A DNA stretch of 59,018 nt from Prevotellaceae bacterium (GCA_022508615.1 JAFLUW010000001.1:10772-69789), one strand, 5' to 3'; shown: positions 1-59,018, counted from the stretch's first letter. The notes: generated by a model from the sequence alone, not told the origin. Numbers and translations are program-made.

Positions 1-36
1 AGTCTGAGTAAGTTGAAACTTAGTCTGAGAAAGTTT
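1..36. repeat. 21-bp quasi-palindromic unit array (partial unit plus one full unit; may extend beyond the window)
   Basis: AGTCTGAGTAAGTTG (1-15) followed by AAACTTAGTCTGAGAAAGTTT (16-36). Confidence 0.9.
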
Positions 37-166
37 CCGGCTGCTTTGCGTCGTCCGGAAATGGGCCTTTCATGCCGCCGGCGTGCGTTGTGTCTGCGGC
101 CGGGGGTCGGGGCTTTCGCGGCGGTGTCGCCGGGGTGGCGGCCCGGCGGTCGGGTTTGTTGCGGCG

Positions 167-2626
167 TCAGAAGGGGTAGCCGATGGCGAAGTGGAAGGCC
201 ATGCCGTCGCGGAAGCGTTCGAGGTTGTAGAAGCCCGTGCGGCGGGTGTCGTAGGGGGCGTGGAGGCCGATTCCCATGTCGAAACGCAACACGAGGAAGT
301 CGAGGTCGTAGCGCAGGCCTGCGCCCGTGCCCACGGCGATGCGGCGAAGCGACGCCGACGTGAGCTCGGCGCCGGGCCGCAGCGCGTCGGCGCGCAGCAA
401 CCAGACGTTGCCGGCGTCGAGGAACACGGCGCCGTTGAGCGAGCCGAAGAGACGGCAGCGCAGCTCGGCGTTGGCTTCGAGCTTGAAGTCGCCGGTCTGG
501 TCGATGTAGGCGTAGCGCTTGTCGGGCGAGCGGTAGGAGCCGGGTCCGACGGTGCGCACGGCGAAACCGCGCACGCTGTTGGCGCCGCCGGTGTAGAATT
601 GTTCGGCGTAAGGCGCGCGCAGGCTGTTGCCGTAGCTCACGACGGCGCCGGCCATGAGGCGCGAGGCGAGGTTGAGCCGGCGGCTGAGGCGCCAGGCCTT
701 GCGGGCTTCGGCCGTGAGGCGCACGAACTGGGCGAAGGGGGCGCCGAGTATCTTTTTCCCCTCGGTGGAGAAGGACTGTCCGCAGGCGGCATAGAGCGCG
801 GAGACGATGTTGCCGGCCTGTTTGGCCGAAACTTGCAGCATGAAGGGGTGGCTCGTCGAAAGGCCGCGGTTGAGCGTGAGGGTGTAGCCCGCGGAGGGGA
901 TGAACTGGTCGCGCATGGAGACGTAGAGCGTGGGGTTGGCCGCGGTGATGGAGTCGAAGACGGCCGTGGAGGACGAAAGTTTGTCGAAGTCGAGCGAAAA
1001 GACCGTCAGCTCGTGGCTGAGCGCGGCGCGGCGTTGCCAGCTGTAGGTCATGGAGAGGCCCGAGGAAATCATGCGGAAGAAGCCCGAACGGTTGCGCCAG
1101 TCGAGGTCGGCCGAAAGACGCGTTCGGGCCGGAAAGCGCAGCCGGCGTCGCCGGTGGCCGGGCATGAGCAGCGAGGGAAGCTCGACGGAGAGGCTCGTGC
1201 CCAGCTCGTAGCTGTCCCACGAGGCGCCTTCGCGCCGGCGGGCGGCGCCGAAGCTCCACTCGTAGGCGCCGAAGATTTTCCATGCCACGGTTTCGCCGCC
1301 CCCGAAAGCGTTGCGTTTCGAGAGTTCGTAGGCTACGCCGGGGCCGATCTGCTGGTTGCTCTTGAGCGTGGCGTTCGTTTCGAACGAGGAGTTGTAGAGC
1401 TTGTCCATGACGGCCGTGATGTGCATGTCGAGTGTGTCGCAGGCGGCGGTAGTGTCGCGCGGCGTGTAGTTGACGCTGAGATTCGAGAAAATGCCGAGGC
1501 TTTGGAGCTTTTCGACGGTGGTTTCGTCGTGGTGAAGCGAGTAGGGGCGGCCCGTGCGCTGCGTGACGGCCTGACGCCAGAGGCGCGGCTTGACGGGCAT
1601 GCGGCTGCCGGAGTAGCGGTAGACGTGATTGCCGCGGGAAAGGCTGTGTTCGGCCTGATAGTCGCCCGGCGCGAACATGTCGACCGTGAGGCTGCCGATG
1701 GTCCACGGGCGGCGGGCGCGCTCGGGCCGGTGGGGGTCGGCCGTGACGCGCAGTTGGACGAAACCTTTGCGCTGCAAGGTGTCGGCTTCGTAGAGAGTGT
1801 GGCTGGCGGTGTAGTAGTAATAGCCGTTTTCGCGCAGCAGGCGCTCGATGCGGCTGCGTTCGTCGGAAAGCGCCGCGGCGCTGAACGCACGCCCCTTGCG
1901 CAGCAGGCTCTCGCGGCGGTGGGCGCGGAGAATGGAGTCGGCATGCAGGCCGAAACCGCCGACGGTGATGCTGTCGAGGCGCCAGAGGCGGCCGGCCGTG
2001 ACGTGGTAGGCGATTTTTGCCTTGCGCGGATTTTTCTGGGTGAGCACTTCGTAGTCCACGCGGCCCGAGAAGTAGCCGTAGCCGCGGAGCGTGGAGGCGG
2101 CGACTTTGGCCCGCACTTCGGGAGAAACGTTGCTCACGAGAACGGGCGGCTGAGAGAAATTGCGGAATATCCAGCGGCCGAGTTTGCCGCGGCGGTCTAC
2201 GAAGGCATTGTAGATCCACAGGCCCGTCTGGAGCGGCGAGCGCAGCGACGACGAGCCGAAAAGGGCGCCGTTGGGGGCATAGGCCAGCACGCCGTCGACT
2301 TCTTCCTTGGCTGTGAGGAAGTCGGCCAGGTCGGCTTTGGCTGCGGCCGCTTCTTCGGGCCGGGCAGCGGGCGTTTCGGCGACGGCGGCGCCGCTGCGGC
2401 CTTCGAGCGCGGCGCTCACGGCGCGTGCGGCTTCGGCTATCGAGGTGATGACGCCGGCGGTGTCGGTCTTTGCGCGCGGATTCTTGCCGGGAGCGTCGCT
2501 GTAATCGATGCGGTCGATGCCGATATAGAGCTGTTCGCCTTCGGGCAGATGGCTCGTAGTGGAGCAAGCGGCCGAAAGCAGCACGGCAAGCAGCAGAAGC
2601 GGAAAGACTTTTTGGGAAAGATGCAT
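167..2626 (-). CDS. tamL: Omp85/TamA-family translocation and assembly module lipoprotein (TamL)
   Basis: Start MHLSQKVF with lipobox LLSAAC; POTRA-like region; barrel motifs YTGGANSVRGF and FLDAGNVW; C-terminal FAIGYPF; adjacent to tamB. Confidence 0.88.
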   Translation of the reverse strand: MHLSQKVFPLLLLAVLLSAACSTTSHLPEGEQLYIGIDRIDYSDAPGKNPRAKTDTAGVITSIAEAARAVSAALEGRSGAAVAETPAARPEEAAAAKADLADFLTAKEEVDGVLAYAPNGALFGSSSLRSPLQTGLWIYNAFVDRRGKLGRWIFRNFSQPPVLVSNVSPEVRAKVAASTLRGYGYFSGRVDYEVLTQKNPRKAKIAYHVTAGRLWRLDSITVGGFGLHADSILRAHRRESLLRKGRAFSAAALSDERSRIERLLRENGYYYYTASHTLYEADTLQRKGFVQLRVTADPHRPERARRPWTIGSLTVDMFAPGDYQAEHSLSRGNHVYRYSGSRMPVKPRLWRQAVTQRTGRPYSLHHDETTVEKLQSLGIFSNLSVNYTPRDTTAACDTLDMHITAVMDKLYNSSFETNATLKSNQQIGPGVAYELSKRNAFGGGETVAWKIFGAYEWSFGAARRREGASWDSYELGTSLSVELPSLLMPGHRRRRLRFPARTRLSADLDWRNRSGFFRMISSGLSMTYSWQRRAALSHELTVFSLDFDKLSSSTAVFDSITAANPTLYVSMRDQFIPSAGYTLTLNRGLSTSHPFMLQVSAKQAGNIVSALYAACGQSFSTEGKKILGAPFAQFVRLTAEARKAWRLSRRLNLASRLMAGAVVSYGNSLRAPYAEQFYTGGANSVRGFAVRTVGPGSYRSPDKRYAYIDQTGDFKLEANAELRCRLFGSLNGAVFLDAGNVWLLRADALRPGAELTSASLRRIAVGTGAGLRYDLDFLVLRFDMGIGLHAPYDTRRTGFYNLERFRDGMAFHFAIGYPF

Positions 2627-2657
2627 GACAAGTCGGTGGAAATGGACGCGGAGGGCC

Positions 2658-5600
2658 TCAGTCTCCGGAAGAAGAGGCAGACGCGGGCGCGCCGGTGTCC
2701 TTTCGGCGCGTGCGGAACAGGAATAGTTCGCCCAGACGCTCTGTTTTGCGCCGCAACATGAGGCCGGCGCCCGTGCGGGTGTACTGTCCTTCGAGCGGAT
2801 CGGTGGCTGATCGGTCGTAGAAGGCGCGGACGTAGCGCGTGGAGCCGCGGTCGAGGCGATACTCCACGGAAATGTTGTCGATGAAAGTTTCGGCGGAATT
2901 GACGGCCTCAGATCCGGTGGAGACTTTGCCGCCGACAACGACGGCAATGCGGTCGTTCCAGAAACGTTTGGCGAAGCGGAAAGAATAGTCGGTCGTCGTG
3001 GTGCCGGCGGCGGTGGTATTGTCTTCGACGCCGAGACTGATGTCGACGGTGCGCAGGGCTGAGCCGGCAATGTTCTGAATTTCGCTTTGCAGGAAAGCGT
3101 TGAGGGCGTTCGAGGCCTTGAAGCCGCCCGAGCCGGAGGCCAGCGATTCGTCGGTGAGGTACATGCCGGTGGCGAGCATGGCCACTGCGGCTTTGGCGCG
3201 GCCGGCGTCGGTCATGGCGCGCAGTTGATTTTGCACGCTGAGGTCTTCGGGGGCGTCGATGGTGAAAGTCAGGCCCATGTCGGCGAGGGCCTGCGTGATG
3301 TGGAGCCCGACGTCGAAGTTCACGCTACGCGGCATTTCGTTTTCGGTGACGGTGGCTTTGACGCGCTCGGTGGCGGCGATGTCGAGCGTGGGATTGGCGG
3401 CGTCGCCGGTGAACTCGATGTAGGAGCCTTGGGCCAGTGAGAATGTTTTGAGCGGTATGACGGGCAGTTCGTACTTCATTTCGCCGGAGTTCATCGTGAT
3501 GCGGCCGGTCAGACGCATGTCGCCGGTTTCGGTCATGCGGAGCGTGAGGCTGCCGCCGCCTTCGACGTCGACATAGCTTTGGCCGTCTTCGGAAAGCAGG
3601 CAGTGGAAGCGTGCGGCTTCGGCGACATCGATGCCGAGAGTCATGTCGAAAGTGCCCTGAGAGAGTGGTGTTTCGTCGTAAACGCGGGTGGAGTCGTTGA
3701 AGTCGGTGAAACGCACGAGTGAACTGAGACGGTCGTCGGCGCTGAGGGGGGAGTCTTTGAGGATATAGGTGACATCGGTGCCGCCGAGCACGCCGAGCCG
3801 GCCGCGAATGACAAGATGGTCAAGCGTTCCGTTGAGTGTGCCGTCGAAATCGGCCAGTAATTTGCCGTAGACGAGGCTTTCGCGCTTTCGGCGGGCGTTG
3901 ATGAGCTCGTAAGAGCGGGCTCGCATGGCCAAACCGAGGCTTATGCGGCTCAAATCGGAGAAATTTACGTCGCCGCTGACCGTGAGCGGCTCGCTTCCGG
4001 CGGACCGGAGGGAGAAATTGTCGAGCAGGATGGCAGAATGTCGGACATAAACGGGCGTTTCGGCCATGTGCAGGTCGAAACCGTAGGCGGGCGAATGAAG
4101 ACGTCCCTGACGGAAAGCCAGACTGCCGTCGAACACGGGTTTTTCGAGCGGCCCGCTGATGTCGAGCCGGCCCGAGGCCGCTCCGGCAAGGGCTACGTCG
4201 GTTCCGGCAAGGAAACCGTTGGCCATAGTCAGGGGGAAATCGTTGAGCACGGCGCTGCCCTCGAAAGTAGCGTCGGTTTCGTGGAATATGCCGCTCAACT
4301 CGAGTACTTCGAGCGAGTCGCTGCGTAAAGTGGCCGCGAGTTGATGCAAGCCTTCGCCTTCGGGAGTGTAACTTCCTTTGAGTCCGAGATTGCCGAGCGG
4401 GGCATCTTCGAAAGTAAGCGCGTCGGCGGCGAGTGCAAAGTCGGCCGATATGCGTTTCCGGCTGTCCTGTGTGGCGCGCAGCCGGCCCGAGAGCATGCCG
4501 GAAAGGCGTGGCATGAAAGGAAGTACGGAAGAAAGTTCGCCAAGATTGACATGGCTGAGCGCAAGGGTCATGTCGCTGGTGCTGTCGGCGGGAGCACCGT
4601 AGAGTTTCAGGCCGGTTCCGTCGTCGGCCAACAGGTCTATGTCGGCCGAGACGCCGCGGCGGTTGAGCCGGAAGTAGTTGTCGGGATTTACGCGGAAGCT
4701 GCGGTAAGCGATGACAGGGTTTGCCGGCTCGATGGTGGCCGTCAGGCTGCTGTCGGCCAACGTGGCGCGCAGCCCGAAGTCGATTCCTTTGCGGCCGTCG
4801 CTGTCGAAAAACTTTATTGCGGCGCCGACAGCGTCTGTAAGCAGGAAAGCGTCGGCCTCGGCACGGAATTTGTTGGGATTATGTTTGGTATAGTTGCGAA
4901 TTTCGCTGTGCAACCGCATACCGTCGGCTGTCTGCGTGAGCCGGGCTTCGATGGTGTCGATTTGCATGGAGCCTGTGTCGAAAGTGCCGGCTGTAAAGTG
5001 TCCGCTGACGCCGTCGTCCGGATTGGTGACAAGGTCGAGGCGGAGACTTTCGAAAGACATGCCCTTATATTTAAGGACGGAGTAGAGCGGATTGCGCTTT
5101 CCGGCAGCAAGATGGAGCGCTGCAGGCGGAAGACTCTGGCGCAAAGCCTCGTAATCGAGCGTGCGGCGGTCGATTTGCTCCATGAGAATTCCGACAGTCC
5201 GCCCGAAAGCTGCACCGATGTCTTCGGGTGCTTGTCCTGCGTCGAGACTCAGCACGAGGTCGCCCGAGTTGATGCGGGCCGAGGTACTGTCTTCGCGGGC
5301 CGAAAAGTCGAACAGCAGGTCGCGGGCCGAAATACTTTTTTTCGGTGTGAGAAAGCGCAGATTCTCCAGGCCGCCTGCCAGGCCGTAACGTCGGAAATGC
5401 CGGTCGGAACGGGCTGCAAGCCGGAGATGTCCGCCCGCTGCGAGCGTGTCGGCCATGCCGGCAAGTTGCCAGACGGGTACTTCGTCGACGTCGACTGCGA
5501 GCGTGAGGGAATACTCCTTATCTAATACGGCGTCGAGCCGGCCTGTAGCGCGAACTACGGCGTTGTCGGCCGCGAATGTGGCCGTGGCTTTCCCGTTGTT

Positions 5601-7361
5601 CAGGGCAGCGTCGAATTTCAGACTGCCCAATTGATATTTGTCGAAAACAAAGTCGCTGACGTGGCCCTTTGCTGTGAACCGAGCGCCGTGTGCAGTGGGG
5701 TCGAAGCCTCTTCCGCGCGCTTCGAGGCGTGCTGTGGCCGCGCCGAACCCCTGTCCGGGCAAGAAAGCGCCGACGGGGAAGCGCCGGGCGTCGACAAGCG
5801 CCGAATAGGTTTCGCTTTCGAGGTCGGCATAGCCTTTGATTCGTGCCTGTCCGCCAGCCATGAGGCGCAAGTCGGCCTCATAGCGTTCTCCGCGGAAGCC
5901 TGCTGTCCCTTTCAGCCGCAGTCCGCGCGGCAGCGCCAGCCCTTCGGGCAGGAGAGGGCGCAATGCGGCTGTATGGCCGAGCGAAGCATCGAAATTGAGC
6001 GTGCCGCTACGCTGCGGGGTGGTCAGCCTTTCGGCGTGGCCCGCTGCTGTGAGGCGTGCAATGCCGCCCAATGCCGCTTCGAGGCTGTCTATGTGCAAAT
6101 GGTCGAGATTTCCGCCGGCCCGACCGCGCACTGTGAGCGTTTCTTGAGGATAAAGTTTCAACAACGCGGCGTCCACTATGCCGCCGGCCAACGACGCGAC
6201 GTCCTCGTGGCCTATGGCGGCGTCGATGTCGAACGTAAGGCTGCCGTCGCGGCCTGCTGCCAGTGCGCGCCAGGGCAGAACGAGGCCGATATCGGCCCGC
6301 GAGTGGCGCGTGCGCAGTCGGAGTGCCGGCACACGCAGCTCCGCGGAGTCCATATATATATGTCCTGCCAAATCGGTCACTTCCAACCCGCCGCGTTCGC
6401 GCAGACGAATGCCGCTGGCCGCGAGTTGCAGCGTGCCGTCGGCCCGGTAGAAGATGCTGTCGGCCGTCAGTGCGAACCGGTCTATCCGCAAATGCGCCGG
6501 GTCGAGCCCCGGGGCAAAAGTTTCAGCGTCTTCGGGCGAAGCCGAAGCTTGCGGGCAGAGGTCGGCGCCGAGCTGGCAGCGCGCAAGCCTGAGCCGGCCG
6601 ACTGTATAGTTGCCCTTTCCGGTGTCGAAACAACCGTTGTCGAGCGTGGCGCGGCCTATGGCCGTGCGAACGAACATCGAGTCGCCCGGCAGCGCAAGCC
6701 TGAGCCGCGTGTTGCGCAGTTCGGCGCGCGCCAGCCGGATGTCCCAGCGCGAATCGGAGGCTGACGTGTCGGCCGCGGCCGTGTCCGAGAGCACCACCAG
6801 CAGATCGGCGTCGCGCAGACAGACTTCGTCGAGCGCGATACGCTCCCGCCGCCATTCGATGCCGTGGCTCGCAGCCGTGAGCCGGCCCACACGGCCCTCG
6901 ATGCGCGTGTCGCTGATCCAGTCTTTCGTGCCGAGCACAGCGTTGTAGAGTCCGAAACCCTCGATGTCGGCCCGTCCGCGAAAGAGCGGCCAGAAAGCCA
7001 CGTCGAGCCGCAGGGAGCGGGCGGCAACAATCGTGTCGCGTCCCTCGCAGGCCGAAAAGCTATTCGCAGCAAGGTCGAGCGGAAAAGCCAGCCGCACGTG
7101 GTCGATGCGAATGTCGAGTCCCGTTTCGGCCGAAAGGCGTTGGCAGGTTTTGTCTGCGAGATATTGCTGAACCGGCGGCAGATAGACGATGATGGCCAAT
7201 ACGAAAAAAAGTGCCACCGGCGTTAGGGCGACGGCGGCAAGCCATCGGCCGGCGCGGCGTGCGCGGCTTTTTGCCGGACGCGCCGCGCCGGTGGTGTCGT
7301 CTTTGCGCAACTTTTCGCCGGCATTTGTTTCGGGTGTTTCCGTAACGGGCTTGGGGTTCAT
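2658..7361 (-). CDS. tamB: Translocation/assembly module TamB (DUF490)
   Basis: About 1567 aa from MNPKPV; single N-terminal TM (LFFVLAIIVYLPPVQQ); long beta-taco body; C-terminal DUF490-type motifs (GSYIEFTGDAANPTLDI, DYSFRFAKRFWNDR). Confidence 0.88.
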   Translation of the reverse strand: MNPKPVTETPETNAGEKLRKDDTTGAARPAKSRARRAGRWLAAVALTPVALFFVLAIIVYLPPVQQYLADKTCQRLSAETGLDIRIDHVRLAFPLDLAANSFSACEGRDTIVAARSLRLDVAFWPLFRGRADIEGFGLYNAVLGTKDWISDTRIEGRVGRLTAASHGIEWRRERIALDEVCLRDADLLVVLSDTAAADTSASDSRWDIRLARAELRNTRLRLALPGDSMFVRTAIGRATLDNGCFDTGKGNYTVGRLRLARCQLGADLCPQASASPEDAETFAPGLDPAHLRIDRFALTADSIFYRADGTLQLAASGIRLRERGGLEVTDLAGHIYMDSAELRVPALRLRTRHSRADIGLVLPWRALAAGRDGSLTFDIDAAIGHEDVASLAGGIVDAALLKLYPQETLTVRGRAGGNLDHLHIDSLEAALGGIARLTAAGHAERLTTPQRSGTLNFDASLGHTAALRPLLPEGLALPRGLRLKGTAGFRGERYEADLRLMAGGQARIKGYADLESETYSALVDARRFPVGAFLPGQGFGAATARLEARGRGFDPTAHGARFTAKGHVSDFVFDKYQLGSLKFDAALNNGKATATFAADNAVVRATGRLDAVLDKEYSLTLAVDVDEVPVWQLAGMADTLAAGGHLRLAARSDRHFRRYGLAGGLENLRFLTPKKSISARDLLFDFSAREDSTSARINSGDLVLSLDAGQAPEDIGAAFGRTVGILMEQIDRRTLDYEALRQSLPPAALHLAAGKRNPLYSVLKYKGMSFESLRLDLVTNPDDGVSGHFTAGTFDTGSMQIDTIEARLTQTADGMRLHSEIRNYTKHNPNKFRAEADAFLLTDAVGAAIKFFDSDGRKGIDFGLRATLADSSLTATIEPANPVIAYRSFRVNPDNYFRLNRRGVSADIDLLADDGTGLKLYGAPADSTSDMTLALSHVNLGELSSVLPFMPRLSGMLSGRLRATQDSRKRISADFALAADALTFEDAPLGNLGLKGSYTPEGEGLHQLAATLRSDSLEVLELSGIFHETDATFEGSAVLNDFPLTMANGFLAGTDVALAGAASGRLDISGPLEKPVFDGSLAFRQGRLHSPAYGFDLHMAETPVYVRHSAILLDNFSLRSAGSEPLTVSGDVNFSDLSRISLGLAMRARSYELINARRKRESLVYGKLLADFDGTLNGTLDHLVIRGRLGVLGGTDVTYILKDSPLSADDRLSSLVRFTDFNDSTRVYDETPLSQGTFDMTLGIDVAEAARFHCLLSEDGQSYVDVEGGGSLTLRMTETGDMRLTGRITMNSGEMKYELPVIPLKTFSLAQGSYIEFTGDAANPTLDIAATERVKATVTENEMPRSVNFDVGLHITQALADMGLTFTIDAPEDLSVQNQLRAMTDAGRAKAAVAMLATGMYLTDESLASGSGGFKASNALNAFLQSEIQNIAGSALRTVDISLGVEDNTTAAGTTTTDYSFRFAKRFWNDRIAVVVGGKVSTGSEAVNSAETFIDNISVEYRLDRGSTRYVRAFYDRSATDPLEGQYTRTGAGLMLRRKTERLGELFLFRTRRKDTGAPASASSSGD

Positions 7362-7444
7362 GGACAATGGCGTATTGGCCGCAAAATTAGTATAAATCCC
7401 CGGAGTTGCCAAACCTGCGGCCGGAATGGGCCGCAGGCCGGGCG

Positions 7445-7918
7445 TCAGCCGTCTGTCAGGGTGTCGAGACGGCTCATCACGAGTCCGGCCTCGAAGCCAC
7501 GGCCGAGCAGAAAGCGGGCCAGTTTTTCGCGGCGGGCGCGGGGTTCTTCGTTGTCGAGGCTCCGAAGTTTGGCACGGGCCGATGCCGCGAAGGCCTGTTC
7601 GTATTCTTCGCTGCCGATGGCGGCAAGCGCCTCGCCGATGTCTGTTTCCGAGAGATGCCGCGCGGTGAGCGCGGCGCGTATCTTCATCCGGCCCCACCGG
7701 CTGTAACGCAGTTTGTCGAGGGCAAACGCCCGGGCGTAGCGGTTCTCGTCGATGAAGCCCTCGCGCTCCAGACGGTCGGCCGCGGCGCGGGCTTCGGCCG
7801 CAGGCAGGCCGCGCCGGGCCAGTTTGTCGAGAATGTCTGCGCGGCAATGCTCGGCCCGGGCGCAAAGGGCGGCCATTGCGGCGTAGGCACTTTCGGCTGT
7901 GAGCGGTTGTCGGGGCAT
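7445..7918 (-). CDS. recX: RecX regulatory protein
   Basis: LCARAEHC, GFIDENRYARAF, WGRMKI and KLARFLLGRGF motifs. Confidence 0.9.
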   Translation of the reverse strand: MPRQPLTAESAYAAMAALCARAEHCRADILDKLARRGLPAAEARAAADRLEREGFIDENRYARAFALDKLRYSRWGRMKIRAALTARHLSETDIGEALAAIGSEEYEQAFAASARAKLRSLDNEEPRARREKLARFLLGRGFEAGLVMSRLDTLTDG

Positions 7919-7987
7919 GCTATATATAATAATGGGTGCGAGCCCGGATGGACGGGCTGTCAGTTTGTGCTGACACAAACCGACGGC

Positions 7988-8800
7988 TCAGCGTTTCAGC
8001 ACGGCGCGCACGGCGAACCATGCATGGCAGGCCGCGGTCGTCGCCCAGCCGTAGTGGCGGGCCATGATGCGGAAACGTTCGCGGAGCGAGGCGCGGTGAT
8101 GGCGTGCCGTGGCGCCACCTTCGAGGAAATCGGCGATGACAATGTGCGTATTGTGCGGCGCGAGCGGCTCGCTTTCGGCCTTGCGCAGCAGACGCAGACA
8201 CCAGTCGAAGTCTGCCGAGAAGCGGTAGCCGAGGTCGTAGGGCGTGGCTTGGGCCAAATCCGTGCGGGCAAGGAAAGACTGGTGGCAGACCAGCATGCCG
8301 CTGCGCAGCGAGCGCCAGTCGAGCCGTGCGGGCGGCTCGAGCCGGCGGTGGCGCACAAAGCGGCCGGCGTCGTCGACAATGTCCGTCCGTCCGTAGACGA
8401 CGGCGGGGCGCTGCGTCCCTATCTGGCGGGCAATTTCTTCGAGCACGCGGTCGTCGTGGAGCGTGTCGCCGGCGTTCAGGAAAAGGATGTAGTGGCCTGT
8501 GGCCAGCGTGAGCGCCTTGTTCATGGCGTCGTAGATGCCTTCGTCGGGCTCTGTGCGGCAAACGATGTCGCGCGGCTGCTCGCGGCGCGAGTTGCGCTCC
8601 TGGTAGCGGTGGACGAGGGCAAGTGTGTCGTCGGCAGATTTTCCGTCGACGATGACATGTTCGATGCAGGTGTAGGTTTGCCGCTCCACGCTTTCGATGG
8701 TGCGGCCGATGAGGCTGCCGGCGTTGTAGGTGACGGTGGCGACGGTGAATTTCAGTGGGTTGGCGGCGTCGGCCGCGGCCGGCGGAGGTTGGGTTTCCAT
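7988..8800 (-). CDS. Glycosyltransferase family 2 (WcaE-like)
   Basis: TVTYN, VIVDGKSADDT, EPDEGIYDAMNKAL, FLNAGD, VCHQS, SADFDW. Confidence 0.9.
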   Translation of the reverse strand: METQPPPAAADAANPLKFTVATVTYNAGSLIGRTIESVERQTYTCIEHVIVDGKSADDTLALVHRYQERNSRREQPRDIVCRTEPDEGIYDAMNKALTLATGHYILFLNAGDTLHDDRVLEEIARQIGTQRPAVVYGRTDIVDDAGRFVRHRRLEPPARLDWRSLRSGMLVCHQSFLARTDLAQATPYDLGYRFSADFDWCLRLLRKAESEPLAPHNTHIVIADFLEGGATARHHRASLRERFRIMARHYGWATTAACHAWFAVRAVLKR

Positions 8801-8821
8801 GTGCGGAGGGGGAGGGGTGGA

Positions 8822-10111
8822 CTAAGTGTTTTTGTTGTTTGTGTCGGTTTCGAGTATGCCGCGGTAGAGGGCCGTGTAGCGGGCGGCCACGACTTCGCGG
8901 CCGTAGTTTTCGACGGCCATGCGGCGCGCCGTGCGGCATTGTTCGGCGTAGTTCGTGCCGAAAAGGGTCTGCGCGATGCCGTGTCCGAGGTCGCCGGCGT
9001 CGCGGTAGGCGGCCAAATAGCCGTTTAGGCCGGTCTTGATCATCTGGGGCAGGCCTCCCGTGTGGAAGCCCACGCAGGGAGTGCCCGTGGCCAGCGCTTC
9101 GACGATGGTGTTGGGCAGATTGTCCTGCAGGGTGGGCATGACGAGCAGGTCGGCGGCGGCATAGAGGTCGCGCATCCGCGCTGGGTCGGCCACGTAGCCC
9201 ATGGCGTGCGCCTCGACGTCGAAAAGCGCGGCGGCCTCGTCTGCATCTTCGCCGGCTATGGCTACGGCCAGCCGTTGGGCCAGGTCGGGCAGCCGTCGGG
9301 ACAGCAGGTGGAGCGCGTCGGCCAGATAGTGTATGCCTTTGGCAGGATCGGTGGCGCGGCAGGCCACGAAGAGCAGGATGCGCTTGCCTTCGGGCAGCCC
9401 CAGACGCCGCCGGGCTTCGCCGCTGTCGCGCGGCGCGAAAAAGTCCGTGTCGATTGGGTTGGGAATGCTGCGCACGGTGTGGCCGTCGGTCAGCGGCGAT
9501 TCGGCCGCCATGGCTGCCAAATAGTCCGAGCAGCCCACGAAGTGGATGTGGCCGCGGGCATAGATGTCGCGTTTGCGGCGGAACACGCGGCGCGACAGGT
9601 CGTCGGCCTTCCCCTTGCCCGGAAGCAGCGGGCAGTAGCCGCAGTCGCGCTTCCAGCGGTCGCACGTGGTGAGCGCGGCCAGGTGGCAGATACCCATGAA
9701 AGGCCACATGTCGTGGAGTGTCCAGACGATGGGCTTCGGCCCGCCCACGAGGCGTTCGAGGTCGGCGGCCGAGAGCATGGCCTGCCCCACCCAGTGCAGA
9801 TGAACGATGTCGGCCCAGGCATAGAGCGGGTGGCGCGTGATGTCCGTGCCGAAACGGGCTTGGTCGATTTGGAACAGGTTTTTCCGGCTGAAGCCTCCGC
9901 GCACGAAAAGCTCGAGCCGTTCGAGCGCGAATTTGACCTGCGCCCGGCGGCCGTGGGGTATGGCTTCGACCAGCGGGTCGTCCGTGCGCTTCCGTCGCAC
10001 GAGCATGCGGGCTTCGACCTGTCCGGTGGCGGCGAGCGCCTGCATCAGCCGGCGTGCCGCAATGGCGGCGCCGCCGACGTCGTCGGAGGTGTTTACAAAG
10101 AGTATGCGCAT
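8822..10111 (-). CDS. Glycosyltransferase family 4 (WcaC-like)
   Basis: GGAAIAARRL, IVWTLHDMW plus Cys cluster, DNLPNTIVEALATGTPCVGF. Confidence 0.9.
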   Translation of the reverse strand: MRILFVNTSDDVGGAAIAARRLMQALAATGQVEARMLVRRKRTDDPLVEAIPHGRRAQVKFALERLELFVRGGFSRKNLFQIDQARFGTDITRHPLYAWADIVHLHWVGQAMLSAADLERLVGGPKPIVWTLHDMWPFMGICHLAALTTCDRWKRDCGYCPLLPGKGKADDLSRRVFRRKRDIYARGHIHFVGCSDYLAAMAAESPLTDGHTVRSIPNPIDTDFFAPRDSGEARRRLGLPEGKRILLFVACRATDPAKGIHYLADALHLLSRRLPDLAQRLAVAIAGEDADEAAALFDVEAHAMGYVADPARMRDLYAAADLLVMPTLQDNLPNTIVEALATGTPCVGFHTGGLPQMIKTGLNGYLAAYRDAGDLGHGIAQTLFGTNYAEQCRTARRMAVENYGREVVAARYTALYRGILETDTNNKNT

Positions 10112-10322
10112 AGCTGATGAAGCGGGCTTGCGTCGTCCGCCGCTGCAAATGTACGCAAAAATCGCGACGCCGCGTTGCCCCGTGCCGTTCTATCTGTGCG
10201 CCGGCTGCGGCTGCGTGCGCGCGGCCGGCCGTTTCTCTCTGTCCGGCGGCTGTCCCTGCCGGTCGTCAGCCGGCTCGGGCGGCGGCGCAAGGCGCTGAAA
10301 GACAGTTCTTCGCATGGAGCGA

Positions 10323-10385
10323 AAACTTAGTCTGAGTAAGTTTGAACTTACTCAGACTAAGTTCAAACTTACTCAGACTAAGTTT
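10323..10385. repeat. 21-bp unit array, 3 units (cores F,R,R)
   Basis: AAACTTAGTCTGAGTAAGTTT / GAACTTACTCAGACTAAGTTC / AAACTTACTCAGACTAAGTTT. Confidence 0.95.
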
Positions 10386-10564
10386 CGCCTTTCGCCGGCT
10401 TGTTTCCGTCCGTCGCGGTGCAACATGCCCGTTGCGCTGCGGCGGTGCAGCTTTCCGGCCGTCGTGGCGGCCGGAGGTCGGGGCGAATGCCGGATTACTT
10501 TGTCGTTAGGTGCTGTCTGCGTGCTTGTACGATGAAAAACACAATGATTTGCACGCAGAAAAGG

Positions 10565-10578
10565 GTGCCCCCTCGGAG
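10565..10578. repeat. att core (duplicated tRNA 3' end)
   Basis: GTGCCCCCTCGGAG identical to 16789-16802. Confidence 0.9.
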
Positions 10579-10638
10579 GGCATTCCGTTAATTTTTAACC
10601 GTATCTATATCAACGTTTTATATTTCCGTTTCTCGTTG

Positions 10639-10660
10639 TTTTGTCTACGTTTTGTCTACG
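10639..10660. repeat. Putative integrase arm-type sites, left end
   Basis: TTTTGTCTACG x2 in tandem; same motif recurs at 16597-16643. Confidence 0.7.
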
Positions 10661-10961
10661 GACGCCAATTTTAACAAAAATTCGGCCGCCGTGAACGCTT
10701 TCAACGTAGGCCGAAAAAGTGCGAAACTGTCTACCGTTTTTTTATAGACAATGCAAAGGTAATAAATTTTTTTGCGGCGGCCCGCTCTTGGTGTGCATAT
10801 TTTGCAGACTACACGCTGCGCACCCCTGCCACGCTCCACCCTTGAACCGTTCCAATTTGTCACGCTTTCGCGGCCGTTTTTTGCGTAAACTCGTCCTTGG
10901 ATTTTACGCCATTCTCGCAAATGTATATTTTCCAACGTTTTACGGCAATTTTTGAAAATCA

Positions 10962-11208
10962 TTTGCAACAACCGCGCGGCATTTCCTGCACAAAAAGGCC
11001 ATTTTTGCAACAACCGCGCGGCCGTTTTGCGCTCGTTGAGGCTTTCGCGTTTCGGGCCTAACTGGGTGCTCGTTGAGGCTTTCGCCTAACTGGGTGCTCG
11101 TTACGCGTTCGGGTGTGGTATATCGTTCCGCGGGGTTGAGGCTTGCACGTTCCGCGGGGTTGAGGCTTTCGCGTTCGGGCCGCCTCGCTGCGTTTCTTGC
11201 GTTGAGGC
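10962..11208. repeat. Mosaic direct-repeat region in the element
   Basis: TTTGCAACAACCGCGCGGC x2 (10962, 11004); CCTAACTGGGTGCTCGTT x2 (11057, 11085); CGTTCCGCGGGGTTGAGGCTT x2 (11124, 11148); GTTGAGGC x5. Confidence 0.85.
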
Positions 11209-11281
11209 GTACCCCTACACGGTGGAAAGAAAAAACCCGCCACACGCAAGGCGCAGCGGGTCGGTCTTAGTCTCTGTAAGT

Positions 11282-11716
11282 TTATATAACTGCCTCTAAC
11301 ATCATTATTGCGGGCATTCGGCGCTCGACTGCGCCGTTTAACTCGATAACCTTGGCCAACGCGTCCGCCGCTTTCGGGTGTTTGTCCTTGGCGTCAAATA
11401 TGGCCCGCGTCAGGTCGGCCAGTTCGCAAGGCCTCAGCGTTTCAATATCCCACTGGAACGCCACCGCTTCCAAAAGGTCGCGCAAGGTCTTGAAATCGTC
11501 ATCGCTCGCATAATAGCCGCGGGCGGCCTCTGCTACTTTCTGCACGAACTCGGGCACACGCTGCGCCCCGCTCTCGGTCTTTTTCCGTTTCATTGTCTTT
11601 TGTGTTTTAGGATTAAAATCGGCCTCGGGTGTCCTACGCTCCAAAAGATAAGCGCCGAGGCGTTTCCGCTGCTCGCACCCTTGGCCGTTTGTTTGGTTGG
11701 TGTTTGTCTGTTTCAT
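11282..11716 (-). CDS. Hypothetical protein (alternative in-frame start at 11593)
   Basis: ORF follows a TACCTTTG promoter-like element (11741-11748) and an A-rich leader; helical C-terminal part. Confidence 0.55.
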   Translation of the reverse strand: MKQTNTNQTNGQGCEQRKRLGAYLLERRTPEADFNPKTQKTMKRKKTESGAQRVPEFVQKVAEAARGYYASDDDFKTLRDLLEAVAFQWDIETLRPCELADLTRAIFDAKDKHPKAADALAKVIELNGAVERRMPAIMMLEAVI

Positions 11717-11999
11717 TTTCTTTTGTGTTTTAGGATAGCGCAAAGGTATCGAAAGCCTCGCACGCCTGCAAGCATCGGCCCGATTTTTTTTGCGCGTCCT
11801 TTCTTTTCAGTTTGCGTTTTATTTCTTTTCCCTTGGCGTTCTCTGCTCTTGGCATTTTTATTCTTTGCTACCGCCGCAGACGGTGCGCCGTGCGTTTCTT
11901 TCCATTCTTGGATACTTTCGGGCCGTCTCGCTGCGTTTTGGGTGCTCGGTGGTGTGTCCCTACCTTTTGAACGTTTGACGCGCTGAAACGCGGATTTTG

Positions 12000-12419
12000 T
12001 CAAAATAGCGGGTTGTCGTCTGGGCGGTGGCTTTCTGCGAGCGTGCGCTGTAATTGCTCGGCGTATAGTTGAGCGGCGCGGCGCTGCTGTTCAATTCGCG
12101 CATCGAGGCCGCCGCGACTTAGCGCCTCCTTGCGTTTTTCTGCTATTCTGACGCGGATAGTACTAAGCAAATTCCGCCGCGCGTCTGCCTCGTTCGTGTG
12201 GTACGGTCTTGTCAGTGCCCACTCGGACAGCACACACTCGCACGCGCTGCGCATTTCCTCGGGTGTTATGCCGCTGTTCATACAAAACGCCTCGCACGCT
12301 GCACGGTTGGCTAACATTTCAGCCGCCGCGCGCTGCTCCATTGTTTGGCTCTGACTGGGTGCGCCTACTACTTGCGCCGCCACCGCCTCGCCCTCTCTTC
12401 TTTCGTGTATTTCTGTCAT
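12000..12419 (-). CDS. Hypothetical protein, possibly replication-associated helical domain
   Basis: 139 aa, ATG after an A-rich leader; EMLAN..CEAFCMNSG..EW....HTNEADARRNLL recalls C-terminal domains of Bacteroidales phage replication proteins (unverified). Confidence 0.6.
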   Translation of the reverse strand: MTEIHERREGEAVAAQVVGAPSQSQTMEQRAAAEMLANRAACEAFCMNSGITPEEMRSACECVLSEWALTRPYHTNEADARRNLLSTIRVRIAEKRKEALSRGGLDARIEQQRRAAQLYAEQLQRTLAESHRPDDNPLF

Positions 12420-12640
12420 ATTTTTGTAATTTATTCGTTTTCAATGCCTCGGCCTCGCGCCGTCTTTCTGCATTCTTGCTCCCTATTCATAGCCTCCACT
12501 CTCGCACGCTCTTGCTCTTGCTCTCTTTTTCTCTTGGTTGAGGCCTTGCGGGGTGGGGCTTGCGCGGTCGCCTTGCGGTGTCGCCTTGCGGGTACTCCCT
12601 GCGGTTACTTCTTCACTCTTACTATACTCACACGCGCGCA

Positions 12641-13636
12641 TTATGCGGGACATTCGGCCGTCTCTTCTACTTTCTTGTTAAATTCCTCTGCTATTGCGCT
12701 GCCTCCCTCGCTTGGCTCATACCCGCACTCCCTGCGCGTTAGTTTGCGGCATTTATACGCCACTTGTTTGCTCATTTTTCCGCGTTTCTGCTCGGCTTTT
12801 ATTTCTTTCTCAATAAAGGCATCAACCCCGCCGCACTGCGCGACCGACCTCCTTAAAAATCTCAATACGAACGCCCCCACACTCTCGCACGCTCCCTCTC
12901 TTATTTCGTTGTTATTGTTCATTTTTTCTATTTGGTTAATTGTTTGCCTCCATATATCCACGGCGGCGCGCCATATTGTCGGGCTGCACAAATCGGCCAC
13001 CGTTATGCGCTCCATACCCCAATAACTCGCCACGCTCTTACAAAAACGTATCTCGGCCCGTAATTGGTTAGTGCCTCGGTATTTCTCGGGTATAGCCTCG
13101 CCCTTGCCTTTCATTTCGGCTATCTTATCGTAAATAGCCAACACTACCGCGGCGGGCTTGTTTTGGTATTGCATTTCGTACCGCAAAGATGCCAAACGCT
13201 TCCCAGTTAATATCGGCACACGAGCGGCCTCGGCTCTCTTTTTATACACTAATCGGCCAAGTATTTGCAGGTAATTCTCCACTGGCTCGCGCATTTCCAT
13301 ACACGCCCCGAAATCGAACCGCCGAACGGTCGCGCGCTCGATAGGCACGCAAAGGGCGGCACTCAGGCGCTCCACGGCCGCGGCGGCTTCCTCGATTGTT
13401 ATCGGGGTAATGTTTTCGCCTTTTACGGACTTGTTCAACGAACCCGCCAAAGTCAGCCGCTGCTCTGTCGCTACTACTAAGATATTACCCAAATGCCCGC
13501 GCCCTTGCAAAACCTTTCCGCCAACGCCCCACCGTGTAGGCCTCCAATCGCCCACAAATTGCGGAATATGCGAAAGGAAATCCACGCCGCTGCCGCATTG
13601 CGCCGCCGCCAGTCTTGCAATAAACGTGTCCAACAT
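12641..13636 (-). CDS. Phage/plasmid replication protein, gene II/X-like (putative rolling-circle Rep)
   Basis: LAGSLNK..GEN, VRRFDFG, IYDKIAEM and QLRAEIRF motifs typical of Bacteroidetes gpII/X-family Reps. Confidence 0.7.
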   Translation of the reverse strand: MLDTFIARLAAAQCGSGVDFLSHIPQFVGDWRPTRWGVGGKVLQGRGHLGNILVVATEQRLTLAGSLNKSVKGENITPITIEEAAAAVERLSAALCVPIERATVRRFDFGACMEMREPVENYLQILGRLVYKKRAEAARVPILTGKRLASLRYEMQYQNKPAAVVLAIYDKIAEMKGKGEAIPEKYRGTNQLRAEIRFCKSVASYWGMERITVADLCSPTIWRAAVDIWRQTINQIEKMNNNNEIREGACESVGAFVLRFLRRSVAQCGGVDAFIEKEIKAEQKRGKMSKQVAYKCRKLTRRECGYEPSEGGSAIAEEFNKKVEETAECPA

Positions 13637-13650
13637 ACTCGGCCTCCGCG

Positions 13651-13977
13651 TCAGTTATTGGCCCTGCCTGCCTTGGTCAGTATGCGCTCGACCTCTCCGC
13701 GCTTATATAAAACCTTTCGGCCCACTTTTGCGGGCACAAGGTAGCCGCTCTTTTCCCATTTCCATAGCGTCGAACGCGCCACGCCCAACATTTTCGCGGT
13801 CTCGGCCACGCTCAGGGCTGCCGTCTCCTTTCGTGCGGCTTCATCGGCGCGGCCTTTTGCGTAAGCCTCAGCCGCCCCCTCGCGCATAATCTCGCGCATA
13901 GCCTCGCAAAGTTCGGACACAAAGCCCGACAGCCCACTGGACAAACTCTCTCGCGTTGTTCGTAATGCGTCGCTCAT
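13651..13977 (-). CDS. Excisionase-like HTH (HTH_17/MerR-type) protein
   Basis: LSVAETAKMLGVARSTLWKWEKSGYLVPAKVGRKVLYKRGEV. Confidence 0.85.
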   Translation of the reverse strand: MSDALRTTRESLSSGLSGFVSELCEAMREIMREGAAEAYAKGRADEAARKETAALSVAETAKMLGVARSTLWKWEKSGYLVPAKVGRKVLYKRGEVERILTKAGRANN

Positions 13978-14222
13978 TCTGCGCCTCCTTTCTCGGCCTC
14001 GGCCTCAGTCGGAATATAATATACCTTGTGGCGTCCCCGCCCCACGTTCGGCCGCCATTCGTCCCGAATGTCTACGCCCTTGCCTCGTAGGTCTCGAATG
14101 TGGCTTCTCGGGTCGCTCGTTCCAGTAATCCGCGAAAGTTCGGCGGCTGACAATCTCCCGCCCACTTGCAGCGCATTTAATACGCGCCGCTGCGGGCTTA
14201 CGCTTTTTGTTTTGCTGTTCAT
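13974..14222 (-). CDS. Small winged-HTH DNA-binding protein
   Basis: QRRVLNALQVGGRLSAAELSRITGTSDPRSHIRDLRGKG..HKVYYI; ATGA overlap with the xis gene. Confidence 0.8.
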   Translation of the reverse strand: MNSKTKSVSPQRRVLNALQVGGRLSAAELSRITGTSDPRSHIRDLRGKGVDIRDEWRPNVGRGRHKVYYIPTEAEAEKGGAE

Positions 14223-14253
14223 TTTTTTTAATTTTTTTTGATGAAACATAGCG

Positions 14254-14343
14254 CAAAGGTAAAGCGGGAAAAATCCGCGAACGCCTCAAAACGCGCTATA
14301 ACTCGATAGCGTTTTGATAGCGTTTCGATAGCGCCCGATAGCG
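14254..14343 (-). promoter_or_regulatory. Promoter of the HTH-xis-rep operon with four phased GATAGCG repeats
   Basis: TACCTTTG (-7 consensus TAnnTTTG) on the minus strand at 14254-14261; GATAGCG at 14305, 14316, 14327, 14337. Confidence 0.6.
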
Positions 14344-14356
14344 TTTTAATACGAAA

Positions 14357-14382
14357 GCCCCCGCCTCTATTGAGGTGGGGGC
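14357..14382 (-). terminator. Hairpin/terminator after the 258-aa gene
   Basis: GCCCCCGCCTC-TATT-GAGGTGGGGGC, followed by TTT on the minus strand. Confidence 0.55.
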
Positions 14383-14414
14383 GCTGCTTTAATTATAGCG
14401 TTCCTTGCGGCGGG

Positions 14415-15191
14415 CTAATCCTCGAAAAACTTATCTATTGTCTCTCGCTGCCTCAGTGTGTTTGCATTGGTGCTTTTGCGCGCCTGCCTATTTTTCTGCG
14501 GTATGTGGTAAACGCCGAAAGTTTCTTCTATTTCCTCGATTGGTGGCTGTGGGGGCGCTTTTTCTTCTTTGGGGTTATATTTCGGCTGATATATTTCGTA
14601 CATAAAATACGCAAGTATTTGTTTATAGAGGCCCACCCATTTATAGCGCACAAATCCGTCGCGCTCTGCGCGCTGCTCTTTAATTTTAATGTATTTTGCC
14701 TCTATTGCTTTGGGTATGTATTTCCGCGCTCGCTCGGTATTCATTCGCGGCGGCAAATTTAGCGGGTTGAGGTCTGCGGGCTGCGTTGCCCGCTCCACTT
14801 CATCAACTTCGGAAAGTGCGGCGTTTAGCGCATTTATAAAAATATCTATTCTCAGTCTCGTAATAGATAAGCCCCAATTTTCTACAAGGTCGCCAACCTT
14901 GCGCACCTTTCCCTCTGGGTTAGGTGTCTCGTTATATTCGTCGGCCTCCGCCTGCGTTTTTATTGCTTTCCATAAAACAAGCCCCCTATTTACGCACTCT
15001 TGAAAAATTCTCGCGCTTGCAAATTCCGACCCATTCCACTCTCTGAAACCTACCAACTCTGAAACGTTGATTGTGTATGTGTCTATTAAATCCCTTTCGC
15101 ACTCTCTCGCCACGGCCTTAGCCTCTTTTATCAACTCATACTCTCCGCTGCCGTTCACTATCATCTCGGCTATCTCTCTCGGTGTTTTCAT
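14415..15191 (-). CDS. Hypothetical protein downstream of the integrase (possible regulator)
   Basis: 258-aa ORF starting 15 bp after the int stop; C-terminal LPPRMNTERARKY..KAIEA..YKW..LAYF region. Confidence 0.75.
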   Translation of the reverse strand: MKTPREIAEMIVNGSGEYELIKEAKAVARECERDLIDTYTINVSELVGFREWNGSEFASARIFQECVNRGLVLWKAIKTQAEADEYNETPNPEGKVRKVGDLVENWGLSITRLRIDIFINALNAALSEVDEVERATQPADLNPLNLPPRMNTERARKYIPKAIEAKYIKIKEQRAERDGFVRYKWVGLYKQILAYFMYEIYQPKYNPKEEKAPPQPPIEEIEETFGVYHIPQKNRQARKSTNANTLRQRETIDKFFED

Positions 15192-15206
15192 CGCTCCGCT
15201 GTTTTG

Positions 15207-16547
15207 TTATTCAATACTCGCCATTGCTTCGCGCAACGTATCCTCATCTATTTTTCTATATCTAAAAAACGCCTCGCTTCCCTCTACGTGCCCTGATAGT
15301 TTCGATATTATTGCAGGGTCTTTTAAGTCTTTGTACAATGCGCCTATAAAAGTTCGGCGGGCAAGGTGGCTGCTTACATATTCATTTAGCGGCACTTGTT
15401 CTTCCTCCCCTGTCACAGAGTTTAACTTTGTTACATTTCGCGTTATTCCGCAAATAGTGAAGATTTCTTTTAGGCTTCTGTTATATGGCTGCTCTTTAAG
15501 AAACGGCAGCAGGCGGCCATCTGCTTGCCCTTTGTATTTCTCCACAATAGCCGCCGCGCGCTTGGTCAAGGGAACAAGTACACGCTCCGCGCGTTTTCCT
15601 CTTGTTTTGCTTGGTATGTACACCAACGCATCTCCTATTATATTGCTTTCGGTTAGTCTAATAAGGTCGCCGACGCGTGGGCCTGTCAAGCATTGAAATA
15701 TAAATATATCGCGCTGCACCGCTAATCTCGGGCGCGTGGATAAATCAAAGTCCGCTATTTCGTCCCGCTCGGCTTTCGTTATATATATCGGGTCGCCGTA
15801 AACTTCGCGCTGCACTTTATACTTCTTAAAAGGGCTGCTCGCGGCCAGTTCTTGCCCCACGCACCAATTAAAAACGGCTCGCAATCTTCGCATTTCGTCG
15901 CAAATCGTGTTTCGCCCTTTTGGCTGTCGCTTGCGTGGCTGTGTTATTTTTCCGTCGGCGTCTTGCTCAAAGATTTCGGGATATTTTTCCGAAATGTTGT
16001 GCATATCCCGCAAAAAGTTTTCAAACCGTTGCAAGTCATCGGCCGTAACATTTTCCAAAGTCCAACGAAAGCCGCCTCCCCTCATTCTTTCGTATTTCTC
16101 AAACCTCACACAATCCCGAAAAACTACTCTGTAATGCCTGCGTCTGATTTCTTTTATATCTTTAACTGCAATGCACCGCTCAAAGGCTTGCAAAAAATCA
16201 CTCTCCGCCTCTGCTCCGTTCGTGTGGCGTTCGTTCGGGTAACGTAGCCGCCTAAGTGCACCCTCAAAAAGTTCTTTATTTATATCGCCTTTCGCGGTTT
16301 CTTGGCAAAGCCTCAGCAATCGCGCCTCTATCTGCGACAATTCGGCCTCTATCTGCGACAATTCGGCCGCCTCCGTCGGATTTGCGCGCGGCTTGATAAA
16401 CTGCCCCGCCTCGCTGAAACGGTCAGGATTTACAAAAAGTCCAGTTCTTAGTCTGTATTGCGACCCGCGCTTCACTGTAAGCCTCAAATATATTTCGGAC
16501 TTGCCCGCGGCGACCTTGTTGGACAAATAGCGTGTAATTGTAGCCAT
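15207..16547 (-). CDS. Tyrosine recombinase/integrase (arm-binding + SAM-like + catalytic domains)
   Basis: IYLRL..RLRTGLFV arm domain; catalytic residues in TGPRVGD, PSKT, SSHLARRTF and SGH..FFRY. Confidence 0.95.
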   Translation of the reverse strand: MATITRYLSNKVAAGKSEIYLRLTVKRGSQYRLRTGLFVNPDRFSEAGQFIKPRANPTEAAELSQIEAELSQIEARLLRLCQETAKGDINKELFEGALRRLRYPNERHTNGAEAESDFLQAFERCIAVKDIKEIRRRHYRVVFRDCVRFEKYERMRGGGFRWTLENVTADDLQRFENFLRDMHNISEKYPEIFEQDADGKITQPRKRQPKGRNTICDEMRRLRAVFNWCVGQELAASSPFKKYKVQREVYGDPIYITKAERDEIADFDLSTRPRLAVQRDIFIFQCLTGPRVGDLIRLTESNIIGDALVYIPSKTRGKRAERVLVPLTKRAAAIVEKYKGQADGRLLPFLKEQPYNRSLKEIFTICGITRNVTKLNSVTGEEEQVPLNEYVSSHLARRTFIGALYKDLKDPAIISKLSGHVEGSEAFFRYRKIDEDTLREAMASIE

Positions 16548-16596
16548 ATAAAAAAACGTTTTTTTGTTTCGCGCTGCAAATATAGCAAAACATTCT

Positions 16597-16643
16597 TTTT
16601 GTCTACGTTTTTGTTTGCGTTTTTTGTCTACGCTTTGTCTACC
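16597..16643. repeat. Putative integrase arm-type sites, right end
   Basis: TTTTGTCTACG, TTTTGTTTGCG, TTTTGTCTACG, CTTTGTCTACC. Confidence 0.7.
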
Positions 16644-16674
16644 GAGGCGAAATCTGCGGAAATTTCGAGAAACA

Positions 16675-16714
16675 AAAAAAGCCCTGCGAAAATTGCTTTT
16701 TGCGGGGCTTTGTG
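16675..16714 (-). terminator. Hairpin downstream of the tRNA
   Basis: AAAGCCCTGCGAAAA-TTGC-TTTTTGCGGGGCTTT with an A-run that gives a U-tract on the minus strand. Confidence 0.55.
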
Positions 16715-16789
16715 TTGATTTTCAACTATTTTATAAAAACACTTTCTTAATTTTGCTGTTGCTCAAAATTGCGCAAAATTTACTTTTTG

Positions 16790-16861
16790 TGCCCCCTCGG
16801 AGAATCGAACTCCGATCTAATCTTTAGGAGAGACTTGTTCTATCCATTGAACTAAGAGGGC
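16790..16861 (-). tRNA. tRNA-Arg (anticodon CCT)
   Basis: Minus strand GCCCTCTTAGTTCAATGGATAGAACAAGTCTCTCCTAAAGATTAGATCGGAGTTCGATTCTCCGAGGGGGCA; acceptor stem pairs, GTTCGA T-loop, CT-CCT-AA loop; CCA not encoded. Confidence 0.95.
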
Positions 16862-16995
16862 GAAGCGGGACGGCATAAGGGCAGCAGAGATGGGGAGGAG
16901 GGCAAAAAAACTGCTGCCGGCATAAAAGAGAGAACGCAACGGCCTCCCGTGTGAGGGAGTAAGGGCAAAAAACCGTTGTCGCCGTCCCGCAAAGG

Positions 16996-19035
16996 TCAGC
17001 CTATCTGCGAACCGGGCGCGACGGGCTTCTCGACGGTGGCCACGGCGAGCGCGCCGGTGCGGAAGTCGACGGCCGAAAGTATCATGCCCCGGCTCTCGAT
17101 GCCGCGCAATTTGCGCGGAGGCAGGTTGGCGATGAAGCAGACTTGGCGTCCCGCGAGCGTTTCGGGGGCATAGTGCCCGGCAATGCCGCTGACGATGGTG
17201 CGTTGCTCTTGTCCGTCGTCGATGAGGAAGCGCAAAAGTTTGTCGGTCTTGGGCACACGCTCGCATTCGACTACGGTGCCGACGCGAATGTCGAGTTTTT
17301 CGAAGTCTTCGAAGGCGATGTCGGGACGCTGCGGCTCGGGTCGCTGCTCGGCGGCGAGGCGTTCGGCCTTTCGTCTTTCGAGTTTTTCGACTTGGGCCTC
17401 GACTACGGCGTCGTCTATCTTTTCGAAGAGCAACTCTACCTCGCCGAGACGGTGCCCGGCGGGCAAAAGGTCGATGCTGCCGAGGCGTTCCCACTGCGGA
17501 GCGCCCATGCCGAGCATCTTGCGCAGACGTTCGGACGACTGGGGCAGGAACGGCTCGAAGGCGATGGCCAGATTGGCCGCAAGTTGCAGGGAAAGGTATA
17601 AAATGGTCTCGACGCGTGCCGGATTGCTCTTGACGATTTTCCACGGTTCGGCCTCGGCCAGATACTTATTGCCGATGCGGGCGAGGTTCATGGCTTCTTT
17701 CTGCGCGTCGCGGAAGCGGAACTGCTCGATGAGCGCCTCGACGCGCTCCTTTACCTCGGCAAACTCGGCAATCGCGGCGCGGTCGGCGTCGTTCAGCGCT
17801 CCGCAGGCGGGCACCACGCCGTCGTAGTATTTCTTTGTCAGGACAAGGGCGCGATTGACGAAGTTGCCGTAGACGGCCACCAACTCATTGTTGTTGCGGG
17901 CTTGGAAATCGGCCCAAGTAAAGTTGTTGTCTTTCGTCTCGGGCGCGTTTGCCGTGAGCACATAGCGCAGCACGTCTTGCTTTCCGGGGAGTTCGTCGAG
18001 ATATTCGTGGAGCCAGACGGCCCAGCCTTTGGAGGTCGAGATTTTATCGTCTTCGAGGTTCAGAAATTCGTTGGCCGGCACATTGTCCGGAAAGATATAG
18101 GAGCCTTCGGCGCGGAGCATGGCGGGAAAAACGATGCAATGGAAAACGATATTGTCCTTGCCGATGAAGTGAACGAGGCGCGTGTCGTCCTGCTTCCACC
18201 ACTTTTCCCAACTTTCGGGCAGCAATTCCTTCGTATTCGAGATATAGCCTATCGGCGCGTCGAACCAAACGTAAAGCACCTTGCCCTCGGCGCCCTCTAC
18301 GGGGACGGGAATGCCCCAATCCAAGTCGCGGCTCACGGCGCGCGGCTTCAAGCCCATGTCGAGCCAGCTCTTGCATTGCCCCATCACGTTGGTGCGCCAC
18401 TCTTTGTGGTCTTCCGTAATCCACTTGCCGAGCCATTCTTGGTGGCGGTCGAGCGGAAGATACCAGTGCCTCGTGGTGCGCAATTCGGGACGGGCGCCCG
18501 AAATCGTGGAGTGCGGGTTAATCAGCTCGGTGGGCGAAAGGTCTTTGCCGCATTTCTCGCATTGGTCGCCATAGGCGCCTGCGGCGTGGCAATGCGGGCA
18601 TTCGCCGGTGATGTATCGGTCGGCAAGGAAAGTTTTCGCCTCGGGGTCGTAGTATTGCTGGCTTTCCTGTTCGAGAAATTCGCCTTTTTCGTAGAGCTTG
18701 CGGAAGAAGTCGGACGCCGTCTGCCGGTGTACGGCCGACGTGGTGCGCGAATAGATGTCGAAGGCGATGCCGAAACGCTCGAAAGCGTCTTTTATGAGCC
18801 CGTGATAGCGGTCTACCACTTCCTGCGGCGTACATCCTTCCTTGCGTGCCCGTATCGTGACGGGCACGCCGTGTTCGTCGCTTCCGCAGACGAACAGCAC
18901 TTCGCGGCCGCGCAGCCGCAAGTAGCGCACATAGATGTCTGCGGGGACGTAGACGCCCGCAAGGTGGCCGATGTGCACGCCGCCGTTGGCATAAGGCAGG
19001 GCGGCGGTAACGAGGGTTCGCTTGAAGTCTTTCAT
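16996..19035 (-). CDS. metG: Methionine--tRNA ligase
   Basis: [20 protein letters not shown], Zn knuckle, KISTS, C-terminal tRNA-binding domain. Confidence 0.97.
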
Positions 19036-19185
19036 AAGCCTGCTTCGTGTGGCGCGTATAAAGTTTCGGTCTGCAAAGTTATGCGTTCGGCGCCAAAAGT
19101 CAAAGTTTCGCGTCTGAAAAGCGTCCGTTACGCCCGAAAATCGGTACTTTTGCGAGGTTTATCCCAAAAAATCACCGACAGAGGA

Positions 19186-19992
19186 ATGAAAGAAAAACTG
19201 ACAATCGTGAAAGTGGGCGGAAAGATTGTGGAAGAATCCGCCTCGCTCGGCCGTCTCGTCTCCTGCTTCGGCCGCATGGACGGCCTGAGGCTGCTCGTGC
19301 ACGGCGGAGGCCGCACGGCCACCGAGACGGCGGCCCGTCTCGGCATAGCCACGCAGATGATCGACGGCCGGCGTGTGACCGACGCGCCGATGCTCGAAGT
19401 CGTCACGATGGTCTACGGCGGATTGGTCAACAAACGCGTCGTAGCCTTGCTCGAAGCCGAGGGCCTTTGCGCGCTCGGCTTGACGGGCGCCGACATGGGC
19501 CTGATCCGTTCGCGACGGCGCCCCGTTCGCGACGGCGTGGACTACGGATTCGTGGGCGATGTCGGCGCCGTCGACGCAAACCGTCTGGCTTCGCTCCTGC
19601 AAACGGGCGTCACGCCCGTCGTGGCGCCCCTGACGCTGGGCGAAGGCGGCCAGCTGCTCAACACGAACGCCGACACGATGGCGTCGGCTCTGGCCTGCGC
19701 GCTGGCGCTGCTGTTCGACGTGACGCTGGTCTACTGTTTCGAGCACGCCGGCGTGCTGCGCGACCCGTCCGATGCGCAAAGCGTAATCCCGACCATCACG
19801 CCCGAAAGTTTTGCAGCTCTTCGCCGCGACGGCATCGTCTCGGGCGGCATGATTCCCAAGATAGAAAACGCCCTTGCGGCCGTCGGGCGCGGCGTCGGGC
19901 GCGTGGTCATCACCTCGGCGGCCCGTCCCGACGGAAATTCGGGCACATCGATTGTCGCTGATTTGCAGGGCGAAAAACTTAGTCTGAGTTAG
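19186..19992 (+). CDS. argB: Acetylglutamate kinase
   Basis: IVKVGG, VHGGG, GRRVTD, LLNTNAD, SGGMIPK; stop codon lies inside a 21-bp repeat unit. Confidence 0.93.
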   Translation: MKEKLTIVKVGGKIVEESASLGRLVSCFGRMDGLRLLVHGGGRTATETAARLGIATQMIDGRRVTDAPMLEVVTMVYGGLVNKRVVALLEAEGLCALGLTGADMGLIRSRRRPVRDGVDYGFVGDVGAVDANRLASLLQTGVTPVVAPLTLGEGGQLLNTNADTMASALACALALLFDVTLVYCFEHAGVLRDPSDAQSVIPTITPESFAALRRDGIVSGGMIPKIENALAAVGRGVGRVVITSAARPDGNSGTSIVADLQGEKLSLS

Positions 19993-20037
19993 TTCGAACT
20001 ATCTCAGACTAAGTTGAAACTTACTCAGACTAAGTTT
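19975..20037. repeat. 21-bp unit array, 3 units (F,R,R)
   Basis: AAACTTAGTCTGAGTTAGTTC / GAACTATCTCAGACTAAGTTG / AAACTTACTCAGACTAAGTTT. Confidence 0.95.
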
Positions 20038-20076
20038 TCACTAACGCAAGACTTTTTTCTACTACCCCAGAAAACG

Positions 20077-21315
20077 ATGCAAACCCTCGAAGTCATGGCG
20101 CCCGCAGGCAGCCGCGAGAGCCTCGCCGCGGCCCTGAAAGCCGGCGCCGACAGCATATATTTCGGCATCGAGGCGCTCAACATGCGCGCACACTCGGCTT
20201 CGCGCTTCACGACGGCCGACCTCGCCGAAATCGCCGCCCTTTGCGCCGCACGAGGCGTGAAGTCCTATCTCACGGTCAATACGATTATCTACGACAACGA
20301 CCTCGACTTGATGCGAACCATCTGTCGGGCGGCGCGCAAAGCCGGCATCTCGGCCGTCATCGCCTCGGACGTGAGCGTGATGGCCTATTGCTGCGAAATA
20401 GGCTTCGAAGTGCACCTCTCCACGCAACTCAACATCTCGAACATCGAGGCCCTGCGCTTCTACGCCCGCTTTGCTGACGTCGTCGTGCTGGCCCGCGAAC
20501 TCACGCTCGACCAAGTCGAGGCCATTCACACGGCCATCGTGCGCGAAAACATCTGTGGCCCGGGCGGCCGGCCCGTGCGCATCGAGATGTTCTGCCACGG
20601 CGCGCTGTGCATGGCTGTGAGCGGCAAGTGCTATCTCTCGCTCGACAACATGGGACGCTCGGCCAATCGCGGCGAGTGCATGCAAGTGTGCCGCCGGGCC
20701 TACACCGTGCGCGACCGCGAGACGGGCGTCGAGCTCGATGTCGAGAACAAATACATCATGAGCCCGAAGGATTTGAAAACCATCGGCTTCGTCGACCGCA
20801 TGGCCCGCGCCGGCGTGAGCGTATTCAAGATAGAGGGGCGCGCACGGCCGGCCGAGTACGTCTCGACCGTCACTTCGTGCTACCGCGAAGCCCTTGCCGC
20901 CGTGGCCGACGGCACGTTCTCGCCCCGAATGGTCGAGGCGTGGGACGCCCGGCTGCGCACAGTTTTCAATCGCGGCTTCTGGGACGGCTATTACTTGGGC
21001 CAACGCCTCGGCGAGTGGAGCGAAAACTACGGTTCGAGCGCTACGGAGCGCAAAGTCTACGTGGGCCGCGGCACGAAGTATTTCTCGCGGCTCGGCGTCG
21101 GCGAGTTCTATCTCGAAGCCGGGGGCATAGCGCGCGGCGACCGCCTGCTCGTGGTCGGCCCCACCACGGGAGCGCTCTACATCGAGGCCACGGAAATCCA
21201 CGGCGACCACGGGCCGCAGCCTTCGGCCGCGAAAGGCGAGAACATCGCCCTGCCCGTGCCCGAAAAGATACGCCCGAGCGACAAACTCTACCGCATCGTT
21301 CCCGCCGAACGCTGA
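20077..21315 (+). CDS. Peptidase U32-family protein (Fe-S RNA hydroxylation type)
   Basis: EVMAPAGS, GADSIYFG, HGALCMAVSGKC, NRGECMQVCR, FKIEGR. Confidence 0.9.
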   Translation: MQTLEVMAPAGSRESLAAALKAGADSIYFGIEALNMRAHSASRFTTADLAEIAALCAARGVKSYLTVNTIIYDNDLDLMRTICRAARKAGISAVIASDVSVMAYCCEIGFEVHLSTQLNISNIEALRFYARFADVVVLARELTLDQVEAIHTAIVRENICGPGGRPVRIEMFCHGALCMAVSGKCYLSLDNMGRSANRGECMQVCRRAYTVRDRETGVELDVENKYIMSPKDLKTIGFVDRMARAGVSVFKIEGRARPAEYVSTVTSCYREALAAVADGTFSPRMVEAWDARLRTVFNRGFWDGYYLGQRLGEWSENYGSSATERKVYVGRGTKYFSRLGVGEFYLEAGGIARGDRLLVVGPTTGALYIEATEIHGDHGPQPSAAKGENIALPVPEKIRPSDKLYRIVPAER

Positions 21316-21380
21316 GCAAGCGGCGGCTTACCCCATATTTATATATACTTCCCCATATTTAATATATACCGACTGCGACA

Positions 21381-22010
21381 ATGGAACTACTTTTCGACAT
21401 GGGCGGCGTGCTTATCGACCTCGACATGCCCGGTTGCGTGGAGCGTTTCCGCGCATTGGGCTTCGACATCGCGCCCTATCTCGATACTTTCGCCCAGCGC
21501 GGCTTTCTCTCCGACTTCGAAAGCGGAAAAATCTCGACCGACGAGTTTTTCGACACGATAGACCGCCTCGGCGGGCGCCGATTCGACCGAAACGAACTGC
21601 GAACGGCTTGGCGCGCCATGCTCAAAGCCATGCCGCGCGAACGCATCGAGCTGCTCGTGCGCGCAAGCCGCCACTACGGCATACATTTGCTGAGCAACAC
21701 CAATCCGTTGGGCTGGAACTCGGCACTCGAACTCTTCGACGCGCTCGGCTATCGGCCCGACGAACTCTTCGGCCGCATCTTCCTCTCTTTCGAGTTAGGT
21801 ATCGAGAAACCCGCGCCCGCCATTTTCCAAAAAGTCGTGGCCGACCTCGGCTGTGCGCCCGCAGACATTCTCTTTTTCGACGACTCCGCGACCAATTGTG
21901 CGGCTGCCCGAGGCCAAGGTCTGCGTGCCGTGCAGGCAGGCTTGGACGGCGCGTGGACAAACTGCTTCGACGCCGACGGACGTCTCGTCGAACCCATACC
22001 CGAAGCCTGA
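21381..22010 (+). CDS. HAD-family phosphatase (YihX-like)
   Basis: FDMGGVL, LLSNTN, KPAPAIF, FFDD. Confidence 0.88.
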   Translation: MELLFDMGGVLIDLDMPGCVERFRALGFDIAPYLDTFAQRGFLSDFESGKISTDEFFDTIDRLGGRRFDRNELRTAWRAMLKAMPRERIELLVRASRHYGIHLLSNTNPLGWNSALELFDALGYRPDELFGRIFLSFELGIEKPAPAIFQKVVADLGCAPADILFFDDSATNCAAARGQGLRAVQAGLDGAWTNCFDADGRLVEPIPEA

Positions 22011-22909
22011 TGGAGCGAAATTGCTGCGTGACAACGGGCATGTTCGACGGCGTACACGCCGGCCACCGCTGCTTGCTGCGCCAATTGCGCGACGAAGCGG
22101 CGCGTCGCGGCCTGTCGGCCGTGGTCGTCACCTTTGCACGCCACCCCAAAGCCGTCCTTTCGCCCGATTTCCGCCCCCGGCTGCTCACTACGCCCGAGGA
22201 AAAGGCCGACTTGCTCCGCGCCGAGGGCGTCGAACGCGTCGTTACGCTCGACTTCACGCCGCAAATGGCCGCGCTCACGGCCCGCAGGTTCATGCAAGAA
22301 GTGCTTGCTCCGCTCGGGGCGCGCGTTCTCGTCGCGGGCTACGACCATCGTTTCGGCCATGCCCGCGCCGAGGGGTTTTCGGACTATGTCGCTTACGGCA
22401 AAGACTTGGGAATCGACGTCGTTCAGGCCGTCGAGCTCGACAGTCCCGCGCATGTCAGTTCGTCCGTCGTGCGCCGTTTGCTTTCGGCGGGCGATGTTTC
22501 CGCCGCCGCGCGGCTTTTGGAGCGCCCGTACCGGCTTGCGGGGCGCGTAGTGCCGGGGCGGAAGCAGGGACGCCTGCTCGGTTTCCCCACGGCCAACCTT
22601 TGTCCGCCGGCCGACAAACTTGTTCCCGCCTTGGGCGTATATGCCTGCCGCGCCGAGGCCGCCGGGCGCCTTTGGCCGGCCATGGTGAACATCGGACGCC
22701 GCCCTACGCTCGACAATGGCCGAGATGTGAGCGTCGAAGCCCATCTGCTCGGCTATCCGGCGAGCGAAGCAGGCGAACTCTACGGCGAAACCGTCGCGTT
22801 GCACTTCGTCGACCGCCTGCGCGACGAACATCGTTTCCCCTCGACCGCGGCTTTGTGCGCGCAACTGGCCGACGACGCCGCGCAAGTCCGACAGATTTTG
22901 TCCTTATGA
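22010..22909 (+). CDS. ribF: Bifunctional riboflavin kinase/FAD synthetase
   Basis: GMFDGVHAGH, GYDHRFG, VSSS, LGFPTAN, NIGRRPT, VEAHL. Confidence 0.95.
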   Translation: MERNCCVTTGMFDGVHAGHRCLLRQLRDEAARRGLSAVVVTFARHPKAVLSPDFRPRLLTTPEEKADLLRAEGVERVVTLDFTPQMAALTARRFMQEVLAPLGARVLVAGYDHRFGHARAEGFSDYVAYGKDLGIDVVQAVELDSPAHVSSSVVRRLLSAGDVSAAARLLERPYRLAGRVVPGRKQGRLLGFPTANLCPPADKLVPALGVYACRAEAAGRLWPAMVNIGRRPTLDNGRDVSVEAHLLGYPASEAGELYGETVALHFVDRLRDEHRFPSTAALCAQLADDAAQVRQILSL

Positions 22910-23652
22910 ACCGCGCCGCAAGCTTTCTCCTGCTCTTTTTTTTCGTACAACTCGCCGGCGGCGCGCTTGCCGCCCGATGGTGGCCCGAAGGCGGCGATGA
23001 GGCGCTGACACGCACCATGCTCGCCGCCGAAACGGCCGCGCTGGCCGCGACAGCCTTGTTTTGCGCCGTGCGCAAACGTGTTTCGTGGCTGCCGGCCGAC
23101 GATTTCAGCGTTTTTTCTCCCGTTAAATGCGGCGATGCAGCCGCTTTGCTCGGCTTGGTGCTGACATTGAGCATCGGGACGGCCTGCGTGTTGCAGCCGT
23201 TCGGCCTCGACGACGGCGGCTCGACGCTTCGTTTCGCCGCGCTGGCCCGACGGTGGGAAGCCGCGCTGCTTTTTTGCGTCGCGGGCCCCGTGTTCGAAGA
23301 AGTCGTGTTCCGCTACGGCCTCGCCGACGGCCTTTGCCGCGCACTGAGGAGCGAAAAGCGCGCCGTCGTGCTGAGTGCCGCCGTGTTCGGCGCGGTGCAT
23401 TTGAACTGGCTGCAAGGCTTTTCGGCCTTTGTCATGGGTTGCGCTTTCGGCGCGCTCTATTTCGGCCGCCGCTCGCTGCTTTTGCCCGTGGCGGCCCACA
23501 TTTTGTGCAACACATTGGCCTTCGCCTCGCTGCGCTATCCCGCTGCCGAGGCCTCGGCGGCCGCTTTGCCCGGCCTGCTGCTCGCCGGCGTCGGCCTTGC
23601 GCTCTGCGCGGCATCGGCCGCAGGGCTTTACAAAAAACTTTCTCAGCGATGA
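22906..23652 (+). CDS. CPBP (Abi/CAAX) intramembrane metalloprotease
   Basis: GPVFEEVVFR, FGAVH, AHILCN; hydrophobic. Confidence 0.88.
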   Translation: MNRAASFLLLFFFVQLAGGALAARWWPEGGDEALTRTMLAAETAALAATALFCAVRKRVSWLPADDFSVFSPVKCGDAAALLGLVLTLSIGTACVLQPFGLDDGGSTLRFAALARRWEAALLFCVAGPVFEEVVFRYGLADGLCRALRSEKRAVVLSAAVFGAVHLNWLQGFSAFVMGCAFGALYFGRRSLLLPVAAHILCNTLAFASLRYPAAEASAAALPGLLLAGVGLALCAASAAGLYKKLSQR

Positions 23653-24683
23653 AAATCGGAAATATCGACTTGGGGCCGCGCCCCGTGCTTTTGGCGCCGA
23701 TGGAAGATGTGACGGACATCGGTTTCCGCCTGCTTTGCCGCCGTCTCGGCGCTTCGATGGTCTATTCCGAGTTCGTAGCCGCCGACGCCCTTGTCCGAAT
23801 GGTGAACAAGAGCCTCGAAAAACTCACCGTCTGCGACGCCGAGCGCCCCGTGGCCATACAAATCTACGGCAAAGACCCCGCAGCCTGCCGCGACGCGGCG
23901 CAAATCGTGGTCGAGCGCGCTCGTCCCGATGTGTTGGACTTGAATTTCGGCTGCCCCGTCAAGCGTGTAGCCGGCAAAGGCTCTGGCGCGGGGCTTTTGC
24001 AGGACGTGCCGCGCATGTTGTCCATCGTCAGGGCCGTGGTCGAGGCCGTCGATGTGCCCGTCACCTGCAAAACGCGCCTCGGTTGGGACGCTTCGAGCCT
24101 CATTATCGAGGATTTGGCCGAGCAACTGCAAGATGAGGGCATCGCGGCCCTCACTATTCACGGCCGCACGCGGGCACAGATGTACACAGGCCGCGCCGAC
24201 TGGGCGTTAATCGGCGCCGTGCGCCGCAATCCCCGCATGCGCATTCCCATAATCGGCAACGGCGACATCGCCTCGGCCGACGACGCCGAGCAAGCCTTTC
24301 AACGCTACGCCGTCGACGCGATTATGGTGGGCCGGGCCACATTCGGGCGCCCGTGGATTTTCAAAGAAATCCGCGACCGGCTCGACGGCCGGCCCTTCGC
24401 GGTAGACGGCGTCGTCGACAGCCCGCATGCGCCCATGTCGCCCGAATGGAAGGTCGATGTGCTCGCCGAACAGGTGCGCCAAAGCGTGGCGCGCATCGAC
24501 GAACGCCGCGGCATTCTCCACTCGCGCCGCCATTTGGCCGCCTCGCCGCTGTTCAAGGGTATCCCCGACTTTCGTCAGACGCGCATCGACATGCTTCGCG
24601 CCGAAACGATGGCCGACCTCTCGGTCGTCATGGCCCGTGCGCGCCGCATGTTGCTCGATTTTTTGGCCGAAAAAGGGGCTTAG
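23649..24683 (+). CDS. dusB: tRNA-dihydrouridine synthase B
   Basis: LAPMEDVTD, DLNFGCP, IHGRT, GNGDI, MVGR. Confidence 0.93.
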   Translation: MKIGNIDLGPRPVLLAPMEDVTDIGFRLLCRRLGASMVYSEFVAADALVRMVNKSLEKLTVCDAERPVAIQIYGKDPAACRDAAQIVVERARPDVLDLNFGCPVKRVAGKGSGAGLLQDVPRMLSIVRAVVEAVDVPVTCKTRLGWDASSLIIEDLAEQLQDEGIAALTIHGRTRAQMYTGRADWALIGAVRRNPRMRIPIIGNGDIASADDAEQAFQRYAVDAIMVGRATFGRPWIFKEIRDRLDGRPFAVDGVVDSPHAPMSPEWKVDVLAEQVRQSVARIDERRGILHSRRHLAASPLFKGIPDFRQTRIDMLRAETMADLSVVMARARRMLLDFLAEKGA

Positions 24684-24706
24684 TTTTCAGTTGTTTACGA
24701 TAGGCA

Positions 24707-24748
24707 AAACTTTCTCAGACTAAGTTTGAACTTACTCAGAGATAGTTT
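24707..24748. repeat. 21-bp unit array, 2 units (R,R)
   Basis: AAACTTTCTCAGACTAAGTTT / GAACTTACTCAGAGATAGTTT between convergent genes. Confidence 0.9.
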
Positions 24749-24812
24749 TGCGTAACGCGGCGTTACGTTTTTCCGCCGCGCGTAGCGGTGCGGTTTCGGC
24801 CGCTTTTTTTGT

Positions 24813-25346
24813 TCACTTTTCCCCGATTGCCGTCTCGACGAAGCGCGCCACGGCCCGCCGAATGCTGGCGAGGCCGAACGCCTCGGGGCGGACTTCCGAC
24901 AAGGCGAGCCAGACAATTTCGGCAGCGTCGTCGCCGGCCGCGGGCGTAGCGCCTTCGGCAAGGCGCACGCGGAAAAAGGCGTCGCACGTAGGCACCTCCA
25001 TGCCGCCATAGGGATAAACATTCGGCAGCGAAAACAAAAAAACCGCCTCGGCCGCCTCGACGCCCAACTCCTCGCGCAGCTCGCGCGCCAAACCCTCGGT
25101 CAGACCCTCGCCGGGGTCGACAAAGCCGCCCGGAAGGTCGAGCGTGCCGCACGCGGGGGCCTTTGCGCGGCGCACGCACAAGAGTCTTCCCCCGTCATCT
25201 AGGATAAAAGCGGCCGTCGAGGCCGACGCGTTGAGGTAGAACGTGAAGCCGCACGACCGACAGCGCTTCGAGCGCGCGTCGTTCGGCACGAAATCGGCCG
25301 AGCCGCAATGCGGACAGAAGCGGAAGGCGCGAAGCGAAGGGTTCAT
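24813..25346 (-). CDS. NUDIX hydrolase with N-terminal zinc ribbon
   Basis: FCPHCG..CRSCG; Nudix box GGFVDPGEGLTEGLARELREELG. Confidence 0.9.
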   Translation of the reverse strand: MNPSLRAFRFCPHCGSADFVPNDARSKRCRSCGFTFYLNASASTAAFILDDGGRLLCVRRAKAPACGTLDLPGGFVDPGEGLTEGLARELREELGVEAAEAVFLFSLPNVYPYGGMEVPTCDAFFRVRLAEGATPAAGDDAAEIVWLALSEVRPEAFGLASIRRAVARFVETAIGEK

Positions 25347-25364
25347 GCGGAAAAACAGGAAAAA

Positions 25365-26597
25365 TCAGACATAAATGAGCGCCGAGAGGCCTTCGGGCGA
25401 AAGGTAGCGCGCGGCCGCGGCCTGCAATTCGGCCGCCGTGACGCGCTCAACGGCCGCCGAGAGCGCGTCGACATCGTAGAGCCGGCCGTAGCGGGCATAC
25501 GTTTTGCCCAAAGCCAGCGCATAACTCTCGCGATGCTCGCGGGCGATGCCCATCTGGCCGATAAGTTGGCGCTTGGCGGCCGCAAGCGTGCGTTCGCCCA
25601 GCGGTGCGTCGGTGAGCCGGCGCAATTCGCGGCAAACAATGCGGCGACAGCGCTCCACATCGCCCTTGTCGCAGCCGAAATATACGCCCCACAAGCCTGC
25701 ATCGGGGTAGGTCGACAGAAAAGAGTCGGCCGAATAGACCAGCCCGGCCCGTTCGCGCAGCGCAGTGTTGAGACGCGAACTCATAGCCGGCCCGCCCAGC
25801 AGATTGTTGAGCAGCAACAGGGCGGGGCGTTCGGCCGAATCGCCGCCTGCCGTGCGTGCGCCCATCACGACGTAGGCTTGGTGCGTGCCGCGCTCCACTT
25901 TTTTTATTTCGATGCCGGGCTGCGGCAGCGCGGGCAGGGCTTCGCCGGGCGCATCGGGCGCCGATTCGGCCCTTGTCGAAGCGCTTACGGCCCTTTCCAC
26001 GCGGCGCGCAATCTCGTCGGCGCCGATGTCGCCCACAACGAAGAACGTGCAGCACTCGGGGCGGTAGTAGCGGTCGGCAAAGCGCTCGGCGTCGGCCGTA
26101 GTGTAGGCGCGCAGCCGCTCGGGACGGCCCAAAATGTCGCGACCCAACGGATGCGCGCCGAAAATCATGGCCTCGAACTCGTCGAAAATGAGTTCGGAGG
26201 GCGTATCGCGGTAACTTTCGATTTCGTCGCAGATGACCTCGATTTCGCGTCCTATTTCGTGCTGCGGATAAGTGGACGAAAAGACAATGTCGCAGAGTAA
26301 GTCGGCCGCAAGCCCGAAGTGCGGGCGCAAAACGGCCGCATGGTAGACCGTTTCCTGCTTTCCCGTGAACGCATTGAGGTCGCCGCCCACACGTTCGAGG
26401 CAGCGATTTACGGCCGCGGCCCGTCGGCGGCGCGTTCCCTTGAACGAGAGGTGCTCGACAAAGTGCGCCATGCCCGAATCTTCGGCCTGTTCGTGCCTTG
26501 TGCCCGCCGAAACGACAATTCCGCAGTAGACTACGGGCGAGTCGCAGCGTTCGTGCACGACATTCACCCCGCAGGGCAAGAGAAAAGCCTGTTTCAT
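25365..26597 (-). CDS. M16-family zinc peptidase
   Basis: GMAHFVEHLSFKGT (HxxEH), LNAFT, LRERAGLVYS. Confidence 0.92.
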   Translation of the reverse strand: MKQAFLLPCGVNVVHERCDSPVVYCGIVVSAGTRHEQAEDSGMAHFVEHLSFKGTRRRRAAAVNRCLERVGGDLNAFTGKQETVYHAAVLRPHFGLAADLLCDIVFSSTYPQHEIGREIEVICDEIESYRDTPSELIFDEFEAMIFGAHPLGRDILGRPERLRAYTTADAERFADRYYRPECCTFFVVGDIGADEIARRVERAVSASTRAESAPDAPGEALPALPQPGIEIKKVERGTHQAYVVMGARTAGGDSAERPALLLLNNLLGGPAMSSRLNTALRERAGLVYSADSFLSTYPDAGLWGVYFGCDKGDVERCRRIVCRELRRLTDAPLGERTLAAAKRQLIGQMGIAREHRESYALALGKTYARYGRLYDVDALSAAVERVTAAELQAAAARYLSPEGLSALIYV

Positions 26598-28036
26598 CGT
26601 TTTGGAAAGTATTTGCCGACTTTCGGCAGGCGCGAGAGCGGAAAGTCGTGGTAGACAATGTGCGCGGCAAAGAGCAATATCAGCCCCGTGTTGAGCGCAA
26701 GGCGCAGGGCTACGCCCGTCCGTTCGCCCCAAAACTGCATCAGGGCGAAGAAAGCGGCCGCAAGCACCGCATAAACCCCTATCTGCCGCAAGGGATAGGC
26801 TATCGGATAGTAGCGACGGCCTGCAAAGTAGCTCAATGTCATGGCTGTGCCGTAGCCGGCCACGCCTGCCCAAGCGCAAGCCATGTATCCGAAGCGCGGA
26901 ATGCCGAAAACATTCACCGATATCAGCACAAGGCAGCCCGCACCCGAAAGCCATGCGCCCCATATCGTGCGGTCGGTCAGTTTATACCAGAACGAGAGGT
27001 TGAAATAGACGCCCATCATGATTTCGGCGGCCATAACGACGGGCACGGCGCGCAATCCCTCCCAATAGTCGGGCGCAATGATATATTTGAGCACATCTAT
27101 CCAGCCCGCCACCGCGAGAAAGGCCAACAGCGTGAAGGCTACGAAATACTTCATGGCCGCGGCGTAGACGGAACGGTTGTCCTCGCGCGCCGAAGCGAAG
27201 ACAAAGGGCTCGTAGGCATAGCGAAAGGCCTGCGTAATCATGGCCATAATCATGGCAACCTTGACGCCGGCGCCGTAGATGCCCAACGCCACGCGCCCTT
27301 CGCGGCCCGGCACGAGCAGAGGATAGGCTATTTTGTCGAAAGTCTGGTTCAAAATGCCCGCCACGCCCAATATGAGTATCGGCCATGCGTAGGAAAGCAT
27401 TTTTTTCAGCAACAAGCGGTCGGGCCGCCCCGCTTCGTACAGCTCTTTGCGGAAAAAAAGCGTGACGACGGCCGTCGTGGCGAGATTTATCGCGAAAACG
27501 TAGAACACATCGCGGCCGTCGAGGACGAGGAAATAGGCCAAGTTGAGCGCAATGTTGAGTACGATGAAAAGCAGTTTGAGTGCCGCGAACTTAACGGCCT
27601 TGCGCCGCAGGCGGAGATAGGCGAAAGGGATACATTGAAAGGCGTCGAGCGCCACGCACACGGCCATTGTCAGCAGATACTCGGGGTGGTCGGCATATCC
27701 GAGGGCGTCGCTTATCGGCCCGAAGGCCATAATCACGCCGAAGACGAAGACGGCGCCCACCGTGCCCACGGCCGCGAGCGCCGTGCCGTAGACGCGCGCC
27801 GCGTTCGCCCCTTCGCGGCTCGCGAAGCGAAAGAAAGCCGTCTCCATGCCGAACGTGAGCAGCACGAGCAGCAGCGCGACATAACTATACACGTTCGTGA
27901 CGATGCCGTAGCCGCCGTCGGCCGCCGCAAGGCGTGAGGTATAGAGCGGCACGAGCAGATAATTGAGAAATCGGCCCACGATGCTCGAAAGTCCGTAGAC
28001 GGCCGTGTCTTTTGCAAGGGATTTAAGTTGCGCCAT
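26594..28036 (-). CDS. Polysaccharide biosynthesis flippase (Wzx/MATE-like)
   Basis: LAKDTAVYGLSSIVGRFLNYLLVPLYT; many TM segments. Confidence 0.88.
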   Translation of the reverse strand: MAQLKSLAKDTAVYGLSSIVGRFLNYLLVPLYTSRLAAADGGYGIVTNVYSYVALLLVLLTFGMETAFFRFASREGANAARVYGTALAAVGTVGAVFVFGVIMAFGPISDALGYADHPEYLLTMAVCVALDAFQCIPFAYLRLRRKAVKFAALKLLFIVLNIALNLAYFLVLDGRDVFYVFAINLATTAVVTLFFRKELYEAGRPDRLLLKKMLSYAWPILILGVAGILNQTFDKIAYPLLVPGREGRVALGIYGAGVKVAMIMAMITQAFRYAYEPFVFASAREDNRSVYAAAMKYFVAFTLLAFLAVAGWIDVLKYIIAPDYWEGLRAVPVVMAAEIMMGVYFNLSFWYKLTDRTIWGAWLSGAGCLVLISVNVFGIPRFGYMACAWAGVAGYGTAMTLSYFAGRRYYPIAYPLRQIGVYAVLAAAFFALMQFWGERTGVALRLALNTGLILLFAAHIVYHDFPLSRLPKVGKYFPKR

Positions 28037-28077
28037 AGGTGCGTAAGGGTGTAGTGTCTGCCGGAAAGCGGAAAATA

Positions 28078-29310
28078 TCAGCCGAAAAAGAAGTAAGCAA
28101 TCAGCACGGCGGCCGCCATACCGGCCAAGTCGGCGGCCAAGCCGCAGCCCACGGCGTGGCGGGTGCGCTTTATGCCCACCGAACCGAAATATACGGCAAG
28201 AACATAGAAGGTCGTGTCGGTCGAACCTTGGAACAGGCAGCTCAGCCGGCCGGCAAACGAGTCGGGGCCGTAGGTCGTCATCGCGTCGACCATCATGCCG
28301 CGCGCCCCGCTCCCGCTGAGCGGCCGCATCAGGGCCGTGGGCAGCGCGCCTGTCCAGTCGGCGGGCAAGCCGGCGGCCTCGACCATTCGGCCGATGCCGT
28401 CTACGAGAAAGTCCATGCCGCCTGCGGCGCGAAACACGCCGATGGCCACGAGTACGGCCACGAGATAGGGAATGATGCGCACGGCCGTGGAGAAACCTTC
28501 TTTGGCTCCCTCGACAAAAGCCTCGTAGCAATTTACTTTTTGCCGCACGCCGGCCACGATAAAGCCCGCAATGAGCGTAAAGAGCAGGACATTGGCCGAA
28601 GTCGTGCCCACCAAGTCCATCATGGCGCCGTCCAAACGCGAAAAGCCCCATATCACGGCGGCCACGAAGAGCGACATGCCGCCCAATGCCAGCAGCAAAG
28701 TGCGGTCGAGCAGATTGATGCGTTGCACGAGACACGTCACCACGATGCCCGCCAGCGTCGAGAAAAACGTAGCCAACAGCAGCGGGACGAAAATATCGGT
28801 GGGCGAGGCGGCGCCCATTTGGGCACGGTAGACCATGATGCCCACGGGCACGAGCGTAAGTCCCGACGTGTTGAGCACGAGAAACATAATCATCGGGTTC
28901 GTGGCCGTGTCTTTTTTCGGATTGAGTTCTTGCAGGCCCTCCATGGCTTTCAGACCGAGCGGCGTGGCCGCATTGTCGAGCCCGAGCAGGTTGGCCGAGA
29001 TGTTCATGAAGATATGGCCTACGACGGGGTGGCCTTTGGGCACATCGGGAAAGAGCCGCGCGAAAACGGGCCCGAGCAAGCGCGCCACAAAGCGGACGAC
29101 GCCGCCCTTTTCGCCGATGCGCATGATGCCGAGCCACAGCGAAAGGGCGCCCGTCAGGCCGATGGAGATGTCGAAGGCCGTGCGAGCCGTGTCGAACGTG
29201 GAGTCGATGATAGCGGGAAACACGTTCGTGTCGCCCAAAACGACGAGACGAAACGCGGCAATGGCGAAAGCCGAGAGAAAGAAAAAAATCCAGATGTAAT
29301 TGAGCACCAT
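28078..29310 (-). CDS. SpmA/SpmB fusion (nucleoside-recognition gate) membrane protein
   Basis: ANLLGLDNAATPLGLKAM, FVEGAKEG, RPLSGSG, GSTDTTFYVLAVYFG. Confidence 0.9.
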   Translation of the reverse strand: MVLNYIWIFFFLSAFAIAAFRLVVLGDTNVFPAIIDSTFDTARTAFDISIGLTGALSLWLGIMRIGEKGGVVRFVARLLGPVFARLFPDVPKGHPVVGHIFMNISANLLGLDNAATPLGLKAMEGLQELNPKKDTATNPMIMFLVLNTSGLTLVPVGIMVYRAQMGAASPTDIFVPLLLATFFSTLAGIVVTCLVQRINLLDRTLLLALGGMSLFVAAVIWGFSRLDGAMMDLVGTTSANVLLFTLIAGFIVAGVRQKVNCYEAFVEGAKEGFSTAVRIIPYLVAVLVAIGVFRAAGGMDFLVDGIGRMVEAAGLPADWTGALPTALMRPLSGSGARGMMVDAMTTYGPDSFAGRLSCLFQGSTDTTFYVLAVYFGSVGIKRTRHAVGCGLAADLAGMAAAVLIAYFFFG

Positions 29311-29399
29311 GGCGGGCGTCGGGTTGGGTGTTTGCGGTTTTTTCCGGCGGCCGGCGGGGCGTTTTCCGCCGTCGGCGCAGCCGGGCTTTGCGGGAGGGT

Positions 29400-29441
29400 A
29401 AACTTAGTCTGAGATAGTTTCAACTTAGTCTGAGTAAGTTT
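29400..29441. repeat. 21-bp unit array, 2 units (F,F)
   Basis: AAACTTAGTCTGAGATAGTTT / CAACTTAGTCTGAGTAAGTTT. Confidence 0.92.
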
Positions 29442-29534
29442 TCGCTATCGTCGGGTTTGTTTTCGTCAGGTCGGAACGACGGCGCAAAAGGCTTGTCCGA
29501 TGCGCTGCCGAGCGGGCGCGCCGGCGGCCTTTCG

Positions 29535-31487
29535 TCAGACGGAGAGCACGCGCTCGCCCAAGAGGCCGGCCAATTTCTTTTCAATCTCCGTCAGGCGGGC
29601 GAAGCGGCGCATCACGTCGGCCGCCCGTTCCTTGTCGGCGGCTGTCGCGGGGTCGCGCAGGGCGTCGAGCAGCTCGCGCTTGCGGTGGCGCAGAATGGCA
29701 TACTTGTAGTCGAGCAGCAAGTGGTCGACCACGTCGCCGAGACGCTGCTCTTCGGGCACATACTGCTCTTCGTGGTGCCGGCTCAGCACGTGCGGGCTGG
29801 CCGAAAGGCGCACGGCGAGCGCCGAAATCTCGGGGTCGGGGTGCAGCGTGAAGTATGTCGCGGCCTCCCAGCCCGTCTCGGCCGTGTGGGCCAAGCATTC
29901 TTCCAAGATGCGGCGGTGCAGCGGCAGGCTCATCTCGATTTCGTCGGCGCGAAGGTCGCCGGCGATGTATTCGGCCACGCTGAACGTGTGTCCGCTCTCT
30001 TCGTCGGTCAGCAAAGGCTGCTGGCCGTAGCGCACGACGAGGCGAACGAGCTCTTCTTCCTCAGCGTGGGGCCTCCGGCCGGCTATTTCTGCCGCGCCGG
30101 CCGGCTTTTCTTCGGCCTTTCCGGCTGCGGCTTCCGTGCCGGCACCCGTATGGTTCCCTGCATCGGGTGCCGGCGCCGACTTGGCGCCGCGCCGCGCTTT
30201 GGCAATCTCGCTTTCTACCAACTGTTCGCTCACGTTCATCATTCGGGCGCACTGCGCGATATACATTTGGCGCACTACGCGGTCGGGCACGACGGAAACG
30301 GAGCGGATAATGCTCTGTATGAGCTCGGCGCGCCGCACGGGGTCGCCCGAAGCCTCTTGCATGAGCAGCTCGGTCTTGAACGTGATGAAGTCCGTCTGAT
30401 GGCGGTCCATGTAGGCGCGGTATTCGGCCGCCGTATGCTTGCGGGCGAACGAATCGGGGTCGTCGCCGTCGGGCAGAAGCAGGACTTTCACGTCTAATCC
30501 CTCGGCCAGCAGCATGTCGATACCGCGCAGCGAGGCGCGAATGCCTGCCGCGTCGCCGTCGTAGAGCACGGTGATGTGGTTGGTGAAGCGATGAACGAGG
30601 CGTATCTGGCCTTCGGTGAGCGAAGTGCCGCTCGAAGCCACTACGTTCTCGATGCCGCTTTGGTGCATGGAGATAACATCGGTGTATCCCTCGACCAAAT
30701 AGCAGCGGTCGGCCTTGATGATGGCCTGTTTGGCCTGATAGAGGCCGTAGAGTTCGCGGCTTTTGCTGTAAATGTCGCTTTCGGGCGAATTGACGTACTT
30801 GGCTTTCGTCTTGTCGGCCGTGAGAATGCGTCCGCCAAAGGCGACGACGCGGCCCGAAACGGTGTGTACGGGAAAAATGACGCGGCCGTGAAAGCGGTCG
30901 CCCAGCGTGCCGCGCTCCGTTTTGTAGCAAAGGCCCGTGCGCACCAAATAGGCTTCGTCGTAACCCGCGGCAAGGGCCTCGCGGCTGAGCGCATCGAAGG
31001 CCGGAAGGGCGTAGCCGAGCGCGAATTTGCGGATAATGTCGTCGCGAAAGCCGCGCTGGCGAAAGTATGCCTTGCCAATGGCCACGCCGTCGGTCGTTTC
31101 GTGAAGCAGACGCTGAAAGTATTCGGCCGCCCACGCGTTGAGGGCATACATGCTCTCGCGCTCGTTCTGCTCGCGGCGCTCTTCGTCGGTCTGTTCCTTG
31201 TCGCGCACCTCGATGCCGTACTTTCGTCCGAGCCAACGCAGGGCTTCGGGGTAGGTCATCTGCTCGTGTTCCATGAGAAAGTGCACGACGTTGCCGCCTT
31301 TTCCGCACGAGAAGCATTTGCATATCTGCCGCGCCGGCGACACCATGAACGAGGGCGTTTTTTCGTCGTGAAAGGGGCACAATCCCTTGAAGTTGGCGCC
31401 ACTGCGGCGGAGATTGACAAATTCGCCCACCACTTCGACGATGTCGGCGGTAGTCATGAGGCGGTCTATGGTCGTGCGGTCTATCAT
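29535..31487 (-). CDS. dnaG: DNA primase
   Basis: CPFHDEKTPSF zinc finger, KYVNSPE, VEGYTDV, YDGD, DPD. Confidence 0.97.
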   Translation of the reverse strand: MIDRTTIDRLMTTADIVEVVGEFVNLRRSGANFKGLCPFHDEKTPSFMVSPARQICKCFSCGKGGNVVHFLMEHEQMTYPEALRWLGRKYGIEVRDKEQTDEERREQNERESMYALNAWAAEYFQRLLHETTDGVAIGKAYFRQRGFRDDIIRKFALGYALPAFDALSREALAAGYDEAYLVRTGLCYKTERGTLGDRFHGRVIFPVHTVSGRVVAFGGRILTADKTKAKYVNSPESDIYSKSRELYGLYQAKQAIIKADRCYLVEGYTDVISMHQSGIENVVASSGTSLTEGQIRLVHRFTNHITVLYDGDAAGIRASLRGIDMLLAEGLDVKVLLLPDGDDPDSFARKHTAAEYRAYMDRHQTDFITFKTELLMQEASGDPVRRAELIQSIIRSVSVVPDRVVRQMYIAQCARMMNVSEQLVESEIAKARRGAKSAPAPDAGNHTGAGTEAAAGKAEEKPAGAAEIAGRRPHAEEEELVRLVVRYGQQPLLTDEESGHTFSVAEYIAGDLRADEIEMSLPLHRRILEECLAHTAETGWEAATYFTLHPDPEISALAVRLSASPHVLSRHHEEQYVPEEQRLGDVVDHLLLDYKYAILRHRKRELLDALRDPATAADKERAADVMRRFARLTEIEKKLAGLLGERVLSV

Positions 31488-31672
31488 AGGTGGGGACAAA
31501 GTTACGACTTTTTGCGTTTAACGGGACTTTTTCGGCGTTTTCGGCCGAACAGCCGCCGGCCCGCAGAAATCGGGCGCCGCGGACGCGGCCGCACCGCGCG
31601 TTTTCCGGCCGAAAAACCTGGGCAAAAAGGCGCGAAATAACCCGCTGATTTTCAACAGGCAAGAGAAGCGAA

Positions 31673-31756
31673 AAACTTAGTCTGAGAAAGTTTCAACTTA
31701 GTCTGAGTAAGTTCGAACTTTCTCAGACTAAGTTTTGCGTATCTCAGCGATAGTTT
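31673..31756. repeat. 21-bp unit array, 3 units (F,F,R) plus a degenerate 4th
   Basis: AAACTTAGTCTGAGAAAGTTT / CAACTTAGTCTGAGTAAGTTC / GAACTTTCTCAGACTAAGTTT / TGCGTATCTCAGCGATAGTTT. Confidence 0.93.
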
Positions 31757-31885
31757 TTCGGGCGGCTTTGCAACGCGGAAAAAAACGGAAGTTTTCGGCG
31801 GGAAATGACCCATGCGGACATCTTCGCCGGCCGTTTTTCTATATATAATATATGGGTATGACGGCTTTTCCCGAATGTTTTTCTT

Positions 31886-31893
31886 ATCTTTGC
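31886..31893 (+). promoter_or_regulatory. Bacteroidetes -7 promoter element for the GH95 gene
   Basis: TATCTTTG about 30 nt before the ATG. Equivalent TAnnTTTG elements precede tamB, GT4, int, metG, argB, dnaG, nrdD, folK, ompA, ABC-F and rbr. Confidence 0.6.
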
Positions 31894-31924
31894 CCATGAT
31901 ACGATTCACGTTTAACCTGTTTTT

Positions 31925-34900
31925 ATGAAAAACTGCATTCGAAAGGCGGCATTGGCCGTCATGATGCTTGTTTCTGCCGCCGTTGTCAACGGGCAGAACT
32001 TGCCTGTGTTCAGCAACGACAACGCTGCGACATGGTATTTCATTCAATTCGTCAAAAATTCTTCCGTCATCGAAGACACGGGCAACAATCAGGAGTTGCG
32101 CAACCGCACGGCGCAGGAAGGAAGCGGAGCACAGTTGTGGAAACTCGTGGGCGACGAGAACGGCTGTACGCTTCATTCCCGCGAAGGGCGCATGTTGCTG
32201 TACGACAAAGGGAACAATCGTTTCCGGGCTTCGGCTTCGGAGGCCACGACAATGAGACTCGTGCGCAGCGCGGCCGGACACTGGGAACTGCAACTGGCCG
32301 ACCTTTCGCTCGCGCCGACGGCTACGTCCGTGGCGCTCGTTATCAACGGCGGCGACGGGCTCGACCACTATCTCGACTTGTGGAAACACGATTTCGACGC
32401 CTGCGGCCTGCGTTTTGTTCCCGAGCAGGAGATGGATTTCGACTATCAAACGGCTCCCGCTCCTGTCAGTGAGGTCGCTTTGTCGGGCAACGGGGCGGCT
32501 CCCGACGAGCCGCTGTCGCTTTGGTATCGCACGCCGGCTTCCAACTGGGTGACCGAGGCGCTTCCCATAGGCAACGGCGAAATGGGTGCCATGATATTCG
32601 GCGGCATCGCGCAAGACCGCATTCAGTTCAACCACAAAACGCTGTGGAAAGGCACCGCCGGAGCCACCGACTTGGGTTCGTATCTCTCTTTCGGCGATAT
32701 TTATGTGACCAATCGCAATGCCAAGACTTCGTTCAATTATACAAGGAGTCTCAATCTTCGAGATGCCATAGCCCGAGTCAATTATACGGCCGGCAGCATA
32801 GCCTATTCGCGCGAGTATTTCGCCTCTTATCCCGACAGTGTCATCGTCATCAAATACTCGGCCAAGACGGGCACGCCGCTATGTTTCGACCTCAGCTTCA
32901 TCAATGCGCAAGGCAAACGTGCAGTCTATGATTCCGACCGCGCAGTCTTCACCGGTCAGCTGGCCAACGGCATGATTTACCGCGCCGAGCTGCGTTTGCA
33001 GCTGACAGGCGGCACGGCTGTGGCTTCGCGCAAGGGCATCGCAATCGATAACGCAAAGGAAGTGACGATTTACCTGACCTGCGCAACGACTTTCGACCCC
33101 TTGTCGCCCACTCATTTTTCCGGCGACGACACTTCGCTGGCCGCACAGACCACTTCTGCGCTCGAAAGCGCTCTTGCAAGCGGGTATGAGGAGATTCGCG
33201 CCCGTCACGTGGCCGACTACGCCGCGCTTTTCGACCGGGTGGACTTCAAACTGGAGGATGCCCGTAACGACTATCCCACGGACCAGCTGCTCGTGCGCAC
33301 CGGAATGGCCGCATCGACGGCTATGACCGACATGCTGGTCTTTCAGTACGGGCGCTATCTGACGATCGCCTCGTCGCGCGGCATTGCGCTGCCCTCCAAT
33401 TTGCAAGGCATCTGGAACAAAGACGGCAACGCTACCTCTAATGCGGTATGGGCGTCGGATATTCATTCCAATATCAATGTTCAGATGAACTATTGGCCGG
33501 TAGAATCCACCAATCTGAGCGAATGTCATCTGCCTTTCCTGCAATTTATCTACAACGAAGCCACGCGCGCCAACGGAACGTGGCAAAAGAACGCCCGCGA
33601 CCTCGGTATTTCCAAAGGTTGGGTGGTAAACACCGCGGGAAACATCTTCGGCGGTTCGAGCAACTACAAAATAAGAAAATACTCCGTGGCCAATGCTTGG
33701 TATTGCGAGCATTTGTGGCAGCACTTCACTTATACGCGCGACAAGGCGTTCCTGCGCGATATGGCCATGCCGTTGATGATTTCCGCCTGCGAGTTCTGGT
33801 TCGAACGGCTCGTCGAGGCACAAAACGGCGACGGCTCGCTGGAATGTCCCAACGAGTATTCGCCGGAGCAAGGGCGCGTGCAAAATGCCACCGCTCATGC
33901 ACAACAACTCGTGACGATGCTTTTTGAAAACACTTTGGCCGCCATCGATGTGTTGGGCGAGGAGTCGGGCTGCGACGAAACCTTCCGCACCACGCTCACA
34001 AACAAACTGGCACGGCTCGACCGCGGCCTGCGCATCGACAACAAAGGTCTGCTGCGCGAATGGAAATATCAGGAAAACACGCCCAATCTGCCGGCTGACC
34101 AAAACTATAACGCCAACGACGAGGCCAACGTATGGCAATGCCACCGCCATACGTCGCATCTCATGGCACTTTATCCGGGTTTCCATCTCGACCGGGGCGC
34201 TGACGCCGACTTGTTCAACGCCGCCGTCGCCTCGCTGAAAGACCGCGGCGATGTAGGCACGGGTTGGGCGCGCGCATGGCGCATTTCGCTTTGGGCACGT
34301 ACACGCGACGAAGAACAAACCTACAAAACCTTGCGCGGCTTCGCCCATCGCACCACTGCACTCAACTACGATTGGCACGGCGGTCTCTACGACAACCTGC
34401 TCGATGCCCACGCCACCTCCGTATTCCAGATCGAAGGCAACTTCGGCGCCACGGCGGGCATAGCCGAAATGCTGTTGCAGAGCCGTCCCGACTCGCTTGT
34501 TCTGCTTCCGGCGCTTCCCGCCGCTTGGGCCGACGGCCATGTGAGCGGTCTCAAAGCCATCGGCAACTTTGAAATCGACCTTGAATGGAATGACGGAAAA
34601 CTCCACACCATACATGTGCGTTCCCTGGCGGGCCAGCCGCTCGTATTGGCCTATCCCGGCATCGGCAGCGCCGTAGTTACGGCAAATTCCGCCGATCAAC
34701 CGCAGCTCGAAGCCTCCGGCCAAAACCGTCTGGCCTTTTCCACGGCCGAAGGAGGCTCTTACACAATCGTATTGCCCGGCAACGCCACCGGCATCGGCCG
34801 TACCGAAAACACGACAGCCGGCGGATTTCGCGTCAGCGGCCGTGCAATCCATTTCGATCATGCCGACGGAACGTCTATCCATGACATCGGCGGCCGCCGG

Positions 34901-34981
34901 TGGGGAAACGGCCAAACGTTACCCCAAGGTATTTATATCGTGTGCGACGGCGGCCCGAAACAACACGTTGTCATTATCTGA
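31925..34981 (+). CDS. Secreted GH95 alpha-L-fucosidase-like glycoside hydrolase with T9SS C-terminal domain
   Basis: Signal peptide; EALPIGNG, FQYGRYL, NLQGIW, NINVQMNYW, HRHTSHL, FQIEGNFG; C-terminal TGI..DIGGRR..GIYIV. Confidence 0.9.
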   Translation: MKNCIRKAALAVMMLVSAAVVNGQNLPVFSNDNAATWYFIQFVKNSSVIEDTGNNQELRNRTAQEGSGAQLWKLVGDENGCTLHSREGRMLLYDKGNNRFRASASEATTMRLVRSAAGHWELQLADLSLAPTATSVALVINGGDGLDHYLDLWKHDFDACGLRFVPEQEMDFDYQTAPAPVSEVALSGNGAAPDEPLSLWYRTPASNWVTEALPIGNGEMGAMIFGGIAQDRIQFNHKTLWKGTAGATDLGSYLSFGDIYVTNRNAKTSFNYTRSLNLRDAIARVNYTAGSIAYSREYFASYPDSVIVIKYSAKTGTPLCFDLSFINAQGKRAVYDSDRAVFTGQLANGMIYRAELRLQLTGGTAVASRKGIAIDNAKEVTIYLTCATTFDPLSPTHFSGDDTSLAAQTTSALESALASGYEEIRARHVADYAALFDRVDFKLEDARNDYPTDQLLVRTGMAASTAMTDMLVFQYGRYLTIASSRGIALPSNLQGIWNKDGNATSNAVWASDIHSNINVQMNYWPVESTNLSECHLPFLQFIYNEATRANGTWQKNARDLGISKGWVVNTAGNIFGGSSNYKIRKYSVANAWYCEHLWQHFTYTRDKAFLRDMAMPLMISACEFWFERLVEAQNGDGSLECPNEYSPEQGRVQNATAHAQQLVTMLFENTLAAIDVLGEESGCDETFRTTLTNKLARLDRGLRIDNKGLLREWKYQENTPNLPADQNYNANDEANVWQCHRHTSHLMALYPGFHLDRGADADLFNAAVASLKDRGDVGTGWARAWRISLWARTRDEEQTYKTLRGFAHRTTALNYDWHGGLYDNLLDAHATSVFQIEGNFGATAGIAEMLLQSRPDSLVLLPALPAAWADGHVSGLKAIGNFEIDLEWNDGKLHTIHVRSLAGQPLVLAYPGIGSAVVTANSADQPQLEASGQNRLAFSTAEGGSYTIVLPGNATGIGRTENTTAGGFRVSGRAIHFDHADGTSIHDIGGRRWGNGQTLPQGIYIVCDGGPKQHVVII

Positions 34982-35079
34982 TTGCCGGGCCTTTCTTGCG
35001 ATAAAGGTGCGGAAGGCAGAAAATTTCTCCCGCTTCATTGGCCGGGAAGCCGGCTGAAACCATAGTTTCGGCACATTCT

Positions 35080-35139
35080 TTCCCCTGCAACAAGCCCCGC
35101 AGGTCGTATCAACGACTTGCGGGGCTTGTTGCAGGGGAA
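35080..35139. terminator. 28-bp-stem inverted repeat between convergent GH95 and nrdG
   Basis: TTCCCCTGCAACAAGCCCCGCAGGTCGT-ATCA-ACGACTTGCGGGGCTTGTTGCAGGGGAA, one mismatch. Confidence 0.75.
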
Positions 35140-35151
35140 CAGCGCCGACTT

Positions 35152-35610
35152 TCAGCGCCGGAAGCGTGCCGTAATGTCTGAAAGCGTACCGTCGGTCTCC
35201 ACACGGTAGAGGCGCTGGTTTGTCCGCGGGTCTGAAAGCGGGCCGAGTTCGCTGCGCCACGGGCCGAGTTTCACATAGGCGAAGGCTGCGGCGTCGAAAG
35301 CCTCGGGCAGTTCTTGCCTGCCCGAATACCAGCCCGCTTTGAGGCCGGCGTCGCGCACGAAACGCGCCAATCGCGCCACCGAAGCGGGGTCGCCGTCGCC
35401 GCCCATGAAGCCTACGCAAGTAATCTCTTCGCGATAGCCCTCGATGAGCGCCGAAAGTCGCTCCTCGGTCAGCACTTCGCCCGTGTCGTCTTTGAGAAAT
35501 TCGCTGTGACAGCCCGGACAAGCGTTCGGACAGCGCGAAAGGTTGAGCGCCAGCGTCACTTCGTCGGGAAATTCCTGAAAAACAATGTCGTGATTGACGT
35601 ATTTCAGCAT
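35152..35610 (-). CDS. nrdG: Anaerobic ribonucleotide reductase activating enzyme
   Basis: Radical-SAM CPNACPGCHS, MGGD, TNQR; directly after nrdD. Confidence 0.92.
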   Translation of the reverse strand: MLKYVNHDIVFQEFPDEVTLALNLSRCPNACPGCHSEFLKDDTGEVLTEERLSALIEGYREEITCVGFMGGDGDPASVARLARFVRDAGLKAGWYSGRQELPEAFDAAAFAYVKLGPWRSELGPLSDPRTNQRLYRVETDGTLSDITARFRR

Positions 35611-35632
35611 CGCGTCGGTCCTTCGGTTGCGG

Positions 35633-37726
35633 TTAAGCCATTTTTCCGTAGTAGCGGCGCGAGGCTTCTTTCTGACGGTCGAGCGAGAAGTTGGACACGC
35701 GCTTGAGATAGCCGATGATGCGCGTCAGGTAGTCCACCTCATGCGAGTGGCAGCGGGGACAGTCCTTGAGATAGCGCTTGTCGATGTGCCCGCACTTCTT
35801 GCAGAGCGTGTTGGGAATGTTGAACGTGAAGTAGTTGCAGCCCTCTTTCGCCGCCACGCGCAGCAGTTGTCGGTATTGCGGTTGCGAAAGGTGCTCGTCG
35901 AGGTTCATGTGGAGCGCCGAGCCGCCCGTGAGATGTTCGATATATTTGCGTCCGTGCAGACGGAATTTCTCGATGACGTCGGTATTGGGGTCTTCTACGA
36001 TATAGAAATAGGAATTATAGCAGTCGCGCGGCACGAAATAGCCGTCTTCGCGGTCCCAACGGGCGTGTTTCACGCCGACATTCTCGGCCGGAATCATTTC
36101 GCAGTTGAACAGAATGTCCTTGCTGCGGTATTGGCGGTTGTATTTCTCGACAAGTCCGAGCACGTCGCCCACGAAGGCTGCGTATTCTTCGTTGTCCGAG
36201 ATGGTAAGCCCGAGACTCTCGGCCGCTTCGACCATGCCGTTCACGCCCACCGTGAGATACTGGCGCTTGATGTTGATATAGCCGGCGTCGAAAAGCGGAA
36301 GCATGCCTTTTGCAAGGAAATGTTTCAGATTTTCGTTGTAGGCCAACTGCACTTTGTGCACCAAGTCGACGATGCCTTCGAGATATTCCAGATACGAGCG
36401 GCCTTCGCGCGTGGCTTGCTGCACGCAGCGGTTCAGATTGATGCTCAACACCGACTTCGAGCCCGTCGACACGCCGCCGGCGCCCAGCGTGTAGCTGAAA
36501 CCGTTGTCCTGAATCTCGTTGCGCAGGCGGCAGCACGAAGCCAGCGAGTCGGCGTTGTCGCTCATGTAGGTGAAGAAGCTGTGGCCCGCGGCATACATTT
36601 CGGCCGTGAAGTCGGCGTACTCCTTATCCATCACATCGCCGTCCTTCGACAGGAGCGCCATCGTCTCGACGGGGAAAGTGAGCACCGTTTTCGTGCGTTC
36701 GGCGTTGAACCACCGCATGAAGCGCTTTTGCAGCCACGACAAAGCCTCCCATTCGGGCGCCGAGCCGTCGGGGAAGCGAAATTCACCGAAAATACTCTCG
36801 AAGTAGTATTTGTCGTAATAGGAAATGTTCCAGAAGACGGCCTGAAAGTTGCGCGCACCCGTCGGCTGATTGATCGAGTAGACGATTTGCTCGAAACAGT
36901 CGGTGATGATTTTGTCGATGGTGCGGCGGCGCAGCGAGCCGTCGACCACTTCGTCGGCGCGTTTGTAGTAGTCCTCGCCGTATTCCTGCTTGAGAAAGTA
37001 CGACATGTACATCAGAAATTCGGGCGTCGCGCAGGCGCCGGCCAGCATCGAGCTGACGATGAACACCATGTTGATGAAACCGCCGCAGAACGACTTCAGA
37101 TTGGTCGGCGCCGTCGAGTTGCCGCCGATGTTCGCCGTGCCGTTGAGCAGCCACGGGTACATCGTAATCGAGGCGCAGTAGTTGGCCAGATTCGTCTCGT
37201 CGTTCTTGTAGATATAGTGGTGGTCGAGCAGGTAGAGGTAGCGGTCGGCGACCTCCTTGCCGTACATCGCCTTGATTCGGTCGCACAAGAGGCGGCGGTT
37301 CAGGCGGATGAAGTTCTTTTTGGGCAGTTCGCTGATGAGCGTGGCGATGTTTTTGTTCTCCACGTTGGCGTTGGCGTCGTATTTCGAGCCGGTGGCAGCG
37401 TTCGTGCTGTCGCAATACTCCATGAGGAAGCGCAGTTTGTCAGCCACTTCGCGGTCTTCGAAGTGTTTCTGGCGGTAGAGCATGTAGCTCTTGGCGGCTT
37501 TGAAGCAGCGTTCGCTCATCAGCGCCACTTCGACCTGATTCTGTATGTCCTCCACGCTCATGCCGTTGCAGAATTTCAGCCGTTCGACGATGCGGCCCAG
37601 CTTTTCGGCGTCGATGGCCTCGCCCACGGCTGCGAAGGCTTTGAGAATGGCGCTCTTGATTTTTTCGAGCGAGAAGGGTTCGCGGGAGCCGTCGCGCTTG
37701 GTGATGTAGAAATTTTCGTAGCTCAT
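35633..37726 (-). CDS. nrdD: Anaerobic (class III) ribonucleoside-triphosphate reductase
   Basis: ATP cone (KRDGSREPF), NYC, SCCRL, PAEN, CxxC-CxxC, glycyl-radical motif TRIIGYL. Confidence 0.95.
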   Translation of the reverse strand: MSYENFYITKRDGSREPFSLEKIKSAILKAFAAVGEAIDAEKLGRIVERLKFCNGMSVEDIQNQVEVALMSERCFKAAKSYMLYRQKHFEDREVADKLRFLMEYCDSTNAATGSKYDANANVENKNIATLISELPKKNFIRLNRRLLCDRIKAMYGKEVADRYLYLLDHHYIYKNDETNLANYCASITMYPWLLNGTANIGGNSTAPTNLKSFCGGFINMVFIVSSMLAGACATPEFLMYMSYFLKQEYGEDYYKRADEVVDGSLRRRTIDKIITDCFEQIVYSINQPTGARNFQAVFWNISYYDKYYFESIFGEFRFPDGSAPEWEALSWLQKRFMRWFNAERTKTVLTFPVETMALLSKDGDVMDKEYADFTAEMYAAGHSFFTYMSDNADSLASCCRLRNEIQDNGFSYTLGAGGVSTGSKSVLSINLNRCVQQATREGRSYLEYLEGIVDLVHKVQLAYNENLKHFLAKGMLPLFDAGYINIKRQYLTVGVNGMVEAAESLGLTISDNEEYAAFVGDVLGLVEKYNRQYRSKDILFNCEMIPAENVGVKHARWDREDGYFVPRDCYNSYFYIVEDPNTDVIEKFRLHGRKYIEHLTGGSALHMNLDEHLSQPQYRQLLRVAAKEGCNYFTFNIPNTLCKKCGHIDKRYLKDCPRCHSHEVDYLTRIIGYLKRVSNFSLDRQKEASRRYYGKMA

Positions 37727-38145
37727 GGTGTATGTGTGATGGTTTGTTTTTCTGTTGTCCCGGGCGGGCATTGTTTTCCCGAAAGAGCGGCCGTCTGCCG
37801 TCGGGCGGCTGTCTGCGCGCCGTTGGCGTGCGGTTGCCGAAAGCCCGGCCGGCGTTGGTGTGCGGCCGGTGGTTCCCGGTTTCCCGTGCGGCGGTGCAGC
37901 GGGTTCCCGTTCGGTTTGTATATATGTTTTGTTCAGGCGGTTACGGCGATTTTACGGGGCAATCGTCCGCTTTCCCGGCGGCTGTTTCCGGGGGTGTTGT
38001 CCGAGGTGCAAAGATACGGGTAAGTTTTGTATTTCGGACGTGTTTTCTGCACTATTTTTCAGAAAACTTTTTTGCGAAAAAACGTTCAAAAGTTTTCCGT
38101 TTTGGGAAACTTTTGAACGTCAAACGTTTATTCCGGTTTGTTGTT

Positions 38146-38574
38146 TCAGCGCACGAGCGCGGCCACGGCCAAGGCGTAACTTTCCGTGCCGAAGCCGCAG
38201 ATTACGCCCCGGCAGACGGCCGAAATGAGCGAGCGGTGGCGAAACTCCTCGCGGCGGTGCACGTTCGATAGGTGTACCTCGACCACATCCATCCCCCCGA
38301 CGGCGGCGATGGCGTCGCGCAGCGCCACGGACGTGTGTGTGTAGGCGCCGGCGTTGAGCACGACGCCGGCATATCCGCCTTCGCGCCACGCGGCGTGCAG
38401 CCGGTCGACGAGCGCGCCCTCGCAGTTGCTCTGAAAGTGGTCGAAATGCACGTCGGGAAAGCGTCGGGCGAGCGATTCGACGAGTTCGTCGAGCGTCGTG
38501 TTGCCATAAATTTCGGGTTCGCGCGTGCCCAGAAGGTTCAGGTTGGGGCCGTTGAGAAGGAGTATCTTTTTCAT
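38146..38574 (-). CDS. aroQ: Type II 3-dehydroquinate dehydratase
   Basis: [38 protein letters not shown]. Confidence 0.97.
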
Positions 38575-38701
38575 GCTTCGGCTTTTGTGTGCGAAGTTAC
38601 GAAACGCCGCCGAGATTCCCGCGCCGCGCTGCGGGTTTATTTTTCGCGGCGTTCGGGCGCGTGTCGTAAGCGTTTGGGATACAGTCCCGTGGAGGAGTGA
38701 A

Positions 38702-38764
38702 AAACTTAGTCTGAGTAAGTTGGAATTTAGTCTGAGTAAGTTTCAACTTAGTCTGAGTAAGTTC
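38702..38764. repeat. 21-bp unit array, 3 units (F,F,F)
   Basis: AAACTTAGTCTGAGTAAGTTG / GAATTTAGTCTGAGTAAGTTT / CAACTTAGTCTGAGTAAGTTC. Confidence 0.95.
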
Positions 38765-38991
38765 AGCCTGACGCCGACTTCGGTTTCTGCCGGCACGGCG
38801 TTTCGCGCTGCGGGCGGCGCGAAGGGGGCGCCCGGCGGGGCTTCGGAGGAGTTTTGCCGGGCTTGCGCGCGGCGGCCTCGGCGAAAAGCGCTACATTTGC
38901 GCTGCCTGCTGCCTGCTGCCTGCGGGGCTGCGGCGCGGCGTGCCGTGCGGCGGTCTTCGGGCCGGAGGGCTTTCATTCATCCGTATCTGTC

Positions 38992-39906
38992 ATGAAACTT
39001 TTTCTCTCTTTCGGCGCAAACGTCGGCGACCGCCGCGCCGCCATCGACGAGGCCCTCGTCCGGCTCGAACGGCGCGTGGGCCCGCTGTTGCGCCGCTCGG
39101 CTTGCTACGAAACGCGCCCCGAGGGCTTCGTCTCCGACCACGATTTTCTCAACGCCGCGGCGCTCTTCTCGACACAGCTCGGCCCCTTGGAAGTGCTCGA
39201 CGCGGCCGAGGCCGTCGAGCGCGAGCTGGGCCGCACGCACAAAAGCGACGGCCGCGGCTATGCCGACCGAACCATCGACATCGACCTGATTAGTCTCGGC
39301 CCGGTCTGCATGGCGACGCCCCGGCTCACGCTGCCGCATCCGCGCTGGGCCGAACGGCGCTTCGTACTCGAGCCGCTGGCCGAGATTGCGCCCGACGAGC
39401 GGCTGCCGGGCAGCGCGGCGACGGTCTCGCAGCTGCTGGCGCGGCTCAACCGGCTGCACATCGGGCAGCTGACGCGCGCCGACGCGGCCTCGGCGCGTGC
39501 CGCAGAGGCCTTGCTCGCAGCGCTTTCGGGCCGACGGCAGCCTTTTTCGGCGGCCGACCTGCATGCGCTCCTCGCGCGCGCGTCCACTTATATATATATG
39601 GGGCACGACGAACACGGCGCGCCCGTCGCCATGGCCACACTCTGTCTTGCCGCTTCGCCCACAGGGCTGAAAGCGTGGGTGGAGGACGTCGCCGTGCTTC
39701 CCGGCTGTCGCCGTCGCGGCTATGCCCGCGCCCTGCTGTCGCATGTCGAGGCCGAGGCGCGCCGGCTGGGTGCCAAGAGCCTGAACCTCACGTCGCGGCC
39801 CGAGCGCGAGGCGGCCAATGCGCTCTATCGCTCGGCCGGTTTCGCGCTGCGTGCGACGAACGTCTACCGCAAGCCGCTCGACGACGGCTCGACGGCCGTC
39901 GGCTGA
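38992..39906 (+). CDS. folK: HPPK (FolK) fused to a C-terminal GNAT acetyltransferase
   Basis: FGANVG, FLNAA, DRTIDIDL, LPHPR..RRFVLEPL; then VEDVAVLPGCRRRGYA, LTSRPEREAANALY..GF. Confidence 0.88.
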   Translation: MKLFLSFGANVGDRRAAIDEALVRLERRVGPLLRRSACYETRPEGFVSDHDFLNAAALFSTQLGPLEVLDAAEAVERELGRTHKSDGRGYADRTIDIDLISLGPVCMATPRLTLPHPRWAERRFVLEPLAEIAPDERLPGSAATVSQLLARLNRLHIGQLTRADAASARAAEALLAALSGRRQPFSAADLHALLARASTYIYMGHDEHGAPVAMATLCLAASPTGLKAWVEDVAVLPGCRRRGYARALLSHVEAEARRLGAKSLNLTSRPEREAANALYRSAGFALRATNVYRKPLDDGSTAVG

Positions 39907-40029
39907 AAGTTTCGGGCCGCAGGTTTGTCCGTATCGGCAGTTTTGCTGAAATTTGCGCCGCTTCTGCGGAAACGCCCGCGCGGCATTTGCCGCCGGGCGG
40001 GCGATGCGCGGAGCTGAAAGCAGTCGACG

Positions 40030-41472
40030 ATGGTTTTCTCCGATTTATTTTTCCTCTATGTCTTTCTTCCCGCCTTCGCGCTTTGCTACGCCGCGGCGGG
40101 AGCGGCCGACCGTCTGCGCCGCAGCCCCGAAGGCGCGCCGGCATGCAGCGTGCGCAACCTGACGCTCACGCTCTTTTCGCTCGTGTTCTACGCCTGGGGC
40201 GAGCCGGTCTACGTGTTTCTCATGTTGTTCTGCGTGGCGATGAACTATGCCGCCGGCCTGCTTGTGGACCGCTGCACGCGCCGCCGCCGGGCAGCCCTGG
40301 CGGCCGGCGTGGCGGGCAATGTGGCCGTGCTCGGTCTGTTCAAATATGCCGGATTCGCCTGCCGCAGCCTCGCCGCGCTGGGACTCGACCTGCCCGAACC
40401 GCATATCGCCCTGCCCATAGGCATCAGTTTCTATACGTTTCAGTCCATTTCCTATCTCGTCGACGTCTATCGTCGCGAAGCGCCCTGTCAGCGGCGGCTG
40501 GGCGGCCTGCTGCTCTACATTTCGATGTTCCCGCAGCTCATAGCCGGCCCCATCGTGCGCTACGACGCGGTGGCGCGCGAAATTACGCAGCGTCGCGCCT
40601 CGGCAGCCGACGTGGCCGACGGCGTGTTCCGCTTTCTCGTCGGACTGGGCAAGAAAGTGGTGCTGGCCAATCAGCTTTCCGAAATCTCGACAGCCTTTCT
40701 CGCCGGCGGAGCGCCCGCCTCGACGCTCGCAGCGTGGACCGGCATCGCCGCCTTTACGCTGCAAATCTATTTTGACTTTTCCGGCTACTCCGACATGGCC
40801 ATCGGTCTGGGACGATGCTTGGGCTTCCACTTTCCGGAAAACTTCCGCCATCCCTATTGCTGCACTTCGGTCACCGACTTCTGGCGGCGCTGGCACATTT
40901 CGCTGGGCAGTTTCTTCCGCGACTACGTCTACATCCCCATGGGCGGGAACCGACGGCACCAGGGGCTGAACATCATGACCGTATGGCTGCTCACGGGCCT
41001 GTGGCACGGCGCGAGCTGGAATTTTGTGCTCTGGGGATTGTGGTTCGGCGTGATTGTGACGCTCGAAAAGTACACGCTGCTGCGCGTGGCACAGCGCATA
41101 CCGCGCGTGTTGCTCCATGTATACAGCCTGACGCTCGTCGTGGCCGGCTGGGGGCTGTTCTATTTCGAGGACTTCGCGGCCATGCACGCCTTTTTCGCCG
41201 CCATTTGCGGACTGACGGGCGACGCGGCCGACTTTGCGGCCCGTTCGGCGCTGACGGACAGCTTCTGGCTGTGGGTGGCGGCCCTGTTGTGCTGCCTGCC
41301 GCTGCGTCGGGCGGCCGCAACGCTGGCCGACTGTCTTCCGGGCGGCCGTCTGCTTCGCGCGCCGGCCGCCGTTCTGGCCGCGAGACTTGTGCTGTCGGTC
41401 GCTTTGCTTGCGGCAAGCACGGCTTTGCTTGTCGGCGCGACGAACAACGCCTTTATATATACACGTTTCTGA
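40030..41472 (+). CDS. MBOAT O-acyltransferase (AlgI/PatA-like)
   Basis: LPIGISFYTFQ, FPQLIAGPI, YFDFSGYSDMAIG, FWRRWHISL, GLWHGA. Confidence 0.93.
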   Translation: MVFSDLFFLYVFLPAFALCYAAAGAADRLRRSPEGAPACSVRNLTLTLFSLVFYAWGEPVYVFLMLFCVAMNYAAGLLVDRCTRRRRAALAAGVAGNVAVLGLFKYAGFACRSLAALGLDLPEPHIALPIGISFYTFQSISYLVDVYRREAPCQRRLGGLLLYISMFPQLIAGPIVRYDAVAREITQRRASAADVADGVFRFLVGLGKKVVLANQLSEISTAFLAGGAPASTLAAWTGIAAFTLQIYFDFSGYSDMAIGLGRCLGFHFPENFRHPYCCTSVTDFWRRWHISLGSFFRDYVYIPMGGNRRHQGLNIMTVWLLTGLWHGASWNFVLWGLWFGVIVTLEKYTLLRVAQRIPRVLLHVYSLTLVVAGWGLFYFEDFAAMHAFFAAICGLTGDAADFAARSALTDSFWLWVAALLCCLPLRRAAATLADCLPGGRLLRAPAAVLAARLVLSVALLAASTALLVGATNNAFIYTRF

Positions 41473-41498
41473 AACTTTGTCGAAACTGATGCCCTCCT

Positions 41499-42923
41499 AT
41501 GTCACACAATAAGGCATATATAGCTGTCGTGGGGACGATTTTTGCTGCTGCGGCGGCCGTGCTGGACTTTTTTCCGCGCAGCGCGTATTCCGAACTCGAG
41601 AAACGCGAGCTCTCGGCCTTTCCCGTTTTTTCGGCCGACAGCCTGCGCAGCGGCGCATTCACGCGTGCGGTCTCGGCATGGTTCAGCGACACGGAGCCTT
41701 TCCGCGATGCGTTCATGACGTTCAGTATGAAGCTCAAAGACTGGCAGCGTCTGCGCACGGGAGCCGGCCGCGTGACGTTTCATGCCGCCGAGCCGGTCGC
41801 TGCAGCCGGTGCCACGGCCGATTCGGCCGCAGTCGGCGGGCCGCAGCCGGCCGTTGTCGACGAAAATGCCCGCATCGTCAACTCCGGAGGCATCGTCATT
41901 GCCGGCGAAGGCGGGCGCATCCGGGGGCTTGTGGCCTTTGGCGGCGGAACGGCGGGCTGCAAGGCCTACGCCGACGCGGCCAATCTCTACGCAGAGACGT
42001 TCGGACCGTCGGTAAGGGTCTATCTCATGGTGATTCCCACGGCCATAGAGTTCTATTGTCCGCCGTCGGCAGCCCGTTGCACGCGGCCGCAGCGGCCTGT
42101 CATCGAGGAAGCGCACGCCCGGCTGGCGCATGGCGTGCGTGCGGTCGACGTCTATCCCGTCTTGCAGGCGCATGCCGGCGAGGACATCTATCTGCGCACG
42201 GACCATCACTGGGCGCCGCTCGGCGCATACTATGCCGCGCGCGAATTTGCCCGCGTGGCGGGTGTGGCATTCAGGGGGCTGGACGCTTATGAGCGGCGCG
42301 TGGTCCGCCGGTACGTGGGAAGTATGTACGGATACTCCCGCGAAATCGGTTTCAAGGACGCGCCCGAGGACTTTGTCTTCTACGTGCCGCACGAGACGAG
42401 CTACACGACGACGTATGTCGACTATACGGTCGACGACAGCTTTCGCATCACGGCCGAAAGCCGGCCTCACGGCGGGCCGTTCTTTCAGCGCTACCGCGAT
42501 GGAAGCAGTGGAGCCTACTGCACGTTCATGGGCAGCGACAAACGCCTGACGAAGGTCGAAACATCGGCGCCGGGCGGCCGCCGTCTGCTGATACTGAAGG
42601 ACAGTTTCGGCAATGCGCTGCCGGGCTACCTGTTCTATTCGTTCGAGGAGATACATGTGGTCGACTCGCGCTATTTTCTGAAAAACATGAAGGCTTACGT
42701 GGCCGAAAATGACATTACGGACATTCTCTTTGCCAACAACATTTTCAAGGCAAGCTCGCCGGCCACGTATCGCAACTACGTCCGTTTCCTTTCGCAGCCG
42801 GGAACCGTACCGCCCCGCCCTGCCGCTCCGCCGGCTGACGCTGCCGACGCGCACGAAGCGGCTCCGGCCGCCGGGCTGCCGGCCGAAACGGCTGCCGGAA
42901 ACGACAGTATCACCGCGTCGTAG
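41499..42923 (+). CDS. DHHW/AlgJ-like O-acetyltransferase partner
   Basis: SELEKREL, YLRTDHHW, LKDSFGN, VDSRY. Confidence 0.85.
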   Translation: MSHNKAYIAVVGTIFAAAAAVLDFFPRSAYSELEKRELSAFPVFSADSLRSGAFTRAVSAWFSDTEPFRDAFMTFSMKLKDWQRLRTGAGRVTFHAAEPVAAAGATADSAAVGGPQPAVVDENARIVNSGGIVIAGEGGRIRGLVAFGGGTAGCKAYADAANLYAETFGPSVRVYLMVIPTAIEFYCPPSAARCTRPQRPVIEEAHARLAHGVRAVDVYPVLQAHAGEDIYLRTDHHWAPLGAYYAAREFARVAGVAFRGLDAYERRVVRRYVGSMYGYSREIGFKDAPEDFVFYVPHETSYTTTYVDYTVDDSFRITAESRPHGGPFFQRYRDGSSGAYCTFMGSDKRLTKVETSAPGGRRLLILKDSFGNALPGYLFYSFEEIHVVDSRYFLKNMKAYVAENDITDILFANNIFKASSPATYRNYVRFLSQPGTVPPRPAAPPADAADAHEAAPAAGLPAETAAGNDSITAS

Positions 42924-42955
42924 ACCGCTGTGTCGGACAAAGACGGAGATAGGCA

Positions 42956-43018
42956 AAACCTACAGGGAGTAAGTTTCAACTTAGTCTGAATTAGTTGAAA
43001 CTTACTCCCTGTAAGTTT
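42956..43018. repeat. 21-bp unit array, 3 units with variant cores
   Basis: AAACCTACAGGGAGTAAGTTT / CAACTTAGTCTGAATTAGTTG / AAACTTACTCCCTGTAAGTTT. Confidence 0.9.
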
Positions 43019-43064
43019 TGCCTCCGGCGCAGATACTGGCAATCAGGCCTTTCTTCGGTGCGCC

Positions 43065-44117
43065 TCAGTCCACGATGAGCATCACGTCGCCATAGGGCCC
43101 GAACTTGTAGCCCTCCTTCATGGCCACTTGGTAGGCGTGCATCGTGTAATCGTAGTTGCCGAAAGCCGTGGTCAGCATCAGAAGCGTGGAATAGGGCATC
43201 TGGAAGTTCGACAACATGGCGTCGGCCACGGAGAAGTCGTAGTGGGGGAAGATGAACTTGTTGGTCCAGCCCTCGAACTCCTTGATGCGGGCGTCCGGGC
43301 CTACGCAAGTTTCGAGTGCGCGCTGCACGGTCGTCCCGACGGCCAGCACGCGGTGGCCTCCGTCCTTGGCGCGGTTGACCGTGCGGCAGCATTCGGCGCC
43401 GACGAACATGGATTCGCTGTCCATCTTGTGTTTCGTCAGGTCTTCGACGTCGGTCTGGCGAAATGCGCCCAGCCCGCAGTGGAGCGTGAGGTAGGCTGCG
43501 TCGATGTCGGCCAGTTCCATGCGCTTGAGCATGGTGCGCGAGAAGTGCATGCCGGCCGTGGGGGCCGTGACGGCGCCTTCGTGGCGGGCGAAGACGCACT
43601 GAAAGCGCTCCAAGTCCTCGGGTTCGCTCTCGCGGCCGATGAGTCGGGGCACCGGAGCTTCGCCCAGGGCGTAGAGCGCACGGCGGAACTCCTCGTGCTC
43701 GCCTTCGTAGAGGAAGCGGAGCGTGCGTCCGCGGCTCGTCGTGTTGTCGATGACTTCGGCTACGATGGAGGAGTCGTCGCCGAAGTAGAGCTTGTTGCCG
43801 ATACGTATCTTCCGGGCCGGATCGACCAGCACGTCCCACAAGCGAAGCTCCTCGTTGAGCTCGCGCAAAAGGAAGACTTCGATGCGTGCGCCCGTCTTCT
43901 CCTTGTTTCCGTAGAGGCGGGCGGGAAACACCTTGGTGTCGTTGAACACGAAGACGTCGTGCGCAGAGAAATGCGAGAGCAGCTGCTTGAAGTTTTCGTG
44001 CTCGATGTCGCCCGTTTTGCGATGAAGCACCATCATGCGGCAGTCTTCACGGTTGTCGGACGGATATTGTGCGATAAGCTCCTGTGGCAGTTTGTAGTTG
44101 AATTGGGAAAGTTTCAT
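43065..44117 (-). CDS. queA: S-adenosylmethionine:tRNA ribosyltransferase-isomerase
   Basis: [40 protein letters not shown]. Confidence 0.95.
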
Positions 44118-44209
44118 GTATGCGTGTCGGTATTGCTGTTGTTGCGTTGTTTTTCGCTTTCGATGCGTTTTCTTTTGCGGTTATTGCCCGATTTTTCGTT
44201 GTCGATGCC

Positions 44210-44920
44210 TTATGTTTCGGGAATTTCTATGGTTTGCCGGCCGAGCCAGGCTTCAAAGTCGTCGATTGTCGGGAAACAGTCGCCGATGTTGTGGTTGCCG
44301 ACGCGTGTGCGCCGCAGGGCCGTCAGGTGCGCGCCGCTGTCGAGTGCCATACCGAGATCGCGGGCCAGCGCACGTATGTATGTGCCTTTCGAACAGACGA
44401 TGCGCAGGGTGATTTCCTCGGGCAGGCGGCTGTCGATCAGTTCTAATTCGTCGATGCGCAGCAGCCGGGGTTTGATTTCGACCTGTTCGCCGCGCCGGGC
44501 AAGGTCGTAGGCGCGCTTTCCTCCCACCTTGCAGGCCGAAAAGGCCGGCGGTTGCTGCCAGATGTCGCCCCGGAAGCGGCCGAGCGCCTCGTCGACGAGA
44601 GTTGACGTGATGTGGGCGGTGGGGTAGGTGCAGTCGATGTTGTGTTCGAGGTCGAAGCTCGGCGTAGTGGCCCCCAACCGCAGCGTAGCCACGTATTCCT
44701 TGACGCCGGTTTGCAGCTCTTCGATGCGTTTCGTGGCGCGGCCCGTGCAGACCACCATGACGCCCGTGGCCAACGGGTCGAGCGTGCCGGCATGGCCCAC
44801 TTTGAGCCGCCGTCCGCCCATGGCGCGGGTCAGCAGCCAGCGCACTTTGCCCACGAGGGCGAACGAAGTCATGCCAAGCGGCTTGTCGAAAGCCAGTATC
44901 TCGCCGTCGATGAAATTCAT
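44210..44920 (-). CDS. truB: tRNA pseudouridine(55) synthase
   Basis: [28 protein letters not shown]. Confidence 0.96.
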
Positions 44921-45732
44921 GCGCCGATAAAGTGGAGGGCGAAGGCTGCCGCGGCGGCTGCCACGCAATAGAGGGCAAAGTATATGAGTTTGCCGCGACG
45001 CACGATGCCTATCATCCAGCGGCAGGCCAGACATCCGCTGACGAAAGCGGCTGCAAATCCGGCGAAGAGGGCCGATGCAGAGAGGCCGCCCAGCGCTTCT
45101 GTCCCGCCGTCCTTGAATATCTTCAGCGTGTCGAGCAAGGCTTCGCCCAATATGGGCGGAATGACCATGAGGAACGAGAATTTGGCCATCTGTTCCTTGC
45201 GGTTGCCCAGCAAAAGGCCCGTGGCGATCGTCGAACCCGAGCGCGAGAGGCCGGGCAGCACGGCTACGGCCTGCGCCAAGCCGATGACGAAGGCGTGAAG
45301 CGGCGATATTTGCTCGCGCTGCCGCGGTCGGGCGAAGTGGGTGAAAGCCAGCAGGGCGGCCGTCAGCAACAGGCAGCAGCCCACGACGAGAAGCCCTTCG
45401 CCAAAGATGCTTTCGACTTGCTCTTTGAAGCAAAGTCCCACCACGCCGATGGGTATCATCGAGATGAGGATGTTCACGACGTAGCGTTGCTCGTCGTTGT
45501 ATCCGCTACCGAAGTCGAGCGAACCGCGCACGAGCGTCCACACCTCGCGACCCAGAACAACGAGCGTCGAGAGCACCGTGGCCACGTGTACGGCTATGGT
45601 AAAGGCCATGTTTTCCTCGGCTTCGATGCCGAAAAGGGCCGCGCCGATGGTCAGATGGCCGCTCGACGAGACGGGAAGGTATTCCGTGAGGCCCTGAACG
45701 AGACCTAAAACAAGGGCTTGCAGCGTATCCAT
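44917..45732 (-). CDS. uppP: Undecaprenyl-diphosphate phosphatase
   Basis: [24 protein letters not shown]. Confidence 0.95.
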
Positions 45733-45743
45733 CTTCTTTCGGC

Positions 45744-45968
45744 TCAGCTTTTAGGTTTGCGTATGATGGCGTAGGCCATGAACAGGTAGCCGAAGAGACA
45801 GACGGCCGGTGCCATGCGCACGCGTCGCACGCTGAAAATTTCAGGGTCGAATGTTTCGCGCGTCGAGCCTGTGCCCGACATGAGCACGAAGCCGGCGATG
45901 ACGGCCAGCATGCCGACAGCCAGCAGAATGAAGTTCACGCGGTCGAAAGCGAACGTTCTTTTTTCCAT
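45744..45968 (-). CDS. DUF3098-family small membrane protein
   Basis: [27 protein letters not shown]; located between ftsX and uppP. Confidence 0.85.
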
Positions 45969-46001
45969 TTTGTCTTATATATATAATGGGTGTTGGGAGA
46001 A

Positions 46002-46877
46002 TCAGTGCAGAAAGACTTCGCTGCCGCGCATTCTCAGGAAGCGGTTTACGCTGAAATAGGCGCAAACGAGCGTCAGCAGCATGCCGCAGCCGAGCACCAC
46101 GGCGAGCGTCGTGGCGATAACGGTCGGCGTGGCCAATGTCGCAACGTAAATGTCGAGCGAGAGCATCATGTAGATGCCTGTGCCCAATAGCACGTCGGCC
46201 AGCAGGCCGCTCACGAGCCCTATGCCCATGGCGCGCAGCAGGAACGGCCGGCGGATGAAGCGCCAGCGGGCGCCGACGAGTTTCATCGTGTGTATCGTGA
46301 AGCGCCGGGCGTAGACGTTGAGGCGTATGGTGTTGTTAATCAGTGCGAACGACACGAACGCCAGCAGTCCGGCCACGATGAGCATCACTAGCCCGGTCAG
46401 CGGCAGCGCGTAGTCCACGAAATTCATCATTTCTTTCGGATAAATCACGTCGGCCACGTCCTTGCGCCGCCGCAATTCAGGCACGTGGCGCTGCAGGCTG
46501 TCGGGGCAGGCGTATTCGGCTTTGAGATAGAGTTCGAACTCGTCGGGAATGGGGCTGTAGCCGAGGAAATCGCTCGGCGCTTCCTTCATGAGAGCCGCCA
46601 TCTCGGCCGTGCCGCGCTCCTTGGAGATGTAAGCCGTATGGCGCACGTAGGGAAGCCGCCTCAGCTCCGTCTGCATGCGGTAGAGATCGGCCCGGCTGAG
46701 GCTGTCGGCCACGAGAACCTGCAGCGTAAAGTTCTCGCGCAATTGTCGGCTGAAGCCTGCTCCGGCCTGAACGAAGAAAACGACGATGCCCAGCAGCAGC
46801 AGCACGAGCGTGGTGCTGATGCACGAACTGAGCGTGTTGAAAAGTCCGCCGCCATGGCGTTTGCGTGGAGAAGACAT
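46002..46877 (-). CDS. ftsX: Cell division permease FtsX
   Basis: ISTTLVLLLLG, LINNTIRL..RRFTIHTMKLVGA..FIRRPF. Confidence 0.92.
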   Translation of the reverse strand: MSSPRKRHGGGLFNTLSSCISTTLVLLLLGIVVFFVQAGAGFSRQLRENFTLQVLVADSLSRADLYRMQTELRRLPYVRHTAYISKERGTAEMAALMKEAPSDFLGYSPIPDEFELYLKAEYACPDSLQRHVPELRRRKDVADVIYPKEMMNFVDYALPLTGLVMLIVAGLLAFVSFALINNTIRLNVYARRFTIHTMKLVGARWRFIRRPFLLRAMGIGLVSGLLADVLLGTGIYMMLSLDIYVATLATPTVIATTLAVVLGCGMLLTLVCAYFSVNRFLRMRGSEVFLH

Positions 46878-47173
46878 GGGTACAATTATCGAAATTTGCC
46901 ACAAAATTACGTTTTTTTGTCCGACAAGTGCCCTTTGTTCCTTCACTTTTTACCGTGTGCGCCCGTTTCGGCTTCTTTCCCAGGTCGTTGCGCGGAAACT
47001 TAGAAGCCGTTGCGGCTTGTCGTCTGCGGTTGTCGTGCCCGCAGTTCCGCCCGGGTGTGGCGGGACGGGGTGCTTGTTTTTTTTGTTTCCGGACAGTTCG
47101 GTGAAATGCGCATTCTTGTCATTTTCAACGTACTGAATTTCTCTCTTTGTTGTCGATTCCGTAAATTTGCACC

Positions 47174-48686
47174 ATGCGTTTCTCTCCCCCCCCCTTATAT
47201 TTTTGGCGGCAGTATGCGTCGCGTTGTCTTTAGTCTCGTGTGAAGACGAGTCGGGCGAAGTTGTTCCTCAGTTGTCGGGAACCAATGTGGTCGAACTCGT
47301 AGTCGACGGCTATAAAGCCGTCGAGACAAGACCGGGCTGCCTCGAAGTATGCCTGCCCTACGGCACGAGGTTGCACGCCCTTCCCGGCACGATCGAGACG
47401 GACGGCGGTATGGCCGAAGTGCGCAGCATGCAGCGCGACTCGCTGGCTGCGGAGGCCGACTCGGCGGCCTTCGTTTTCGACTTGTCGCTGCCCGACACCA
47501 TCGTGGTCAGTGCATCGGACGGCCGTCAGGTCGTCTACACCCTCTCGGCGCACTTTTCGCATCTGCCCGTGGTCTATCTTTCGACGCCGGCGCCTGTCAC
47601 GAGCCGCACAGAGTGGACCGAAGGCTGCACGATGACCGTCTGCCACGCCGGTGCAGCCGATGCTTTCTATATGCCGGCGCCGAGGTGCGCGGCCGCGGTA
47701 ACTCCACGTGGAGCTGTCCCCAAAAGCCATACGCCGTCAGGCTCGGTAAGCGGGCCTCCGTGCTGGGCATGCCCGAGCATCGCCGCTGGGTGCTGCTGGC
47801 CAACTGGTTCGATCCTTCGAATCTGCGCTCCGAACTGGGCTTTTTTCTTGGCCGGCAGACGAGGCTTGCCTACACGCCGCGCACGGCCTTTGTCGAACTC
47901 GTTGTGAACGGCGAGTTTCAGGGCGTCTATCAGCTGGCTGAGCAAATCAAAATCGACCCTAACCGCCTCGACATCCCCGAAGAGAGTTATTTGCTCGAGA
48001 CCGACCAGCGCGCCAGCGCAGCGGCGGGCGACGTTTTCTTTTCCGTCGGACACATGACGTGGCCGGTCGTCGTCAAATCGCCCGATACGGCCGTCGGCGA
48101 ACCTGAATACGAACACATCGTCAGCTATATGGACGGTGTCGACCGTGCTCTTTTCGGGCCGGACTTTTGCGACGCAGCCCGAGGGTACGCTGCGTGGTTG
48201 GATGTCGACTCGTTTGTCGAATGGTATTTAGTCAACGAAATCACGAAGAACAACGACGCCATCTTCTTCGCCTCTTGTTTCATGCATCTCGCGCCCGGCG
48301 GCAAACTCACGATGGGTCCGCTCTGGGATTTCGACCTTGCTTTCGGCAATACGCTCTCCAACGGCAACGATGTCCCCGAGGGTTTCTGGATTAAGCGCGC
48401 CACGCCCTGGTTCGCCCGTCTTTTCGAGGACCCTGCCTTCGTGGCGCGTGTCAAGCAGCGCTATGCCGAAATCTATGCCGGCCGCTCGCAGTTGTTCCAC
48501 GAGCTCGACCGGCTGGCCGCCAGCCTTTCGCCTGCGGTGCCGGGCAATAATTCGGTGTGGAACTTCTACGACGGAGGTGCCGACGCGACCCGGGTGCTCT
48601 ATGCCTACGACGCCGATGTCGAACGGTTGCGCGATTGGCTCGAAATACGCTTCGAGTGGCTTCGGACGGAGTTCGGGAAAATGTAG
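47174..48686 (+). pseudogene. CotH-kinase-family lipoprotein, frameshifted at a C9 tract and at about 47670
   Basis: Lipobox LSLVSC and LPVVYL lie in one frame; RGRGNSTW, KPY, WVLLAN, GVYQLAEQ and GPLWDFDLAFG lie in another; the ATG at 47174 is in the third frame. Confidence 0.75.
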
Positions 48687-48786
48687 GCAGGCCGTCTCCC
48701 TCCTCTTTCTTCGTCTCGCTGCAAACCCGGCTGCGTGCCGGCCGTTGCCGTCGGGGGCTTCCGGCTTGTGCTGCCTGCGCCGTTTT

Positions 48787-48870
48787 CAGCAAACGCAGAG
48801 ATAGTCGAAACTATCTCTGCGTAAGTTTTAATTTAGTCTGAGATAATTCGAACTATCTCTGTGTAAGTTT
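48787..48870. repeat. 21-bp unit array, degenerate (3 clear units plus 1 weak)
   Basis: AAACTATCTCTGCGTAAGTTT (48808) / TAATTTAGTCTGAGATAATTC / GAACTATCTCTGTGTAAGTTT. Confidence 0.85.
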
Positions 48871-49071
48871 CCGCTTCCGTCCGGATAAAGGGCGGATAAG
48901 CTGCAAGTATTTTATTTTCATGAGATTATGGCGCGTCTTCCTGTCCGACGGACAGCGGCGGCTCCGCAGGGCGTGCATGGCCTGCGGAGCTGCCGCCGCT
49001 GCGCCCGTGGCTTTTCTTCCGGTGGGGCGAACAGTGCGGAAACGGCCGGTCGTCGTCTCCCGCGCTGCCGC

Positions 49072-49140
49072 TGCGGGTCGGGCGCGTTGCGTTGCGGGTC
49101 GGGCGCGTTGCGTTGCGGGTCGGGCGCGTTGCGTTGCGGG
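49072..49140. repeat. GC-rich 21-bp tandem repeat (3.3 copies)
   Basis: TGCGGGTCGGGCGCGTTGCGT x3 + TGCGGG. Confidence 0.95.
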
Positions 49141-49153
49141 CTGCCGGGTGGGT

Positions 49154-49195
49154 AAAAAGAAGCTCCGCCGTCCGGACAGAAGCGGACGGCGGAGC
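49154..49195 (-). terminator. Rho-independent terminator of ompA
   Basis: 13-bp stem GCTCCGCCGTCCG/CGGACGGCGGAGC, then TTCTTTTT on the minus strand. Confidence 0.8.
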
Positions 49196-49247
49196 CTTGG
49201 GAAAACATGTCGTGCCGCCGGCAGCGAGCCGGCCGCCGCAGGAAGAA

Positions 49248-50414
49248 TCAGTCGGCCTGTTCCTCCTTGGCTATGGCGATGACGGCGCGGTTGCTGTCGT
49301 TTTCGGCGAAAGGCTGTACGGTGTCGCCTTTGGAGTAGGCCTCGATGCGGCTTTCTTCGATGCCGAGTTTGATGAGCGCTGCCTTGACGGCGGCTGCACG
49401 CTCGCGGGAAAGGCGTTTGTTGATTTTAGCCGTGCCCGTTCCTTTGTCGGCATAGCCCGTGATGTTCGTGACTTTAGCTTTCGGGTGAGCCTTGAGCCAT
49501 GCGGCCAGCTTTTCGATTTTGGGCATTTCGGAGGCACGGATGACGCTCTTGTTGATGTCGAAGAATATTTCTTCGCGTGTTTCGAGCAGTATGACGGGCT
49601 CGGGCTTTTTCTCCTCGACAACGGGTTCGGGTTCGGGCTCCGGAGCAGGTTCGGGCTCGGGTTTGGGCACGACGACTACTACCGGTTCGGGCACGGGGGC
49701 GACGGGTGCAGGTTTGGCCTTCTTAAAGCCGAACTTGATTTGCAGGCCGAGCATGGCGGTCAGCTGCCAGTCGCCGCGGCCGTTGCGCTTGGAGTTGAAG
49801 CGGTCGTGCAAGTTGTTGGCGTCGACTTCGAGCGTGATGCCGAGGTGCTTGCAGACGTTGGCTTCGGCCATGAGGCCGGCGCGGAAGTTGTGTACGAGCG
49901 TATAGTCCTTCCATGCCAGCTCCTCGAAAGGCGCGCCAGCGGCCTGAAGGGCGTTGAAGTCGTCGTTGTCCCAGACATAGGTCAGGCCGACGCCGCCGAT
50001 GAGGTAGAGTCCGAACTTTTTCGCGCCGCATTTCTTTTTGGAAAAGAGGTTGACGAGGTTGACCATGAGGTCGGCGTCGGAGGTGAGGTAGTTGTAGTCG
50101 TAGACGCCCCAGCCTTTCACGCCGCCGCGGCCTTTCCAGCCGTTGACGTGCAGCCGTGCGCCGATTTCGGGGGAGAACATGGCACCGAGGCTTGCGCCGG
50201 CTGTGGGCGTGACGATCGAACCTTGTTTGCCGAGCAGATAGGCGCCCTTGGGGTTGCGGTAGTTGGAAAAGGTCAGCTGACCGCCGCCTTGAAGGCCGAT
50301 GAAGACATAGGGATATGGTTTGTAGGTCATCGACTGGCAGCAGGAGTTTTCCTGTGCCCGGGCTGCGCTGATCAGAAGCAGCAGGGCTGCCGCTACGGAC
50401 ATGAGCTTTTTCAT
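49248..50414 (-). CDS. OmpA-family outer membrane protein
   Basis: Signal peptide, beta-barrel, (PE)n linker, FFDINKS, GYADKGTG..NKRLSRERA, NRAV. Confidence 0.92.
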   Translation of the reverse strand: MKKLMSVAAALLLLISAARAQENSCCQSMTYKPYPYVFIGLQGGGQLTFSNYRNPKGAYLLGKQGSIVTPTAGASLGAMFSPEIGARLHVNGWKGRGGVKGWGVYDYNYLTSDADLMVNLVNLFSKKKCGAKKFGLYLIGGVGLTYVWDNDDFNALQAAGAPFEELAWKDYTLVHNFRAGLMAEANVCKHLGITLEVDANNLHDRFNSKRNGRGDWQLTAMLGLQIKFGFKKAKPAPVAPVPEPVVVVVPKPEPEPAPEPEPEPVVEEKKPEPVILLETREEIFFDINKSVIRASEMPKIEKLAAWLKAHPKAKVTNITGYADKGTGTAKINKRLSRERAAAVKAALIKLGIEESRIEAYSKGDTVQPFAENDSNRAVIAIAKEEQAD

Positions 50415-50513
50415 ATACTTGTTTTTTTGATTTTTAGGTTTGGCGACAAAGGTAAACATTTTTTTGTAGTGTGCAAAGTAGTGTACGCCGGGATTTTCGG
50501 GGCGCGGGCCGGT

Positions 50514-51761
50514 TCAGCGGTCGAATGCGGCGAGCCAGTCGGCCACGACGAAGCAGCTGCCGCCCACATATATGGTGGCTGCCGCGTCGCCGTCGGCCGC
50601 TGCGAAGGCTGCGCGGTAGGCCGCAGGGACGTCGGCGAAAGTTGATCCGGCAAGGCCGCAGGAAGCGGCTCTTTCGGCCAGTCGTTCGGCCGGCAGTGCG
50701 CGCCGCACGCCGGCTTGCGTCCAGTAATAGCGGGCCTGTTGCGGCAGCAGGCGGAGTATGGCGGAGAGGTCTTTGTCTTCGGCGCAACCGAAGACGATGT
50801 GCAGCGCCCCTTCGCCGGCGATGCGGGCCAGCCGCGGGGCCAGCAGCTGCCATCCGCCGGGGTTGTGGCCGGTGTCGAGCAGGGTTCGGCCGTGCCGTTC
50901 CCAGCGTCCGCGTGGTCCGCCGGTGAGTTCGACGACATGGCGCAGGCCTTCGTCTATGTGGCGCAGGCTGAGGCCGAAATGGCGGCGCAGCAGGGGCAGA
51001 CAGGCCGCAATGGTGCGCAGGTTGAGGCGCTGACAGTCGCCTTTGAGGGCGAAAAGTTCGCGGCGTGGGGCCAGTTCGTCGGTTTCGAGGTCTTCGGCGA
51101 AGACGAGCGGAGCGCCGGCTTCGCGGGCGGCGCGGACGAAGACGGGACGTGTCTCGCCGTCGGCTTCGCCCACGACGACTGGCGTCGCAGGTTTGATGAT
51201 TCCGGCCTTTTCGGCGGCTATCTGTGCGCGGGTGGCGCCGAGCAGGGCCGTGTGGTCGAGGCTGATGTTGGTGATGAGCGAGAATACGGGGCGGATGATG
51301 TTCGTGCAGTCGAGCCTTCCGCCCAGTCCGACTTCGACGACGGCCACGTCGACTGCGCAGTCGGCGAAATGGCGGAAAGCAAGGGCCGTGGTCAGCTCGA
51401 AAAACGAGGGATGCAGCGGCTCGAAGAATGTTCGTTCGCGCGCGATGAAGTGGACGACGGCTTCTTTCTCGATCATCCGGCCGTCGACGCGGATGCGCTC
51501 GCGGAAGTCGACGAGATGGGGCGACGTGTAGAGGCCTACTTTCAGGCCGGCGGCCTGAAGCATGGCGGCTATCGTGTGTGCGCACGAGCCTTTGCCGTTC
51601 GTTCCGCCGATGTGTATCGTCCGGTAGCGGCGGTGCGGGTGGCCGAGGCGGAGGTCGAGCGCGCGGGTCGTGGCGAGGCCTTCCTTATACGCGCCCGCCC
51701 CGACTTGTTGGAACAGCGGGGCGGAGGCGTAGAGATATTCGAGGGTTTCGTCGTAAGTCAT
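50514..51761 (-). CDS. folC: Folylpolyglutamate synthase/dihydrofolate synthase
   Basis: IGGTNGKGS, YTSPHL, EVGLGGRLDCTN, DH..LG..IAAEKAGI, DTGHN. Confidence 0.95.
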   Translation of the reverse strand: MTYDETLEYLYASAPLFQQVGAGAYKEGLATTRALDLRLGHPHRRYRTIHIGGTNGKGSCAHTIAAMLQAAGLKVGLYTSPHLVDFRERIRVDGRMIEKEAVVHFIARERTFFEPLHPSFFELTTALAFRHFADCAVDVAVVEVGLGGRLDCTNIIRPVFSLITNISLDHTALLGATRAQIAAEKAGIIKPATPVVVGEADGETRPVFVRAAREAGAPLVFAEDLETDELAPRRELFALKGDCQRLNLRTIAACLPLLRRHFGLSLRHIDEGLRHVVELTGGPRGRWERHGRTLLDTGHNPGGWQLLAPRLARIAGEGALHIVFGCAEDKDLSAILRLLPQQARYYWTQAGVRRALPAERLAERAASCGLAGSTFADVPAAYRAAFAAADGDAAATIYVGGSCFVVADWLAAFDR

Positions 51762-51836
51762 GCGTGTGGAGCTGAAGTGCCGGCGGCGCAGCGTGGCCGG
51801 AGGGCGGGTCTGTCGGAAACAGGCTTGTGTTCGTGG

Positions 51837-51899
51837 AAACTTGGTCTGAGTAAGTTTGAACTTAGTCTGAATTAGTTTTAACTTAGTCTGAGTAAGTTT
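51837..51899. repeat. 21-bp unit array, 3 units (F,F,F)
   Basis: AAACTTGGTCTGAGTAAGTTT / GAACTTAGTCTGAATTAGTTT / TAACTTAGTCTGAGTAAGTTT. Confidence 0.93.
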
Positions 51900-51934
51900 C
51901 GGCTGCTTCGCAGGTTTTTGTAATCATGTGAGAA

Positions 51935-53092
51935 TCAGCCGAAATATTTTCTGAACGAGTGGATGATTTTTTGCTTCACGCTCTCGCCGGCGTGCAGGTT
52001 GTCGCTTTCGCGCATTTCTTCGAAAGCTTTGCGCTCGAACTTCGAGAGCGTTTCGGGAATGTAGACGCTGATGTTGACGATGAGGTCGCCGCGGCCGTAG
52101 CCGTAACCCTCGACGGCGGGCAGCCCCTTGCCGCGAAGGCGGAGCGCCGTGCCCGGCTGCGTGCCCGGCTGTATCTTGACACGGGCGCGGCCGTCGATGG
52201 TGGGCACTTCGACGCTGTCGCCGAGGGCGGCTTGTGCGACGGTGAGCACGAGGTTGTAAACTACGTCGTTTTCGTCGCGAATCAGTTCGGGATGGCGCTC
52301 TTCTTCTATGAGCACCTGTATGTCTCCCGTGACTCCGCCGCGCCGTGCCGCGCCGCCTTTGCCGGGGACGTTGAGCACCATGCCTTCGGACACGCCGGCG
52401 GGGATTTTCACTTCGACGACTTCTTCGCCGCCGACGATGCCTTCGCCGCCGCATTTGGGACAACGGTGCTTGATGATCACGCCTTCGCCGCGGCAGTCGG
52501 GACAAACGTCCTGCACTTGCATCATGCCGAGCATCGTTCGCTGCGTGCGCACCACGCTGCCCGAGCCTCCGCATTTCGGACAGGTCTCCGGCGAATGGCC
52601 GTGCTCGCATCCCGATCCGCCGCACGCGGAGCAGGCCACGTCCTTGCGGACTTTGAACTTCTTCGTGCAGCCTTCGGCGATTTCTTGCAGGTTAAGTTTC
52701 ACCTTCATGCGCAAATCGCGGCCGCGATGCTGAGCTCGGCTGCGGCGTCCTCCGCCGAATCCTCCGCCGAAGTGGCCTCCGAAAATGTCGCCGAACATCG
52801 AGAAAATGTCGTTCATGTCCATTCCTCCCGAGCCGAAGCCTCCGAAGCCGCCCATGCCTTGTCCGTCAACGCCGGCGGCGCCGAACTGGTCGTAGCGGGC
52901 GCGCTTGTCGGCATCGCGCAGCACGTCGTAGGCTTCGGCCGCCTGTTTGAATTTCTCCTCGGCTTCCTTGTCGCCGGGGTTGCGGTCGGGATGATATTTG
53001 ATGGCTACCTTTTTGTAGGCCTTCTTTATTTCGTCGGCCGTGGCGGTGCGTTCCACGCCGAGTATCTTGTAATAGTCTTTTTCTTCGGCCAT
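51935..53092 (-). CDS. dnaJ: Chaperone DnaJ
   Basis: J domain with HPD, G/F-rich region, four CxxCxGxG repeats. Confidence 0.97.
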
Positions 53093-53189
53093 AGTCGTAG
53101 TTTTTGGTTGTGGATGAGGGGCGGCATGCCGTTGCAAAACGTGCGCGGGGCAGTCTTTTGCCGGACTTTGCCTGCGTCGGGCGGATTTT

Positions 53190-53771
53190 TTACTGGCCTA
53201 CGACCACTTTGGCGTGGCGCAGTACGCGCTCGTTGAGGAAATATCCCGTCTGCACGCAGTCGATGATTTTATTTTTCTGTTCGGGTGCGCCGGGAAAGAG
53301 GGTTACGGCCTCGTGAAAGTCGGTGTCGAACTCCTGTCCCTCGGTTTCCATCTTTTTGAGGCCTTTTGCGGCGAGCGCTTTCGAGAGTTTGTCGACGATG
53401 AGGTGTATGCCTTCCTTGACGGCGGCCACGTCGTCGGTTTTGTCGACATTGTCGAGCGCGCGCTCCAAGTCGTCGAGCACGGGGAGCAGGCTTTCGATGA
53501 CGTCTTTGCCGCCGTTGAGAATGAGTTCGGTCTTTTCTTTTATGGTGCGCTTGCGCAGATTTTCAAAGTCGGCCATCTTGCGCAAGTATTGGTCTTTGAG
53601 TTCGACTATCCGGGCTTCGGCTTCGGCCAAACGCGTTTCCGGAGTCTGTTCCTCGGCGGCAGTTTCTTCGTTTTCGGGCGTTTCCGTTTCTTTTTCAGGT
53701 GTTGCCGTTTCGTGCGCGGCGGTTTCTTCGGTCTTGAGGGTCTCTTCGTTTATCTGAGTATCTTCTTTCAT
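53190..53771 (-). CDS. grpE: Nucleotide exchange factor GrpE
   Basis: [38 protein letters not shown]. Confidence 0.96.
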
Positions 53772-53837
53772 GTCGGTTCTTGTTGGTTTTTAAAGCTGAA
53801 TTTGCAAAAGTTGTGCCATGACGGCTTTGGCGCAGTC

Positions 53838-55475
<1,638 letters not shown>

Positions 55476-55642
55476 TCAGCCCGCAAAGTTATAAAAAATC
55501 CGCGACTTGCATGCCCGTCGTGCCGGTCGGCGCGCCTTTCGTGCGCGGCAGTCTTTCCCTTGCCTGCCGGGCACAACGAACGCCGGGCAGCGGGGTGCGT
55601 TCCGCTGCCCGGCATACAAGTTGCCGTCGGGGCTGTCCCGGC

Positions 55643-56242
55643 TCAGCAAAGTTCTTTTTCGGCGCGGGCCGAGACAATGTCCCAGTCCACCAGGGGCCAG
55701 AGAGCGGCCACATAGTCGGCCCGGCGGTTCTGGTAGTCGAGGTAGTAGGCGTGTTCCCACACGTCGACCGTGAGCAGCGGCCTTAGCCCGTGGCGCAGCG
55801 GGTTGTCGGCGCCGGGGGCTTGCAGGATGTCGAGCCGTCCGTCGGCGTCGGCCGTGAGCCACGCCCATCCCGAGCCGAAAATGCCAACGGCGGCTTCGGC
55901 CAGCTGACCGAGCATTTTCTCGCGGCTGCCGTATCGGCTGGCGATGAGGGCTTCGAGCCGTGCCGAAGGAGCCGTTTCGGTGCCACGGGGCGAGAATTGC
56001 TCGAAATAAAGCGTGTGGTTGAACACCTGTCCGGCGTTGTTGCCGATGGCGCCGTCGGCTTGGGCGGCGATTTCGCAGAGCGGTTTGCCTTCGAATGGGC
56101 TGCCGGCTACAAGACGGTTGAGATTGTCCACATACGTCTGCAGATGTTTGCCGTAGTGGAACTCCATTGTGCGCTTGCTGACGGCCGGTTCGAGGGCGTC
56201 GGCCGCATAGCCCAGCGCGGGCATGACAAACAACTCTTTCAT
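55643..56242 (-). CDS. sod: Fe/Mn superoxide dismutase
   Basis: [25 protein letters not shown]. Confidence 0.95.
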
Positions 56243-56265
56243 GACCGTGAAAAACCTGAATTCGT

Positions 56266-56844
56266 TTAATAATTCGTTTTCATCACCTCGAAGTGAGCCT
56301 GCGGATGCTCGCATGCGGGGCAAAGTTCGGGCGCCTGCTCGGCTTCGATGATGAAACCGCAGTTGCGGCACTGCCAGTAGACCTTGCCGTCCTTGCGGAA
56401 GACGGTGTATTCCTCGATGTTTTTCAGCAGGGCGCGATAGCGCTCCTCGTGTCCCTTTTCGGCCACGGCGATGGCGCGGTACATTTTGGCGATTTCGGGG
56501 AATCCCTCTTCGTCGGCCACGCGGGCAAATTCGGGATAGGCCTCGGCCCACTCTTCGTTCTCGCCTGCGGCTGCGGCGCGCAGGTTTTCTTCGGTCGTGC
56601 CGATGATGCCGGCGGGGAAGGAGGCGTGAACTTCGCACATGCCGCCTTCGAGCTGCTTGAACATGCGTTTGGCGTGCTCTTTCTCCTGATTGGCCGTCTC
56701 TTCGAAGATGGCTGCGATTTGTTCGTATCCTTCTTTCTTGGCTTTCGAGGCGAAATAGGTGTAGCGCATGCGGGCCTGGCTTTCGCCGGCGAAGGACTGC
56801 ATCAGGTTTCGTTCGGTGCGGGTGCCTTTGATGGATTTTTTCAT
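56266..56844 (-). CDS. rbr: Rubrerythrin
   Basis: [22 protein letters not shown]-terminal CRNCG..CPAC. Confidence 0.95.
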
Positions 56845-57056
56845 AGCTGTATGTTTTTTTGGTTAGACGTGTTGCAAATGTAGGGCGGATTTTGTTTCGC
56901 CAAATTTTCTGCAGCCTTTTTTTGCAGAAAAATCGGTTTGTGCATGCTTTTTGCCAACTGCGGCATGCAAACGGGCGCATAGCGGTTGCCGGTACATCTA
57001 TATATAATAATGGGTGGCCCTTCGCTGCGGTTTTTTCGCGAAGCGGCTGTGTCGGA

Positions 57057-57093
57057 GAAAAAGCAGAGAGCCGCACCAAGGTGCGGCTCTCTG
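57057..57093 (-). terminator. Terminator after the 63-aa peptide gene
   Basis: CAGAGAGCCGCACC-AA-GGTGCGGCTCTCTG with an adjacent A-run (U-tract on the minus strand). Confidence 0.75.
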
Positions 57094-57207
57094 AACTGGC
57101 TTTCGTATGTGCGTGTATATAGCAGGGCGGATACGGCTTGCTGCCTTGTGGTAAATGTCGGCGCGGCGGACGCTCGCCACGCGGCAGCGCGCAGGGGCGC
57201 GAAGTGC

Positions 57208-57399
57208 TTATTCCTTGTTTGCCCAGATGCCGGAGTTACCCCATTGGTTCTCGCTGTCCCAAATCTTGCGGTTGGATAGCGAAGTGTTTGCGTCGACGGC
57301 GTCGGAATCTCTGTCTATGTAGATCGTCGATGCGGCCAGCAAGTCGCGGACGGTCAGCGTTTCGGTGGTGACGGAGGGGGCTATATAAGTCTTTTTCAT
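57208..57399 (-). CDS. Small peptide with MKKxYxxP leader
   Basis: MKKTYIAPSVTTETL..LLAAS; starts 37 bp after the upstream gene; terminator downstream. Confidence 0.75.
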   Translation of the reverse strand: MKKTYIAPSVTTETLTVRDLLAASTIYIDRDSDAVDANTSLSNRKIWDSENQWGNSGIWANKE

Positions 57400-57436
57400 G
57401 TCGTATAGTGGTGTTTAACGTGAGACATCGCGGCGT

Positions 57437-59017
57437 CTATCGGGCGATGTACGTTTTGCCGCTCTGTATGTAGAGGCTGCCTCGGGCCACGTTCGTCACG
57501 CGGCGGCCGGACAGGTCGTATTTCGGCGCATTGCTTTCCGTTTTGTCGGCCGCGCGGTCGATGCCGGTCGTCATGCCGCCGAGGCGAATGGCCAATGCTG
57601 CGGTTTCTTGTTCGTTCAGTACGAGGCAGGCTTTGTTTGCGCTGAAATCGTTACCGTTCGTGTCGAGCTGTCTGAAAATTGCGGCGTCCCCGTCGCCCTT
57701 TGTGAATACATAGGCGGTCTCTCCCTCTGCGGTTTTCGGCTTTCCGCCCTCGGGCAGTCCTACGAGCAAGTTGCCGGCATAGACTTCCTCGCCGCCGCGG
57801 GACGAGGTGTAGTACATGTAGGCCGTTGTCTCGCTGTTGCTGTTGAGAATGATGCCTTCATTTTTGGGGATGATGTTCCCGTTCGTTTGTTCCAGCGTAG
57901 CTTCGTTGTCGGTTGTTTCGGCTATCTTGTAGGTGTTGATTCCTTCGGAGGCTTCGGTGTTCCAGCCGGCGCTGAATGTGGCCGCGTGGCCGAGGTTGCT
58001 GGTTTCGGTAAGCGACACGGGGAGCGCTTTGGCGTAGACGTAGTAGATTGACCAGTTTCCGGTGCCGGCAGTGTAAGTAAAATTGGTTCGAACAGGACTT
58101 CCGCCGGAGCTGTTTAAGTACAGCGTAGAACTGGCATCTACCAACAAGAAGCGTACTGCTAATGGAGAATCCTCTGCATCAGCGTGCAATCCATTACCCG
58201 GACCTTTGTCGAAATTGTCAGTTACCTCCATAGCTTTGAAAACGGTAGCCTGATCCGAATTTGAGCTGCGAGTGGCTGGGCCGCTCGTGCCACAGATATA
58301 TTCGCCCGAGTGCATGTTTTTCAGTTTAACTCCGCCGTCGGCTTTTTCGAGGAAGAAATCGTTTTCCTCCGCGGTATAATTATCGGTGTGGTTTCCGGAA
58401 GCGGCATATCCGCGGCGCAAATCGCAGTCGATATGCAGGAATACGGGAAAACCTCCGCGGTTGATTTCGTCGGCCGTGAGCAGCGTGCCTTTCGCGCCCT
58501 GCGTGTCGTCGTGCTTGGCTTGCGTTGCCTCGCGGTAGGATTCGTAAACGTAGAAGACGGACCAGCAACCGATTCCCGTGGAGCCGACGAGAATAGATTG
58601 ACTGCCGCCGGAACTGTTCAGATACACAGGCGTGCTGGACAAAGACGACGCTACGGCAATTCGCACACTCTGCGGAGCCGGTAGGGCATCGGTGTGCAAA
58701 TTGTTAATGGAAGGATCGGCTGTTTGTACGGCTTTGAACACCGTAGCATTTGCCTTGTTGTCTTCACGCGATACGGTATTGCCGTTGCCGACTTTGATGT
58801 ATTGGTTTGTTTCTACATTCTTCAGAATGATGCCGCCTTTCACTTTTTCTACGTAGAAATCGTTTGTTCTCTCGGTATAACCCGTGGTGTGGTTTGTCGA
58901 ACCGACGTAGGCTTGTTTCTGCTGACAGTCTATGTGCAGAAAGACGGTAATGCCTCCGTCGTTAATCTCGTCGGCCGTGAGCAGCCAGCCCTTTGTTCCG
59001 TGTGTGTCGTCGGCCTG
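57437..59017 (-). CDS. Repeat-containing surface/secreted protein with T9SS-type C-terminal domain (5' end outside the window)
   Basis: Frame open to the window edge; C-terminal TTGID..YDLSGRRV..GSLYIQSGKTYIAR; 167-aa internal repeat. Confidence 0.85.
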   Translation of the reverse strand, partial: QADDTHGTKGWLLTADEINDGGITVFLHIDCQQKQAYVGSTNHTTGYTERTNDFYVEKVKGGIILKNVETNQYIKVGNGNTVSREDNKANATVFKAVQTADPSINNLHTDALPAPQSVRIAVASSLSSTPVYLNSSGGSQSILVGSTGIGCWSVFYVYESYREATQAKHDDTQGAKGTLLTADEINRGGFPVFLHIDCDLRRGYAASGNHTDNYTAEENDFFLEKADGGVKLKNMHSGEYICGTSGPATRSSNSDQATVFKAMEVTDNFDKGPGNGLHADAEDSPLAVRFLLVDASSTLYLNSSGGSPVRTNFTYTAGTGNWSIYYVYAKALPVSLTETSNLGHAATFSAGWNTEASEGINTYKIAETTDNEATLEQTNGNIIPKNEGIILNSNSETTAYMYYTSSRGGEEVYAGNLLVGLPEGGKPKTAEGETAYVFTKGDGDAAIFRQLDTNGNDFSANKACLVLNEQETAALAIRLGGMTTGIDRAADKTESNAPKYDLSGRRVTNVARGSLYIQSGKTYIAR

Positions 59018-59018
59018 C

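Follow-up and report, generated by a model that had tools for sequence, protein, structure and literature searches.

The bacterial genome studied here carries about 320 arrays of a 21-bp dyad-symmetric unit. The arrays exclude one another within ~2 kb and sit in register with a helical A/T periodicity that runs through the genes and imprints their synonymous sites. The nucleoid proteins of bacteria are commonly regarded as loosely positioned, and the sequence periodicities reported in the papers we found are ~100 bp long. If true, a helical register that is coherent over kilobases and tied to evenly spaced sites would mean that chromosomes can be organised in another way, and that codon usage is under a pressure so far overlooked. 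We propose that the arrays are likely the high-affinity sites of a nucleoid protein that would cover the chromosome along one face, repeating every two helical turns.

The window, by which we mean the whole 59,018-nt stretch of DNA that was analysed, comes from a gut Bacteroidales bacterium. An earlier, sequence-only reading had described ten loci with about 28 units; all ten are present at the coordinates given, with 28 units in total. A profile scan of the 1.87-Mb genome (G000, 86% complete) extends the motif far beyond the window: there are 326 arrays with 823 units, almost all of them intergenic (five arrays overlap a called gene by more than 15 nt), and no replichore orientation is seen. 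Three abutting units are the commonest form. Abutment is strict, in keeping with the earlier description; 293 of the 308 inter-unit distances below 120 bp are exactly 21 bp and 10 further are 42 bp. A search for the 19-nt core with up to four mismatches matches 591 units in the genome and one in its reversed copy; a profile search gives 775 and one. The unit follows a 7+7+7 plan. It had been called a near-perfect palindrome broken by a G:G pair at its core; the arms are indeed fixed, but the G:G-mismatched core GTCTGAG/CTCAGAC occurs in just 372 of 823 units. Cores are homogenised within each genome, here and in congeners.

In the window, a partial and one full unit (1..36) run on across a scaffold gap just to the left. 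Three-unit arrays lie at 10323..10385, where unit 3 is an exact inverted copy of unit 1, and at 19975..20037, where the first unit encodes the final codons of argB (assigned by TIGR00761) and its stop, TAG at 19990-19992; this is the single exception to intergenic placement that had been reported. The array at 24707..24769, at a convergent junction, consists of two strong units (24707-24748) and one decayed in-phase unit, and the two-unit array at 29400..29441, downstream of dnaG, has a decayed in-phase flank. The flanking sequences that some arrays had been said to share are present, and we read them as decayed in-phase units. Divergent junctions hold the three-unit arrays at 31673..31735, upstream of dnaG, and 38702..38764, whose units all point the same way. 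Convergent junctions hold the three-unit array at 42956..43018, with variant outer cores CAGGGAG and CTCCCTG that are inverted copies of each other, and a more diverged four-unit array at 48787..48870. By the called genes, arrays stand at five of the window's eight strand switches, the same count as before. The last array (three units, 51837..51899) lies within the 173-bp gap between dnaJ and folC; of 26 relatives, seven have a gap of 0 or -1 bp at this junction. From this comparison of orthologous intergenic regions, which the earlier reading had suggested, the array appears to be a lineage-specific fill of an ancestrally empty junction.

Contigs of an independent sequencing run, which may or may not derive from the source sample, together cover the 42956 array and carry only 1-3 differences apiece, so that array is not an assembly artefact. 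Strain contigs break inside arrays. Rfam finds one tRNA and a c4-2 RNA in the window and nothing on the arrays, and scans of 38400-52200 for sigma-70 promoters and terminators stay at shuffle level. An order-wide pattern search gave one to four matches in 9 of 300 genomes, not above the reversed control. Two matches in a viral scan, both coding repeats in phage proteins, were set aside as chance.

How are the arrays distributed? They occur about every 5 kb, with a median gap of ~4.7 kb. The coefficient of variation of their spacing is 0.44-0.49. When arrays are permuted within strata of gap length and gene orientation it is 0.72-0.80, and none of 2000 permutations was as low as the observed value. 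In 56 pairs of neighbouring long intergenic regions less than 1.5 kb apart, both members are never occupied. Occupancy of long gaps rises from 0/34 where another array lies within 1 kb to 59/69 where it lies 5-7 kb away. A search for weak hidden arrays in the gaps yielded a handful above the reversed null, mostly distant from strong arrays, and the size of a gap is unrelated to the strength of its arrays (rho -0.03). Gene orientation also bears on placement: among length-matched gaps of 150-250 bp, 22 of 31 convergent, 36 of 95 co-directional and 2 of 28 divergent ones are occupied.

The A/T periodicity is sharp, at 10.52 bp with a 21.05-bp component, and extends genome-wide through coding DNA; its phase coherence persists for 2-3 kb. 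The signal reaches 7.4 here and 1.5 in a 50-kb E. coli control. The rhythm resides mostly at third codon positions (amplitude 0.09 versus 0.03), and at four-fold degenerate sites A/T runs from 0.105 to 0.268 according to phase, a 2.5-fold change. Recently acquired DNA lacks it; along the window (1..59018), where it is in register with the arrays, it is weak over an integrated element (about 10500-16700), with a power of 2.7 as against 6.4 over 20100-59000. The 21-bp component is unlikely to come from a codon beat, since it is present in non-coding DNA and keeps one phase in both gene orientations. Genes pointing inward near arrays show some frame bias.

The arrays share this phase. Genome-wide, 452 of 504 flanks project positively on it, and the pooled register reaches z 58 at arrays versus 3.9 at shifted anchors; in the window, the pooled z of 7.9 from 19 flanks exceeds all 2000 shifted controls. 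Held-out halves reproduce the 10.5- and 21-bp templates. Far-field A/T peaks coincide with the TTA/TAA positions of the unit; the arms themselves do not recur there, and skew shows no significant correlation with the unit. Within 1 kb there is also a small polar component (held-out z ~4-5), which is mirrored about the array. Do the arrays set the phase? The nucleation test was negative, and arrays are not privileged long-range phase anchors: at lags of 0.9-2.4 kb, coherence is 0.60, 0.51, 0.28 and 0.12 across arrays versus 0.67, 0.54, 0.39 and 0.35 across midpoints. Local periodic power is flat with distance from arrays, and neighbouring arrays, when tested, showed no mutual register (R <0.17). 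The phase of SNPs, in just 30 hand-picked rows, gave a mean cosine of -0.14 (s.e. 0.13).

Congeners keep the arm frame, with species-specific cores. The smallest gap between arrays exceeds expectation in G131 (p 0.031), G034 (p 0.008) and G114 (p 0.035), and the coefficient of variation of spacing is significant in none of the three. In G131, register exceeds every one of 300 shifted controls and keeps the phase seen here. It is borderline in G034, above the 95% control in one test and just below it in another, and not significant in G114, where arrays are present and the 10.5 line is missing. In G158, a strong 10.60 line occurs with zero matches to the arm frame. Across 40 congeners, periodic power is unrelated to frame matches (rho -0.06) but follows GC (rho 0.45).

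In the explanation that we favour, a twofold-symmetric protein would sit on each 21-bp unit. It would read narrow A/T minor grooves everywhere, at TTA/TAA (unit positions 5-7 and 15-17), and the AAC/GTT arms solely at arrays, where three units with inverted outer members would form a symmetric platform. Long occupancy would write the rhythm into the genome through selection or phase-dependent mutation. A second array inside the 2-3 kb range of phase memory would be superfluous or interfering, and it is for this reason, we propose, that arrays are evenly spaced. New arrays would probably form when units, or whole modules of 350-600 bp, are copied. Phased sites for a nucleoid protein had been one suggestion of the sequence-only reading. 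Even spacing and register with the genome-wide periodicity lend it strong indirect support. Against it stand the negative results on long-range anchoring and on mutual register of neighbouring arrays, the congeners in which the periodicity does not follow the arm frame, and copied modules that point to mobility. A bolder form of the proposal, which we hold as a serious possibility somewhat short of probable, is that a lineage of Bacteroidales keeps its whole chromosome in a rotationally positioned 21-bp protein lattice, pinned every few kb by arrays at species-specific spacing and evolutionarily stable enough to dictate synonymous codons turn by turn. Such a lattice would be the bacterial analogue of positioned chromatin, but without a histone: the histone fold PF00808 has no match in G000 (86% complete).

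Which protein might be responsible? The leading candidate, a tentative choice even if the favoured explanation is right, is an IHF-like HU paralogue at C66:21232-21504 of G000. It has an arginine at the V45 position, no arm proline and the codon use of a highly expressed gene. As described in PMC4966879, arginine at this position reads TTA in IHF and Hbb, and E. coli HU forms couples ~20 bp apart along straight DNA and binds native DNA sequence-independently. Searches of G000 gave no match to RHH_1 and two to HTH_17, one of them inside the integrated element. HU-HIG was rejected as an array-linked gene: it is near-universal in the genus, and three-unit palindromes lie near only 4 of 30 loci, with other motifs. 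A neighbour family of Treponema/Chitinophagaceae, predicted to fold as a helical bundle with FN3, occurs in 0 of 148 genus genomes, in a search without a positive control, and has no tblastn match in G000; it is therefore not the partner here. A 63-bp array offers a concrete probe for finding the binding protein.

Could the arrays instead be selfish? They might be the cores of a MITE- or REP-like element whose enzyme copies them into intergenic DNA, with spacing set by target immunity or purifying selection and a periodicity of separate cause; arrays would then land in register because pre-existing periodic chromatin sets DNA accessibility. We judge this unlikely, though by no means negligible. 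It would suit the apparent filling of the dnaJ-folC junction, the homogenised cores, the negative nucleation test and the existence of periodicity without the arm frame. In G034, moreover, arrays centre modules of 515-570 bp with 74-88% identity, and one G000 subfamily has flanks 75-80% alike; because some arrays lie in copied 350-600-bp modules, a mobile component is possible. Against it, neither PF01797 (Y1) nor DDE_Tnp_1 (IS4-type) has a match in G000, which is 86% complete. PF01797 is present in three of five array-rich congeners. At the six loci examined among nine matches, no array stands within ~1.4 kb of the five full-length Y1 genes, apart from a single loose match with three mismatches, and a 41-aa fragment lies ~70 bp from a module end. 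A GT(A/G)G foot occurs within 6 nt of 3 of 621 array ends and CGTC at 5 of 621. Target-site duplications of 2-8 bp, at offsets -1 to 3 from the ends of 169 arrays (not of the larger modules), stay at shuffled level. No two of the 182 three-unit arrays are the same, and the unit matches the lattice both in its period and in its TTA/TAA, which coincide with lattice peaks. The REP/BIME system with a cognate enzyme that had been put forward is thus not borne out. Were the arrays selfish, their exclusion rule and the periodicity would still stand as new, measurable observations.

Other known activities fit parts of the pattern. The arrays might be strong sites for gyrase or another topoisomerase, placed every few kb to relieve transcription supercoils in the manner of E. 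coli BIME-2. Their enrichment at convergent junctions among length-matched gaps would suit this; gyrase has a known motif with periodic GC flanks, and BIME-2 elements are cleavage hot spots (PMC6379681). That motif, as described there, spans 130 bp at 10.75 bp, whereas the rhythm here is 10.52 bp, has a 21-bp component and runs for 2-3 kb through genes. The fixed AAC/GTT arms, moreover, imply base-specific readout, and we consider a topoisomerase quite improbable. The same convergent enrichment would suit RNA hairpins, acting as bidirectional terminators or decay barriers with their symmetry kept by template switching. Three-unit arrays are predicted to fold into long hairpins (-11.5 to -28.4 kcal/mol), and the outer cores are exact inverted copies in 32% of them versus 3% when shuffled. 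These outer cores covary, but junction bases (0.37 vs 0.37), middle-unit halves (0.34 vs 0.53) and flanks do not, so that conservation for pairing along the whole stem seems unlikely. Six or more Ts follow only 13 of 632 array ends, the central unit shows no clear strand bias (25 vs 29 by orientation) and 34 of 108 long divergent gaps are occupied; a plain terminator role had already been thought insufficient, and these counts agree. Hairpins would leave spacing and register unexplained and are very improbable. We give as little credence to LytTR operators or tyrosine recombinase core sites. LytTR operators are 9-bp repeats 12 bp apart with a 21-bp period (PMC6193735), and the arrays do contain 9-bp direct repeats of that period; G000 has, however, a single LytTR gene, with an array downstream of it, and arrays favour convergent 3' ends, not promoters. 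The 7+7+7 unit suggests a recombinase core, and the IntDOT core GTANNTTT (PMC5812530) can be matched by an arm, but of 829 units 289 have GTANNTTT on one arm and only 18 on both, and the tyrosine recombinases of G000 are XerC/D-like genes, a fragment and the integrase of the window's element. Neither explains the kilobase periodicity.

Our literature look-ups found no earlier mention of the spacing of the arrays or of the kilobase-coherent, lattice-like rhythm, nor, in the literature searched, an HU lattice fixed in genomic register. With the REP/BIME/REPIN-RAYT systems described in PMC6006769, the arrays share hundreds of intergenic imperfect palindromes, lineage specificity, convergent enrichment and inverted outer units. 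They differ in that no GT(A/G)G foot, linker or cognate Y1 gene was found, and in their strict 21-bp abutment, mutual exclusion and genome-wide register. BrickBuilt of Porphyromonas gingivalis (PMC4596501) is likewise an intergenic Bacteroidales repeat of tandem units without spacers, in a larger module with a conserved leader and tail. It has 19 copies of 23-nt direct units, as against ~320 arrays of 21-bp dyad units in mixed orientation here, and its abstract reports no spacing rule or helical register; unlike BrickBuilt, some arrays have beside them companion motifs that are direct repeats at near-whole helical turns. HIP1 of cyanobacteria (PMC5861425) is another abundant palindrome; it is under selection and recurs periodically along the chromosome, but is described as a single octamer without tandem arrays.

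The ~11-bp AT-tract 'structural code' (PMC4132750) resembles the rhythm in being an A/T periodicity of coding DNA, strongest at synonymous third positions; its signals are ~11 bp and ~100 bp long, whereas the rhythm here is sharp at 10.52 and 21.05 bp, coherent for 2-3 kb and tied to repeats. BldC (PMC5859096) assembles cooperatively into a filament on tandem repeats, where it reads minor grooves rich in A/T; its sites are direct repeats at promoters, bound head-to-tail, whereas the units here are dyad-symmetric and genome-wide. The straight networks of E. coli HU (PMC4966879) match the proposed lattice in the ~20-bp spacing of couples and in minor-groove contact, and the C66 paralogue has the arginine expected to read TTA; on native DNA, however, E. 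coli HU keeps no sequence register, unlike the lattice predicted here.

The ten loci and 28 units that the sequence-only reading placed in the window are all there, and they belong to a real, genome-wide population. An iterated profile recovered 326 arrays (823 units) from the whole source assembly, G000 (1.87 Mb, 156 contigs, GC 57.6%, 86% complete), and one match from the reversed genome used as control. The gene content is of Bacteroidales type. Three abutting units are commonest (182 arrays), followed by two (74), one (49), four (20) and six (1); contig edges, touched by 48 of 316 merged loci, truncate some arrays. The claim of intergenic placement also holds: with genes called by a hexamer model trained on the genome itself (1461 genes, 84% coding), only 5 of the 326 extend more than 15 nt into one of them. 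The replichore bias that the reading had proposed recording did not appear, there being no orientation preference by replichore among these arrays. In co-directional gaps the commonest core leans slightly at most by orientation (78 versus 108) and the central unit shows no lean (25 versus 29).

The arms are nearly invariant (A2, A3, T5 and their mirror positions carry about 2.1 bits each) and the 7-bp core is variable. All 182 three-unit arrays are unique. In 32% of them positions 6-16 of unit 1 are the reverse complement of unit 3, versus 3% when shuffled; covariation is limited to these outer cores, junction bases pair no better than chance, and the middle unit retains its mismatch (0.34 versus 0.53 expected). 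Dyad symmetry ends at 63 bp, and the flanks are decayed in-phase units without pairing. No target duplication was found at arrays in G000. A distinct G+C-rich 21-nt direct repeat lies in three copies at window 49069-49140, 198 bp from the 48787 array. Elsewhere (C138:3800-7868), one array sits among an origin-like cluster of 9-mers, which we liken to DnaA boxes, beside xerD; a cassette of HU-HIG, smalltalk and a third, presumably amidase-like, gene adjoins the cluster.

How are the arrays distributed along the genome? The median array-to-array gap is 4.7 kb; merged loci define 191 gaps, six of them below 2 kb and none below 1 kb. When occupancy was shuffled within strata of gap length and gene orientation, none of 2000 permutations was as extreme as the observed spacing (CV 0.49 versus 0.80 permuted; gaps below 2 kb, 4% versus 25%). 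The result stands with confident genes alone, by which neighbouring long intergenic gaps less than 1.5 kb apart are never both occupied (0 of 56; one occupied in 43), and a softer search for missed arrays turned up few. Partial sequence from three congeners gives a smallest gap larger than expected in G131 (p 0.031; 46 arrays over 257 kb, gaps mostly 1.7-4.4 kb), G034 (p 0.008; 19 over 351 kb, minimum gap 6.7 kb) and G114 (p 0.035; 23 over 359 kb, minimum gap 3.6 kb); the spacing CV is not significant in any of these.

A/T dinucleotides rise and fall every 10.52 bp, in step with the arrays. By distance from the array, the relative amplitude is 0.27 (150-500 bp), 0.22 (0.5-1 kb), 0.14 (1.5-2 kb) and 0.08 (2-3 kb). 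The array-anchored signal reaches a pooled z of 58, versus 3.9 with randomly shifted anchors; because z values assume independent positions, the shifted anchors are the real test of register. The window passes this test by itself, and 452 of 504 flanks in G000 are in phase with their array. The signal is equally clear in coding and non-coding DNA; within codons the third position carries it at three times the strength, A/T at four-fold sites ranging from 0.105 to 0.268 according to phase. Amphipathic helices, whose signal is one of about 30 bp (PMC4132750), are thereby ruled out as its source. A 21.05-bp component, detected both anchored and unanchored, and a small mirrored polar component within 1 kb of arrays were both reproduced in held-out arrays. 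Far-field A/T peaks coincide with the TTA/TAA positions of the unit; the arm sequences are absent there. Periodic power is lower in low-GC genes, in the most highly expressed genes and in the window's integrated element (10645-16861), which contains no arrays. This element lies at a tRNA (16790-16861, minus strand) and carries a tyrosine integrase (15207-16547), an HTH_17 gene (near 13672-13815), a rolling-circle Rep of the Phage_CRI/G2P family (12641-13636) and a c4-2 RNA (11615-11690) between 38-nt direct repeats.

Do the arrays generate the periodicity? Unanchored power is nearly constant with distance from arrays, phase coherence across arrays is not above that across midpoints, and neighbouring arrays in G000 have no mutual register. 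The periodicity is thus continuous and drifting, with arrays riding on it, and to call them its starting points would go beyond what the data show. Pinning by arrays with smooth drift would also fit, because a half-turn mismatch over 5 kb takes just a 0.1% change in pitch. Among 40 congeners (9-20 kb sampled from each), power in the 10.45-10.65 band peaks at 5.35 (G131) and 5.2 (G158), the null maximum being 2.08, and tracks GC, not frame matches. Periods are 10.52 in G000, 10.56 in G034 and G131, and 10.60 in G158, where the line is sharp (6.3-fold) and the AACT frame has no match; by eye, G158 intergenic DNA holds degenerate A-tract/T-tract 21-bp runs. Neither G114 nor a 50-kb E. coli control has a 10.5 line; the peak in G114, at 11.3-11.5 bp, is broad and weak. 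The periodicity is clearly in register with arrays in G131; in G034 the register is borderline and in G114 not significant.

Among 36 congeners the exact unit has one stray match; 24 further genomes from the order have none. Of 147 congeners, 34 contain the double frame AACTW-N9-WAGTT, with cores particular to each species (433 matches in G000, then 50, 37, 22 and 21); across the order the frame is no higher than control level. Alloprevotella records bear arrays with the same cores as genomes congeneric with G000, which makes Alloprevotella the probable genus. A collection scan found at least 41 stretches with arrays, Treponema and Chitinophagaceae being among the matches listed. There, longer direct 21-bp arrays of the same frame (ten loci in Treponema and Chitinophagaceae/Bacteroidota) often lie about 20-120 bp (in one case 400 bp) upstream of a gene whose 220-250-aa product has no Pfam match and a predicted helical-bundle plus FN3 fold; no such neighbour was found in the genus of G000. 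The comparison of filled with empty sites that had been proposed shows a lineage-specific gain: in G000 the array lies in a dnaJ-folC gap of 173 bp; of 26 relatives having both genes (3 loci without folC left out), 7 have a gap of 0 or -1 bp, and by inspection none of the 26 has such an array. Many congeners hold differing lineage-specific palindromic repeats at this junction (0 to about 450 bp), and four congener records contain further 21- and 22-bp tandem families, such as the TGTTACAAA-type unit. One frame array (L001:1499-1583, in G035) is inserted in frame just behind the signal-peptide-like N-terminus of a 566-codon ORF. At L044:2030-2562 a three-unit array precedes an HU-HIG-like gene by 71 bp.

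That the arrays are a selfish element is still a live explanation because copied modules illustrate a route by which they can spread. A direct-repeat companion motif, TGTAAAA-W3-TTTGACA, brackets about 19 arrays in G000 (46 places versus 3 in the reversed control) and reaches high copy number in five more genomes among 147 congeners scanned; its pair distances gather at whole helical turns (18 distinct distances, three genomes, R 0.72-0.74, the copies not being independent). In G034, G036, G112, G109 and G105 this motif forms the edges of high-copy modules 33-58 helical turns long; those of G034 have a polar array at their centre. Near one G034 module edge, at about 70 bp, a 41-aa Y1 transposase fragment ends (L271:931-1623), a single case of insertion or chance. 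Unit length, dyads, spacing and periodicity would be joined most simply by a protein of twofold symmetry, which would recur every two turns on one DNA face, reading A/T minor grooves loosely everywhere and binding tightly at arrays. Going by PMC4132750, the pitch (10.52-10.60) would suit nearly straight B-DNA better than wrapped or plectonemic DNA. Either selection or mutation may be what writes the rhythm.

Both such a lattice protein and the direction of cause are inferred. Searches for histone and RHH genes found none in the 86% complete assembly, which has five HU-family genes. One, IHF-like (C66:21232-21504), is a candidate only, judged from its sequence: when aligned with IHF-beta its product matches at the minor-groove arginine and carries isoleucine in place of the arm proline, and the gene's codon use is of high-expression type. 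According to PMC4966879, that arginine reads TTA and E. coli HU couples sit about 20 bp apart on straightened DNA.

The literature compared (PMC5771137, PMC5812530, PMC5499826, PMC6193735, PMC4847170, PMC6006769, PMC6379681, PMC4132750, PMC4966879, PMC12306157, PMC5861425, PMC5859096, PMC4596501), with few subscription papers, describes neither these arrays and their mutual exclusion nor a kilobase-coherent bacterial periodicity tied to repeats, though novelty may also depend on the supplementary repeat lists of PMC6006769 and PMC12306157. The arrays were compared in turn with REP/RAYT, MITE, recombinase core site, LytTR operator, terminator and gyrase site, and none matched on all defining features. 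Older surveys describe persistent periodicity in some prokaryotes; in G000, and partly in its relatives, we have demonstrated a spacing rule and a helical register.
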